A stretch of DNA of 64,000 bases. Source: Narcine bancroftii. Taxonomy: Eukaryota. Numbering within the stretch: the stretch's first letter is position 1; each line of letters begins with the position of its first letter. Location of the stretch: the NCBI RefSeq assembly GCF_036971445.1, contig NC_091479.1, positions 100,130,001 through 100,194,000 of the forward strand, given 5' to 3'. The notes beneath the pieces were generated by a model. It made no database searches and was not told where the DNA came from. It worked only from the letters and a program-made list of their open reading frames with translations. Positions 1 to 64,000 of the stretch are shown one piece after another. A program made the position numbers and the translations under genes.

Positions 1-259
1 GGGTTCATTCAGGAGCCTGATGGCTGCAGGGATGGAACTGCCTTTAACGTTGTTTGTGTTTGATTTCACACTCTCTAGCATTTCCAGGATGGAAAGAAGG
101 AGGGGAGGGGAACCATATAAAAGTTTTGTTGAAGGTTACAAGTTCAGTGTGAATCAGATAGACCCTGTGCACTCTGTTCTAATGCATGGGACTAGTTTAG
201 CTGTTGCAAGAATATCTTTGTGCTGTTCAAAGCCTGAATAACTCATCTTTCCATCACAG

Positions 260-339
260 CTAATCAGTTGACAACAGGATTGATCGCTGCTGATGGCCAA
301 CCACAGAACGTCATGGTTTATACAACATCATACCAACAG
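260..339 (+). CDS. NFYB: NF-YB penultimate coding exon
   Basis: cag|CTAATCAG...CAACAG|gtgagt encodes NQLTTGLIAADGQPQNVMVYTTSYQQ, matching the vertebrate NF-YB C-terminus (NQLPAGLITTDGQQQNVMVYTTSYQQ). Confidence 0.93.
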
Positions 340-451
340 GTGAGTTGTGCCTTTCAACATTCACCCTTTTATGCAAAAGATACCAGAAAGACTTGCCATC
401 AACAAAGGAATGGATGTACCCTTGACCCTACTGAGCCATCTGATATAAGAC

Positions 452-627
452 CATAAGACATAGGAGCAGAAATAGGCCATTCATCCCATCGAGTCTGCCC
501 CATCATTTAATCATGAGCTGATCCATTTTCCCACTCAGCCCCTCTGCCCGGCCTTCTCCCCATAACCTTTGATGTCCTGGCTAATCAAGAACCTATCAAT
601 CTGCTAAATTCCAACGAGTACAGGCCA
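452..627 (-). mobile_element. CR1 3' tail
   Basis: Reverse complement of the tail at 61450-61572; similar to 15248-15400. Confidence 0.7.
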
Positions 628-629
628 AG

Positions 630-905
630 TTAAAAACACTATGCTGGAGAAACTCAGCTGGTTAAACAGTGTCCTTTATGTAGCAAAGATAGATACAGAA
701 CCAAGGGCTGGAACCCTTCAAGGTATGAAAAAATGTGGACAGGTGCCCCAACAAAATGGTGGGGTGGGGGTAGTGGCAGGGGGAGGAGCGCAGTCACAAA
801 GGCAGGAGGTAATAGATGGATAAGAGAGGGAGGGCACAGCAGCAAACAGGGGGAGGGGTGGATGGCTCTGAATGGACAGGGAAGGGGGTGGAGAGCTGGA
901 GGAAG
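630..905 (-). mobile_element. Penelope-like tail
   Basis: Reverse complement of the 35560-35878 family. Confidence 0.7.
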
Positions 906-2936
906 CTACTCAGATGATGTCTTTCATTCCCAGAATCATATAGTGATCCTTTACAAGCTCATTCCTGCCCATTCCCATATCCCTTGATCCTTGTCATGGT
1001 TTCGGACTTCAAGACTTCCAACAATTGAGCATCTTTGCAGCTCTGAGTAGAATATTTCTGAGTACAGGAAATGTCTTCTCAGCTTGATCGGTCAAGCAAT
1101 AGCGAATGGGTTATTTTCAAACCAGTGGGAGGTGTACTGTTGTTCCCACCAGGGGCTGCTCTTAATGAATACGCAGAGTGTAATCTCCAAATTAATTCTT
1201 GTAGTCAGTCATATGTACCAGGGTACATTGATAAAAGTTTGTTATGCTTGCAATCCAGCTGGTCAGCCCAAACATACACAGTACAGATGTATAGAGAGAG
1301 ATCTGTCAGTGCAGTCCAAAGGCAGCAGTACTAATGTGAGGCTTGTTCAGGAGCCTGATGACAAACATTTGCAGCAAACTCGTAATGTGGAGGAGAGAAG
1401 CGTGGCCCTCGATTAGAAGGAGGGCTCAATTTTGCAAGGGAGGAAGATCTGGGAAAGACACAATAGGAACGCCCATGCACTGAGCAGGGATGGGTACAGT
1501 GGAGTGTTAATGCAGACTAACCTCAATGAGATTCTGTCAAGAAGCAGATCCTTGGCTTCAAACAATAGCCTCCGCTCTGTTCTTCATTCCACGGGAATCC
1601 AGCACATCCACCCTGAAGGGCTCAATATTTCACTGAGATGAGTCCATTCTACTCAATTCCACGGGCAGTCTTTCCTCTTTGAAATCAGTTCAGTACTGCA
1701 TCTTTGCACCCCTTCAAAGCTGAATCATCTCCCTCTCTATTCCATCCCTCAGTCTCCTTTCCTCCAGCTACTCACCCCCTCCCTCCATTCAAAGAGCTAC
1801 CATCTGCCCTTATCTCCAACCATAGAACATTACAATACAGAAAACAGGCCCTTCAGCTTTCTAGTTTGTGATGAGCTAATATTCTGCCTAGCTCCACTGA
1901 CCTACTCCCAGCCATACCCCTCCTATTCACGTACCATGTTAAAATTGAGCCAGCATTCACCACTTCAGCTGGCACTCATTCCACACTCCCACTACTCTCT
2001 GTGTGAAGTTCCCCTAAATGATCCCCTTAAACCTTTCCCCTTTCACCCTTAACCCATGTCCTCTGGTTTGTATCTCATCTACCCTTAATGGTAAAAAAAA
2101 ACTGTACCCCTTCTCATTTTGTATATCTCGATCAAATCTCCCATGATTCTTCCACACTCCAGGGAATAAAGTCCAACTGTTTTATCTGTCCCTGTAACTC
2201 AAGTTCCTGAAGTCCCAGCAAAATCCCAAGTACTGCTTATGGACATCTTTCCTGTAGTTAGTGGTCTCTTCTACCCTCCCACCTGTATCCACCTATGACC
2301 TTTTCCTTGTTAGCCCGTGCTTCTCTTCCCCCTTTATATTCAGGCATCTACCATTATTTGCTTATACCTTGATGAAGGGCCGATGCCTTTCCTTCCTGTG
2401 GATGCTGCGTGATCTGCGGAGTTTTTCCAGCACATTTGCACATTGCACTCAACCCCAGTATATGCCGACTTTCTTGATTAACTCGAAGCTAAAGAGATCT
2501 TTCTTTCACAGAAACAGGCCCTTCAGCCCATCTTATCCATGCCAACCAAGCTAGTCCCATATCCCTCAAAACCTTTTTTGTTCATGAACCTGTCTCAACA
2601 GTCCCCACTTCTACCACTTCCTCAGGCAGCTTGTCCATCACACTCTGTAAAGGTTCCCCTCAGATCCCTTTTAAATGTCTCACCAGGTTTGGTTTCCAGT
2701 AAGAGGACCCAACTTCACTACATCCCAGGCATGGTACCAGCATTAGCACAGAAATCCTCCCTCATCCTAACTGATTAATTAGTGAGAGCAAGCCTGCTCC
2801 CAGAAGCAGCTGCCCGCAACAGCTAGCAAATCCGTCCTGACCCACCAGTCTCTGAACTGCTCGATTGTCTGTACAAGATGTTCTCAGTCCCAGGGAAGAA
2901 ACCATAGAATAACGATCTCCTTCTTGACCCTGGCAG

Positions 2937-2969
2937 ATTTCAGGTGTACAGCCCATTCAGTTCTCCTGA
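2937..2969 (+). CDS. NFYB: NF-YB last coding exon
   Basis: cag|ATTTCAGGTGTACAGCCCATTCAGTTCTCCTGA = ISGVQPIQFS*, compare human ISGVQQIQFS*; phase 0 fits the previous exon. Confidence 0.93.
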   Translation: MSGVQPIQFS

Positions 2970-3436
2970 TGGAAGCTTCTCAAGACTTGGAATCATTAAG
3001 CCCTACAGTAAACGGAAAGGAATTCGGAAAGGAGATGGGAACAGTTGAATGGTGAACTGACTCGAAGAGGATGAGCTTCACCTGCTCCTGAATTGTATTC
3101 TTCTGGATAGTTGTAGATGCTTTGACAGGTTCCTGGGGTGTGTCTGAGAAATTCAGTTTCTGACCCCCCCTCCCTTACCCTTAACCTGAAGGATCATTTC
3201 TTATTTACCAGTTTTAAAACAAAAACAGAATCTTTATAATGTATCACAGTTACAAAGTACTTTTGTTTTGTACAAGAGTTGGTTTTGTGTAAACACATGC
3301 AGGAAGCTGATGTTATTGGCTGCTGTATGTGCAATTTATTACTGTCAAAACTTATGAGGCAGTATCTTATTTTCATATTGAATCATGTTGCTCCTTTTGT
3401 AATTCAAATAAGTAATTTCACTAGATGTACCCTTTT

Positions 3437-3458
3437 AATAAAACAGGTGTAAAATAAA
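3437..3458 (+). terminator. Likely NFYB polyadenylation signals
   Basis: AATAAA at 3437-3442 and 3453-3458, TGTA motifs upstream and T/GT-rich sequence downstream, about 470 nt after the stop codon. Confidence 0.55.
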
Positions 3459-3569
3459 TTGTTTTTGAGAGTACACTTGTTCTGTGCATCTGTTCTGTTT
3501 TCAAAAGGCACAGGATAAATTTGCTGGATATGTCCAGGGGCCTTAAGGAAGTAAATCTGTTAACCTTTG

Positions 3570-3990
3570 TTAATTTGGCCAACAATCTTTGGCTCCAATC
3601 CCTTCCACCACCATTTCCCCACTGGATTCTTCCATTCACTCCCCATCATTATCTGGCCCCTCTTAATACCATCATTCCCTCCTTTTCATAATTTCCTGGC
3701 AGCATTTGTCTTCAAACCAACCACTCCATCTGGTAGGATTCATCTTGCTCCCCCGACCCCTTCATTTGTCCTGCCTCTCTCCCCCTTTGTCTTGCATCTG
3801 CCAATCTAAGCCTCTGCCCTTCATGTTTCGCCTCTTCCTGGTCCACCAATCCCACATGAGGTCCTGTCCTCTCTACACTAGCTTCTGTTCTCCACATTCC
3901 CTGTCTTGATGAAGGGCTCTGGTCCGAAATGCCGACTGTTCTTTTTCCTCCCACTGATGCTGGTCGACCCACTGAGTTCCTCCAGCAGAT
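3570..3990 (+). mobile_element. Penelope-like tail
   Basis: C/T-rich body, TTGATGAAGGGCTCTGGTCCGAAA, CTGAGTTCCTCCAGCA end. Confidence 0.65.
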
Positions 3991-4889
3991 TGCATTTACA
4001 ATCTAAAAGCTGATAATCTGAAACCAGCATAGAAAATGCTCATTAATCGAAAGCAAGTCATCGCCCTGAGAGGTTAACTCATGTTTCTCATGCCACGGAT
4101 GCTGCCTGTCCAGCCAGTATTTTTAATTTTGCCCTGGTGACAGGGTTACTTCAGTTTGACAGCTGACTCGAATTCACCCTTTTTAATGGTTCAACAAGAT
4201 CCTCAGTTCAGGGTCACGTCTGCATGCCCTCACACCAGCAATGTCCACAGACAGACTGGAGAAACTTAACTCCAAATCCAAGATGCAATTTAAAAAAAAA
4301 CGTCTGTTACCATCATACAAACTCATCGTTGTCACTTCAGGTTCTACATGCATTGCTCCTTTGGATATTATTGGAAGGCGTGAAGGAATTAAAAAAAAAA
4401 CGTTTCTGAGTGGAACATCTCTTTCTGCCTTTTGAGCTGCTTTTATCTTTGAAGAGGTTATGCTGTGGTCAGAGACCTAAAAACTCTATTCCAGATTCAT
4501 CTGCCACTGGCATCCAGCCATTTTGGAGCTCTTTGGGGAAATGAGGAGTTGGCAGAGGCAGGGGTGATAATGAAATTTACAAGAAATAGATACCTTTTGA
4601 AATAAAATATATATATTCCATTTCTTTATATAACACATGTTTGCATCATCTTTCTTCTGCTATTGATAAAAAGAAACCATTTTCTTCCCATTTTAAAGTG
4701 TGTCTATCTATATTGGCAATTCATTGGTTAACAATGAAAGCAAATTAAGTAAACAAAGTGTATATTAAAAAAAAAATCAAACCTATATGGTTTAAACCAA
4801 AAGGATACTTTCTACCTACCCATCAACCTCGTCATGGAGTAGATGGAGAGTTGACACCTTTCTATCGATTGCTGAACGAAGTCTTTTCC

Positions 4890-6844
4890 AAACTTTATTA
4901 AATGGCAGCTCATAAATAAGATCAGTATTGCAAGAATACAAAGAGCGTAGCTTACTAATCTGTACATTCGGTTTAAGCCATTTCATGATGTGGACTGGTA
5001 GAGTTGTAATGGATGGTCAAGAGATAAGCATTCAGATTTGGCAACTTTTCTTTATTTTCATCACAGCATAAACCTACTAGGAACAGTTCTGATCAAATCC
5101 TACTTCAGATTGCATCTTTTTCTCTGAACATTAGGAACCAGCTAAAAAAGAAGATCTGCTGCAAACCTTAAATAGATAGGGTTATAAAAAACATCTGGCA
5201 CTGTCGTAAAAATAAAAAAAAATATTTCTGCATTTTATTGAGTTAACTGTACAAAATGAGTCTCTGATCACGAGGCATGAGAAAAATTATTTGTCCATTG
5301 ATGCGCTGCTCAAATATAGCTTTTTAATGAAAGGAAAATGAACAGAATTGTTTAAAGCAGTATTTACTGCAAAAGAGATTAACATTAACATTAACATGGA
5401 TTACTTAAATGATACTATGTATAATATGTGCAGAAAGATAAAAGAGCAATAGAACTAAAAATTATAAATTTCTTCCCAATTGACACTCCCAGTGAACCTT
5501 GCTACAGCTAAATGGTTAATGTGGCATTTTTAACAAAAGTGTTTTGTGCAAATGTTTTAGAGCAGACACGTAAAATTCAACTCAGCCCTGCTCTGCATTT
5601 TCGCACTGTTAATTTGATGTACAGAAACATTAAGAAAAAGTCCATAAAAATGCAAATTATAAGCTGCTGAGTTCAGTGACAAATATAAATCTACTGGTTA
5701 GTTAGCAGAAGTTATTCTGAAGTATACATTTGTTTGATGAAATTACACCTTTCATTTTCAGCCTCAGGCAGACAAAATATTGGACCGCGAATCCGTAAAG
5801 TTGCATGACCCCCTCACCGTACTGGAAATTCATGGTTCTCACCAAAATAGGAAGCTCTTGTGGAAGATACTTCAGTGGATTTAAATTTTGCAATTGAGGC
5901 AAAGTTTACTGCCCTTAAACTTCTTGATATCGAAGGAAGACATCAATACTTCTTCCATGCACAGGCCTGTCATTTTCCCTCCGATTTCATTCGGTAAGTG
6001 TTGGAGAATTTCAGAAACGTCTTTTAATTTGCAGACTGCGAAAGGCTTTTGGAAATAGTAGCCTAAGAAGTCACAATTGTTGTTAGTGATGTGGCAGAGG
6101 AACATTTGCAAAATAATAGGGTCATGCAACTTTTATATTCAATACATCTCCATTTCCGTTTTTATATTTGAATAAAAATTGAAAATAAAAAAAGTCTCAA
6201 ATTTTTTCGTCACAAATCATGCACAAAAATGCCACTCAGTGGCTCGCGCGCCTGCACCCACGTGCCCGCACACACACAAACACACGCAAAGAAAACTTCT
6301 CCAATAATTTTTGTTTCTAACGGTGATTCAGAATCTGTGTAAGTGCTACTCTGAGAACGAAGCTGCTCCTCCGTAGTGCCATTTTTTTTTTGGTCCCAAA
6401 CTTCATCCACATAAAAACATGCTTTAAAGACCTATCTAATCCACCTGCAACAAGGTGAAACACCAACATTTCTTTGAAAACTCTTTAAACCACTGCTTGC
6501 ATAGCAAACATCCAGTCACTACTGTAGTGATTTCAGAATAAGCCACTTTAGAAACAAGCCACCTACATGAACTCTGCACAGTAATGTTAATACAAACTTT
6601 AAATCTACATTGTTTCTAAAAAGCTATCATTTAAAACTTGCCTGAAGACTATTTGTCACAGTTCTAAAACAAGAAATGTTCTATGTACAATTAATACAAA
6701 TTAAATTTCTTCTCTAAGAAGCTCACAAGTTATAGGAATTAAGAGGATAACAGGAACATATTACAAAACATTTACAAAATAAATACAAATTACTATCCAA
6801 CAGTACTTTACTTTCATCCAGCAAATAGAAAAATCTTCTTCTCA
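4890..6844 (-). other. Probable HCFC2 3' UTR
   Basis: AT-rich, repeat-poor sequence after the stop; minus-strand AATAAA at 5234-5239, 5051-5056 and 4894-4899; TGTACATA (Pumilio-type) at 6682-6689; true end uncertain. Confidence 0.5.
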
Positions 6845-6884
6845 TCATTCGGACTTGGATTTCTTGGCACCTCCACTTGTAGTG
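6845..6884 (-). CDS. HCFC2: HCF exon 25 (second half of NLS, stop)
   Basis: NTTSGGAKKSKSE* followed by a second TGA, compare HCF-1 KSAPKKSKADGQ*. Confidence 0.82.
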
Positions 6885-7653
6885 CTGCAATCATATCATG
6901 GTATTATGTTAATAAGTACCTTTAAATAGCAGTCAAATAAATATATCCTCAATTATTTTCCTCCTCCTCCACTCCCCTTTCCTTGTGCTTCGAGCCTTTA
7001 GCTGCCCTATATTTTGAACCACTGATGGGAAAGTTCGTGGAAATGTCAGGAAGGGGGGGGGAGATTAAAAAAATCACATTTTCTCAACCCTAATCTGATG
7101 TTCATCTCAGAAGCAAAAGAAAAGCAGAATCCCCTTGGGCCCACCTCAAATCCCGTGCACAACTCAAGAGTCCCGGTCAACTAAAAATCAAAATAACAGC
7201 CCATTTTCCCTCTGCTGAAGGAATTAATACTGATTTTCCTTTGCAGTGGCCAGATACCTGTGCCACTGGAACAGCGAGAGTGCCAGGCCTACCGCATTTG
7301 TTGATCCATTTTACCCAATCAAATGATGGCGCTACTCCTTTCAACTCTGACTCTGCTGCAAGGTGGACTTCTGCCAACATTGTCACAAGGGAAATGTTCA
7401 TTTTGCAGTACCCCACCTTGCTTTGATGACACAGATCATTGAGGGTTATGATGGTTGGGAAGGCATCATTAAAAAATGGTGGCACAGTGTTGATCTTGGC
7501 GCAAAAGATACTGTGCAGGGGTAACTATACACAATGGCTCGTGGCTTAAGATGCCAAGAGTGCAATTGCTTGGGTTCCAATTTTATTTATTCTTGTATGG
7601 AGCACTCTTTTGTGTCATCAAGAATATTTTTTGGACAGAAAACAAGATTCAAG

Positions 7654-7880
7654 ATGGTGAGCATAGCAGTTAGTACAACGCTGTCAGCACCATTGAGAGG
7701 GATTCAAATCTGGCGCTGTCCGTAAGGAGCTTGAACATTCTCCCCGTGTCTGCATGGGTTTCCTCCAAGTGCTCCAGTTTCCTCCCACTCTTCAAAACAT
7801 ACTGGGTTGTAGGTCAATCGGGTAGCACGGGCTTGAGGGGCGAAAGGACCGGTTACCATACTGTATAAATTTCAAAATTT
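7654..7880 (+). mobile_element. V-SINE (HE1-like)
   Basis: tRNA-like head plus V-domain TTCTCCCCGTGTCTGCATGGGTTTCCTCC..GTGCTCC.GTTTCCTCCCAC. Confidence 0.78.
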
Positions 7881-9148
7881 ACAATTCCTTTGTTGTCATG
7901 AACATGCAATATCATATGAAATCTCCTTCTGCTTGCTGCAATCAATGAAACAATCCAGTATAAATAATGTCAAAAAAGGGGAAAAAATATCATTTGATTT
8001 GCCTGGTCAAGTCTTAATTTAACATTTTACTTGCCAACGGATTTACAAAAAGGCAAAATGAACTATTTATTTATAACATAAACAAACAAGGGAGAGAAAT
8101 AATTTATCGAAGTCAACAAACGGAAGAGGCAAATTTGGCCAAGAAGCAGAGTTTCTCGACAGTTGAGGCAGCTGCGCTTTCTGGTGACACTGCATAAAGC
8201 AGAAATTTGCCTAGGTCTTCCACACCCAACCAATGAACGATCTTATTAGAGATGGCTAACCCACCCCTTCTCCCTCAACCAGAGCTGTCTACAACTGAAC
8301 ACGACAAATATTCAAAAACCATCAATCCCTTCCAAAAAGCTTTAAAAGGCTAATATTAATGAACAGAAACAGTTTGAATGCAATTGAACAATAAAACTAA
8401 TCAATGCTTCCTTCCCTTGCACCCACAAGAACACCAGACGTAGAATTAGGCCATTTGACCCATCAAGTCATCTCTGCCATACGAATCGTGGCTGCAATGC
8501 CATTTGCCAGCCTTGTCCCCTTAACCTTTTAACACCCTTACTAAACCTGTGTTTTAAATCTACCCAATGACCTGGCCTCCACAGCCATCTGTGGCAACAA
8601 ATTCTAGATTCACCAACCTTTGGCTGTAGAACTTTCTCCTCATCTCTGTTCTAAAGGGACGGCCTTTTATTCTGAGGCTGTACATTTTTCTGCTGATGAA
8701 AACATCTTCTCCATGTCTTCTCTATCCAGCCCTTTCAATATTCAGCAAGTCTCCTCTTCCTTCCACTAATAGTGTGAGATCCGACAAGATATAGATTGCA
8801 TATATGGGTTCTCCACTATGAGGGATGTGGAATCTTCCATGTTGAAAGTTATTAGGGACCCAGCATCAGGGCACAGATGAACTAACAGCAGCTAACAGAT
8901 GGCTGCAGATGGGGTAATGAAAATTGCTTTGGTGGCATTTCCCCACATAATCTAGACCACAATCTTCCTGTTGAAAGTTTTGGCTGGACCAAACATGATC
9001 TACACTCATGGCACCAACATCTCTTAGCTCATATATAATGCCACCAAGTGAAGAAAAAAATATTAAAAGCCTGTGCATGCAGTTTGCTTCTTTTACGCAA
9101 CCTGTAGTTTTGATGCCAATAACCTCAATGACATAGTAGTTCACTTAC

Positions 9149-9206
9149 TTATCGGGTGACGTTGTAGACCTCTTTGCAGTGTTCTTTGTTCCTTGTGCAC
9201 CTGCAT
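9149..9206 (-). CDS. HCFC2: HCF exon 24 (first half of NLS)
   Basis: DAGAQGTKNTAKRSTTSPD, compare HCF-1 SSGTKPANKRPMSSPE; tag/gtaagt. Confidence 0.82.
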
Positions 9207-9495
9207 CTAAAGGGCAAGGTAAGAGAGTTGCTAAGGTTCTCCTCTGCATTTTTAATAATGTGTAAAATATTTAGTTCCAAGTTTCCTCCACTGAAAATCT
9301 TTTGTCAAAACCAGAAATCCATTGAAAATACTGGTTAAAAGTTTTGTAATTAGCTTATTTTGATATGCAAAGCAAATTTTAAAAATTATATTCCAAGGAA
9401 CTTATTAAACTATTATCATAGCAGCAACAAATTCCACACAATACATTTCTAATGTATCTAGAACAGGACAATAAGGACTAGGTTATAGTCTAGAG

Positions 9496-9831
9496 CAGTG
9501 GTTTTCAAACTTTTTCTTTCTACTTACATTCCACCTTAAGTAATTCCTATGCCGAAGGTGCTCTGGTGAACATTAGTGGGGAATAAAGTTTGAAAACACT
9601 GTTTCAATCGTCTCTAATTGACTCGTTATGTGCACGGTTTCATAACTCTAAAGGAAATGGGCCAATGACCATTTTTCTCAAGCAAAATATTTCCGTAGAG
9701 CAGTAATTCTCAACCTTCCCTTCCCTCTCACATACCACCTTAAGTAATCCCTTACTAATCACAAAGCATCTACGGCATAGGGATTACTTAAGGTGGTATG
9801 TGAACGGAAAGAAAACGTTTGTGAACCACTG
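9496..9831 (-). mobile_element. Composite hAT MITE (module-spacer-module)
   Basis: CAGTGGTTTTCAA-type termini; perfect 8-bp TSD GTCTAGAG (9488-9495, 9832-9839); reverse complement of the 51150 and 58885 copies. Confidence 0.88.
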
Positions 9832-9839
9832 GTCTAGAG

Positions 9840-9985
9840 CAACCATTTTCAACCTTTTTTCAGCTATGGTTCCCCGAGGAATCTGCTTGAAGTTTATGGG
9901 CCTCCTTCCCTGGAAAGCAATCAAGTTTTGATTTCTTTTGTACTTCTCCTCTACCGACTACATAAAAAAACAAATATATTTTTAG
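9840..9985 (+). mobile_element. Truncated hAT MITE, second family
   Basis: Left part similar to 45891; starts directly after GTCTAGAG. Confidence 0.65.
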
Positions 9986-11044
9986 ATTTATTATTGTGTC
10001 AAGATGATACCAGAACTGTAAAGATGCCCTGTGTTCAGTTTGCTGGTGTGGACCAGGGGAGTGTAGGCACTGCATTCCCCCGCGAGGTCCTTACCACCCA
10101 GACCAACTGCTGATGGCTCCATACAGACTTTAAATAGCCTGTTAAAGGCGCCAAAGGCGTTTTGTTTAAAATCCTGCGACGTCTCTATTCAGCAGCATCT
10201 GAGAGGGATTGCAGACTCCAGGGGTCAGTGGACTGGTGCGTGTACCAGTAATGGAGAGAACACCCCCACCGAGCCCCGCTGATAAGGTGAAGCAGAAGAG
10301 AGGACCCCAGTGATAGTTCCCACAGTGGCAGACCAGCAAGGGGGTCTATGGCTGAAGGACACAAACAGAAGGTGAGCTGTTGGCGACCTGTGGGTGAGGA
10401 ACCCACACAGGCTGCAGGCTCCTGGCCACTTGAGGGCAAAGGTCTCACACCAGGCTGCAGGCTGCTGGAGACAGGCTCATGAGAACCAAGTATTAGAACC
10501 AGGAGTCTAGAGGATGCAAGGAGGGCTCCTGATTTTGTACTGCTGCAAAGGATGTGGGAGCACAGGCGGTAAATACACAGATACTTGATAACTCTGGGGG
10601 TTGGGGGGGAGGGATCTATTTTGCTTCTCTTTCTCTCACTAGAAGGGGTTCCAGGCAATGCTAATGGCGAACCTTTGTCTGCTTGTGGCAGACTAAATGA
10701 AATTTTGTGTACCATTTAATTTCTGTTTTATATATGACAATAAATAATATCTGATCTGATTCTGAAGCGATTTATCAGCAGCTAATCTTAACTTTTCTGA
10801 TAAAGGCCATTGATTTGAGACATCAGGGATAAGATTTTTTTTACATACAGAGAGTTGTGGGTGCCTGAAATGCCTTGCCAGGGGCAGTGGTGGAGGCTGA
10901 AACTTTAGGGAGATTTAAGACATTATTAGACAACCACAAGGATGAAAGAAAAACAGAGAGTCATGAGGTAGGAAGATCTCAGTATTTTTTGGTCGGAATA
11001 TATAGATTGGCACAACATTGAGGGCTCTACTCTAAAAGGATTAC

Positions 11045-11342
11045 CTTGAAGCCATCTGACTTGCGTAGCTGGTCCATACCCCTTCTCGTTCCGTGCTGCA
11101 ATCCTAAAAATGATCGCAGGCTTTGTCGTGCAATCAATATGTGCATTGGCGAGGTGCGTTGAGGAGACCACACATAGCGGCTTGGCGCCACAGTATACCC
11201 GCATAAAAGCCAGCTGGGCTGGGCTTCCAGATTTTGATTCTGTCACCTGAATGCTGCGGACTGCTAAGTAGACAGAATACTCCAGTATTTTTCCGGCCGT
11301 CGTTGCAGGCGGCTCCCAGGTGAGGTGAGCCCCGTCTGCACT
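11045..11342 (-). CDS. HCFC2: HCF exon 23 (Fn3)
   Basis: [12 protein letters not shown]...[25 protein letters not shown]. Confidence 0.95.
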
Positions 11343-11555
11343 CTGAGAAAAAGAGGGACGTAAAGAAATTAAAAAGATGCACTCAGTTGAACAATTCTTG
11401 ACTAAGATTCCAAATTCTGCACCACCAGAAAATTGAGGCTTCACCACAATCACCCTGGTCAACCTTCATGTAAATTTGACCTATTTTCTGTATCATTCTA
11501 GTTGGAGATTAATTAGATTAATTTAGAGATGGACAATCAAGGGTGTGTAAGGTTT

Positions 11556-11733
11556 TAATTTTTTTAAAATTTAGACATACACCACAGTATCAGGCCCTTC
11601 TGGCCCACGGGCCCATGCCACTCACTTAACCTACCACCCCTGTAAGCTTTTGAAGGCTGGGAGGAAACCCACAGACTCTGGGAGAAGGTACAGATTCGAA
11701 CCCACGTCGCTGGTGCTGTAATAGAGTTGCCGC
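11556..11733 (-). mobile_element. V-SINE
   Basis: Reverse complement of the same family. Confidence 0.7.
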
Positions 11734-11877
11734 CTAAACTTCAGTTTCACCAAAATTGCCCTAATTTCAATGAAAATGCAGTTGTAGTGTTTACAGATAA
11801 ACTTACAAATTTAAATAAATTACAATATTTGCAAACCACTTGTTCTTTGCCACCAGTCATTCTCATCTCCCATGTAC

Positions 11878-12063
11878 CTTGGTAATTTTGATTGCAGATG
11901 GGGCTCCAGGAAATCCAGGGAGACAAGTTTTGAATGCACATATCTCGCTGAAGGGACCTCTTCCACATGCATTAATTCCAGCAACCCGGAATTTGTACGC
12001 AGTCCCTGGTAGGAGTTCTTGCTTTTTTAGCATACTGTAGTCTGGGATATTAGCACCTGCATC
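11878..12063 (-). CDS. HCFC2: HCF exon 22 (Fn3)
   Basis: [56 protein letters not shown]. Confidence 0.95.
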
Positions 12064-12799
12064 CTAAAAAAAAAATCATAGTTTAAATTCAACCTGGTTC
12101 CAATCTTTGCAGTGAAATGAGCCATTAGATCCAACTGTTTTCTGTCTTTGTAAAAACAATTAGTGACATTACGATCATCCATTTCCTAGGGCTCAGTAGA
12201 AAACTTTTGCTTCTGGGTAATTTGGTTTTAGATTTTCCACCACACTGCAATTTCTTGAGCAGTTTGTTTTTGCAGGAAGATGGAAGACCAGCCACAATGT
12301 TACTGATTGGGAGAGCAGACATGGGATGCTGGATCAAGAGTATGGGTTTAATCCTTGGTTTGGACTGATGAGGGGTGACCTCATTGAAATAGATAAGGGG
12401 ACTCAAAAGGCTAGATGTTGAGATGTTTCCACTGGTGGGAATAGGGGGAACCAAGCTACAAAGCCAGTCACTTTGCAAAGAATGAGGTGCATAAAGTCTT
12501 CTTCACACAAAGGGTAGTGAATCGCTGGAACTCTCAGCCGAGGATCATGGTGATGAGATCATTAGATACATTGACCTATCAATGGCATAAACATTTAATA
12601 GATTGATGAACTGAGGATTATGGGGAATAGGTAATAATGGCGAGTTTAATGTACATTGTACAATGTACATTTGCCTTATGTTCTTGTTAACTGCAGCTGA
12701 ACAGGTACTTGTAAAGAAAAATTTATAACAGCGCGTTAACATTTGATTTAAAAAGACAATAAAAGCATAAGATAGATGACATTCACATTTGACCTCATG

Positions 12800-13095
12800 C
12801 AAAAAAAAGAGAAAGTCCATGATTAGTGTACCAAGGGAAGATTCAATAGCCTGATCATTGTTGGAAAGAAACTGATCATGAATCCAGAGGTGCTGGTTTT
12901 CAGACTTCTGTACCTTCTGCCTGAAGGTAGCAGTGAAAAGGGGTTGTGAGCAGGGTGATGGTGGTCCTTTAGGATGTTGGCTGCCTTCTTGAGGCAGCAC
13001 CTTGTACAGAAGCCTGAGGTCGGTGCCTGTGTGGACCTCACTATGTTTGCTACTTTATGCAGGCCTGGGTACTTGCATTGTCAAACCAGGCTGCA
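12800..13095 (-). mobile_element. Rex1/Babar-type fragment
   Basis: AANILKDHHHPAHNPFSLLPSGRRYRSLKT. Confidence 0.75.
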
Positions 13096-13164
13096 ATACA
13101 GCATAGATCGTTAAATGGCAGGATTGGCTTGAAGGGCTGAGTGGCCTACCCCCTTCCCACTTTT

Positions 13165-14200
13165 TAAAATTTTATTTTTATTGGTTTGCAATAATACAAA
13201 AATTAAACAATTATATATTAAAATACAAATTACAAGAGAAAGGAAAAAAAAAACCCTTAATTCAAAACCCCAACCTCAATGCAAGGTTGGGAAAAAAAAA
13301 CTAACATGTGGGTATCAAGTGGCGACAACCTGGAAATAGAAAGCACAGCAGCCAAGTTCATAACAACCCTAAAACTTTAGATTGTGGTCATGGTCCATAA
13401 AGGGGCCCCATGTTTTTAGAAAATGAGTATTTGAATCTTTAATGGCATATCTAATTTTTTCTAAACTTAAACAAGACAATATAATATCATTTAACCATTG
13501 TGTGTGTGTGTGTGTGTGTGTTGTGGAGTATTGCCTTTCTATTTGATCAAAATTGCACGTCTGGCTATCAATGAAATAAGTGATAAAATTTGGTTTGCGT
13601 TGGAATCAGTAAAACATCATCTTAAAATGATCCAAAAAGAGGAAAAGGCAAAGTTCTAATTTTTCCTTGAGAATCACTGATAATGTTTGAAAATTATCTT
13701 TCCAAAATTTTTCTAAACTAGGGCAAGTTAAGAAAATGTGAATCAAAGAAGCCTCAGCAATTTTACATTTCTCACATAGATGATTTATATCAGAGTGTAA
13801 ACAAGACCATTTAAATTTAGACCTATGTACTCTATGGACCAACTTAAGTTGCAATAAGCAATGTTGTGCACAAAGGGAGGTTGTATTACAAATGGAATCC
13901 CAAACTTTATCAGAGAATGGAAGATTCAAATCCTGTTCCCAGTCTCTCTTGATCTTAACTAATGAGGCTATTCTTAAATCAAGCAATTTGTTATCAATCA
14001 ACCATATTGAATCTTTATGAGAAAGTTGTAAATCAAAAAGTAAATCAAGAATCAAGAATTTGGGGAAGTCAGGTATGAGACTGAACAAAATGTCTAAAAC
14101 TTGTAAATATCTAAAAACAATGAGCGTGTGGTAAGTTAAAAGGAAGCACAATGATTTCAAATAAAAATGTCTTTAAAATATTTAATACCCAATCGCTTTT
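13165..14200 (-). mobile_element. Older L1 3' fragment
   Basis: ORF2 C-terminus QLKLVHRVH...CEKCK...IHIFLTCP; decayed A-rich tail. Confidence 0.8.
13499..13521. repeat. (TG)n microsatellite
   Basis: About 11 TG units. Confidence 0.9.
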
Positions 14201-14607
14201 ACCTTTTTACTGATGGCAGGGGAAACACCCTCACTTAAATAAAGCTCATCTTCAAAAAGCTAAAAGGAATGGTGTTTCCCAATTTTTTATTATTATTGAC
14301 GGTCATTATTTGTCTTACTTCTTTTGTTACATTGTGATAATTTGGTTGACTGCCCATCATGGGTAGAAATAGAATAAAATTTTACAAAGATATTTGTTTG
14401 CTGGCAATTTTAGGGTCCTTTTTTTTTAATCTTCCTCTTTATACAAGTTAACTGATAATCCGACATTTAAACATAGCTTGAGAATATGGGCACAATTTAG
14501 AAGGTTTTTTGAATTTCAGAACTTTTCTCTTGCTAGCCTTATTATATCTAACCATCTTTTTCAACCTTCTTTGCAAGAGACTGGCTTTAATGACTGGCAT
14601 AGATTAG

Positions 14608-14832
14608 GTTTAAATTTTAATAGACATTTAGCACAGTAACAGGCCCTTTGGCCCATGAGCCCTTGCCATCCAATTAACCTACAACCTCTTGCATTTTGAA
14701 GGGTGGGAGGAAACTGGAGCACCCTGAGGAAACCCACATAGACATGAGGAGAACGCACCAACCTCTTACAGACAGAACTGGTTTCAAACTCGTCTTGATC
14801 ACTGATGTTGTAACAGTGTTGCACTAACTGTG
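14608..14832 (-). mobile_element. V-SINE
   Basis: Same family. Confidence 0.75.
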
Positions 14833-14920
14833 TCACCCTCTTGTGAATTGAACACCTCTTCTTCATTACAGTATAATAAAATCCTTGCAATAGTGTTCAT
14901 AGCCAGTGGAATTCACTCAC

Positions 14921-15058
14921 CTCTCCAAGGCTGCCCTCTGGTGGCAAGTGATAATGAGTTACCACAGTGCTAGTCCCTTTGATGATTCCAACATCATACC
15001 AGGGATTGCCTTCTCTCTTTGGAGTTACCTTGAGTTGTGAATAAGAATTTTCTTGTTT
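14921..15058 (-). CDS. HCFC2: HCF exon 21 (start of Fn3C)
   Basis: KQENSYSQLKVTPKREGNPWYDVGIIKGTSTVVTHYHLPPEGSLGE (W[FY]DVG motif). Confidence 0.92.
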
Positions 15059-15247
15059 CTGAAAAACAGTGACATCTGCTTTAGCACAAAAGACAAAACA
15101 GCCGTAGAATCAGACATCACTGAATTTACTTTTAAGAGCACAGATCCAGACGTTAGCTACTTACAATTTTCTATCACCAAGTTTGTCTTTCGAGCAAGAA
15201 TTAGATCATAGCATCCCCTCACATGAAGTGTCTATTATATAAACATC

Positions 15248-15865
15248 ACAAGATACAGGAGCAGAAGTAGGCCCATTGAGTCTGCTCCGCCATTCTAATC
15301 ATGAGCTGATTCTCCCACTCAGCCCCACTTCCCAGCTTTCTCTCCGTAACCCTTGATGCGCTGACTAATCAAATACCTGTCAATCTCTGCCTTATTTACA
15401 TCCTTGCTTCTACATCAGCCTGTGGCAACAAGTTCCACAGACTCACGCCTCTCTGACTGAAGGCATTTTCCACATCTCAGTTTTAAATTGACAGCTTTTT
15501 ATCCTGGAATCATGCCTTTTTGTTCTAGAATCCTCTCTCATGAGAAAAATCCCTTACCAATGAGTATAGTCCAAGAGTCGATAATCGCTCCTCGTCTACT
15601 AACCCTTTCATTCCTGGTATCGTTCTAGTAAATCTTCTCTGAACCCTCTCCAATGCCAGCATGTTTTTTTACTCAAATACTGCACCCACAACTGCACACA
15701 GTACTCCAAGTGACATCTCACCAGTGCTTTATAGAGTCTCAACATTACATCCCTGCTCTTGTATGCTATCCCTCTAGAAACAAATGCCAACATTGCATTT
15801 GCCTTCTTCACCACCAACCCAACCTGGTGGTCAACCTTTAGGGTATCCTGCACGAGGACTCCTAA
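15248..15865 (-). mobile_element. CR1-type LINE 3' fragment
   Basis: VVKKANAMLAFVSRGIAYKSRDVMLRLYKALVR.HLEYCVQ.W plus 3' tail. Confidence 0.88.
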
Positions 15866-15975
15866 AACATATCTAAATATCATGGAAGTATGTTTGTTCT
15901 CCATTGGCAGAATATGACCTATTGGCTCAGGGAAACTAATAAAATGCAGTGGAATTAGCAATAGTAACTATTTAC

Positions 15976-16061
15976 CCCATTTGCTACTGAATTACTGTTG
16001 GAGACTTCATTTGATGACACAGCTGCTGTGGAAGAGGATGATGGAACTGAACAGGCAGGAC
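15976..16061 (-). CDS. HCFC2: HCF exon 20
   Basis: SPACSVPSSSSTAAVSSNEVSNSNSVANG, compare HCF-1 EVANG; phase 1 to 0. Confidence 0.75.
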
Positions 16062-16569
16062 CTGGAAATAAAAGACCGACAAATTTATTTCATGTATGCC
16101 AAATGTCATTAAATCAGTCATTTATTGATTTTATTGACACCGAAATATTTAAATGATCAATGCAGCCCTCCTACATGAGGCAAAGATTCACATAGAACTA
16201 TAGCACAGTACAGGCCAATTGGCCTGAATATATTCCTACCTCGTAACTCTATTTTTCTTTCATCTGTGCACCTATTTAAGAGTCTCTTAAATGTATCTAA
16301 TGTTTCAGCCCCCACTACCAGGCACCCATAACACTGTGTAAAAATTTTTTTTACCCCAATGTCTACCCTAAAATTTCCTCCACTTTGAACAGATATCCTC
16401 TGGTATTTGCAATTCCCATCCAGGGAAAAAGGCACTAGTTGTCTACTTTATCTATCTAGATCTCTCAGAATCTTGTAGACCTTTATTAAGTCACCTCTCA
16501 TCCTTCTTCAGAGAGAAAAGCTCCAGGTCTGCTAACCTTGCACCTCCTCTCATCTCATCTCATTGACTG

Positions 16570-17410
16570 CATCCAGTGCTTCCGGTGCAGCCTCTTCTGA
16601 ATCAGTGAGATCAAACCCAGACGGGAGCCTTTTCACAGGGCGTCTACATTCTACTCTCACTAACTATACTGAGCTCCCAGTTGCACACCAATTCATCTCC
16701 CATTCCCACACCAACTGGGCTGTCCTGGACCTTCTCCAGTGCCAGAGTGAGGCCAAATGTAAACTAGTGGAACAATACCTACCGTTCTGCCTGGGCAAAC
16801 GACAATGGCATGAACATGAAATTTTCTAATTTCAGGTAACAAGCCCCCTCTTCTGTAGCACCTGCTCTTTCTCAACCTCCTCTTTTATTGTCCTTTTTCC
16901 ACACCCATTCTTATCCTGTCTCCTCTGGTTTCATCCCCCTTCACCCCTCTCTCCCCATTAGATTCTTGAGTTGTCCCCCCTCCTATCCAAACATTCCCAC
17001 TCCACAGCCCCACTCCCCCCCTCTAATCCCCACCCTCTGTTCCATCTGGTCTTTATTTACACCTCCATCAGCTTCCAGTACCAGTAACGTTTGTCTTGCA
17101 ATCACTCGTTCCATTCTGGGTAACTGACCTTCCTCCACCTAAGCCCTTGGTTTTTCGTGTCTCTCTCCCTCTGGACTCTACTGATCTACTGCCTCTGCCA
17201 TGCTTCACTGCTCCCTGATTCCCCAATCGCACATGGGGCCCCTGTCCCACCCAGTCCTCTTTTACACTGGCTTCTCTACAGTTTTCTACTCTTAATAGAG
17301 TTTTGGCTCAAAACATCAACCATTCTTTTTCTCCTATTAATGTTGCTCGACCCACTGAGTTCCTTCTGGAGAGTGTGTTTGGTTCCAGATTCAAGTACCT
17401 ACAGTCTCCT
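16570..17410 (+). mobile_element. Penelope-like element 3' part
   Basis: LPVAHQF.SHSH..AVLDLLQCQSEAKCKLVEQYL.F.LG resembles the PLE GIY-YIG C-terminus; pyrimidine-rich tail follows. Confidence 0.72.
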
Positions 17411-17583
17411 GTCGTGTTCATCAAGATATTCAAGTTACTGTGATGTATTTCTTCCAGTCCAACCTTGGTTTAACTGCTGAACATCACAGTTTATATAGAA
17501 GTGCAGACATCTGATCAAAATGAAAAAGACCGCAGAGGAAACACAAAAAGAATATGCATAATGTTTTAGTTGGTTAGACATAC

Positions 17584-17850
17584 TTAAAGTGGTAGATTGA
17601 TGAGCATCCACAGTACCAGTGACCTGGGATTGCAGACTGCTTTGTACACTTGTCTCCGTGGAAGTCATCATTACTGTTTGAGGAGTACTCGGTTGCACTG
17701 GAGGCTGCAGTGGATCCTCTTGTTTCACTGGTTTCTCTGGCATCTGAGGCACAAGCTGCTGGCAATGTTGTATGTGCTGAGAGGAGTCCACGTTCGGCAC
17801 CCCAGGTTCTGAGGCAGCATCTTCACTTGGAGATTTTACACTACTGCATG
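17584..17850 (-). CDS. HCFC2: HCF exon 19 (low complexity)
   Basis: ACSSVKSPSED...AHQSTTL; tag/gtatgt; phase 1 to 1. Confidence 0.75.
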
Positions 17851-17954
17851 CTAAAATATTAAACAAGCACTTCTGAAAAGATTCATCATTCCGAAATATT
17901 TAAGACACTCTGAAAAGTTGCGTTAAAACAGATTTGCTGCTACTGACTTCTAAG

Positions 17955-18530
17955 CTGGGAGGTGATGCTGCAGCTGTTTAAGGCATTGGTGAGGCCAGGT
18001 TTGGAGTACTGGGCTCAGTTCTGGTCTCCAAATTATAGAAAGGCTATAGATAAGGTGGAGAGGGTACAGAGAAGTTTTACAAGGATGTTGCTTGGCTTAC
18101 AGCATCTGGATTACAGGGAGAGATTAAGGAGACTGGGACTTTATTCATTGGAACATAGACGACTGAGAGGGGACTTGATAGAGGTATTTAAAATTATGAA
18201 AGGAATAGATAAACATAAACAGACACTTTCCCCTGAGGGCAGGGGAGGTAGGAACAAGAGGCCATGAGTTAAGGGTAAGGGGGAAACACTTTAGGAGAAA
18301 TATTAGAGGTGGCTTTTTCACTCAGCGAGTGGTGGCAGAATGGAATGAACTTCCGAATGAGATAGTTGCGTCAGGGTCCCTCTGTCATTTAAGAGAAGGT
18401 TGTACATCGAGGTGAGGGGGTTGGAGGGTTATTGGCAGTGAGCAGAAAGTTTGAGCTAGTGGAGTTGTTCCAGTGAACCGGTGCGGACTCGAAAGGCCGA
18501 CATGGCCTGTTTCCGCTCCGTAAATGGTTA
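17955..18530 (+). mobile_element. CR1-type LINE 3' fragment
   Basis: LQLFKALVRPGLEYWAQFWSP...LERRRLRGDLIEVFKIM-like. Confidence 0.88.
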
Positions 18531-18629
18531 TGCTGATTGCAACCCTTTCTTATTAGGTTGAGTCATTTTAAACTCACACATGTAAAGAATTAATGGCTTT
18601 AGATAATCAAAACAAGCATGGGCTTATTA

Positions 18630-19830
18630 GGGATCGTCAGTGTGATTTTGTGCAGGAGAGATCACATCTTATAACCTAGATTGACTTATTTTTGAAGCGA
18701 TCATGTAGATGACTGATGATCTTAGGGTCATTGATATGGTTTACATGAACTTTTGGTTCAACAAGGTTCCCTCATGGCAGGCTGATCCAAATGGTGAAGG
18801 CACATGGAATCAACTGAGACTTGACAAATTGGATCCAAAACTGCCGGCCAGAGAGAAAAGAGGGATAGTGGTGGAAGGGTGTTTTTCCTAGTGGTGTTCA
18901 ATGCAGATCAAATCTGTGACATCTATTATTTATGATAGGCAAAAATTGGAAGGGTTGTGGTTAGTGAAGAAACTTGTCAAAGGATACAGTGGAATACGGT
19001 TGAAAAAGAGGGCAGAGAAATGGCTGATGAAGTTTAATACAGGCAAGTGTGAGGGGCTACATTTTTGGAGGTCAAATGCAAGAAATATGTCATAAATGAC
19101 AGGATATCGAAGAGCACCAATGTACAGAGGGATCTTGAGATGCAATTGGACAGGGTGGTAATAGTACATTTGACTCCATCGGTCAAGACACGGAGTACAA
19201 AAGTTTTAGCTGTATAAAGCATTTGGAATATTGCATGCAATTCTGGTTGTCACATTACAGGAAGGAAGCTTTAGAGAGTGAAGCTCAGCAGGTTGTTGCC
19301 TGAATTGGAACACATTAGCTACCTGATGAAGCATGAAATGTGTCTTTATCTTTGCTATACAAAGTACATTGTTTGACCTGCTGAGTTTCTCCAGCATCGT
19401 GTTCTTACTGAGCTACAAAGAGAGGCTGGTCAAACTTGAATGGTCTTTTCTGGAATATTAGAGGCAGAGTGGCAACCTGACAGAAGAATTTAAAATTATG
19501 TTGAGGCACCAACAAGGTAGATAGGGAATGTACCCCCCCCCCAACCTAGGGATAATTGTCGAATTATAGAGAGAATTATAGAGAGAATTGATGCAAGATG
19601 AAAGGGGGGAAATTTAAAGAAGATTTGCAAGGCAAGTTTCTTTTTAAGCCTAGAGGTAGGAATCTAGAACAAGATGCTAGGGATGCAGTAGGCTCACTCG
19701 TAACCTCCAGGTGGCACTAAGAGAAAGACAAGGAACAATCAGGGAGTAGAGGGAGGATATGGACAGTGTGCAAGCAAATGGGATTAGTTTAAATTGGCAT
19801 CATGGTAATCATGTGGCCTGTTTCTGTGCT
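18630..19830 (+). mobile_element. Decayed CR1 LINE with inserted Penelope-type tail
   Basis: Fragments such as VIDMVYMNF..NKVP and AEKWLMKFNTGKCE. Confidence 0.7.
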
Positions 19831-20246
19831 ATCTATAATGGTATGTTTCTGTGCTATCTATAATGGTATGAACAGAATTCTTAAATAGCAATGCATACGT
19901 TCTTTACAGGCATACAATGTAATCAGCACTAATTTAATAGCAAGGGTAGAACTGCATCTAAAGTTAATGATAAATAATTATGTTTAGAGTACTATACACA
20001 CTTAATTCAAAACCCAGCATTCTTAAAGCAACATCTTCACATCCAATTCCATTAGTTTGCAGAATTAAACTAAAAAAAGTTTATAGATGCTCTACCTATC
20101 GAGATTCTTCACAAAAACACGTTTCTAACTCCAGGCTACACCCATTTATTTTGCTGCAACAAGTTAGTTATTTAGATGATTTTAAAAAAATACCTAAACA
20201 ATTACTGTCTATTCCACAATTACTTGTTTTGAGAGGTATTCCTTAC

Positions 20247-20637
20247 CTGTAGTTGTTGGTAATGAGGACACTGGAACATCTCCAGCAGCCATTTTGTGTT
20301 GAATGTTGTCCACTGGTTTTGCTTCAGCCAAAAAAGGCTCTGTTGCAGCGGTAAGGGGAAGCTGTTCAAGGTTTTGGCTCAGAGAGTCCTCGGGTTTTTC
20401 ACTCTCTGCTGTCTCCTGTGGGCTCTGGAAGGCCTCTGACTGATCAGGTTGCTGACTCTCGGCCAGTGGAGGGCCAGCTGCATTTTCCAAGTTCTTTACT
20501 GTCTGTTCAGATGAAGGCTGGGTCTCTGCACTGCCTGGATCTTGGGCAGAATCTGTAGCAGGTGCTACGTGTGACGAGCTTGAATCTGACACGGTTGAAC
20601 TACTGCTGGAAGTAATCTCTGAGCCTGCTGAGATGGC
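20247..20637 (-). CDS. HCFC2: HCF exon 18 (acidic, low complexity)
   Basis: Open S/E/Q/P-rich frame AISAGSE...SSLPTTT; cag/gtaagg; phases fit neighbouring exons. Confidence 0.8.
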
Positions 20638-21717
20638 CTGATGATTGGAAAGCAAAGAAATTAAGAATAAAAAGCACATGCCTGGTACAAAGTAATACAT
20701 TCAACCAGTTTCTGGCTTTTAGAAATACACAGTTACAAGTTATTCGGACAAGCAAAGGTATTTACCAAATTCCATTTTGCAATGAATAATCTAATGCTTA
20801 AAAAAAAAGAAGCAAAGAATTATGAATTAAATATCACCCAATTAAAAATAATGTCAGACCAGATATACTTACAAGGTATTCTCTGAGTCGGGAGTAGGTT
20901 TAAATTCCACAGAACCAACCCAAGCAGCTTTTACCATTCCAAGGCCAACTCCTCTCATCCCCAAGATCTTGTCTCCTCCAGCCTACACCACCACATGAAG
21001 ATGCTCGAGGATCAGTGGAATGCCCCCAAGGGACTGGAATCAGAAACTTCTGGCCTGACACTAACGAGGCTCAATCTCAAAATGGTCCTGGACAATTTAT
21101 CCATCACTGGCAGTTAAATCTAATCCTGGGAATAGAAATCCTCTCTGGTGCTCCTGAATAACTTTATGTTCCCTCCCCCCCACCCCACCCCACAGGGAGC
21201 CTGTATAATGTATCTTAATTCTATTTTATTCTAAATATTGGTGCGAGTTCTTTTCCTTGATAATTGGAATGTGACAACATTAAAGCAAACATTTATTCAA
21301 AATCCCTTGTCCCCTTGAGAAAGTAACCTTGAATCACCAGCAATTATGAGGTGAGTTGCGGGTCGTGTTGAATTTAACTGTTACCCAGAGAACTCTCATC
21401 TTCATCCCATCATAGTTATTTTTACTTTAATTTTAATTTAGAGATACAGTACAATAACAGGCCTTTCCAATCGACCAATCAACTTTTATGCCTTTGGAGC
21501 GTAGGAGGAAACCAGAGCACCTGGATCACGGGGAGAAAGTACAAACTCTTTACAAACAGCGAAGGTTTCAAACCCGACTCTTTGGTGCTGTAGTAGCAAG
21601 AAGTGCAAGATCTGCAAATCCCCCAAATATCCTTTTACATGTTGAACACAGGAAAATCTGTAAAAAGAGCAATGCTTATTGGTGCAGCATCTGAAGAGAA
21701 TCTCTTTTTTACCTTAC

Positions 21718-21878
21718 CTGCAGTGAAGGACCAGGAGTCGGTGTGGACTGGGTAACACTGGTGACTGCTCCAGTATGTGCTGCTGAGACGGTGGTGGCAG
21801 TATTTGTAGTTCCTGCAGTTGCTGTTTCTCCATGAACACTGTCCGGTAAACCATTGTTACTTGAGTCAGGTGGCTGAA
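21718..21878 (-). CDS. HCFC2: HCF exon 17 (PRO-like repeat 2)
   Basis: QPPDSS...HGETATAGTTNTATTVSA..AVTSVTQSTPTPGPSLQ, compare HCF-1 AVTTVTQSTPVPGPSVP. Confidence 0.87.
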
Positions 21879-21994
21879 CTGTGATAAACAAATTCCAACA
21901 GGGTAAAAAGCATAATGTGGGATAATGCTCCATATGTGAAATTGTGGCGTTTGTGTCGTGGTGGAAACAGATACATTAAGAAGCTAGAGATTAG

Positions 21995-22190
21995 TAAAAT
22001 GTTACAGCACCGTGGATTAAAATCCAGCGCTGTCTGTAAGGAGTATGTTTATTCTCCCCATGGGTCTGGTTTTCTCTGGGCGCTCCCACCTTTTGAAAAC
22101 ATATGGGGGTTGTTGGTTAATTAGGGTATTTGGGTGGCATGGGCTTGTGGGCCAAACGGCCTGATACTGTGCTGTACGTTTAAATTTAAA
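21995..22190 (+). mobile_element. V-SINE
   Basis: Same family; opposite copy at about 21430-21595 on the other side of exon 17. Confidence 0.72.
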
Positions 22191-23044
22191 GAAGCTTTTA
22201 CATAGACACATGAATATGCAGGGAATCAACGGATGCTTGTCATGTGCAAGCAGAATTTTAGTTTAATTTGGGCATCACGTTCAGTTCATACAGGTAGGAT
22301 GAAAGGCCTGTTCTGTGCAATCTTGTTTTATGTTCTAGTTGTGAGTCAACACCCCATTAAAACTAAGAATGCGAGGTGAAACCCATATTTTTTTTCTACA
22401 TCTACCATGGTCATGAAAACACTAAAATTAAATGTCCAAATGCAAAATAAGACTCACTCTTCTGTATTGATTGCATGTGAGGGGTTTATTATATTTCTAA
22501 TCATACCCAAACAGAACACAAGCAGAAATTCCTATAAAGTCCGCTTACCCAAAACCCCTCTTCCACTCAAGTACCTCGAATTTACAAATTTCCCTAAAGC
22601 CAACCTCATAAAAAGAGTTTTAGTTGGTTATAATATTTTATTAGGTTAATTTTTTTTGAATTACACTTCATGAAAATCCTTGGTATAGGTTTCAACATTT
22701 ACAACACTCTATAAATGTAAATTTACTGTTAGGTCAAATGTATTGTGTGTCCTTCAGCTGAGTGATGTGAATATTCACATCTGACATCTCTCATGACTGA
22801 TGTGCACTGCCTCCGTCTGGGATGGGATGTGGTGAAATTTTACGCCATACCAGTAAAATTCCAATTGAAAAGATTTTTAAAAACAATTGGTGGTACAGTC
22901 ACATTAACTAGCACACTGACGGTGGTGCCCCTACAGTTCCAGTACTTCGCATTCAGTCCTTATCTCCTGTGCTGTGTGATGGCTGCATGCTCTCTTTTTG
23001 ATCCTGTGCCCTATATCCCAAAGGCATGTGGGTTGGTACCTGAT

Positions 23045-23276
23045 ACATTTGGCTACTTGGAATTCTCTAACCAGGGAAGTGGTTGAAGCTGCCTCATTAA
23101 ACCTATTTAAAATTCGGTTAGATAAATTTTTACATGATAGAGGAATTAGGGATATGGGGAGAAGGCAGGTAGGTGGAGTTAGGTCATAAATTAGATCAGC
23201 CATGATCATATTGAATGGCGGAGCAGGCTCGATGGGCCATTTTTGGCCTACTCCTGTTCCTACTTCCTATGTTCCT
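23045..23276 (+). mobile_element. CR1 3' end
   Basis: WNSLTREVVEAASLNLFKIRLDKFL, tail CTCCTGTTCCTACTTCCTATGTTCCTA. Confidence 0.8.
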
Positions 23277-23369
23277 AAGTCTGGCTCCAAGAAGACAACA
23301 AGAGTTCACTGTCTGGTTATCATCTTTGTTTCAGCAGGTAATTTTAGCAAATTTACTTCTCAAATTGAG

Positions 23370-23560
23370 TGGCATGGTTAGCGCAACACTATTATAGCAT
23401 CAGCAACCTAGGTTCTAATCTCGCGCTCTATGTCAGGAGTCTGCACCATCCACCCCCAGTGTATGCGTGGTGCTCCCCAGGTGCTCTGGATTCCTCCCAC
23501 CCATCAAAATGTACAGGGTTGTAGGTTAATTTGGGTGTAATTGGACAGCAGGTGTTTAAA
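23370..23560 (+). mobile_element. V-SINE
   Basis: Same family. Confidence 0.72.
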
Positions 23561-23683
23561 CAGCCAGAATCAACTTCTACTTTGGTGTAAATATTTTTTT
23601 TAATTAAAATATTAATGATAACCATTGCTCTTTAAATAGAATGATTAATTCCACACACTGGACTTCTTGTTTAGTCTACTCAC

Positions 23684-23927
23684 TTTGATTCAGAGATATG
23701 TTGGCTGTGCTAGAGGTAGCTGTATTCGTGGTGTTTGTCTCGGTAGTTTCATGGGCTGGTTCTTCTGCAGCTTGAATTGTTGGTTGATCTGTGGTTTGGA
23801 TGCTATTCTCAGCAACAATTACTGCAGCTGCTGGTTGTTCTACAGCCGCCGGCACCTGAATGTCACTGGTGTGTGTAACCAAGCCTGTTACTCGAGGGGA
23901 AATTGCTTCTGATATCACAAACATGGG
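23684..23927 (-). CDS. HCFC2: HCF exon 16 (PRO-like repeat 1)
   Basis: ...AVEQPAAAVIVAENS...EEPAHETTETNTTNTATSSTANISLNQ; cag/gtgagt. Confidence 0.85.
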
Positions 23928-25154
23928 CTGTCAAACACAAAATACATACAGCAATAAAATATTAACATGATTACTTCAATGAATGTGTAAATATCAAGGA
24001 ATATTATAAAATAATCAAAATAAGGTGTAAAGAAAACTTCAAAACTTAGAGGAATACTAAAATCTTTGAACTTCAAATTCATTATTTAGATTATTTTCAG
24101 ATGAATGGAAACTGCAGAGGTAAAACAAACTATACCCTTATTTAATCCACAGGGGTATAACATGAGCAATTCTATTTAATGAACATTAATTAAAAACATT
24201 TCTCTTTTAAATAGAGAGATTAATTTCAAACACGTGGTTTTTGCTTAATCTATCTGCTTAGTTTCAGAAATGTATTTGCAACATTGAGGCACAACATATT
24301 AAAAAATTGCAAACATTAATGCCACATCATAAAACAGCCCATGGAGACTTTATACACCAAGCATGACAGAGCTTTGCAGATATATTTCTGGTAGTGTTTT
24401 TGTTTAAACATAAAAAGAATAGAAATTTGCAAGTGAGTTTCTTCCTCATCCCCCGAACAAATACTTGCAATAGATAAGAACAAGATTCTACCTCATATGT
24501 GACGAAAGTAGATAGAGGTAATAAGCACAGATGGAAGAGAAGGTTTTGTTTCTGAGGAAATTGGTTAAAGGTTGTGGGTATTAGACATTAAAATGGAGTT
24601 AAGGAACAAAAGAACAAAGGATTTAGAATCAATATGCTGGCTAACAGGAAACCAATGAACAAACACTGAAATGCTGGAGGGACTCAACAGGTCAGACCGA
24701 ATCCATGGATAGTATGGGAAGTCAACATTTTGAGTCGTGAATCTTTATTAATAAACCAAGAAAGTTGTAGCCAGCCCAATGTGCCGGTAGAAAAAAAACA
24801 AATTCACAAAGAAAAACCTGGAGTCTATTAGAAGTGTGCCAACCTGGACTTTAAGGAAAATCTTAAAGGTGAATCAGAAGAGTCGTGGTGGGTATCGTTG
24901 AGTCTGACAGCAAAAGAGATAATGGGAGAAGGTATTTCTCAAGGCTAGTAAGAGGAATGAAACACATGGTGGTGGTTGTAGTTTGGAGGTGGTGAGCGAA
25001 GGGAGAGGGTGAAAAGGAAGCAGAAGATGGAAGAGAGGAAGACAGAGACCATCAGTGCTGGAATCTGGAACAAAACAGAAAATTCAGTGGGTTGAGAAGC
25101 ACTTGTGGAGGCGAAGGAATTGTCAACATTTTGTTTGGAGAACCTGTAACAGGA

Positions 25155-25722
25155 TCAGAGCAGAGAGGGAAGACAGACAATATAAAGAGGAGAGGGGTAG
25201 GGGTTAAGTGGATGGAACAGAGGGGAAAGATAGCCAGTATAAAGAGGAGGGGGGGGGGGAAGGGGTGTAACAGAACACTGATCATCCGAGACTCTCATAT
25301 TCATGAAACAATATTAGATTTCAGATTTATTGTCAGAGTACATACATGACATCTTTTCTGCAGGCAAGGCAGAATTACCAATTATTGGTAGTGCAAAAAA
25401 AAAAAAAAAAATTTGTATAGATGAAATACTTGTCCTGCATAAGTATTGTTTGTTGGTGCATGTGTAATGTCCTGTTGTATGCCTGCGTGTTTCACACTGA
25501 GGACCAGAGAACATTGTTGCATCGGGTTGTACTTGTACAATCAGCTGACAATAAACTTGACTTGAGGACAGAGCAGAGAGGGACGGCAACTAGTACAAAG
25601 AGGAGAGGGGGAGGAGGTATCAGGACAGAGCAGAGAGGAAAGAGAGCCAGCATGAAGAGGAGAGGAAAAGGGTGAAAGACAGAGCAGAGAGGGAAGACAG
25701 CCAGTACAAAGAGGAGAGGGTG
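25155..25722. repeat. Purine-rich tandem repeat (about 50-60-bp unit) interrupted by LINE tail fragments
   Basis: Five copies of CAGAGCAGAGAGGGAAGACAGCCAGTA[TC]AAAGAGGAGAGG; insert at about 25265-25565. Confidence 0.75.
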
Positions 25723-26082
25723 CAGTGTGTAACAGGGGCTGGTTGGTGAGGAAAGTTGGAGGCAGATGGGGGAGCAGGAGAGATGAAGTAGGGAGGTAAA
25801 GGTAGGAGAACAGTAGATGGAAGAAGACAAGGAGAAAAGGGAAATGGAGTTGAGAAGGCAAAGACAGTTGCTGGAAGGTTAGAAGCGATAACACAAATTC
25901 TACCAGTGCTGGAAATAGATAAGAAAATGACAATGAACCATTAGGTCATAAGGGCAGAGGCATCAGTATGTGGTGTGTGGGTAGTAGATGGAAGAAATCG
26001 GGAAGGAGAGATAGTGTGATGGACCAAGATCTTGATTAAACCGTAAACTACAAATATTCAAAACAAACAGCCAATCAAATAC

Positions 26083-26303
26083 CTCAGTGTTAACTACAGA
26101 AGGACTTGAGACAATTCCTGTTGTAGCCATTAATGTTGCTGGTGCCACAGGCAAAGGATCAATTGCTGTATTAATCCCTTGGCTAGCCAGTGTTGTTACT
26201 CTGGTCAGAGCAGCGGCCGGTGTTGTGAAACTTGACGCAGGACTTGTTATGGCAGAGTGGGCAGTAGACACTGTAGCAGTCACAGTACCTAAGGAAGTAA
26301 CAC
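26083..26303 (-). CDS. HCFC2: HCF exon 15
   Basis: GVTSLGTVTATVST...TTLASQGINT...VVNTE, compare HCF-1 GVTTLGTVTGTVST; phase 1 to 0. Confidence 0.88.
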
Positions 26304-26632
26304 CTGCAAAGCAATAAACTATCAAGAGCAGCACACAATCTATAGTGATACACTTCTTAGATTTTTTGACACATCAGAAATTCAGTTGTTGAAATTCACA
26401 CACAAACAATAGAGGGATCTCCTTCACAATGTTTACATTTTATTTGAAAACATCTTTAAAACAAGGTTACAAACTTTGCTTAAAATAAAGATTCAGGCTG
26501 CAAATAAAATGCATTTAATTTTTGGTCCACTGATGTTACATTATGAGTAAATTTTCAAAATAATATTTGCATTCTGGAAGGTTACAAATGCTGTTGAGTG
26601 TTCAGTACAACACTCCGTGAAGCTTCAGGGGA

Positions 26633-26851
26633 AAATTTAAACTTAGACATACAGCATGGTAACTGGTCCTTCCTACCCATGAACCCATGCCACTCAATTA
26701 CACCCAATTAACCTACAAACCCCATATGTTTTTGAAGGTTGGGAGGAAACCGGAGGAAATCCATGCAGACATGGGGAGAACGAACAAACTCCTTACAAAT
26801 CGCAGCAGATTTAAAACCTGGTTGGTAGCACTGTAACTGCATAGCGCTAAC
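26633..26851 (-). mobile_element. V-SINE
   Basis: Same family. Confidence 0.75.
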
Positions 26852-27142
26852 AATGTTCTTCAGGTTTGATGCAGGCCCAAATCGGAGGTTTCCAGCGTGT
26901 CGAGGTGGCCAGTTATTTTGAGATGGGTGGGGTTGGAGCAGAAAAATGGAGGACCTCTTGGCTGATTCAAACAGTAGCTTTCTCAGGACCAGTCACCCTA
27001 ACGACCTCCCCACGGTGGCCCAGCCCCATTGATAATTAAATGATGTAGAAAGCAAAGTAAAAAAAAAATTCAACAAAATTTCCCAATTTGGACTCATCCT
27101 GCTTGTTCAGACCTGATGGTAGAAAGAAAATACAAAATAGGT

Positions 27143-27365
27143 AGCATGGTTGGCGTAGCGGTTAGCACACCTTTACAGCACGGGGGTTTGAATCCAGTGC
27201 TATTTGTAAGGAGTTTGTTCGTTCTCCCCGTGTCTTCGTGGGTTTTCTCCGGGGGCTCCTGTTTCCTCCCACTATAGGTTAATGGGGTGTAAATTGGGGG
27301 GTATGGACTCGTGGGCCAAAACGGCCTATTACCGTGTATAAGTCTAAATGTAAATTTTAAAAAAA
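27143..27365 (+). mobile_element. V-SINE
   Basis: Same family. Confidence 0.75.
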
Positions 27366-27719
27366 ATTATTACAAATGTCAATTGTCTGAGATAAGAGCC
27401 TGAAGATGAAAGTTGAAAAGGAATGCTTGGAGTATTACTACAATACAACCAGTTATGAATGGGCATGTATTACCTCCTAGCCGACACCTGACAGCAATCA
27501 TCATTTCAGAAACATCAATCAGGACCAAATTTTGAACAGTGATTCATCAGAATCTTAAAGCAAAGAATCTCATATCCATCTTTGGATCTGTTACACTTGC
27601 ATGCAATCAAATGGAGGTCACAGAGATTCAAAAATAAAATACATTCCTACCATGAATAAATCCATTTTACTACCTCAATTGCAAAAGAACTCAACAAATT
27701 ATATTTTTTAAAAATGTAC

Positions 27720-27861
27720 CTGTAGTTCCTTTCACTAGTAATGTTGTGACTGTAGGCTTGGTTGAAGACACAGTGACAGGTGTAACTAGTCTAACTCCAC
27801 TTACTGTTACTGGATTTCCACCAACAGTTCGTAGAATGGTACCAGGTGTTTTCAGAACAAC
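27720..27861 (-). CDS. HCFC2: HCF exon 14 (basic region)
   Basis: [47 protein letters not shown]. Confidence 0.92.
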
Positions 27862-28271
27862 CTAGAAAATCATATTTAAAAAAAAAATGCATTCATTTAG
27901 AAGATGCAAATATTACAAGCCAGGCCATGTTCCATCAAAAGGAGCTATCCCTTCAAACTGCTACTGCCCAATGCAGGTTCTCTCACAAGTGTTTTTGGAT
28001 CCAAGATTCAATTAAAAGTCAAAGAATTAAGCGGATTGTATGAATGACCATCTGAGCAAGCATCACCAGTGGCCAACACAAAGAGGACCCAGAATTGGAA
28101 TCAAATTATTTTCTCCTGAGCTTCAGGATACAGAAGGTAACTAACACAGCTTTGAATGCACCACGTAGTGTTTTCAGACTATGGAGTCAAGAAGAAACAA
28201 AGGCAAAGAGATATTTATAGCGAGAAAGATTGAGACGGTTATATTAAAAAACTGAACCAAATAGGTACTAC

Positions 28272-28408
28272 CTGTGTTACTCCAGGCTGGCCGGCGGTAA
28301 ATTTTGGCACGGCCGTTATGATCTTTGCCGGTGTTCCTGTTCCTGAGGTCACTACTTTTGTTGTAATGAGTGTAATTGGAGATTTCATACCAGGAGAAGC
28401 ATTCACAC
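28272..28408 (-). CDS. HCFC2: HCF exon 13 (basic region)
   Basis: [46 protein letters not shown]. Confidence 0.92.
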
Positions 28409-28976
28409 CTAGAAAAAAAACATATACATCACTGTTTATGATTTGTAAATTACACAAGACACTTTATTACCTGAAGTATTTAATATTTTGTAAACACAGA
28501 ATTCTTTACTTTAGATCACTGGCCATCTTTTTATTCCTTTTACGCTGATTTTTTAGATAAAAAATTAGAGCAGAAAGACATTCTTCCTTCTCTCTGTAAC
28601 TAAACAGAAATCAGTCCTGGGGAAGGAATTAGTTTTGCAATTTCACAACTACCAAGGCTTCAAGTTTTAGCAGGGATATTAACAATAAATATGCACAGTT
28701 TACTTTTAATATAACTCATTTTAAGAAGAAATTGGATGCTCTTTGACTTCACTAACAGATCATCTTTATGTGCCTTCATTCACCATCTATGTTATTTAAT
28801 CTAAGTCTAACTCAATTTATTTGAGCTCCACTAATGTGTGCCACCTCTCCTTCATTTGTCTATGTATCAAAGAGGTTATTGATTTTCCACTCAGACTCCT
28901 GTCACAAATGCTACATTGGCAACTTTAACCTTTTTTGAACAAGAGTGACATGTCCTTCAGCACTACCCATGTATTT

Positions 28977-30575
28977 AAAATTTTTTTTTCACACTATGAA
29001 CCACATTAATCAAAATACACACAAACATTTCCCTCTTGAATATACGGTGTCATTTTCTCCCCCTTTTTCCCCCCTCCCTTCCCTCCTTCCTTCCTACGCC
29101 CCTCCAAACCCATTAAACGTTCAACATATACAATACAATAAACCCATTAAACAATGTCATCACACAATGAAAAATAAACAAGAAAATTGTGTCATCTACT
29201 GTTACACTCTGGGTCAGTTCATTTCGTCTTCTTCTCATTCTATCATTTTAGGGGGGTGGAGGTCCGAGGCAAGCCCTCTCTGTTGTGTTCCATGTACGGT
29301 TCCCAAATTTGTACTTCATTTGTTCAAATGATAATAAATTATTTCCCAAAAAAACAATTTTCTATTCTTTTAATCCCTCTTCTCTCCCATTCTCTAAAGG
29401 AAAGGTTATCTATTGTGAAAGGGATTAGTTGATTTTGTGTCAATAATAATTTTGGTAGTTGGTAATTTGTATTTTTCCTTTCTACATGAATTTCCTCCAA
29501 ATGTTGAGCAGATGGTGCAGTACTGGTAAACTTCTATATTGCACCAGTTTTTCATCCCATTCATAAAGTATATGTTCTGATATCTTCTCCCCTATTTTAT
29601 CTAGCTCTATCCTGGTCCAATCTGGTTTTTCCCCTTGTTTGATAAAAATCTGAGATATCTTAATTGTGCTGCTCTATAATAATTCTTAAAGTTTGGTAGC
29701 TGCAAACCACCTTGTTTGTATAATTCTGTTAATTTATCTAGCGCTATCCTCGGTTTCCCCCCCCTTTCCATAAGAATTTCCTTATTATTTTCTTTAGCTC
29801 ATTGAAGAATTTCTCTGTTAAGGGAATTGGTAACGATTGAAATAGGTATTGTATCCTTGGGAAGACATTCATTTTAATTCAATTTAGCCTTCCTATCAGT
29901 GTTAGTGGTAAATCTTTCCAGTGTTCTAAGTCATCTTGTAGTTTCTTCATTAATGGCTGATAATTTAATTTGTATAGATTCATTGGAGCGACTTCATCCC
30001 TAACATCGAAGTACTCGAGATGGCAGAGGCCGACAGCATCGAATCCATGCTGCTGAAGATCCAACTGCTCAGGGTAGGTCACGTCTCCAGAATGGAGGAC
30101 CATCGCCTTCCCAAGATCGTGTCATATGGCGAGCTCTCCACTGGCCACCGTGACAGAGGTGCACCAAAGAAGAGGTACAAAGACTGCCTAAAGAAATCTC
30201 TTGGTGCCTGCGACATTGACCACCACCAGTGGGCTGATCTCGCCTCAAACCGTGCATCTTGGCGCCTCACAGTTCGGCGGGCAGCAACCTCCTTTGAAGA
30301 AGACCACCTCACTGACAAAAGGCAAAGGAGGAAAAACCCAACACCCAACCCCAACCAACCAATTTTCCCTTGCAACCGCTGCAACCGTGTCTGCCTGTCC
30401 CGCATCGGACTTGTCAGCCACAAACGAGCCTGCAGCTGACGTGGTCATTACCCCTCCATAAATCTTTGTCCGCGAAGCCAAGCCAAAGAAAGATCTCCCT
30501 GCTGGATCTATTATTTCCACCTCTATTTTGATTGGTACATTTTTATTGATTAATATAGCTACACCTCTGGCTTTT
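28977..30575 (-). mobile_element. Rearranged L1 with internal deletions and an embedded RTE
   Basis: L1 3' UTR and ORF2 pieces plus endonuclease piece KARGVAILI...DPAGR at 30494-30575; TSD CACTACCCATGTATTT at 28961-28976 and 30576-30591. Confidence 0.88.
29978..30493 (+). mobile_element. RTE-clade LINE 3' end
   Basis: HWSDFIPNIEVLE...GHVSRMEDHRLPKIV.YGEL...RYKDCLK...CNRCNRVCLSRIGLVSH, short 3' UTR ending in GAA-type tail. Confidence 0.88.
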
Positions 30576-32269
30576 CACTACCCATGTATTTTTGAAGGAA
30601 GATTATGGCCAGCACTTCCCACATATTCATTCTTTGCTTTTCTTATCAACCCAGGCCACATCCCATTTGATGTTAGTGTCATATCCACTTTAATATAATC
30701 AACGGTTCTTGGCCTACTCTTTACTAGCTCTTACCTAATGGCAGCTTCCTGGCAACCATTTATATAGTCACTTTACTAATATCCACTTCCTCAGTAAACC
30801 CTGATGTGAAGAACTCAACAATGCCCCTGGCTCTGCCAGTGAAACTTCACTTTAAATCTTCATTGCTCTCGCTGTTCCTAAAAGGTTTTATAGATGGCAT
30901 GACTGTAAAGTCCTTTAGAATTTTTTTTACTAGGATCTACCAGTATATTCATGTATTCATTGTCCCCAAATTTTCTTTCCATGTTATTTGGTTCACTTCA
31001 GCTCAATTCTAACTCATTATTATATTGACATTTGTCATAACCCTTAACTTCAACATTATCACACTTTCAAACTACTCATAATTTTGGTTGTTCTCCTATA
31101 TTCACCCCCCCCCCCCCCCCACCTTGTGGAGATGTACCTGTGCTATTCCCTAAAATATTGGCTATCCAGTTCTTTTAAAGTTATTTCAGAGAAGTGAGAA
31201 ATATACTGGGGCAGTGAAACAAGGCAGAGAATTTTCATTAAATAGGATGGTTTGGAGTGCATATCTACAAATCCTTAAAGTAGGATATCAATATGTTTAA
31301 AGAGGTACAGAATATGAGTGTTTTCTGTTTTTAGCCAAAGTACAGCAGGGATTCAATGGTTAGGGCATCGTTGGAGTTTCAGACGCCGTTCGGACCATAG
31401 TAACACAGCAGAGATGAGATGGTGTTGTGGAAGATAAAGGAATGTACAAGAATGTTGCCAGGAATAGTCATTTTTATCAATGAGAAAATACTGGATGAGC
31501 TAGGATTGCTTTGCTTGGACAAGAAAAGCAACTTAATTGAGGTATAAAGTTACGAGATGTGTAGGAAAATATGAAGAACATTTTTCCCTTAGCAGCAAGA
31601 TATAAGGGATGCAAATGTAACAATTGTTCGAAGGATTACAGATGAGGAAAGCTCTTCTATCAGGGATTGGTGAAGGATTTGAAACCATGGTCACAGAGGA
31701 CTCCCTTTCCTCTATTCATGACATTCTCCAGGAGTGTTGCTAAAATAGGCCTCAAAATGATCTTTTGAGAATTCCTTCCATCCATCACACAGCATCCTTG
31801 ACCTTCTGCCATTGAGAAGGAGGTGCAGGAGAATCAAAATTCAGACTTCTAGGCCAGGAAATAGCTTCCTCCTGCAGGCTGTGAGATTTTTGAATGGTGT
31901 TCTGTAACTTGGGGTCTCTTATAAATACAATGAGCAAGTTATCCCAAAATATTTTATACATCTATTTTATATATTTTTAAATGTAATTATTATGTGCTGT
32001 GTATTATGTTTGTCTGAGGGTGCACTGTGGTCCAGAGAAACACTGTTTCATCTGGTTGTGCATGTACAGTCAGATGATAATAAACTTGAACACTGCCTTA
32101 AAGTGCAGTAGAGTAGAAATATATACTTCAATAGTTCTGATCTGCTGGGCTGTCTTATCTATTCTTGCTTGAAAGGTTGGAATAGAAAAGGTAGTTTTTT
32201 GATAAAAGCAAACATGGTCCAAACAGCCTCCTCCTGCCTCAAAAGTTTTCTATGACCTTTGATTACCAA

Positions 32270-32865
32270 TACTGCACGTCAGCACCTCTACTTCCTCAGG
32301 AGATTGCAGAGGTTTGGTATGACATCAGAAACCCTGGCAAATTTCTACAGATGTTTGGTGGAAAGTGTGCTGACCAATTGCATCATGGTCTGGTAGGGGG
32401 ACTCCAATACTCCTGAGCACAAAACCCTCCAAAAGATAGTGGACACAGCCCAGGACATCACAGGCAAAACTCTCCCCACCATCGAGAACATCCTCAGGGA
32501 ATGTTGGCATCGGAGAGCAGCAGCAATCATCAAGGATCCACACCACCCAGAACACGCTCTGTTTTCACTGCTATCATCAGTGAAGAGGTCTCGGTGCCAC
32601 AAACCTCACAGCACCAGGTTCAGGAACACCTGCTACCCCTCCATCATAAGACTCGTCAATAACAAACTCAATCAGGACTCTTATTTTTGCACCTTACTTT
32701 TTAAAATTCTCTCTGTATTGCAGTTTGTCTTCATTTCTTTCTTTGTTTAAATGTGTACACTGTGTAGTTTTTTTGTGTGGTCATTCTGCCTGGCCTGCAG
32801 GAAAAAGAATCTCAGGGTTGTATGTGATGTCATGTCTTTACTCTGACAATAAATCTGAAATCTGA
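32270..32865 (+). mobile_element. Rex1/Babar-type LINE 3' end
   Basis: LANFYRCLVESVLTNCIMVW...IIKDPHHP.HALFSLL; tail AATAAATCTGAAATCTGA. Confidence 0.8.
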
Positions 32866-32868
32866 TAC

Positions 32869-33088
32869 CTGTAACATTGGGCTGAGCCATCAGTGCTGAA
32901 ACAGGGATGGTTTTTATGATGGTAGTTGCTCCGGTTTTGCTGCCGGTTGGCGAGACGCTGCCAAGACCCAGGATGGTTTGCTTCGTGCCTATTCCACCAG
33001 CTTGTGAGGTTGTGATGATCGTTGTTGGTTTACCATCCGCTGCTGTTACAAGCCTCACTATTGTCCCTGGAGGAAAGGGGCCCTTTGC
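32869..33088 (-). CDS. HCFC2: HCF exon 12 (basic region)
   Basis: [32 protein letters not shown]...[19 protein letters not shown]. Confidence 0.92.
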
Positions 33089-33204
33089 CTTCAGATTTGT
33101 TAGAAACAGTGACATTTAAACAGAAGTCTCGAATGGATATCACAAAATCAACACGTTTCTAATACTAAAAATGCCTCATGCATGGCATGGCTACTGCAAT
33201 AAAA

Positions 33205-33440
33205 AATTAAACATTTAAATTAAAGGACAGTTATAGGCCCTTTCAACCCACAGGCCTGTGCCACCAATTTACACCCAATTAACCTACACCCCTAGTACAC
33301 TTTGAAAGGTGGGTAGAAACCGGAGTCCTCAGGGAAAACCCACACAGACAAGGGGAGAATGTACAAACTCCTTGCAGATAGCGTGGGATTCGAACCCAGG
33401 TCCTAGTCGCTGTAACAGCATTGTGCTAACCATGCCGCCC
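33205..33440 (-). mobile_element. V-SINE
   Basis: Same family. Confidence 0.75.
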
Positions 33441-33811
33441 TTAAAGAACAGGCCATTAACTAGTAATATAGGGGGGGGGGGGTGGAAGGATCACCAAGAA
33501 TGCAAAAAGCCAAATACAAACAAAAAAAGGAAAAACATTTGGGAAAGATTAAAAAGGATACAGATGGTAAGGAAATACAGAGCAATAAGAACCTAAAATG
33601 TTGATTATCTAACATGAGGAAATCCTATTAAAGATGAGCTAAGCAGTCTGTAGAGCAATTCACCCATGTCATCAGTGTTGTATACAATCTAGGATAGGGA
33701 GAAATCAAATTACGATCTACATAACTAGAGGAAAATCAGGTTGGCAAATTGCATATTTAAAAAACACGGGGAGAAATGAAAGGTGGAATCACTAATAAAT
33801 CTGCTCTAGAC

Positions 33812-34034
33812 CAGCCATTATCAATAGGGGATGCACTGTTCCCCCCCCCCACCTAAGCCATAGCATATTTAAAGGGAGGGGCCTAGGGACTGAAATCATA
33901 ATTTAAAAAAAAATTCAGACAGCAAGAAAAAGTATGGAAGAAACCAACTCAATGACTGCTTGACAGGGAAGGGGCCCATAAACTTTGAGCAGAGTCCCAA
34001 GGGGGCCATAGCCAAAATAAGTTGAGAATGGCTG
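33812..34034 (-). mobile_element. hAT MITE, second family
   Basis: CAGCCATTATCAA...TTGAGAATGGCTG; flanks CTCTAGAC/CACTAGGC. Confidence 0.78.
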
Positions 34035-34904
34035 CACTAGGCAATAGTGCCTGGAGTCTGGTGTGTCTCCAATTAATCAGAAACTAGTCACACAAAAAAA
34101 ACAAAGCTGAGAATTTTCCTGAACCAGAAGACGGGATCAATGCTGTTTGGGAAACAATGTCTGTTTTATGCAAGCTCCCTCCAGGCACAATAGTATTTCA
34201 TTGCATGTTGCCCAAGAGATTGCGTGCAACTGGACTTGCAGACTCACTCTTTCACAAAGTGTCTTCCCTCAGAAAGCCCTGACAGTACCAATGGACAGAA
34301 AGATGTGAAGCAGGCAATGGATTAGATAACAGAGGGAGAGAGGAAATGCTGAGGTAAGATTTAAAGAATGAAACTTGAAGATAGAGACTGCAGTTCAGCA
34401 GTTGTCATTGGGATATTAACACTGAGAGATGAAATAGCAACAGGGAAGCAGCAAGGATTAGTGGTGGGACTTTGGGATGGCAGCATTGGAGATGTGGTTG
34501 GAGTTAATGTGTGGAGGTTGAACAAGTGATCACAAGATTAGGCCACATACACAGAAGACAGTCAAAACCATTGTCAGCATTAGGGGAATGGAGATACATA
34601 ACTGAGAACCTTCATGCAAGATCAATGTCTCAAACTCTGCAACAAAGCAGGTCCCCTCTTTCCATTACGGTGCCAGGGGCTTGAATTCTTTTTAGACGTT
34701 GCCTAAACTTGCAATATATACAGTTTGATGTCACTGGTAATCCGAAGTAGCACATGCACTTACAATTTACAAATGTGAGTCAAACATGGACAAACTGGTC
34801 CCATTACATTTAAGTAATTATTTTTAGATGAAATTCAATTGGATTTCAATAAAATCATTGAATTACAGTTTGAAAAAATCCTTTAATTTCTTAAATGGAG
34901 GAAA

Positions 34905-35220
34905 GCTTTTATCTTTGGAGTGAAGAAGGATGAGAGGTGACTTAATGGAGATCTATAGGATAATAGCAAAAACAGAGGACACAAGGTGAGGGGAGAAAAG
35001 TTTAAGGGAGAAGTCAAGAGTAAGGTTCTTTTTTTATTAGAGTAGTAGGTGCCTGGAATGTGTTGCCAAGGGTGGTGGTGGAGGTTGGTAGAATAGGAAC
35101 ATTTAAAAGACTCTTAGACAGGTACTTGGATGAAAGAAAGAGGGTTAAAGGTGTGAGGTAGGTTCAGACAGGTCGACACATCATGGACTGAAGGGCCTAT
35201 ACTACATTGTAATGTTCTAT
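34905..35220 (+). mobile_element. CR1 3' fragment
   Basis: RMRGDL and WNVLPRVVVE-like segments with tail. Confidence 0.65.
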
Positions 35221-35559
35221 GAAACATTGCAATGACGAATAGTGAAGTAGTTAAGATAGAGCAAAGCGACAAGCTATGAAGAATGTCCCGCAATGTCCCT
35301 GAATTTCACGCTGAAAAATCAAAATGGGCTTAAACTGTGCAGAAATAAGCTAGAGCCCATATAGCACTCAGAGTCCACAACAATAACACAATTGTTGATG
35401 GGTTGAAAATTAAATGGGAAATGTTGACATCAATTTACAAGGATGCACAATGAAACAAAAATGTGACTATGAACTGTGACAGTTTTATACTGAAGGGAAC
35501 ACCCTCATTACATTTTGATAATAGACCCACGATGTACAAACACAAGCCTGGATGGTTTC

Positions 35560-35878
35560 AGCTAGCCTACTTCCCATTCTCTCTCTCTTCCCAAGCCCTC
35601 TGTCATCTTTCCTTCAGCTCTCCACCCCCTTCCCTCTCCTTTCAGAGCCATCCCCTCTCCCCTTGTTTGTTGGTGTGCCCTCCCTCCCTTAACTACCTAA
35701 ATCCTTCTGCTTATGGGCCTGTGCTTCCCCCTGCTTCTCCCCCAAATTGTGTTTGGCCGCCTACCCACATTTTGTTCATACCTTGATGAAAGGCTCAAGC
35801 CGAAATGTTGGTATCTTTATCTTTGCTATATAAAGTACACTGTTTGACCTGCTGAGTTTCTCCAGCATTGTGTTTTTA
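35560..35878 (+). mobile_element. Penelope-like tail with hammerhead-like motif
   Basis: C/T-rich body, TTGATGAAAGGCTCAAGCCGAAA, conserved GACCTGCTGAGTTTCTCCAGCA end. Confidence 0.72.
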
Positions 35879-36006
35879 TCTGGATATTATTGCATGTGGT
35901 ACCTTGGACTAATATAGTGAAGCCTACTGATATTCTTTGAAGTGTTATTTTAATTGTGCCATTTCCCTTTCTAAAATCTGATAATTTCTTGACAATGATT
36001 ACTGAC

Positions 36007-36111
36007 CTGAATGAACTGGGCTAAGGACCCAGCTGTGGCTTGGCCAGTGATTGCACCACTTTGCACAGGAGCCGTCTGAACAAGAGTCATCATTTTTCCT
36101 AAATTGGAAAT
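36007..36111 (-). CDS. HCFC2: HCF exon 11 (basic region)
   Basis: [35 protein letters not shown], compare HCF-1 ISNLGKVMSVVQTKPVQ. Confidence 0.92.
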
Positions 36112-36329
36112 CTAAACAGAAAAAGAACAATTCAATGCCCTCAAATGCAATTACTACTTTAAAAAGTTTATTATGAAAATCTACAGAGAAGACACCTCCT
36201 CTCCCCAACCACCCCAGGCCCATTTCTTTGAGGTTATCAACAGCAAGTTGAACATTGTTACCTTTGAACCAGAATCCTACAAGGCATTTGGTTCAAAGGT
36301 ATCCTTCAAGGCGAGGCCAAACAAAGATC

Positions 36330-36605
36330 CTTGCAAATTTCTACAGGTGTACCATGGAGAGCATTCTGACTGGTTGCATCACTGTCTGCTACGGAGGTAC
36401 CAATGCACAGGACATTAAAATTCTACTGAGAGCTGGAACTTGGGCAGCGACATCACAGACACCAGTCTTTACTCTATCAAGGACATCTCAAGAAAACAGC
36501 CTCTATCCTCAAGGACTCTCTCCACCCAGGCCATGGCCTCTTCACACTGCGGGGGGCAATCAGAAAGAAGGTACAGGAGCCTGAGAACTAACACCCAATG
36601 GCATA
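36330..36605 (+). mobile_element. Rex1/Babar-type fragment
   Basis: ILANFYRCTMESILTGCITVCYG. Confidence 0.75.
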
Positions 36606-37482
36606 TTTAGACAGTTGATCATGGAAGGTTTATTTTAAGCCTACAATCAGGTCAGAAAGACAATTTGTTCCCAGTTACACTCCTCGCTGAGAGCAGATAA
36701 AGGGGAGAGGACATGAGAAGGAATTATCTTTCACTCTTACTGTTCTCTATCATCCATCCCTTTCATCGCACTTTGTCTCTTCCTTTTCTCCCGATCACCT
36801 TCCCCTCTCTCACTTCTTGTCATCTCACACCCTCCTTACCTCTAAGCCATCAGAGATGATTGTACTTAAATTGGCTCTTATGCCCAGTGTCTGCACCAAC
36901 CATCAATCACCAATTTACTCTTATCCTGCATTAGTTCCTCTTTTCATTCTCTCTGGATCCTCATCAGATTCTATCACTCATCTGCACGCTACAGTGGCCG
37001 ACCAAAACTAGTGGGCATAGGATACGTGTCTAACACTGAAGGGCACAGGTTTAAAGTGAGAGGGAGGAAGTTTCAAGGGGATCTGAGAGGTTCAAAAAGG
37101 AGTTGATACCTGGAATGAGCTGCCAGAGGAGGTAGTGGAGGCAGGAACAGCATTTAAGTGTAATCTTGACAAGCTCTTGAATGAGAAAGGCAGAGATTTA
37201 CAAGCGGGATTTGTACAGATAGGCACGATCTGCAGAAACAAGCTGGGACAAAAGGCCTGCTTCTTGCCACTATAATATAGATGTACACCCATTAAAACTC
37301 TGATTTATCAATAAAATTTCTCCAAGCTTCATCCTCAGCTCTCATCATCAAAGCCTTCAGAGTATTCTCAAAATGTGCTGGGTGAGGATGGGGGTAACAG
37401 CTGCTGGAAATAAACATTCTCTCCTCCCACTTCTCAAAGCTTGTCACATCAATTGTTGGCAGATGAATAAAAATTAGAAGTA

Positions 37483-37690
37483 CAGTAAAACCTCCAGTAT
37501 CCAGCATCTATAGGGATTGGTAGATGCCGGATGTGAATTTGCCGGGGGTTGTGTGAGATTGGACATCATCTCCGCTAGGAGATGCCAATTTTAAACTTTT
37601 GCATTTTTTACCTATTTATTTTCCGTGGTTTTCTTGCGGGTTGCTTGAGGCTGCTGGCTGCTTGAATTCCGAACAATGAGGATTTTACTA
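37483..37690. mobile_element. Tigger/pogo-like MITE
   Basis: TA-CAGTAAAACCTC ... GAGGATTTTACTA-TA. Confidence 0.6.
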
Positions 37691-37888
37691 TAATTCTTTA
37701 TGCCACAAAGAAATTTGAAGCAGCCAGTAACCAAGAACACAGTTTCTGACCTCAGGGTGAGATACTCAACTTTAACCATGCAGTAAGCTATAAACCTGCA
37801 TCCACTGAAAATACACCTTGAGGTGTTAGCAGAACATTAGCCCAAGTCTGAAATGCAAAGCCCTCGAGTAATAGGAATTGCTAATTAC

Positions 37889-38113
37889 CAGGGAACCTCC
37901 ACTGCCAACTTGAATTGGGCTTTTGACAAGTGTGAAGGTTTTGGTGACACCACCCACAACGGTGGTGACAACTTGAGCTTGCTGAGCTACCGTAAGAGCC
38001 CCAGATTTATGTACAGTTATGATAGGACGAGATGAGGCAGAACTTAGAGAACCAGAAGATGTCGCCACTTGTGCCGCCGCAGTCTTCAGCATTGTTGTGG
38101 CTGGTGTATTTAC
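37889..38113 (-). CDS. HCFC2: HCF exon 10 (basic region)
   Basis: [16 protein letters not shown]...[39 protein letters not shown], close to HCF-1. Confidence 0.93.
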
Positions 38114-38301
38114 CTGCAAAGTATAAAAATAGTTTCACGCACCTATTGCAATATATGCATTCTGAAGAGTTGCTTTCTCACCAAATTTACTGCAGTAGAT
38201 TCACAAATAAATATCCCAACCTTGCTTTTTTTAAAAATATAATAGAGGAATTTACATTGTTCTCCATTTCAAAGAAATAGGAACTCCTGCACATTTTCTA
38301 T

Positions 38302-38532
38302 GAGCCATTCACAACCTTTTATTTTTGTCTATGCCATATTTAGGACTCTGCTCAAAGCTTTTGGGCCCTGTTCCCTATGAAGCAGTCATGTTTAGTTGGT
38401 TTATTCCATAATTCTGTTCTACCGAATAAATAAAAATATTTAGGATGTCAATCTGTGTCCCCCCCCTTAAATGTGCTGTGGCCCTCGGGGTGGGGGGGGG
38501 GGGGAATTATGGCCCCCACCTGAGAATGACTG
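38302..38532 (+). mobile_element. hAT MITE, second family
   Basis: Internally similar to 45891-46104; ends TGAGAATGACTG. Confidence 0.7.
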
Positions 38533-41080
38533 GTCTAAATCAAAATTATAAAAATGTATCTGGAAAGCATAATGGCTACATTTTCTTGTAGTTATTAAAA
38601 CTTAAGAAAATAATTTTGCTTATTCTTTTTTGCCTTTTTAAACGTTAGGTGACAAGAAATACAATACTTGAAAAGTATTTCAGTATGAAACCACAATCTT
38701 TCCCTGCCAGTGAGGAAAATAGCAAAACTCAGATTGAATAAACACACAAAATGCTGGATAGTCAACATTTTGGGCCAAAGGTCCTTCATCAGGTATCCTG
38801 AAGAATAGTTTTCATCCCCAAACGTTGACTATCGATTGCTTTCTGTGGTCGCTGCCTGACCCACTAAGTTCCTCCAGCATTTTGCATTTGTCCAGTTTTC
38901 CAGCATCTGCTGTCTCTCTTATGACACTCAGGATGGGCTTCCATTACAAGCAACAGCTTGATCAGAAGACTATGGATCCCTGTCCAGAAAAGGTGTTTCC
39001 CTGTATGCGGTTATCATACAACAGGACACAGGGAGTCTGCTCAATCAATTAACCAGTGTTGGCTCTTTTGTCACTCAACTCTTTCTCCAAAGATCTGTAA
39101 TGGGCTTTTTCTCTCTTTCAGATGATTTGTATTTTTCCACTGATGTTTTCAGGAATCACTTTAAGTATTACATTCCGTATAGCTTGGTTCTGCAAGGCAA
39201 GGTGTGAAGGAAAATATTCTCGGCATTCCCATTTAAATTTTAGTTCATTACATGCTGTAGAAAGGGTGACCAAAGCAGGACTGCAATGGGGAAATTCTAA
39301 CATAGAAAATCTCTCATGGGGATAATGTGCAGTTAATGCAACACTATTGCAGCGTCCGCAGTCTGAGTTCAAATATGGCGCTGTCGGCAAGGTTATTGTA
39401 TGGTCACTCTGCAAAGATGTCAGCGCTGCTGGAGCCACTGTAGCGCGGTTGTGGCAGTGCTGCCACTGGTGCAGACCCCCCCAGAGAGCGAGGGAGTGGA
39501 GATGCAGCGCTCCCGTGGTGTCCAGCCACCCAGTTGACAGCCGTCAGCTCTGCACGGAATTTGAACAGCCCGTTGAGGGAGAGAAGGTTGGTTTTAGTTG
39601 AAATCCCACAATTGCAGGTCTGCGCTCGAGATGGCAGTACCTATTAATTGGCAGTAGACGCAAGGGGCCACCAGAGGATGGGAAGATCATACTCCATCTG
39701 AAAGGAAGAAGTGGAGGAGACGTCCCATGGGGACATTGTCCATGGCAGCGGACCAACTGAGGGGGGCTCTGCAGCTGAGGGACCTGTGGATGTGGCGGGC
39801 TTCTGGTGACTCGAGTGGAGGGACCCATAGGTCTGTAAGTCTAAAACTGTAAGAGGGGCTTAGGCAATTCCTGCCGGTGAGCACTGTCTGCCTTGCAGCA
39901 GGCAAAAAGAAATTTCATGTCATATGACAGTTTTATTACTATGATAGTAAATTGAATCTCTTGAATCTTGAACCGCACAAGTTTTCTCCCATGTTCCAAA
40001 GTTAATTGGTTCCATGGATGTAATTAAGCAGCGTAGACTCCTTGGCCAAAAAGACCTGTTGCCATGCTGCATCTCTAAATTTAAGTGAAATGATGAGGTG
40101 GTGTAGCAATGAAGTGTAGATACTTTGATCCAGACCCAATGAACACTGAAACAGTGCTATTGCACATCTTTTCATTAGTCATTACTTCTCTAACCTACAG
40201 CATTGAATGCGGAACACATTAGCACCTGTGTTCTACACACTTTCTAAATTTTGGTTCTTTCTTAATAGACTAATGCTAGAAAATGAATATAATGTTCCTA
40301 TACTTTGCATTCCTGTTACAAAAATAAATTTTTCCTCCTTTTATCTTCTTAAAAGCACAGATATGTTGTGTTATATCAGAAATCATTCTTTGATTCAGTA
40401 ACTTGGTAATCATTTTTAAAAAAAATTACAATGCAGTAGAAGCAGAGTCCGGCTATTTAAACCCACGCCGCTCAAATTAACCTACAACCCCGTACATTTT
40501 GGAGGGTGGGTTGAAACTGGAGCACCCGGAGGAAGCCCACGAATCCAGGTCGCTGACGCTGTAATAGCGTCATGCCAACTGCTACACTAACCATGCCCAC
40601 GACCGGATTCGACCGGGTTATTGGTACAACTATAGAGGATAATGAACATTTCCTGGAGATCTAATTTGTCTCATCATGTAAATTCATATCTCCATTCTAG
40701 TTTACTGCTGCAATAACATAATTATCAAGTCAAACATTTAATCCATTCATCATTTGTGCACCATGGCTGGAATATGTACAATCTACCTGTACTTGTATCA
40801 ATATTACTTGCCATGGCTAGTCCTACCACCAAAGACAAAAATAGCAGGCACATGAAAATACCATGCCCCCAAGTCACACTCCATCATTCCTACCTATTAT
40901 CACCTCAGCAGAGGGACTGCAGCAGTTGAAGCTCACCATCACCTTCTCAAAGGTAATTAGAGATGGATGATAATTATTTTGTCCTTTCCAACAAAATCCA
41001 AAAATTAAAAAGCAGGTCACTATATCAACACATATTTCATTAGTAAAACATGAAAGTCTGCAGATACTGTGGTTGAAGTA

Positions 41081-41239
41081 AAAACACAACGCTGGAGAAA
41101 CTCAGCTGGTCAAACAGTGTGCTTTATGTAGCAAAGATAAAGATGAGGGGCTCAAGCCCGAAATGCTGCTTATGTCTCTTTATCTTTGCTACATAAAGTC
41201 CACTGTTTGATCTGCAGAGTTTCTCCAGTGTTGTGTTTT
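41081..41239. repeat. Inverted repeat of two opposed Penelope-type tails
   Basis: 63-bp arms 41081-41143 and 41177-41239 with about 6 mismatches; 33-nt loop. Confidence 0.88.
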
Positions 41240-41310
41240 CACAAATATTTCATTTGTGGATCATCCTGCTCAAGAGACACGAAGTAAATGGAATACAAAA
41301 AAGGACTCAC

Positions 41311-41498
41311 ATTTACTACAGAGGGAACAGCACTGGTGGTGCTCTGAGCTGGAACAACTAGGCGGACTCCAGTAGGCAAGGAAGAAACTGCAGCTTTAAC
41401 TGTCTGCACAGCTTGTTGGGAGACTGTAACCAGATGAGTGGTTGCTGAAGACAGACCAGATGCCTGGGTGGCAGGGACCTGCACTGCAGTCAATCCAC
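41311..41498 (-). CDS. HCFC2: HCF exon 9 (basic region)
   Basis: ...VSSLPTGVRLVVPAQS..., compare HCF-1 VTSLPAGVRMVVPTQS; phase 1 to 0. Confidence 0.88.
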
Positions 41499-41629
41499 CT
41501 TTACACAACACAAAACAGAAAGTATGTATGTTGATTAATTTGGAATGGTTCAAGAGCAAACACAAGCCTTTATAAACATTCTGGTGTAGAAATGTTACAG
41601 AAACCCAAACTCTTTATACAGCTTCAAAT

Positions 41630-41888
41630 TTTTGAATTAAAATTTAATTTTTAAAAAATTTAGACATACAGCATGGTAACAGGCCTTTTTGGCCCACGAG
41701 CCCATGCTGCCCAATTACACCCAATTGACGGTACATTTTTGAATGATTGGAGGAAACCGGAGCCCCTAGGGAAAACCCACAGACACAGGGAGAACATATA
41801 AACCCCTTACAAACAAAGCTCGATTCAAACCCTGGTCCCAATCGCTGTCGCTGTAACAGCGTTGCACTAACCACTACACTAACCAAGT
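41630..41888 (-). mobile_element. V-SINE
   Basis: Same family, near full length. Confidence 0.78.
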
Positions 41889-41934
41889 TGCCCAAAGGAA
41901 TAAATGTTACCAGAAAAAAAATACCATGTCTTAC

Positions 41935-42225
41935 TTGTCAGTGCAGGAACCAGCACACCAGTGGAAGAAGGAACTTTAGAAACTGGCTGTGGTGTGACAG
42001 GAGAAGCAGGCGTAGGAGAAACAGGGCTGCACGGAATCTTCTGTGGCACTGAAGTGTTGGTTAACGATGGTGATGCCATGGTGGTGGCGGCAGTCGTTGG
42101 TGGTATATCATACTTTTGCAGCTGAAGGAGGTAGGCATCGGCTGTTGGAACAGCACCCCAGCAAACTTCCAGGGAATTTGTACTGGCTCTAACCAACTGC
42201 ACACGGGAAGGAGCAGGGGGCTTCT
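41935..42225 (-). CDS. HCFC2: HCF exon 8 (Fn3N/SAS1N)
   Basis: [42 protein letters not shown]...VLVPALT; donor gtaaga. Confidence 0.92.
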
Positions 42226-42289
42226 CTAAAGACAAAAAACAACTCTGTTCAAATTACATTTGAGAAAATTATATTATAACCTTTCCCTC

Positions 42290-42585
42290 CAGATGACATC
42301 AACATCGACTTCTTCTGTTTCTGCTAGTCCACTCCCCTGCTCACTCTCTTCCCCGTCCCTGTCTCCTTTCCTCCAGCTCTCCACCCCCTTGCCTCTCCAA
42401 AGAGCCATCCCCCCTCCCCCTGTTTGCCTTCCCTCCCTCCCTTATCCACCTATTACCTCCTGCCTGTGAGACTCTGCTCCTCCCCCACCCCCACCATTTT
42501 GTTCAGGCACCTGCCTACATTGACAAAGGGCTCAAGCCTGAAACGTTGGTTTGACCTGCTGAGTTTCTCCAGCATTGTGTTTTTA
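42290..42585 (+). mobile_element. Penelope-like tail
   Basis: Similar to 35560-35878 and 53270-53565. Confidence 0.72.
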
Positions 42586-43160
42586 TTATAATCTTTCCTT
42601 TTTCACTGTCTTTTTCCCAACAAACACTTAATTGAGTTGCTTCCCACAAGGTCCAAGGATGCATTTGATCAGGCCTTGGGGGATTTGTCCACCTTAATGC
42701 ACACCAAAGCATGGTGTGCATTCATTTCTTTAATTTGCACAGTAAAGACTGATGAGAGATGTATTTAAAATCTGTGGCTTCACACAGACAGCCATGTTTA
42801 CTTTTAATGAGACCAATTCTCTTCTTGGCCACACTTTTACTCGAGTCATCTGTAAAATCTCCTGGGACTTTCCCTTATCCAACCTACCAGATCCATTTCA
42901 GGGCTTCTTTCTAACTTTCTGATTTCCCTCGTAAGTGTACTCCTTTGCTTCTTATCCACACCAAGGGATTCACTTCTCTGGACTGCTTACATCTCATTCT
43001 GTTTCCTTTTAAGAGCCTCAATATCCTTCATCAATTTGCTACATAAAGTCCACTGTTCAATCTGCAGAGTTTCTCCAGTGTTGTGTTTTCACAAATATTT
43101 CATTTGTGGATCATCTTGCTCAAGAGACACGAAGTAAATGGAATACAAAAAAGGACTCAC

Positions 43161-43348
43161 ATTTACTACAGAGGGAACAGCACTGGTGGTGCTCTGAGCT
43201 GGAACAACTCGGCGGACTCCAGTAGGCAAGGAAGAAACTGCAGCTTTAACTGTCTGCACAGCTTGTTGGGAGACTGTAACCAGATGAGTGGTTGCTGAAG
43301 ACAGACTAGATGCCTGGGTGACAGGGACCTGCATTGCAATCAATCCAC
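43161..43348 (-). pseudogene. Duplicated copy of exon 9 within intron 7 (pseudo-exon or alternative exon)
   Basis: 43035-43368 is a near-identical copy of 41185-41518 (offset 1850); AG acceptor and GTGAGT donor intact; 5 exonic substitutions. Confidence 0.9.
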
Positions 43349-44518
43349 CTTTACACAACACAAAACAGCAAGTTCCTTAAACTTGCCAGCCTTGCCTTTA
43401 CCCTAGCAGCAACAAGCTGTTCCTAAACTCTTGTTCTCTCAATCAGGGAGGAGATACAGGAGGATCAGAGCCAGCACCACCAGGCTGAGCAACAGTTTCT
43501 TCCCATGGACAGTGAGAATGCTGAACGTCCAAAGGAACGGCTCACACTAACTCATCCGAGACTCTCAGATTCATGTCCTGCGTATGTATTGTTGTCTGTA
43601 TGTGAGTTATAACTGGCTGTATGTCTGCATGTTTTTCAACGAGGACAGAACACGGTTTCTCGGGTTGTACTTGTACAATCAGTTGACAATAAACTTCACC
43701 TTTAAGAGCCTCCCATTTTCAGTCTGTTTCCTTACCTGCAACCATCGACCTCTTCAAATTCCCTCCTAATTGCTCTAAAATTGGCCTTGACCCAATTTAG
43801 CAACTTAACTTGTCTGCTTCTCCATAACTATTTTAAAATCAACCAAGAAGGACATGAATAGCACTTTCAAGGAAGGGCTGGATGAATTCTAGGGCTTGTT
43901 GATATCAAGATATTGTTGGACATTTTGTGATAATATATCCTCAGGTCTGTTGGAATCTAGAACAGGCAGCACTGGATCAGGCCCTTTGGCCCACGAGACA
44001 GTGCCAAACATGATGGCACTGATCCCAAAGTGCTTCCCCAATGACTGACATGTCACTTGCCCTATCTCATTCCTCAAGAGAAGAACCAGTCTGGTAGGGC
44101 TCTGGAAGAGCTTCATTTAGGAGAGTGATGAAAAATGTCCTCACTCAGAGGATGTCAATCTCCCTGACATGCCATGTTAAATTTCAGCTTCTTTTTGCGA
44201 TATTTACCACAGAAATACAGCTGAATAGATACAAATATAACAGGTGCACACAAAAAAATCCATCAAGCAGGACTGCGTAGTGTCAGCCTCAATGCAACAT
44301 CCATTAGTCTCAAATGTTTCCCGGATGTGCACTCATTCAGCACATGTCCTTTCCACGTGTTCAACATTCTTTGTGTGAAGAATGCCCTGGTATTAAATGC
44401 CCCTTTTGCCATTTGAAATCATACTTCCCTCATCATATAATTAATTGTTGACATTAATCACAAAGCAATCTTGTTACATTAAAGCTAAACTTGAGCTAAA
44501 GGACTGCACACCACCCAC

Positions 44519-44698
44519 CAGTTTCCAAATACCAAAGATCTTTGCAGCAAACTTGATTGTTCCAAGCCTTTCGGTAGCCATCTCTTCCACTCCAAATATA
44601 AAGTCGCGTGTGAATAGCAACAGCACAGTGGCCAGCTCTCGCCCTTGGAACATTGTCCTCCAATGTGTCTGAGACTATAGGTGTCCAGATATTGCCAT
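44519..44698 (-). CDS. HCFC2: HCF exon 7 (last Kelch repeat)
   Basis: [60 protein letters not shown]. Confidence 0.95.
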
Positions 44699-45890
44699 CT
44701 GTTAGAAATACACTGCTAACTTAATTCATCGTCAAACAATTCTTTTTAAAAAATTACAATTTATACAAGATAGAAACAGAGCAACCAAATGTTGTGAAAT
44801 TCCTGCATTACTCCAAACTAGATGTCATAGAGTTATAAATTATTTTGAATGCCATGGTGCCACTATTTGACACAGTGGACATTTTGTCAACACAAATCAT
44901 TAACTTTTATTAAAAAGCAAGTTATTTTTTACCCCTAAATTAAAGCTCATATCATATGGTAACTGCCAAGTACAAGAATACCATATATCAGTGAATACAC
45001 ATTGTGGTCTAGCATTTTTGATTAAAAAAAAAACTATTTAGCAATGTTAAACTCCTTGCTCATGGGTTGTAGCATCAGTAGTTGTTCTGAATTTTAAATA
45101 TCAAATAATTGGCTCCTGGAAGGTACAGAAGCACCAAACATTTACAAAATGGAGAACAGATTATTCATAATGACAAAAAATTTCATGATTGAGGTTTACA
45201 TTGACATTAAACCTTCTCTATCAATGTTTTAAACCAATAATCAACTAGGCTATAAAAATATAAATATAAAAATTGATTTGACGTAACGAGCAGGTTGGAT
45301 TGTACTAATTGCATGTTTACTGTAAATATTTAATGTCACAGGTCTGCAATTGCTATTGTCTGTGAAATCCACAGAAGATGAATTGAGTAAAATAAATATT
45401 TCCAGCAATGGGGCAAGAGGAATAACTAAACATAATTATTACAAATGTAGGTATCAATCATGAAGAATTCCCTACTCAAAATGCATCTGTTATTGAACTT
45501 TAAGCAAGCAAATAATTTGCTTTGAAGCAAAAACGAGATGCTAGAAAGGTAGGAAGAACTCAACAGGTCAAGCAGCACTCATGGCGAGAGAAACGGCATC
45601 AACTTTTAGGTCAATGAGTTTAAACTGTAGACTATAAATTTACATCGGAAATGTATTGGTTATTGTCGGACAAGCTGAAAAAGTTCTTTTGGGAAATTCA
45701 GAACCAGTAAATTTTGGGTTAACCTCCTTGATTAGCTTTGGACACAATTTTTAAAAATTTTGAATGAAACTCTATTGCTCATTAATAGACATATTTCCAT
45801 GAAGCATCAGATTAAGTTCTCTTCCAAAAGACAGAATGACTGACTTTGCATTGGAATGCCAGTTTAAATTGTGTGCTTACACCTCTAGAC

Positions 45891-46104
45891 CAGTCATTCT
45901 CAACCATTTTTCGGCTAAGGTCCCCTTTGGACTCTGCTCCAAGTTTATGGGCCCCCTTCCCTGTGAAGCAGTCAAGTTTAGTTGGTTTCTTCTGTCCTTC
46001 TCTCCAATTACATTAAAAACTCTTTTGGATGTCAGTCCATACCACGTACTGTGGCCTTTGGGGTGGGGGGGGAGGGCTCATATGCCTTCCATTGAGAATG
46101 GCTG
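45891..46104 (+). mobile_element. hAT MITE, second family
   Basis: TIR CAGTCATTCTCAA...TTGAGAATGGCTG; TSD CTCTAGAC/CTCTAGCG. Confidence 0.82.
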
Positions 46105-46295
46105 CTCTAGCGTGGAACTTGAACCTCAGACCAAGAGTGCCGATGACCATGCAAAATGACACACAACAATGACTTGTAACTGCAGAAATAGAAACAGAGG
46201 CAGGAGATAATCTTGCGATGCAATCTGCAGACAATGCTCAAAATTAACAAGAGAGGAAAATGTGGCTTGATTTTATTAGTCCCATTGGTCACTCA

Positions 46296-46502
<207 letters not shown>

Positions 46503-47941
46503 TTAAAACAGATAATATTGCACTTAACAAGGGAAACACAATCAATAATGGCTCATGCTACTTGAATACAAGAGAATGTCTATGATCCAAACCACGGTGA
46601 GTTTGGAGTGTTCGGAAATTTACACGACCAACTGCAAAAACACACACCCAAAAAAAAAAGAGATGAAACATGGAAAATAATTTGGAAAACTGACCTTCTA
46701 ATTAAAAGGGTTAAATTAATATGTAATTATCAAAGCAACAAATACAGATAATAGTTTATTGAAACTGAAAGGACTACTGATAACAAACTCTAGCACTTGG
46801 AAAGGTGTTACATAACAGATGAGATGCTAAACAGTGAACATTACAATTTCATTAAAAAAATTAATATAATCAAGTTTTAAAATATTTGGCAAATTTTGGA
46901 TACTTTTACTGTCAAGCTTAACCTCATTAATTCAAAAATTTGAAAAATTCATGTTGCTTTAAAGAGGATGATCAGGAATTTCAGGAGTTGGAGATAAAGC
47001 ATGGAGAGAACTCTTCAGTTCACAGATGCCTTGACAATCATCAAGCATTAGTTTACCCCAATCCTACTCTCACCCATTTTATTCTTCCCATATTGGCATC
47101 TATTCCCGTCAGATTCTACCATTCATCTACACTAGAGGCATTTACAGCGGCCAATTAACATGCATATTTAGGATGTGGGTGGAAACCAAGAGCACCTAGA
47201 GGAAACACATGCAGCCACAGGAAGAACTTGCAAACTCCGCACAGACAGCACCCATGGTCAGAACTGAACCTGGGTCGCTGGAGCTGTAAGGCAAATCTAC
47301 TAGCTGGCCCATTGTATGCTGTCACCCAGCAAAAAACAAACTAAAAACAAAACAGTTGATTTGAAAAAAAAGATTAAGTAACAGATGGATGGAGCCAAAC
47401 CCTTGAATGGATTACAAAGTTGTATTCCAAATGATCCAAAGCTCAGTTGAGATACAATGTTCTCCCAAAGTCAATCAATAGCTGCAGCTATGCATTATGT
47501 TCTGCACTGCTTCAACCTCAATGCTGTTTCATTATGTTGGAAGAACTCTAGAACTTCACCTCAACCAATACTTTTAATAATAAAGGCACACTAATGTGAT
47601 AAGCATATTTGTAAACAAGTTTACAATGACTCCAAATTTAGTAAAGATTGGTTGATATTGATTTGGACAGCAAAAAAATATCCTCCAGAGGTTTCAGATG
47701 ACTTCTAAGTGCCTCTTTTTCATCACTTATTTTCCACCCAGAAACAAATCCTTACTGGAATCTTAGACAGTCACAATATACATCTCTTTAAATACTTGTA
47801 AAACTGCTTTAAAAACAATTCAAACAGTATGAATTAACCCCAAAGGACTATACCAGTCACAATATTTATCTCTATTGTATAGATTCTAAGAAAGATGGAA
47901 AATTCTCACCTAGCCTAGAACCATTAATTATTTAGGTTATA

Positions 47942-48441
47942 GAGGTACACGATCCTTTATCCGGAACCCTTGGGGGACAGTGTGTTCCAAATTTCAGATT
48001 TTTCTGGATTTCAGAAAGCCCACCCGAATTGTGCTGCCGTATCCACCCCCACCCCTTTCCAGTCGCCTGGCCGTCTCCCCCAACCGCCGGTCCCTCAGCC
48101 ACCCAGACGTCTCCCCAACCGCATTCTTCAGGCGCCTGGCAGTCTACCCCGGCCGTCTCCCCCGACCGCTGGTCTCTCGGCCGCCTGGCAGTCTCCCCTG
48201 GCCGTGGTCCCTCGGCCGCCTGGACGTCTCCCCCGACCGCGGTCCCTCGGCCGTCTCCCCCGACCACCGGTCCCTTGGCTGCCCGGCAGTCTCCCCCCGA
48301 CTGCGTTTCTCGGCCTCCCAGCAGTCTCCCCCAGCCACCAGTTCCTCGGCTGCCGGTCTATCGGCTGCCTCCCCCGACCGCCAGTCCCCACTTGTCAGAT
48401 TTTGGAACTTTCCGGATTTTAGATAAAGGATCGTGTACCTG
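47942..48441. mobile_element. TA-flanked Tc1/pogo-type MITE with internal GC-rich minisatellite
   Basis: TIR AGGTACACGATCCTTTATC / GATAAAGGATCGTGTACCT, TA on both sides; about 35-bp GC repeats at 48055-48390. Confidence 0.85.
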
Positions 48442-48582
48442 TACTATTAAAATTACATTCTCCTATACGAGAAGTTATAGTAATGCTCTATCATGGTTAG
48501 AAACGGACTTTGGCCTTTTTACCCCTACACCTTTCAAATATTTACATTAATGAATTCTTAATGATGATTTCAGAGTTCTTAC

Positions 48583-48667
48583 TTATTCCCAATGACCGTA
48601 GCAGAATGCAAACTCCGAGGAAGCGGTGTTGACCCCTTCGTTACTGGCTTTGTCCAAACCAAGCTTT
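48583..48667 (-). CDS. HCFC2: HCF exon 5 (Kelch)
   Basis: ESLVWTKPVTKGSTPLPRSLHSATVIGNK; cag/gtaag. Confidence 0.95.
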
Positions 48668-49426
48668 CTGTGAGCATAGAAACACGGATACAAAGATTAT
48701 TATAAATAGATTGTGACATTAGTTGTGGAGTTAAGAGTCTTGCAGCACAGAAGCTGACCTTTGGGCCCACCACATCCATGCCAACACTTGTCCGTCTTCG
48801 ATAATCCCATTTGCCCAATGTGCCCGTTAGCCAGATAACATTGCCCAAAAGCAGTACAATGCTCAAATATTACATTCCTTATAAGTGGCACATCATTAAA
48901 TTTTATTTCAATACCCCATCAGCTTTGTATCCTTGCCACAATTATACAAATTACATAGGATCTCAAGCAGAAGCAGACCATGTTGCCAAACCAGTTCATG
49001 CTTATGTTTATTCTCCAATTGATCAAACTCACCCAAACCCAAGAGCAGAACCTTTTATTCCCCCTTTCTTCATATGTCTCAGCATCCCCTTAAAAATCAT
49101 CTACGCAATCCTCATTTGAACCACATGGGATAGAGTTGCATATTTCACACGTTTTGGGTAAAAACATTCACTGAGTATATCCAATGTAACGTAATATTTC
49201 TCTCCTCCAAATCAATAAAATTAAAAAGAGTATAACCAATTGGATTTCTTGACAAATATGTTGGTTACATCTTGTTACTCTTTTCCTCACACATAGAAAT
49301 ATCTTCTGTATCTATTCTATCAAAATCTTTCATGAGAAATATGGCCATTTAAATAATTTATATATTTCTGTACATGTTTGTCTGCAATTCATCAAACTTT
49401 ATCCTAGCCAATATTTTTTCCTTTAA

Positions 49427-50110
49427 CCCTTTGGACTCTGGCAACTTTTTCAACTTTCATCATAAATACTCTAGACTGGATCCATGGGTAAACCTTTACA
49501 ATACGAATCAGCAGGCGGTTGGGTATAAAATAATTCCTGGAGTACAGTCATGCATTGCTTAATGTCCAAGATACGTTCTGTGAACTAGGACATTATGCGA
49601 TTTGGACATTGTGTGAATACCATATTATTTACTTAGCAAAGCTACAACATTCAAGAGACACGCAATACATGAGATTGTATGCAGCTGACTATGAGATGAA
49701 GCATACACTGTCATACGGTAAAGTTTTTATTTGTAAGTAGGGAAAGTTCACGTTAAAATAACAATAGAGAGTACAGTACATACATAAGCCAGTAACACAG
49801 GCGTTTATATTTGCTATCAAGACATATATTATAGGTTTTCTATATATTATGCCATTATATGCCTGGCAACGCAATTGTTTTGTGTACAAGAGACATGAGA
49901 TACATATGTTGCGGCGGGAAGCTGTTGTGTTCGCTACATCTGGTTACGTCTGCTACGTCCTGTTCTCTAACTGGGATTTCTGAACTTATAACCTTACAGG
50001 ACCACGGACGTATATGTATTCGGAGTTTGCCCGAACGGACGTTATGTAGCACATGACTGTACATGTGCTTGTTGGTAGTCCAGGAAAATCGGGACACAGA
50101 GCTCAAAGCA
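49427..50110. mobile_element. piggyBac-like non-autonomous element
   Basis: TTAA-CCCTTTGGACTCTG left end, imperfect right end CAGAGCTCAAAGCA-TTAA; interior keeps many CpGs. Confidence 0.6.
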
Positions 50111-50285
50111 TTAAATCACATTGTGGTTTCAGAGCTTCTTGTGGCTGAATTGGCTGACAGGTTGCCCATGCTACAACTAAGATTACAACTTAAAAAGTAC
50201 TCTGACAATACAAAAACAATTTGGGTCATTCCAATGTTGCGAATTTTCTTTGTGAAAATGCAGGTCATTTCTGTTATGCACTTAC

Positions 50286-50488
50286 CCACATCCAATATCC
50301 AAAGGTCACCCAGTCTGCATCCACTCATCCCTCCATAAATAATCATCTTTGGTTTTTTTGAATCTTTATAAACAACGGCTGTGTGAGATTCCCTTGGAGG
50401 AGGTGGAGTACCATGTGTAACAGGAATGTCCCAACCTACTACGCCAGATCCTGCTTTAAGTTCCACAGTGTACAAGTCATTTAAGTAC
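50286..50488 (-). CDS. HCFC2: HCF exon 4 (Kelch)
   Basis: [67 protein letters not shown]. Confidence 0.95.
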
Positions 50489-51149
50489 CTTCAAATACAA
50501 GAAAGAAAACATAAAATATGAGAGTCTGCAGACACTGTGATTAAAGTAAAAACACAATGCTGGAGGAACCAACATTTAAGGCTTGAGCCCTTTATCAAAG
50601 TAGAAAAGAAAGAAAAAGTTGAGAGTATTATATATTCAGTGTGACACAGAAATTAAGAATTCTAGAGACTTTGTCCAAAGCAACTATACTGTTCCCCCCT
50701 TTTTAAATGATGGCTTGCTAACGAGTAGCAAAGAAAGCCTTTTCAGAAACAATCTCTATCATTGTTTTGTTCAGTGACTTATTCCAGTTTTTCCTCATTC
50801 TTGATCAGCAAACATTTCCTCACTTCTTTTTTCTGCTCCCAACTACCACTTTGGATCATTCACTACATTGAAGAGATTACATGGATTCAGGCTAATACTG
50901 TAAGAGTGAAGCAAGTCGTTATATTTCATTTTGTTGTTCAATCAGTATGATAATTTGTCCGGACACCATCCAAAAGCCTCAGACAAGTTAAAAAAACACC
51001 CACATTTTTGTAAAATAAAACAAAGTTCATTGTTTTCTATCCTGCAACGTATGGATACCTTGCACCGATGTGCTTTTCAGCTCAGAAAGTTAATTTTAAA
51101 ACATGGATAAAAAGAATAAATTAAAATCATTCCATTGAGAGATTTAGAG

Positions 51150-51495
51150 CAGTGGTTCTCAACCTTTTTCTTTCCACTTTAAGTAATCCCTAGGCCATCG
51201 GTGCTCTGTGAATAGGAAGGGATTGCTTCAAGGGAAGGTTCAGAATCACTGCTCTCGACCCAATTGTTACTGAAATATTTTGCTTGAGAAAAAATGTCAT
51301 TGGCCCATTTCCTTTGGAGTTATGAAACCGTACACATAACAAGTCAATTAGGTACAATTAAAACAGTGGTTTTCAAACATTTTCTTTCCACCCACAGACC
51401 ACCTTAAGCAATCCCTTACTAATCACAGAGCACCCCTAGCATAGGGAATGCTTAAAGTGGTATGTGAGTGGAAAGAAAAAGATTGAGAACCACTG
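51150..51495 (+). mobile_element. Composite hAT MITE
   Basis: TIR CAGTGGTTCTCAA...TTGAGAACCACTG; TSD ATTTAGAG/ATTTGGAG. Confidence 0.88.
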
Positions 51496-51725
51496 ATTTG
51501 GAGGCTGCTGAATTCAGTAAATGGCTGTAGATCAGCCAACAGCCTCCTAAAGATCCCTTTAAAGATAAACTAGAGGTTTAGCAAGGTACAATTAAAATTG
51601 GTAAACTTGACTACATATTAATTTCGCTTCTCACTCAAAAAATAACAAATGTTCATTGCTAAAAATCAGAACTCACCAACAAGTCCATGAGTTTTAAAGA
51701 TAGCCCAAGAAGCTAAAGTTGAATT

Positions 51726-53042
51726 TTAAAAAAATTTCTCACACTATGAACCATATTAACCAAAATACACACAAACATTTCCCTCTTGAATATACACAGT
51801 GTCATTTTCTCCCATTTCCCCCCCTCCCTTCCCCCCCTCCTTCCCACCCGCCTTCCTACCCACTAAATGTTCAACATATACAATACAATAAACCCATTAA
51901 ACAATGTCATCACACAATGAAAATAAACAAGAAAATTGTGTCATCTACTTTTACACACTAGATCAGTTCATTTTGTCAACTTCTCATTCTATCATTTTAG
52001 GGGGTGAAGGTTTATGGTAGGCCCTCTCTGTTGTGTTCCATGTACGGTTCCCAAATTTGTTTGAATACTGTGACGTTATTTCTTAAATTATATGTTATTT
52101 TTTCCAATGGAATGCATTTATTCATTTCCATGTACCATTGCTGTATTCTCAGGCTCTCTTCTGATTCCAGGTTGACATTATACATTTTTTTGCTACAGCT
52201 AAGGCTATCATAATAAATCTTTTTTGTGCTTCATCCAATTTGAGGCCTAGTTCTTTACTTCTTATATTACCTAGAAGAAAGATCTCTGGATTTTTTGGTA
52301 TGTTGCTTTTTGTGATTTTATTTAATACCTGATTTAGATCTTCCCAAAACTTTTCCACTTTCTCACATGCCCAAATTGCATGTACTGTTGTTCCCGTTTC
52401 CTTCTTACAGCGAAAACATCTATCTGATACTGTTGGGTCCCATTTATTTAACTTTTGGGGCGTGATATAAAGCCTGTGTAACCAATTATATTGTATCATG
52501 CGTAACCTCGTGTTTATTCTATTTCTCATAGTTCCGGAGCATAGCTTTTCCCATTTTTCACTTATTATCTTTATATTTATCTTATTATTATCTTGTTCCC
52601 ACTTTTGTTTGGGTTTATTTAATCGTTCTCTTTCTCTTGCAGCTTGATGTACTTGTTTGTTATAAATCTTTTAATTATCATTGAGTCTGTAATCACATAT
52701 TCAAAGCTGATTCCTTCTGGTAACCTCAGCCTGCTTCCCAATGTGTCCTTCAAATAGGTTTTCAGTTGGTGGTATGCAAACATTGTACCGTGAGTTAGAC
52801 CATATTTGTACTTCATTTGTTCAAAGGATAATAAATTATTTCCCAAAAAACAATTTTCTATTCTTTTGATCCCTTTTCTCTCCCATTCTCTAAAGGGAAG
52901 GTTATCTATTGTGAAAGGGATTAGTTGATTTTGCGTCAATAATAATTTTGGTAGTTGGTCATTTGTTTTTTTCCTTTCTATGTGAATCTTCTTCAAAATG
53001 TTGAGCAGATGGTGCAGCACTGGTGAACTTCTATGTTGCATC
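51726..53042 (-). mobile_element. 5'-truncated L1, related family
   Basis: ORF2 C-terminal fragments similar to the 55.6-57.4 kb copy; TSD AGAAGCTAAAGTTGAATT at 51708-51725 and 53043-53060. Confidence 0.92.
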
Positions 53043-53064
53043 AGAAGCTAAAGTTGAATTAAAG

Positions 53065-53565
53065 CACAAGAGTCTGCAGATACCATGGCTGAAGGAAAAA
53101 AAGGATGCTGGAGAAACTCAGCAGGTCAAATTGTGTACTTTATTGTGTACTTTACCTCCCAGTGGCCAACCACTTCAATTCCACTCCCCATTCCCATGCT
53201 GACACATCTGTAATTTGGAGGAGCAACACTTAATTTTCCATCTATGTACTCTCCTACCGGATGGCATTAACATCAACTTCTCCAGTTTTTGCTAGCCTAC
53301 ACTCTCTCTATTCTCCTGCCTTTCCCTTTTTTCCTCCAGCTCTCCACTCCCCACCCCCCCACCATCCTTCTGCATTCACAGAGCCATCCCTTATCTACCT
53401 ATTACCTCCTGCTTGTGGGACAATCATTCTCCCCTGCCCCTCCCCCTCCTTGTGTTTAGACCCCTGCCAACATTTTGCACATACCCTGATGAAGGGCTCA
53501 AGACCAAAATGTTGCTACTGGAAGTCCACTGTTTGACCTGCTAAGTTTCTCCAGCATTGTTTTTA
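53065..53565 (+). mobile_element. Penelope-like fragment with inverted tail piece
   Basis: LPVANHFNS..HSHAD-like codons, EEQHLIF-like codons, C/T-rich tail, CTGATGAAGGGCTCAAG motif. Confidence 0.72.
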
Positions 53566-53859
53566 GCCCAAGACCTGTGTTCAATTTCTGTCAAGTAGCT
53601 ACCTAAATGTAAGATAGTTTGGAGCAGGCAAGATTTAAGCCACAATTCTATCAGAATGTTTTAAATATTTTACTGCTATTGATAAGCCCTCCATCATATC
53701 CTTATTAGAATAATTTTGAAAATTACAATTGATGAAAGTTAACATTTCTTTAAAAATGGATTTGCTCTGTCCAAATTATTAAAAATAGAACTCTGCCAAC
53801 CCCTAGTACAAATCCATAAGAAATAAAGCAAAGATTAGACGAGGGCAGATTAAGAATAG

Positions 53860-54070
53860 GGCAGCTCGGTTACCTTAGCAGTAAGCGCAACATTGTTACA
53901 GCGCCAGTGACCAGGGTTCAAACCTGGCACTGACTGTAAGGAGTCTGTACTTTCTTCGGGTGCTCCAGTTTCCTCCCACCGTTCAAAAAAGAAAACGTAC
54001 TGGGGGTTTTAAGTTAATTGGGTGTATGTCTAAATACATACATGCTGTATGTCTAAATTTTTTAAAATTA
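53860..54070 (+). mobile_element. V-SINE
   Basis: Same family. Confidence 0.72.
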
Positions 54071-54153
54071 GCAATGCAACAGCCATTGTTTATTTCTATT
54101 TTATTGTGACACACGTATTAAGGTAATTAAATATATTAGAAACAGAAGAGTAC

Positions 54154-54314
54154 CTTGGAATATTATTCTTTGGGTCTTCACTATCATTAGCTAAACCTCC
54201 AAATAAATAACACTTGTTGCCAACCAGACACAAGGTATGACCGAGACGGGGACAGGGCTGTGGACCATTTTTGGGTGGTTTTGGTTTCAGTTTCTTCCAC
54301 TCCCATCGACTTGC
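54154..54314 (-). CDS. HCFC2: HCF exon 3 (Kelch)
   Basis: [54 protein letters not shown]. Confidence 0.95.
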
Positions 54315-54454
54315 CTGGAACAGAAATCAAAAATAAAGAAAAATAAAATAAAACAGACAACAAAATAAAATTCAGCCAATTTATCAACATGGGAAGTTTA
54401 GACATCTTTAAGTTAAAGATTAAAGGACTAAGAAGCCATATCGGCAGTACACTA

Positions 54455-54760
<306 letters not shown>

Positions 54761-55347
54761 TTAGCATTCTAATATCAACATTTTCACTGTCAAACTCCCT
54801 CACAATAGGCTTCAAAGTTATCACCATTGGGACAAATGCCTGAACCCATGCAAAATTTTTAATAGGAAACAAACACGGGATTTAGCAACAGGAAATCAAC
54901 ATTTTAAAACTGTGTTGCATTATGCACATGCTTTTCATCATAAATGAGTTTACTATGAAGGCTGTAAAAACACAATGCTGGAGAAACTCAGCAGGTCAAA
55001 CAGCATACTTTATTTAGCAAAGATAAAGTTTCAGTCTTTAGCCTTTCATCAAGATATAAATGCTGTCTTCTGCCTCTGAGGCTTTTCCTCAAGGTTAAAG
55101 AGAATTCCGAAAAATAAAAAATTTAAAAAAAAAGGTTAAAGAGAATTCCCTTCCATTCTGGTACTGTGGGTTCCTAATGAGGATAAGCCGCAGCCTGCAG
55201 ACAGTCTCAGCTGGGAGGGTAGATGACACAGATGGTGAGATAGTTTGTAAAGAGGCAAGTTCCTTCCCACTATTTACACTGGGCTTCTGAATGGTCCTTC
55301 TCTATTTTAATCAGTCCTAATTCTCATATCAGTGGGGATGCTACACA

Positions 55348-57436
55348 TTTTTTTTTTTTTTAATTTTTTATTTTTCACACCATAAATCACAATAGCCATG
55401 ATATACACTTTTTCTTTTCCACACATTTACAGTGACTTTTTCTCCCTCCCCCCTCCCTCCTCCCAAGCCACCCCCCCATCCCCCCCCCTCTCATCCATTT
55501 TAGTTATACAATCTAGGTTGCATTAATTCAGTTAGACAATGTTGTCATTCAACAAAAATACACCAGAAATTCTACTGAGTCCATTCTTTTCTTTTCTTCT
55601 CCTTCCATCAACTTAGGTAATGTTTGTTCCCGGTAGGTTTTCGCTATTGTATTTAATGTAAGGCTCCCATACTTGTTCGAATATTTCAATATTATTTCTT
55701 AAACTATATGTTATTTTTTCTAATGGAATACATTTATTCATTTCTATATACCATTGTTGTATTTTCAAATTATCTTCCAATTTCCAGGTTGACATAATAC
55801 ATTTTTTTGCTACGGCTAGGGCTATCTTGACAAATCTTTTTTGTGCATCTTCCAAGTCAATTCCAAATTCTTTATTTTTTATGTTACTTAGGAGAAAGAT
55901 CTCTGGATTCTTTGGTATATTGTTTTCTGTTATTTTATTTAATATCTGATTGAGATCATCCCAAAATTTTTCTACTCTCTCACATGTCCAGATTGCATGA
56001 ATTGTTGTTCCCCTTTCTTTTTTACATCGAAAACATCTATCAGATACTGTTGGGTCCCATTTATTTAACTTTTGCGGTGTAATGTATAGTCTGTGTAACC
56101 AATTATATTGTATCATACGCAGCCTCGTATTTATTGTATTTCTCATCGTTCCAGAGCATAACTTCTCCCATGTTTCCTTTTTTATCTTTATATTTAAATC
56201 TTGTTCCCATTTTTGTTTAGTTTTACCATTTGTTTCCTCATTTTCCTTTTCTTGCAGTTTAATATACATATTTTTTATAAATCTTTTGATTAACATTGTA
56301 TCTGTAATCACATATTCAAGGTTACTTCCCTCTGGTAAACTCAAGTTGCTTCCTAATTTATCTTTCAAGTAGGATCTCAGTTGGTAATATGCCAGCGCTG
56401 TATCTCCAGTTATATTGTACTTATCTCTCATTTGTTCAAAGGATAAGAATCTACTTCCTGAAAAACAATTTTCTATTCTTTTAATCCCTTTTTTTTCCCA
56501 TTTTCTAAAGGCAAGGTTGTCTATTGTAAAAGGGAGTAGCTTATTTTGCGTCAATATTAGTTTTGGTATTTGGTAATTTGTTTTATTTCTTTCTACATGA
56601 ATCTTCTTCCATATATTGAGGAGATGGTGTAATACTGGAGAAGTTCTATGTTGTACCAATTTTTCATCCCATTTATATAATATGTGTTCAGGTATCTTTT
56701 CCCCTATTTTATCTAATTCTAGTCTCGTCCAGTCTGGTTTTTCCCTTGTTTGATAAAAATCTGATAGGTACCTTAATTGTGCGGCTCTATAATAATTTTT
56801 GAAGTTTGGCAATTGTAAGCCTCCTTGTTTATACCATTCTGTTAATTTGTCTAGTGCTATCCTCGGTTTCCCCCCTCTCCATAAAAATCTCCTTATTATT
56901 TTCTTTAACTCTTTGAAGAATTTTTCTGTCAGTTGTATTGGCAATGCCTGAAATAAGTATAGTATCCTTGGAAAAATGTTCATTTTAATACAGTTTATCC
57001 TTCCTATCAGTGTTAGTGGTAGCTCTTTCCAATGCTCTAAATCGTCCTGTAATTTTTTCATTAGTGGATTGTAATTGAGTTTATATAATTGGCCTAGATT
57101 TTTGTTTATTTGCACACCTAGGTATCTTATTGCCTGCGTTTGCCATCTGAATGGGGATTCCTCCTTAAATTTTGAGAAATCCGCGTTATTCATAGGCATT
57201 GCTTCACTTTTATTTACGTTTATCTTGTATCCCGACACTTCTCCATATTCCTTCAATTTCTTATATAGTTCTTTTATTGATAGTTCTGGTTCTGTTAAGT
57301 ACACTATCACATCATCCGCAAACAGACTGATTTTATATTCCCTGTCTTTTATTTTTATTCCTTTTATATTATTATCTCTTCTTATCGATTCTGCTAGTGG
57401 TTCTATAGCTAGCGCAAACAATAATGGTGATAGTGG
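55348..57436 (-). mobile_element. Young 5'-truncated L1-clade LINE
   Basis: About 607 uninterrupted ORF2 codons (PLSPLLF, FADD, CCHC knuckle CFRC...HAIWTC), 3' UTR, poly(A), TSD GGGGATGCTACACA at 55334-55347 and 57437-57450. Confidence 0.95.
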
Positions 57437-58884
57437 GGGGATGCTACACATTTTCAAGGTGGCTTAATACATCACTCAGTACTTGGTCATTGACTTGGAA
57501 GAGGACACGAAGCTGATTTATTTATCTTTGCCAGAGTACTATGCAAGACAAGATTGGTAGTACAGCAATCTAACACATTCAAGACTTTGGTTTTGCATGT
57601 TATCTGGACTAAGAAATATTGTGCAACCAGGCAGGTTTAAATAGAATGCAGGAACAAAAACTCTGGTGAATTAGAAGGGAACACAGGAACCAGGGCTGCA
57701 GTTAGAGGGAAAGGAGCACAAGAAGAAAAAAAATAATCTGGTGACTCATGCTGAACTATCGGATGGTCAGAGAGTGGATCATCAGTTTTATTACATCACA
57801 CCAATGCTTTGAAGGGCTTGCTATTGGTTATCCATGTATGAACCTAGCAGGAGCAGGTATCACTGCTGCACTGCAGACCATGAGATCAGTGCCAGAGTTT
57901 AAGTCTTGATCTTCAATGGCTCTTTTCCTCAAAATATACCGTGAATGTACTTAATGGACACAAACTATTCCCTAGGGACATGTCTGAGCCTGGAATGAAA
58001 ATAATTAATATTTATTAGTGATGACACGTGTTTTTTTTCCTTGGCAAATATGATCCATTTTAGAAAATATGTATAAATGATAATATTGAGAACAGTGAAA
58101 AGGATTCTTTAAAGTAATCTCTAAAACCAATGCTTTCTTTAATCAGCAGATTTAGTGGTGAAGTCTTCTACATTGATTCCAATGCTTCAGGAGTCCTGGT
58201 CACCCATACTTTCAGGAACCAAAACATTCCTGAAGCCAATTCTGCATTTCCACCTCACTCAATTATGCCCCAAAATATCACTGCCAACCAGAGCACGGCT
58301 TCACGTCAGATCTCAGTTTAATTATTGTGCTTTCAAGTTACTCTAGAGCCAATGCCAAAAATTCTATAAATTGGATTAAAGAATTGTGCCGACTCTCTAT
58401 CCCACTGAGCTTTATGTTGGCAACAATTTTATTAAAGTTGCTGTAACTCTTTTTATTTCAGAACCGTCACGTTGTTTGTGGGTAAAAGCATTACTCAGTA
58501 CAAATATCACCTAGAAATGACGACAAATTAATCCCTGGTCAATACCAAATTCATTTGCAGCACCATAATTAACCGCAGAACGACAGATTTGGAGAATCAT
58601 CTGGATTTTCGAAGGACATTTGTCTTGTATTTGACCCAATTATCGACAAAGGAGGTGCAGAGGATTAAGATCACTTTTGGCACCCCTCTGGCACATTCAC
58701 TATTCAGGACCACATATTAAAAATGGCCTTTGCACAAGTTCTGTGGAAATAGCAGAACCAAGATCTTAGAGAGGGAAGAACACCTCGAACAGAAAGTTTA
58801 TTTTTACCACAAATAAATCTGTAAAAAATTAAAGGAAAATAAACTTTTTAAGTTTTAAAAGATATGCAAATGAAGCATTTAAAC

Positions 58885-59232
58885 CAGTGGTTTTCAAACT
58901 TTTTCTTTCCACTCACATACCACTTTAAGTATTCCCTATGCCATCGGTGCTCTACAATTAGTAAGGGATTGCTTAAGGTGGTATGTGAGTGGGAAGGGAA
59001 GGTTGAGAATCACTGCTCTAGACTCAATTGTTACTGAAACACTTTGCTTGAGAAAAATTGTCACTGGTCCATTTCCTTTGGAGTTATGAAACCATGCACT
59101 TAACGAGTCCATTAGGTATGATTAAAACAGTGGTTTTCAAACTTTTTCTTCCACTTTAAGTAATCCCTTACTAATCACAGAGGACTATGGCATTTGTATG
59201 TGAGTGGGAAAAAAAATGTTTTAAAGCCACTG
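58885..59232 (+). mobile_element. Composite hAT MITE
   Basis: Same two modules and spacer; TSD ATTTAAAC/GTTTAAAG. Confidence 0.85.
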
Positions 59233-60984
59233 GTTTAAAGAATAATTTACAGCATTTTTCTGGCATCGAGGATTTTATGATGGAAAACTCAAAAACACAG
59301 TACCTACCATGTATTCTTGCATTTACAGATGCAAAATTAAATGTAATATTTTTCATACAACTCAGTGCAGATATTTTTAATGTCCTTGTGGATGTATTTT
59401 GAGAAATCAAAACCAGAAAACATAAGATGACAAAACTTGGAACATAAAAGATGGGGCTCAATAGTTAAAATAGCAAAAGGTCTTCACTACGATTGAACGG
59501 TTTAAAAAAAAGGTAACTGCTCAAAGTAAAAATAAAAATCAGGATGTTATGCTCAATAAAATCAGAATAAGAGTTGTGTTTTGTGAAGGAAACCTCATTC
59601 ACAAAGACGCGTACAACAGAGGGAGCCCTACACTGTCATTTCTGGAACAGCTCCAAACAGATTTTAAAGCACGCCAAAAAAATGTAAACAAGGAACGATT
59701 GAAACAGACCTCCAATTGCCGCATTGCCCGTTGCAAAAAAATGCCATGATTGAAGGCACACAGACTTGGTAAAGAACCAGTAAAAACATGCCCAGAAATT
59801 ATTGCAGAGCACAGCACAAATTATTTTTTGAAATTTCCCCTCTCCCTCAAAACTGCAAGAATGACCTGTATTCATACGGAGCCTCAAATTTTGTAAAGCA
59901 TCCCACATACAACTTAAAGGAGCAATAGTCAAATATTTGATTTAAAGCCACATCAAGAAATGAAAGTCATGATAACAATAAAAATTGACCAAAGATTTAA
60001 GGGACTTTCTTTCGAGGAAAGAGAAGTTTATGCATGGATTGTCAGGTATTGCACTGACTTGACACATGGCTTTTACAAGGAACCCCACTACCATTACAAA
60101 GATTAATAAGAGATCACACACCAGCAGATTCAAGGACAGCTTCTTTCCCAATATTATGAGACACCTGAATAAACTCCAAAATAGTAAAATTATTAACTCC
60201 ATACTATTTGATCTCTTTCTGTAACTCTGCGCATTTGTACTGTCTAAGAAGGTTCTCAATCTTTTTTTGTTCCACTCACACGCCACCTTAAGTAATCCCT
60301 TCCTAACCACAGAGCACCACTGGACTCGAAGAATACAAAGGTGAAGTTGCGAGTGATTACAGGGGGTACAAAGGGGAAATAGTGGAATCATCAGAAGATG
60401 GAGGCTGAACTTGAGGGTATGAAGAAGAGACCGATGGATCACACACAGGGGATGATGATGAAGAAAAAGCAGGATTTATGGGGGGAGCTACAGAGGAGGC
60501 AAGACCGGTATCAACGCTTCACTTGCATATCAACCTGGAAGTGCAGTTTGCCCCTTCCTACATTAGTCTCTATAAATAATTTCAACCCAAAATGTCGACC
60601 TGACTCACTGAGTCTATAATTTCTCTTTAAGCAGCAGAAGGGATGGTCGACAGATTGGGTGGAGACAGTGAATTAGGACTGTCAGATTGAGCAATGGTGC
60701 ATGACAGGAAAAAAGCGAGGTTCTCTTGAGCAAATATTTAGAAGCTGGAGTGGGGCAGGCAGCATCCATTGGTATAATGTTTCAGATCTAGAGAATGAAC
60801 GTGTGACATCAAATATCAAGGGAGAAAGGGGCTTGGTGGGGGGGGGGGGGGAATCAAGAGATGATAAGGCAATGAACAGAAGATGTGAAAGGTGGAGTGA
60901 CAAAGAAAACAGAGTGATGAGTATAGATGAGGTGGGGATCAACTAAAGTTATAAAAATTAATGTTCATAGAAGGGAGGGACTGA

Positions 60985-61572
60985 ATTTGGGATCAGGGGG
61001 ATTATGCTGCAACATCACAAGGTAGTAGTGAGGCATCTGGAATACTGTGTGCAGTTCTGCTCTCTTTACTTGAGGAAGGATGTACTGGCTTTGGAGGCAG
61101 CCCAGAGGAGGTTCATCAGGTAGATTTCAGAGATAAGACGGCTAGCCTACGGGGAGAGATAGTGCCACCTGGGACTATACTTGCTGGATTTAGAAGAATT
61201 AGAGAGAATCATAGAAAATGTATACAATTATGAAAGGCATAGATAAGATAGTGTTGTTTTCCATTGGTGGGAGAGACTAGAACTAGAGGACACAGCCTCA
61301 GGATTCGGGGTACATTGAGGATGGAAATTAGGAGGAACTACTTTTCTCAGAGGGTGGCAAATCTATGGAATTCGCTGCCCATTGAAGCAGTGGAGGTGAC
61401 CTCAGTAAATATATTTAAGACAAGGTAGGATAGATTTTTACACAGTAGGAGAATTTACAGATTTTGGGGAAGGCAGGTAGGTGGTGATGAGTCCATCATC
61501 AGATCAGTCATGATCTCATTGAATGGCAGAGCAGGCTCGAGGGGCCAGTTGGCTGCCTTCTGCTCCTATTTC
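60985..61572 (+). mobile_element. CR1-type LINE 3' fragment
   Basis: HLEYCVQF-like codons; 3' tail similar to 23045-23276. Confidence 0.8.
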
Positions 61573-62110
61573 CTCAGGAGTTGGCGGAGGTTTGGCAGGA
61601 CATCAGAAACCCTGACGAATTTCTACAGATGTGTGGTGGAAAGTGTGCTGACAGGCTGCACAACGGTCTGGTATGGGGACACCAATACCGCCAAACGCAA
61701 AGCCCTCCAAAGGTAGTGGACGCAGCCCAAGACATCACAGGCAAAACCCTCCCCACTATCAAGAACATCGGAGAGCAGCAGCAATTATCAAGGATCCACA
61801 CCACCTAGCACACGCCCTGTTCTCGCGGCTGCCGTCAGGAAAGAGGTGTCGCTGCCACAAGACTCGTACCACCAGGTTCAGGAACCTGACTCCTCAACAG
61901 CAAATTCAATCAGGGACTCATTTAAGGACTCTCACTTGTGCACTTTATTGATTTTGTTTATTTTCTCTGAAATGCAGTTTATTAACATATGCATGTTGAG
62001 TCTGTTTTATTTTTGCACTACAAATAAATTCCTTGCCTGCAGGGAAAAGAATCTCAGAGTTGTAGGTGATATTATTCATGCTCTCTGGCAATATTTCTCA
62101 ATGTGAATTT
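61573..62110 (+). mobile_element. Rex1/Babar-type LINE 3' end
   Basis: LTNFYRCVVESVLTGCTTVWYG; similar to 32270-32865. Confidence 0.8.
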
Positions 62111-62149
62111 GAAGACTACAACAGTGGGGTGATCAGAGCCAGAAAGCAA

Positions 62150-63030
62150 GCTGATTGGATAGGATGGTGATCACGTGGTCGCGAACTCGGGCTCGGTGTA
62201 AACAAAGGGAGAGGCGCCGCGCTCGCCCCCTGCCGACCCGGAGGGCAGCCATCCGCTGCGGCTCCTCCTTCCCTGAGCCGGCCCAGCTCCTGCCTCGCCA
62301 GGCCCCGACCCGCCCACCGTCAACATAAAAAAAAAGCACGGCCGGGAGAGGACGGTGCAGACGCTGTGTTGGGCGCCCGGACGCCATTAAAGCCGACGCC
62401 GGACGAAGGGTGGGGGGTGCCGGCCTTCGGGTTCACCCGCCCCTCCGTCCGGCGGTGGCTCGGGAGGTGGGGCAGTGACAATCCGTCCCCTCCAGGCGAA
62501 CGTTCGGCCCGGTGGCTGGCGGTCAGCCCTGCTAAGGTTCTCCTCCTGACAGATCCGCACCCCCCCTCCCCCACAGACGGGCTCCGCGTACTGACACCAT
62601 CCCCAACCCACCCCGGCACCTGAAGGAGAGTGCTCCCCCCTCCCGCACCTCGCAGCCGAGCGCCGGCGGTGCTGTTTAATGCGCGTTTTATTTTTTAAAC
62701 GCCGCCGCTCGGCGCCAATGGCTCGGTCCGACCGCCATCTTGGAGACTGGCAGCAAATGGCGCCCTTCCCGCCTTCTCCTCCCTCCCTCCTCACCTGTGT
62801 TGTAGACGTGCAGCTCGTCCACGATCCCTTCGTTGCCACCGCCGAATATGATCATCAGCTCTTTGATCGCCACCACGCGGTGGCCATGACGGGGTCGAGG
62901 AACCGGCCCGGTGGCTCCGGTTACCCGTCTCCATTTGGGAGAGGGAGCCGCCATCTTACTACACCCTGCCCAGAGTGCACCGCGGCCGGCGCCGCCTCCT
63001 GGTAACGCAGCCAAAGTGCCCGGATGGGTA
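62150..63030. promoter_or_regulatory. CpG island / promoter region of the HCF gene
   Basis: Strong GC and CpG enrichment over exon 1 and proximal intron 1; YY1-type CGCCATCTT (62949, 62733), CCAAT boxes, CACGTG, TCGCGA. Confidence 0.85.
62795..62954 (-). CDS. HCFC2: HCF exon 1 (Kelch 1)
   Basis: [53 protein letters not shown]; Kozak aagATGg; donor gtgagg. Confidence 0.95.
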
Positions 63031-63254
63031 AACAGAGGAAGATGGAGAAGGGAGGAGCAGGTTGACCAATGGTTCCCAGAAGCAGCATTTCTGACCATGA
63101 ACCAGCCAGGAAACTCGTTGTTTGGCAGCAGCATCACAGTGCAAACATTTATATAAACCAGATTACAACAATAAGTGAGACTAATGGAAGAAAAGGACTA
63201 CCTTTTTGTTCAATCTCAGACCCCTGACTTTCCTCCAATTCCTGAGGCGAATAT

Positions 63255-64000
63255 TCTTTTTAATATAGAATGAACAAAAAGTACAGCATCAATATCCATA
63301 ATATTAACAAAATGATACAAATATCGACTCGCATGTCGATATTAAAGTAAGAAAGAAGAGTCTCAATTATTATAAAGAGAGAAAAATTGCAATAATGCTA
63401 CAAATTCAATGTCCCTGTTGAACCAAAGGGAGAAAAAAGATAATCTAGAAAAAGAAGAAGAAAATAAGAGGGACCCTCCCACCCCACAAGAAGAAAAAGA
63501 AAAGATGGGCCTCATCCCGGATAAACCCCACTCCCATCGAGGGACAAATAACCTGACTTCTCTAGGGTCCTCGGCGCTGCGAGCACCGGGAGGGGGAAGA
63601 GACAAGAGGAGGGAATCGTTAAAGATTTACCCCAATATACCTTAGGTATGAATTCCATATTCTTGAGAATACGTCATGCCTGTTTCCGAGGTTATAGGTG
63701 ATCTCCAGGGGAATGATGCGTTTCTGTCTTCCAGCGGTCAGCCTAGTTGGGAATCTGATTTCCAAGTCACTGCTATGCACTTCCTGGCCACTGCTAAAGT
63801 GAGCTTAACAAATTTTAATTGATATTTCAACAGCCTCATTTTAGGTCTTACATCTTCCAAGTTCCCCAATAAAAATAATTCAGCTACCTGACGGTATCGA
63901 ATTCCAGTAATTGAACTCCAAGAAACTTGGTGCTCTCCACTCTCTCTACCGCAGAGTTGTTGATGTGTAGTGGAGAGTGGCAAATCTCCACATTTCATAA
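63255..64000 (-). mobile_element. L1 3' end upstream of the promoter (continues beyond window)
   Basis: ELFLLGNL...LAVARKCIAVTWKS, an L1 ORF2 C-terminal motif. Confidence 0.75.

Follow-up and report, generated by a model that had tools for sequence, protein, structure and literature searches.

A long HCF-2 gene beside NFYB in the ray Narcine bancroftii, whose genome holds three long HCF genes

A 64-kb window (64,000 nucleotides) of the Narcine bancroftii genome, on contig C23, contains a long HCF gene next to NFYB. The original prediction read it as an HCFC2-locus gene with the full architecture of HCF-1, which raises the question of which HCF this is and how much of HCF-1 it really holds. 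The gene has 25 exons on the minus strand (ATG at 62954, stop at 6845, CDS of 4,443 nt), and all 24 introns are GT-AG. Its translation of 1,480 aa is a 100% match to the public record P0004 from the same species. The gene is convergent with NFYB, as predicted; the last two NFYB coding exons lie on the plus strand at 260-339 and 2937-2969. Pfam matched the NFYB histone-fold exon, 3.3 kb before the window, as CBFD_NFYB_HMF and gave no name to the short NFYB exon. Around HCF exon 1 there is a CpG-island-like stretch (62001-63000) with a GC content of 59-65% and a CpG observed/expected ratio of 0.86-0.94.

The domain order is that of HCF-1. Exons 1-7 on the minus strand (44519-62954) encode the Kelch domain, and Pfam Kelch_HCF was found on 5/5 Kelch exon frames scanned; these exons are at 62954-62795, 54648-54500, 54314-54154, 50488-50286, 48667-48583, 46425-46319, and 44698-44519. 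Exon 8 (41935-42225) carries the N-terminal half-Fn3 (self-association) and the start of a linker. It is followed by a T/V/K-rich basic region in exons 9-15 (26083-41498), with exons 9-12 at 41498-41311, 38113-37889, 36111-36007, and 33088-32869 and exons 13-15 at 28408-28272, 27861-27720, and 26303-26083. The predicted composition of this region was confirmed: residues 393-858 contain 26 K+R against 3 D+E, with 18% T and 13% V. Two PRO-like units are encoded, one in exon 16 (23684-23927) and the other in exon 17 (21718-21878). Exons 18-20 (15976-20637) encode a diverged acidic region that lacks the HCF-1 activation-domain motifs, and residues 859-1241 contain 8 K+R against 42 D+E. The C-terminal Fn3 elements are in exons 21-23 (15058-14921, 12063-11878, and 11342-11045). 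The basic C-terminal tail, KR...KKSK, resembles a bipartite NLS and would be expected to act as one, and it is divided between exons 24 (9206-9149) and 25 (6884-6845, with the stop), in agreement with the spliced NLS that had been proposed.

Splicing was followed in assembled reads. A contig joined exons 12-16 across four introns (junctions 12-13, 13-14, 14-15, and 15-16) in all four runs. All four belong to a single study and are RNA only by presumption, and they were used solely for what their contigs bridge; among the runs listed, none that holds the gene was recorded as RNA. Read-supported splicing thus covers exons 12-16 of the stretch from exon 9 to exon 20 for which junction evidence had been proposed.

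Trees and gene order support the identification of the window gene as the HCFC2 orthologue, as the original prediction held. In three Kelch+Fn3 trees, cartilaginous HCF2 and bony HCF2 formed a clade with SH-aLRT/UFBoot support of 97.3/96, 90/98, and 94.7/87, given as bipartition values. No sequences came up from lamprey, coelacanth, or lungfish, and the trees are without them. The order of genes on C23 is HSP90-TDG-GLT8D-HCF-NFYB-TXNRD, so that the neighbors sought on both sides were found. Pfam matches around the gene were HSP90, Glyco_transf_8, NFYB, and Pyr_redox, while TDG was recognized by eye alone from two short TDG-like exons without a Pfam match. We take this order to match that of human 12q23 (HSP90B1-TDG-GLT8D2 / HCFC2 / NFYB-TXNRD1). 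The window gene thus shares both its clade and its gene neighborhood with bony HCFC2.

It could instead be argued that the gene is an HCFC1 that moved beside NFYB, or a hybrid made by gene conversion between HCFC1 and HCFC2. Its raw Kelch+Fn3n identity is 85% to bony HCF1 and 67% to bony HCF2, and at 35 columns diagnostic for bony HCF1 versus bony HCF2 it carries 22 HCF1-type, 6 HCF2-type, and 7 other residues. However, the branches of bony HCF2 are long and raw identity is therefore misleading; compared with reedfish HCF2, several invertebrate HCFs are nearer to bichir HCF1. Both residue types are indeed present in the Kelch and Fn3 sequence, as the description of a mosaic had it, but most of this is ancestral sequence, and neither KPPAPS nor GVVGW, which had been listed as HCFC2-type, is specific to HCF2. 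Grouping of the window clade with bony HCF1 was rejected (AU p=0.004), the neighbors on both sides are those of the HCFC2 block, and a true HCF1 is present on another contig. An HCFC1 origin or a hybrid is largely refuted by these results and seems to us scarcely credible. The outcomes that would have spoken against HCF-2, namely grouping with HCFC1 in a genome that has no other HCFC1, or exons 9-20 left unspliced, were not what we observed.

The separate HCFC1 locus was found on G000:C8 at about 330.11-330.15 Mb, with clade support of 98-100. Exons 2-26 of this gene are an exact match to P0018; exon 1 did not appear in the 200-kb region examined, the upper 90 kb of which is tandem repeat. The genome also contains a third HCF gene, on C11. 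This gene is intact, with 27 exons, GT-AG at all introns, and a product of 1,604 aa identical to P0122. It is named "host cell factor 1-like" in RefSeq and sits in a clade of its own (100/100). There are thus three long HCF genes in this ray genome, not the two HCF-1-like co-regulators that had been proposed. At 15 of the 24 introns of the window gene, both other ray genes have an intron at the same column and phase.

The C11 gene is flanked by RPN1 and a RAB7 gene, with GATA and TXNRD genes nearby (block content: GATA, Ribophorin I, HCF, Rab, H1-like, and Grx+TXNRD); the orthology names of these neighbors are presumptive. The block is paralogous to those of HCFC1 and HCFC2, having GATA and RAB7-type genes in common with C8 and the TXNRD and GLT8D families in common with C23. 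Orthologues were found in 23 cartilaginous fishes, and no bony vertebrate was among the matches listed. These comprised 120 matches, 16 at 90-100% and all cartilaginous and 104 at 49-74%, out of a larger set with 1,676 further matches; the check on bony vertebrates covers the 120 listed. No published description of this gene was found. Retention of ohnologues in cartilaginous fishes and their loss from bony vertebrates is a general pattern. The C11 gene fits it in having its own clade, a paralogous block, and only cartilaginous orthologues among the listed matches, and it is likely a third member of the vertebrate HCF family that was lost from bony vertebrates.

Alternatively, the C11 gene might stem from a duplication inside the cartilaginous fishes, or it might be the true orthologue of a single bony gene. 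Support for the branching order among the three HCF clades was weak (45.8/69, 31/67, and 31.5/35), and the hagfish HCF was placed with C11 in one tree (51.3/43) and with C23 in another (66/67). Grouping of C11 with bony HCF2 was not rejected (AU p=0.074, the constrained trees coming from a fast search), which means that gene order, rather than the sequence test, decides which gene is called HCFC2. Against a recent duplicate, C11+C8, C11+C23, and an all-cartilaginous group were each rejected (p=0.010, 0.018, and 1e-6), and the neighbors in common with C8 and C23 point to a block that was duplicated whole. Grouping of C11 with bony HCF1 was also rejected (p=0.033). We therefore regard this explanation as improbable and prefer an old third lineage.

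Although the domain order and the basic core (68-72% identity to the window protein) are those of HCF-1, calling the architecture fully HCF-1-type was an overstatement. Bony HCF-1 has several PPCE repeats, an exon carrying MAALAAAAA, and an ELAV...QAV motif; the window gene has neither motif, and its two repeats are degenerate. Between exons 9 and 10 it lacks the ancient MAALAAAAA exon that the C8 and C11 genes both possess, and tblastn within the window found no remnant of it. This motif and three ancestral acidic motifs were absent from all 12 cartilaginous HCF-2 proteins, while the hagfish HCF has MAALAAAAA and two of the three acidic motifs in near-identical form. ELAV...QAV, a putative TFIID-binding activation motif, was found in none of 13 cartilaginous HCF-2 records. 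From its 24-residue spacing, its distance from the C-terminus, and the length of the mouse protein, we infer that it is the V1623/V1647 TFIID-contact site of a preprint. The motif is whole in HCF-1, half present in the C11 gene ("HCF-3"), and absent in HCF-2. It is also absent from the hagfish HCF, so its absence from HCF-2 may not be a loss.

The repeats of the window protein read PAHE and VHGE rather than PPCE, and both have Glu10 in register with a Thr-rich part. The same pair of PRO-like units occurs in the hagfish HCF and in all three shark-type HCF genes, each unit having its own exon in the ray genes, suggesting that the multi-repeat exon of bony HCF-1 was a later expansion and not a sudden viral insertion.

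A long HCF-2 in cartilaginous fishes is already known. Gudkova et al. 2019 (PMC6582346) describe long HCF-2 of chimaera and shark, infer loss of these parts in bony vertebrates, and read the long protein as an intermediate form. Like that HCF-2, the window protein combines an HCF-2-type Kelch domain with a basic region, an acidic region, two degenerate PRO repeats, and an NLS. The proposal of an ancestral long HCF-2 was thus not new, and the ray adds a species, gene order, and splice evidence. Overall identity to the chimaera HCF-2 record is 77.5%, with 89% in the basic core, 100% over 21 aa of repeat 1, 87% in the repeat-2 exon, and 46% in the acidic region. Bony HCF2 proteins were 747-838 aa long in 6/6 sampled and, in contrast to the window protein, have no basic motifs, repeats, or KR...KK tail. 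The short form is derived, as predicted, but it is common to the bony vertebrates sampled and not confined to mammals. PMC6582346 counts two HCF genes per jawed vertebrate where the ray genome has three, and in the sections consulted no mention was found of the missing basic-region exon or activation motifs. Ten of ten chimaera records checked were HCF-2 or C11-type, and the published chimaera "HCF-1", whose repeat was reported to be cleavable by OGT, may thus be a C11-type gene.

Taken together, the window gene is very probably an intact, spliced HCFC2 orthologue encoding a long HCF-2, likely an intermediate in the shrinkage of HCF-2 after whole-genome duplication had left jawed vertebrates with three or more long HCF genes. 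With somewhat less confidence, we think it probable that all three lineages persist in sharks, rays, and chimaeras, among them an undescribed HCF-3 between RPN1 and RAB7A in a block matching human 3q21, and that bony vertebrates lost HCF-3 and shrank HCF-2; the graded TFIID motif, the chimaera "HCF-1" as HCF-3, and the later repeat expansion belong to the same reading.

By analogy with published work on HCF-1, the Kelch domain of this HCF-2 would dock on transcription factors that carry an HCF-binding motif, Sin3 and similar co-regulators would bind to the basic region, and O-GlcNAc transferase would dock on the two Thr-rich repeats. Partial cleavage needs only Glu at position 10 and the Thr-rich part (PMC6240873). 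Since Glu10 is in register in both repeats, we predict a degree of cleavage that is probably lower than for HCF-1, after which the Fn3 halves would keep the fragments associated. The tail should make the protein nucleoplasmic and not nucleolar; human and mouse HCF-2 are nucleolar (PMC6582346). Full redundancy with HCF-1, including OGT cleavage and activation of the same promoters, would be in keeping with what the gene retains: a Kelch domain, the larger part of the basic region, two repeats with Glu10 in register, and an NLS-like tail, all well conserved relative to chimaera. It would also agree with the report that each 50-aa piece of the human basic region is dispensable on its own (PMC2814863). 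However, the HCF-1 activation-motif profile scored below 0 bits on 6/6 cartilaginous HCF-2 proteins and 92-95 bits on 4/4 cartilaginous HCF-1 proteins. Repeat 1 also has Ala at position 8, and cleavage of the human repeat is inhibited by P8A and C9A (PMC4549301). Full redundancy is thus unlikely. Since the putative TFIID-contact motif is absent, HCF-2 is instead predicted to be a promoter-tethered scaffold or a competitor of HCF-1 and not a second strong activator.

The window gene extends a published result to a ray, with evidence from gene order, and carries little weight alone; the retention of ohnologues in sharks is common, which limits the surprise. For specialists in HCF and OGT, the additional findings are of greater interest. 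The third long paralogue corrects the picture of a two-member family and possibly the identity of a protein on which that argument drew. With its three genes, the ray provides a natural series in which to ask what parts of HCF make it a CpG-island activator, and the two-unit repeat in common with hagfish offers a testable ancestral substrate for the origin of OGT proteolysis.

Two smaller observations concern the exons of the window gene. A candidate exon that includes KRSK, at 10681-10585, was dropped from the model as absent from P0004, although it may be used as an alternative exon. Intron 7 contains a 339-bp duplicate of exon 9 with its flanking sequence (43035-43373, minus strand), 97.3% identical to 41185-41523; judging from exon length and phases, the 188-nt copy of exon 9 would shift the frame if spliced in.

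The HCF-like exons were placed on the minus strand by six-frame reading of the window. Five of the 14 frames scanned against Pfam matched Kelch_HCF, and one gave a weak fn3 match. A homologue search with exon 3 as query retrieved P0004, a protein record of 1,480 aa from the electric ray, Narcine bancroftii. By exact spliced matching, the gene has 25 exons separated by 24 GT-AG introns, and its coding sequence of 4,443 nt translates to P0004. Together with the position of NFYB, which lies on the plus strand, ends at 2969 and is convergent with the HCF gene, this confirmed the gene as originally predicted. The predicted basic region was also real, with 26 K+R and 3 D+E across residues 393-858; an acidic region (residues 859-1241) contains 8 K+R and 42 D+E. 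In all four runs used, one contig of 5.8-7.1 kb ran from exon 12 through exons 13, 14 and 15 into exon 16, bridging four introns whose GT-AG ends lie on the minus strand. The predicted splicing of exons 9-20 was thus supported for exons 12-16, the junctions covered by these runs, which are from one study and were only guessed to be RNA.

Several smaller features were seen in the window. A recent local duplicate of exon 9 lies upstream of exon 8 (43035-43373, copying 41185-41523 with its splice sites) and would shift the frame if included in the mRNA. One of the four runs carried an in-frame 3-base insertion at 26232 (exon 15), probably an allele. The lengths of the run contigs imply an HCF-2 3' UTR of 3-4.4 kb if unspliced (about 2400-6845), which would touch NFYB's 3' end, on the opposite strand, or overlap it. 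Between exons 23 and 24, an AG/GT-bounded open stretch encoding KRSK (10585-10681, minus strand) is absent from the matching protein record and could be either chance or an alternative exon. The introns also hold decayed reading frames of LINE-type retroelements (55616-57463, 52015-53047, 13372-14172 and 29978-30436).

Each of two exon searches, with 12 and 7 candidates scored, yielded three HCF loci in the ray genome, on contigs C23 (the window gene), C8 and C11. The gene order on C23 is HSP90 family, TDG-like (recognized by eye only), glycosyltransferase-8, the window gene, NFYB and thioredoxin-reductase-like, which matches that of the human HCFC2 block and which places the predicted GLT8D2, TDG and TXNRD1 counterparts where expected. 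Three Kelch+Fn3 trees were built with 54, 34 and 31 sequences picked from 472 fetched, excluding isoforms and most fragments. In these, the window gene and its cartilaginous orthologues clustered with bony HCF2 (SH-aLRT/UFBoot 97.3/96, 90/98 and 94.7/87), bearing out the HCFC2 orthology. Grouping this clade with bony HCF1 was rejected (AU p=0.004).

The Kelch and Fn3 sequence had been described as a mosaic of HCF-1 and HCF-2 residues. RILVFGG and LANAH are indeed common to the window and all three bony HCF2 sequences shown, but KPPAPS and GVVGW are also present in the C11 gene. At 35 diagnostic columns, the window gene has 22 HCF1-type, 6 HCF2-type and 7 other residues, compared to 29, 2 and 4 for the C8 gene and 25, 3 and 7 for the C11 gene. 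The mosaic reflects slow evolution. The original observation and orthology are correct; the claim built on them was already known and in part overstated. In the available part of Gudkova et al. (2019; PMC6582346), the basic region, the acidic region and the NLS are kept in HCF-2 of chimaera and shark, and the ancestral long HCF-2 originally inferred is already stated.

The overstatement concerns the "full HCF-1-type" architecture, since three elements are missing from the window gene. The first is an exon with a MAALAAAAA motif, which both other ray HCF genes have at the place between window exons 9 and 10. The motif was found in 0 of 12 cartilaginous HCF-2, 11 of 11 C11-type and five of six C8-type proteins. 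It was lost early, because near-identical forms are present in hagfish, amphioxus, snail and scorpion. Second, two acidic motifs seen in hagfish HCF are missing from cartilaginous HCF-2. Third is a motif, ELAV...QAV, that we take to be the TFIID-binding activation domain, mapped to mouse V1623 and V1647 in a preprint (10.64898/2025.12.28.696747), because in rodents its valines are 24 apart and its distance from the C-terminus agrees. It is whole in six of seven cartilaginous HCF-1 records, the seventh being fragmentary. All 11 C11-type proteins have its first half, and it was not found in any of 13 cartilaginous HCF-2 records. Profile scores were 92-95 bits for cartilaginous HCF-1, 15-40 for C11-type and below 0 for HCF-2. 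The motif was also not found in hagfish HCF, so the pattern may reflect either gain or loss. This gradation across the three ray genes is a new lead.

The PRO-like repeats of the window gene number two, and in every one of 12 HCF-2 orthologues both retain the position-10 Glu in register with the Thr-rich part. Repeat 1 is identical to chimaera repeat 1 over 21 residues. This register is enough by itself for a foreign peptide to be partly cleaved (PMC6240873). In the human repeat, cleavage is inhibited by the changes P8A and C9A (PMC4549301); window repeat 1 reads PAHE. OGT docking with weak cleavage would thus be predicted. Searching 739 candidates with the repeat-2 exon yielded 37 proteins: 36 from cartilaginous fishes, plus one hagfish protein (P0414). 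The latter carries both units (residues about 950-1020), the same two as all three shark-type genes, so the pair is older than jawed vertebrates. Kapuria et al. (2016; PMC4840301) proposed a sudden arrival of the repeats in a single large exon, perhaps of viral origin. Each ray HCF gene has its two units in separate exons, which fits a later expansion within bony HCF-1 better than a sudden arrival, although such an expansion would not account for how the repeats first arose.

The predicted separate HCFC1 locus was found on C8 (about 330,108,350-330,153,440; L031-L036). Its gene matches P0018, clusters with bony HCF1 at 98-100 and neighbors a Rab gene, a CDK-like kinase and a GATA1-like gene. 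Exon 1 was not found within the fetched 200 kb and a tandem-repeat array of about 90 kb lies upstream, pointing to a possibly very long intron 1. A divergent Rab7-like gene (49-66% identity to C11 Rab7 exons) and the CDK-like kinase sit between HCFC1 and the GATA1-like gene (L030 5451-9632 and L027-L028); the former may be another retained duplicate.

Instead of the two HCF-1-like co-regulators proposed, the ray genome has three long HCF genes. The third, on C11 (about 51,480,014-51,618,460; L011-L024), is intact, with 27 exons encoding 1,604 aa (P0122), and retains the basic region, two PRO-like units (the first PPHE) and a basic tail. It lies between Ribophorin I, with a GATA2/3-type gene beside it, and a Rab7-like gene, followed farther downstream by an ORF resembling a linker histone and by a glutaredoxin-bearing thioredoxin reductase. 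These match the human 3q21 set GATA2, RPN1, RAB7A, H1-10 and TXNRD3, where no HCF gene is known to lie between RPN1 and RAB7A. A second glycosyltransferase-8 gene is 11 Mb off on C11. This block has GATA and Rab7 in common with C8, whereas TXNRD and GLT8D link it to C23, the pattern that whole-genome duplication would be expected to leave.

Among the 120 best matches listed for a C11 exon query (1,676 more lay beyond them), 16 had 90-100% identity, all from 11 cartilaginous species; the other 104 had 49-74%. Cluster members add 12 species, giving C11-type orthologues in at least 23 cartilaginous fishes, and all three HCF types occur in five species besides this ray. C11 exons 1-7 are covered at 97.7% by a 354-aa protein from a contig of 1.3 kb, suggesting a spliced C11-type transcript. 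The C11 type, chimaera included, forms its own clade (100/100), and the trees gave no well-supported branching order for the three HCF clades. In AU tests on fast constrained searches, duplication within cartilaginous fishes was rejected (p=0.010, 0.018 and 1e-6) and grouping with bony HCF1 narrowly so (p=0.033); grouping with bony HCF2 was not (p=0.074).

This third gene is a new lead. No published description of it, nor the names "hcfc3" and "hcf-3", was found in the literature covered, which excludes most subscription journals, and the 12 of 24 files searched in a whale-shark supplement (PMC8455134) gave no match. In rows from a little-skate supplement (PMC10115646), the automatically assigned names Hcfc1-1 to -5 fall on two chromosomes. 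Five of ten chimaera records were HCF-2, five C11-type and none C8-type, and an older RefSeq chimaera model, "host cell factor 1-like", is C11-type. The chimaera "HCF-1" of PMC6582346 is, therefore, probably the third HCF gene.

Follow-up and report, generated by a model that had tools for sequence, protein, structure and literature searches.

One of the closest described systems to the locus analyzed here is the HCF-1PRO repeat of HCF-1, for which several requirements of OGT have been reported. The repeat comprises a cleavage region (P7-E10), a linker (positions 11-13) that depends little on its side chains, and T14-T24, the tract to which the TPRs bind (PMC4840301). Cleavage of the human repeat is inhibited by P8A and by C9A, and OGT binding is disfavoured by E10 itself (PMC4549301). 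T14 makes contacts with K396 and D431 of OGT and is important for cleavage, and the affinity is lower in T14A (PMC4840301); Kapuria 2018 (PMC6240873) reported that T14A still supports glycosylation, and that T14 is critical for cleavage. In the same study a CK2 sequence carrying Glu-10 and the Thr tract was cleaved, less efficiently and in exact register only; positions 3-13 are replaced in this chimera, and T14 is kept. A lone human repeat peptide is uncleaved, with high affinity being driven by repeats 1 and 2 together, while uncleavable repeats bind OGT very tightly, and other protein partners have been suggested for the repeat region (PMC11440498). HCF-1PRO repeats are said to sit in one large exon, and PMC4840301 uses this single exon as one of three arguments that they were inserted suddenly, possibly from a virus.

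Repeat-like sequences have also been described in cartilaginous fish. Gudkova 2019 (PMC6582346) found that chimaera and shark HCF-2 retain the Basic, Acidic and NLS regions, and that both chimaera HCF proteins have two repeat-like sequences, degenerate in the case of both from HCF-2 and one from HCF-1. The OGT signal was inferred to predate the duplication, only repeat 1 of chimaera HCF-1 being certainly cleavable, and hagfish Fn3c sequences were not always found. Two degenerate repeats and a pre-duplication origin, which a sequence-only reading of the present locus had put forward, were thus already published in 2019. The same reading suggested that the natural variants could reveal the minimal OGT cleavage signal, and this was already defined experimentally in 2018 (PMC6240873).

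The HCF gene and its two repeats

The window, by which we mean the whole stretch of 64,000 nucleotides that was analyzed, comes from the electric ray Narcine bancroftii. Exon structure was obtained by mapping onto it the protein P0001 (N. bancroftii XP_069760349.1, named 'host cell factor 1-like isoform X2'). The protein has the host cell factor domain order Kelch, Fn3n, Basic, two repeats, Acidic, Fn3c and NLS-like tail. The principal features are as follows.

6845..62954, minus strand: host cell factor gene of HCFC2 type; 1480 aa in 25 coding exons, which P0001 maps from 62954 to 6848
23684..23927, minus strand: exon 16; residues 859-939, with repeat 1 at the 3' end; AG/GT ends; 100% identical to P0001
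23700..23777, minus strand: repeat 1; residues 909-934; E10 is E918, Glu codon 23750-23748; PAH-E-TTETN-TTNTAT-SSTAN
21718..21878, minus strand: exon 17; residues 940-993, with repeat 2 and the conserved AVTSVTQSTP stretch
21778..21855, minus strand: repeat 2; residues 948-973; E10 is E957, Glu codon 21828-21826; VHG-E-TATAG-TTNTAT-TVSA
21793..21837, minus strand: 15-residue core of repeat 2, V954-T968; shared unchanged by chondrichthyan HCF-2, batoid HCF-1 and the hagfish fragment P0245
21724..21768, minus strand: Thr-rich anchor downstream of repeat 2; residues 977-991; can still be made out in bony HCF-1

Exons 16 and 17 have canonical splice ends and an in-phase junction, with an intron of 1.8 kb lying between them. 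Reading the minus strand gives both repeats with the cleavage glutamate retained, at the codons where the sequence-only reading had placed them, and in each repeat E10 is in exact register with the Thr tract. Repeat 1 retains P7, E10, T11, E13, T14, T16-T21, T24 and N26, with differences at A8, H9, T12, N15 and S22. Repeat 2 retains E10, T11 and G15-T22, and differs at V7, H8, G9, A12, T13, A14 and S24; the replacement of T14 by Ala did not feature in the earlier reading. That reading also described the CSNPPC stretch as lost, which does not hold for repeat 1, where P7 is kept. In place of P7-P8-C9 the cleavage region reads PAH in repeat 1 and VHG in repeat 2, and the two are therefore repeat-like homologs and not canonical HCF-1PRO members. 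Within the T14-T24 tract, repeat 1 has T14, T16, T17, T19, T21 and T24, and repeat 2 has G15-T22. The repeats are split over exons 16 and 17, and do not lie in one large exon as reported for the HCF-1PRO array.

The repeats are flanked by regions of opposite charge, the Basic region (residues 389-858) having 26 K+R against 3 D+E, and the Acidic region (residues 994-1250) 8 K+R against 31 D+E. The Ser/Thr content of exon 17 is 35%, and the repeat region is expected to be disordered. Searching Pfam with single exons gave matches to Kelch_HCF and fn3 with scores below the curated cut-offs, since single exons are domain fragments, and no family for exon 16 or exon 17. HCF of the Drosophila type is cleaved by Taspase 1, with the site pattern Q[FILV]D. 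This pattern had no match in 7/7 proteins scanned, including the window protein and a scorpion HCF, in a scan that had no positive control.

Several other features lie in the window. An alternative exon of 22 codons (37110-37175, minus strand), within the Basic region, is present in isoform X1 (P0254) and not in X2. A 339-nt copy of exon 9 (41185-41523) is found at 43035-43373 on the minus strand, positioned between exons 7 and 8; it is 97% identical with intact AG/GT ends, and probably arose by local duplication in the recent past or through an error of assembly. If spliced in there it would shift the frame, because exon 9 is phase-asymmetric. Intron 1 contains an open frame of 616 codons (55616-57463, minus strand), with related fragments near 52015-53047 and 29342-30121, all of which we take to resemble LINE reverse transcriptase. 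A convergent plus-strand gene is represented by two exons (260-339 and 2937-2969), ending in ...ISGVQPIQFS-stop, which resemble the 3' end of NFYB. HCFC2 and NFYB are adjacent in mammals. Neither the PDB nor the Atlas search identified the putative NFYB exon (best Atlas score 0.84, uninformative), and a passage of PMC6418173 lists both HCFC2 and NFYB with no explicit statement of synteny. At the C-terminus of P0001 (6845-9207, minus strand) a KR...KKxK tail aligns with the tail of Mobula HCF-1 and is lacking from rat HCF-2. This agrees with the NLS retention described for HCF-2 of cartilaginous fish (PMC6582346).

Motif match, conservation and ancestry

In the six frames of the 64-kb window there are two matches to TT[NH]TA[TS]; these are the two repeats, and there are no others. 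We scored the repeats with a weight matrix for positions 10-24 derived from 320 unique bony HCF-1 repeats, the training pattern of which fixes E10, T16, T17 and T19. Repeat 1 scores 24.7 bits and repeat 2 scores 10.4 bits, and no shuffle of residues 389-1253 reached 10.4 bits (0/1000 global, 0/1000 block). With the matrix extended to the full 26 positions, the score of repeat 2 falls to -28.5 bits, a value matched by 2/1000 and 3/1000 shuffles, and its N-terminal half is therefore unlike that of a canonical repeat. A search of the PDB with exon 16 returned only the HCF-1 peptides of 4N3C and 4N3B, at non-significant E values of 0.21 and 0.43, and with exon 17 gave no matches. We regard homology of both motifs to HCF-1PRO as practically certain.

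The homolog search returned 17 proteins, all chondrichthyan, of which 14 were aligned (one per species, three isoforms dropped). For the cores E918-T929 and E957-T968, fixed beforehand, 24/24 columns are invariant in the 14 species. Callorhinchus (P0017) is included, and both of its cores are the same as those of the window. Conservation of E-x5-TTNTAT across chondrichthyan orthologs, raised in the sequence-only reading, is thus borne out in 14/14. In wider stretches, chosen post hoc, 20/21 (E914-N934) and 20/20 (S953-A972) columns are invariant. The corresponding values elsewhere are 14/55 in exon 16 upstream of the repeat, 10/18 between the repeats and 26/237 in the acidic region. Conservation is not specific to the repeats, as the Basic region has 251/324 invariant columns, with runs of 17 of 17, and the exon 17 tail has 16/21. 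Fisher tests (40/41 repeat columns versus 14/55, 26/237 and 251/324) use the post hoc stretches and non-independent columns, and are descriptive.

Comparison of the paralogs supports assignment of the window protein as an HCF-2 (HCFC2) ortholog. The tree has 36 rows (9 from the window clade, 2 Mobula HCF-1, 13 of the 100 bony HCF-1, 10 of the 86 tetrapod HCF-2 and 2 invertebrate HCFs as outgroups), the HCF-2 side being tetrapod only. The window clade joins bony HCF-2, on a long branch, with support of 94/94, slightly below the support threshold, and Mobula HCF-1b groups with bony HCF-1 with support of 97/92. Names given to P0001-P0017 are mixed across species, either 'HCF-1-like' or 'HCF-2', and the eight of these that were placed in the tree all fall in one clade with HCF-2. 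Over Kelch and Fn3n, HCF-1 shares 83-85% raw identity with the window protein and tetrapod HCF-2 shares 70-73%, which accounts for the NCBI label 'HCF-1-like'. We reject the HCF-1 orthology implied by that name, as the tree joins the window clade to HCF-2. A duplication confined to chondrichthyans is rejected by a p-AU of 0.0007 for the union of the window clade with Mobula HCF-1. P0125 had been a candidate chimaera HCF-1, and was discarded as such because it falls in the window clade.

The pair of repeats recurs outside HCF-2. HCF-1 of Mobula hypostoma, M. birostris, Hypanus and Hemitrygon has CSNPPH-E-TSETN-TTNTAT followed by VHG-E-TATAG-TTNTAT. In the hagfish Eptatretus burgeri we find CQNPPH-E-TSQTG-TTNTAS and VHG-E-TATAG-TTNTAT within a Kelch-less HCF fragment of 438 aa (P0245, UniRef100_A0A8C4NCV9) that is 47% identical to residues 651-997 of P0001. 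The E-to-E spacing is 39 residues in chondrichthyan HCF-2, batoid HCF-1 and hagfish. When the hagfish sequence is aligned with two from HCF-2 and two from HCF-1, five in all, 114/404 columns are invariant; the longest invariant run, of 15, is the repeat 2 core, and the next is 8. Contamination as the source of the hagfish record is rejected, given identities of only 47% and 40% to ray HCF-2 and HCF-1 in the sequences compared. A phmmer search of 1.84 billion representatives with exon 17 returned two proteins, skate HCF-2 and the hagfish fragment. No lamprey, invertebrate or viral match was obtained with this short, low-complexity query, which missed batoid HCF-1 too, and the absence of further matches is weak evidence. 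The repeat motif was not found in the two invertebrate HCFs scanned.

The presence of the pair in both jawed-vertebrate paralogs and in hagfish, together with the p-AU value above, supports the proposed origin before the HCFC1/HCFC2 split, as published in 2019. By parsimony, repeat 2 would be an old fixed variant and not a decayed copy, while HCF-2 repeat 1 would have lost ancestral C4, N6 and P8. The earlier description 'degenerate' would then suit repeat 1 of HCF-2, where these residues are lost compared with hagfish and HCF-1, and would not suit repeat 2. His9 looks ancestral in a sample whose cartilaginous-fish HCF-1 is all from batoids and whose jawless fish is the hagfish.

Bony vertebrates present a different picture. 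Our set of 100 named bony HCF-1 proteins counts isoforms, and leaves out three records without a name as well as the Mobula and invertebrate rows. Repeats number 3-15 (median 7) in 99/100 of these, giving 733 in total, with frequencies of 0.91 for P7, 0.92 for P8, 0.90 for C9 and 0.99 for T14 (728/733). A14 occurs in 0/733, as do each of A8, V7, H8 and G9, and H9 in 5/733. Some bony repeats tolerate His9, since three geckos, a skink and a moray eel each have one PPH-E repeat in their HCF-1 (P0043, P0045, P0053, P0054, P0060). The signature of repeat 2 is found in 0/100 bony HCF-1 proteins. The downstream anchor AVT.VTQ is kept in 89/100, and TT[NH]T lies between the last repeat and the anchor in 0/89 of these. 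The single repeat 1 of Mobula HCF-1 has an upstream flank in common with the first bony repeat and a downstream flank in common with the last tetrapod repeat. We infer that the bony array grew by amplification of repeat 1 within its exon, intron positions being those of the window only. TT[NH]T is found in 0/86 tetrapod HCF-2 proteins, tetrapods being the only bony vertebrates in the HCF-2 set. These comparisons show many copies of repeat-1 type and a decayed repeat 2 in bony HCF-1, and loss in tetrapod HCF-2.

OGT cleavage and docking as candidate explanations

The reading that we favour, at a little below an even chance, is that the motifs are a retained ancestral vertebrate proteolysis region in which repeat 1 would be slowly cut and repeat 2 would act as an uncleaved OGT contact. 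The two-unit cassette on adjacent exons, with its E-to-E spacing of 39 residues, would be the ancestral vertebrate form. Both TTNTAT tracts would be bound by the asparagine ladder within OGT's TPR domain, and by analogy with the human repeats the two-repeat cassette very probably binds OGT. Repeat 1, in which P7, E10 and T14 are kept in register, would become glycosylated on E918 and then be cut, slowly because of A8 and H9. That cleavage at E918 would be measurable is a finely balanced expectation, tipping slightly towards the negative. Repeat 2 would be uncut or hardly cut because it has A14 and lacks P7, P8 and C9, and cleavage at E957 is rated doubtful. As a second contact it could raise the residence time of OGT, and this would aid both cleavage of repeat 1 and O-GlcNAcylation of the Ser/Thr-rich surroundings. 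Several points stand against this explanation. With P8A and C9A being inhibitory in the human repeat, A8 and H9 may mean that repeat 1 escapes cutting altogether. The weakened OGT binding of T14A makes repeat 2 a less convincing tether, and the OGT model does not account for the fixity of repeat 2 at positions 7-9 and 11-13, of low reported OGT need. Invariance by itself is also not specific, as the Basic region shows, and Gudkova 2019 regarded only repeat 1 of chimaera HCF-1 as certainly cleavable (PMC6582346).

Under a first alternative, neither motif would be cut in chondrichthyan HCF-2. Both would be OGT docks, HCF-2 would be single-chain, recruiting OGT or being glycosylated by it, and only HCF-1 repeat 1 would be cut. 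This is unlikely, though it carries some weight: HCF-2 repeat 1 lacks the C4, N6 and P8 common to hagfish and HCF-1, cleavage is inhibited by P8A (PMC4549301), and uncleavable repeats bind OGT very tightly (PMC11440498). However, E10 disfavours OGT binding (PMC4549301), so that a pure tether should lose it, whereas both glutamates are invariant, and the CK2 chimera is cut without PPC (PMC6240873). The opposite proposal is that cleavage works at both motifs, alanine scans of the human repeat having understated what position 14 and the cleavage region tolerate. Each motif keeps E10 exactly in register with its Thr tract, and register and Thr tract were what cleavage chiefly needed in PMC6240873; E957 is also unchanged as far back as hagfish. 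Yet the CK2 chimera kept T14, which is critical for cleavage (PMC6240873, PMC4840301), and with A14 in 0/733 bony repeats we consider cleavage of both improbable.

The constraint on repeat 2 might instead have nothing to do with OGT, and reflect another protein partner or a nucleotide-level function such as a splicing element of exon 17. This would suit the identity of 15/15 residues from hagfish to both paralogs, including positions of little OGT need, as well as the other partners suggested for the repeat region (PMC11440498). But repeat 2 keeps the OGT-contact pattern G15-T22 with E10 at the distance found in the human repeat, and we give this possibility little credence. The motifs could, finally, resemble the repeat by chance, in low-complexity sequence rich in Thr, or be remnants without function that decay after the duplication. 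The non-significant PDB matches, the lack of a Pfam family for either exon and the Ser/Thr-rich composition of exon 17 are all compatible with that. We nevertheless reject a chance match, in view of 0/1000 shuffles under two null models and recurrence in paralogs and hagfish. Invariance in 14 species, and a location that corresponds to that of the bony repeats within the protein, also make chance or decay very improbable.

Building on the favoured reading of a retained proteolysis region, we tentatively suggest a history for it, as a possibility somewhat short of even. OGT-directed HCF processing would have begun before the jawless/jawed split as a two-exon cassette, comprising a cleavable repeat of His9 type and a fixed uncleaved repeat. 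Cartilaginous fish would keep the cassette in both paralogs, bony HCF-1 would have exchanged the helper for tandem amplification of repeat 1, and tetrapod HCF-2 would have lost both. In such a cassette the fixed repeat 2 might hold OGT or a second partner, a suggestion we advance with the same reserve. If the cassette is ancestral, the one-exon array would be derived and one of the three arguments for sudden insertion (PMC4840301) would fall; repeat 2 would be an OGT ligand occurring in nature, with E10 present but cleavage avoided. Hagfish and batoid HCF-1 repeat 1 (PPH-E), HCF-2 repeat 1 (PAH-E) and repeat 2 (VHG-E, A14) are natural test substrates. They bear on whether binding came before cutting, whether a two-unit cassette is ancestral, and whether the single exon with multiple repeats arose by later amplification.

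Comparison with known systems

The primary finding adds one more species, an electric ray, to a published observation. The chimaera HCF-2 of PMC6582346 is alike in having two repeat-like sequences in a long HCF-2 with Basic, Acidic and NLS regions. What usefully extends it is the cassette in hagfish, a repeat 2 that is fixed and has Ala14, and a layout over two exons. Relative to the available text of PMC6582346, the additions here are invariance in 14 species, the 39-residue spacing, the division between two exons, A14 and the hagfish repeats; Fig. 1B, 9B and S10 of that paper may show part of this, for example that repeat 2 is the same in both chimaera paralogs. A literature search on hagfish, lamprey or degenerate repeats, with subscription journals mostly outside its scope, led only to Gudkova 2019, Kapuria 2016 and one review, and the pair in batoid HCF-1 and hagfish was not found in print.

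Compared with the canonical bony HCF-1PRO repeat (human repeat 2, 4N3C/4N3B), the repeats of the window are alike at E10, T11 and T16-T21 in a gap-free register, and likewise lie between the Basic and Acidic regions. Canonical repeats are present in 3-15 copies, reportedly in one large exon (PMC4840301), whereas the window has two unlike copies in two exons. The chimera CK2(Glu-10)-Thr-rich (PMC6240873) resembles the window repeats in having the glutamate in register without PPC, but it is engineered, has the full human T14-T24 tract, and was shown to be cleaved. The closest counterpart to the role proposed for repeat 2 is the Region II cleavage enhancer element (CEE) of HCF-1 (Bhuiyan 2015, PMC4549301), a Ser/Thr-rich site in an adjacent exon that binds the OGT TPR domain, is itself uncleaved and enhances cleavage. 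The CEE is upstream and is not repeat-like, whereas repeat 2 is downstream and is a strictly fixed homolog of the repeat.
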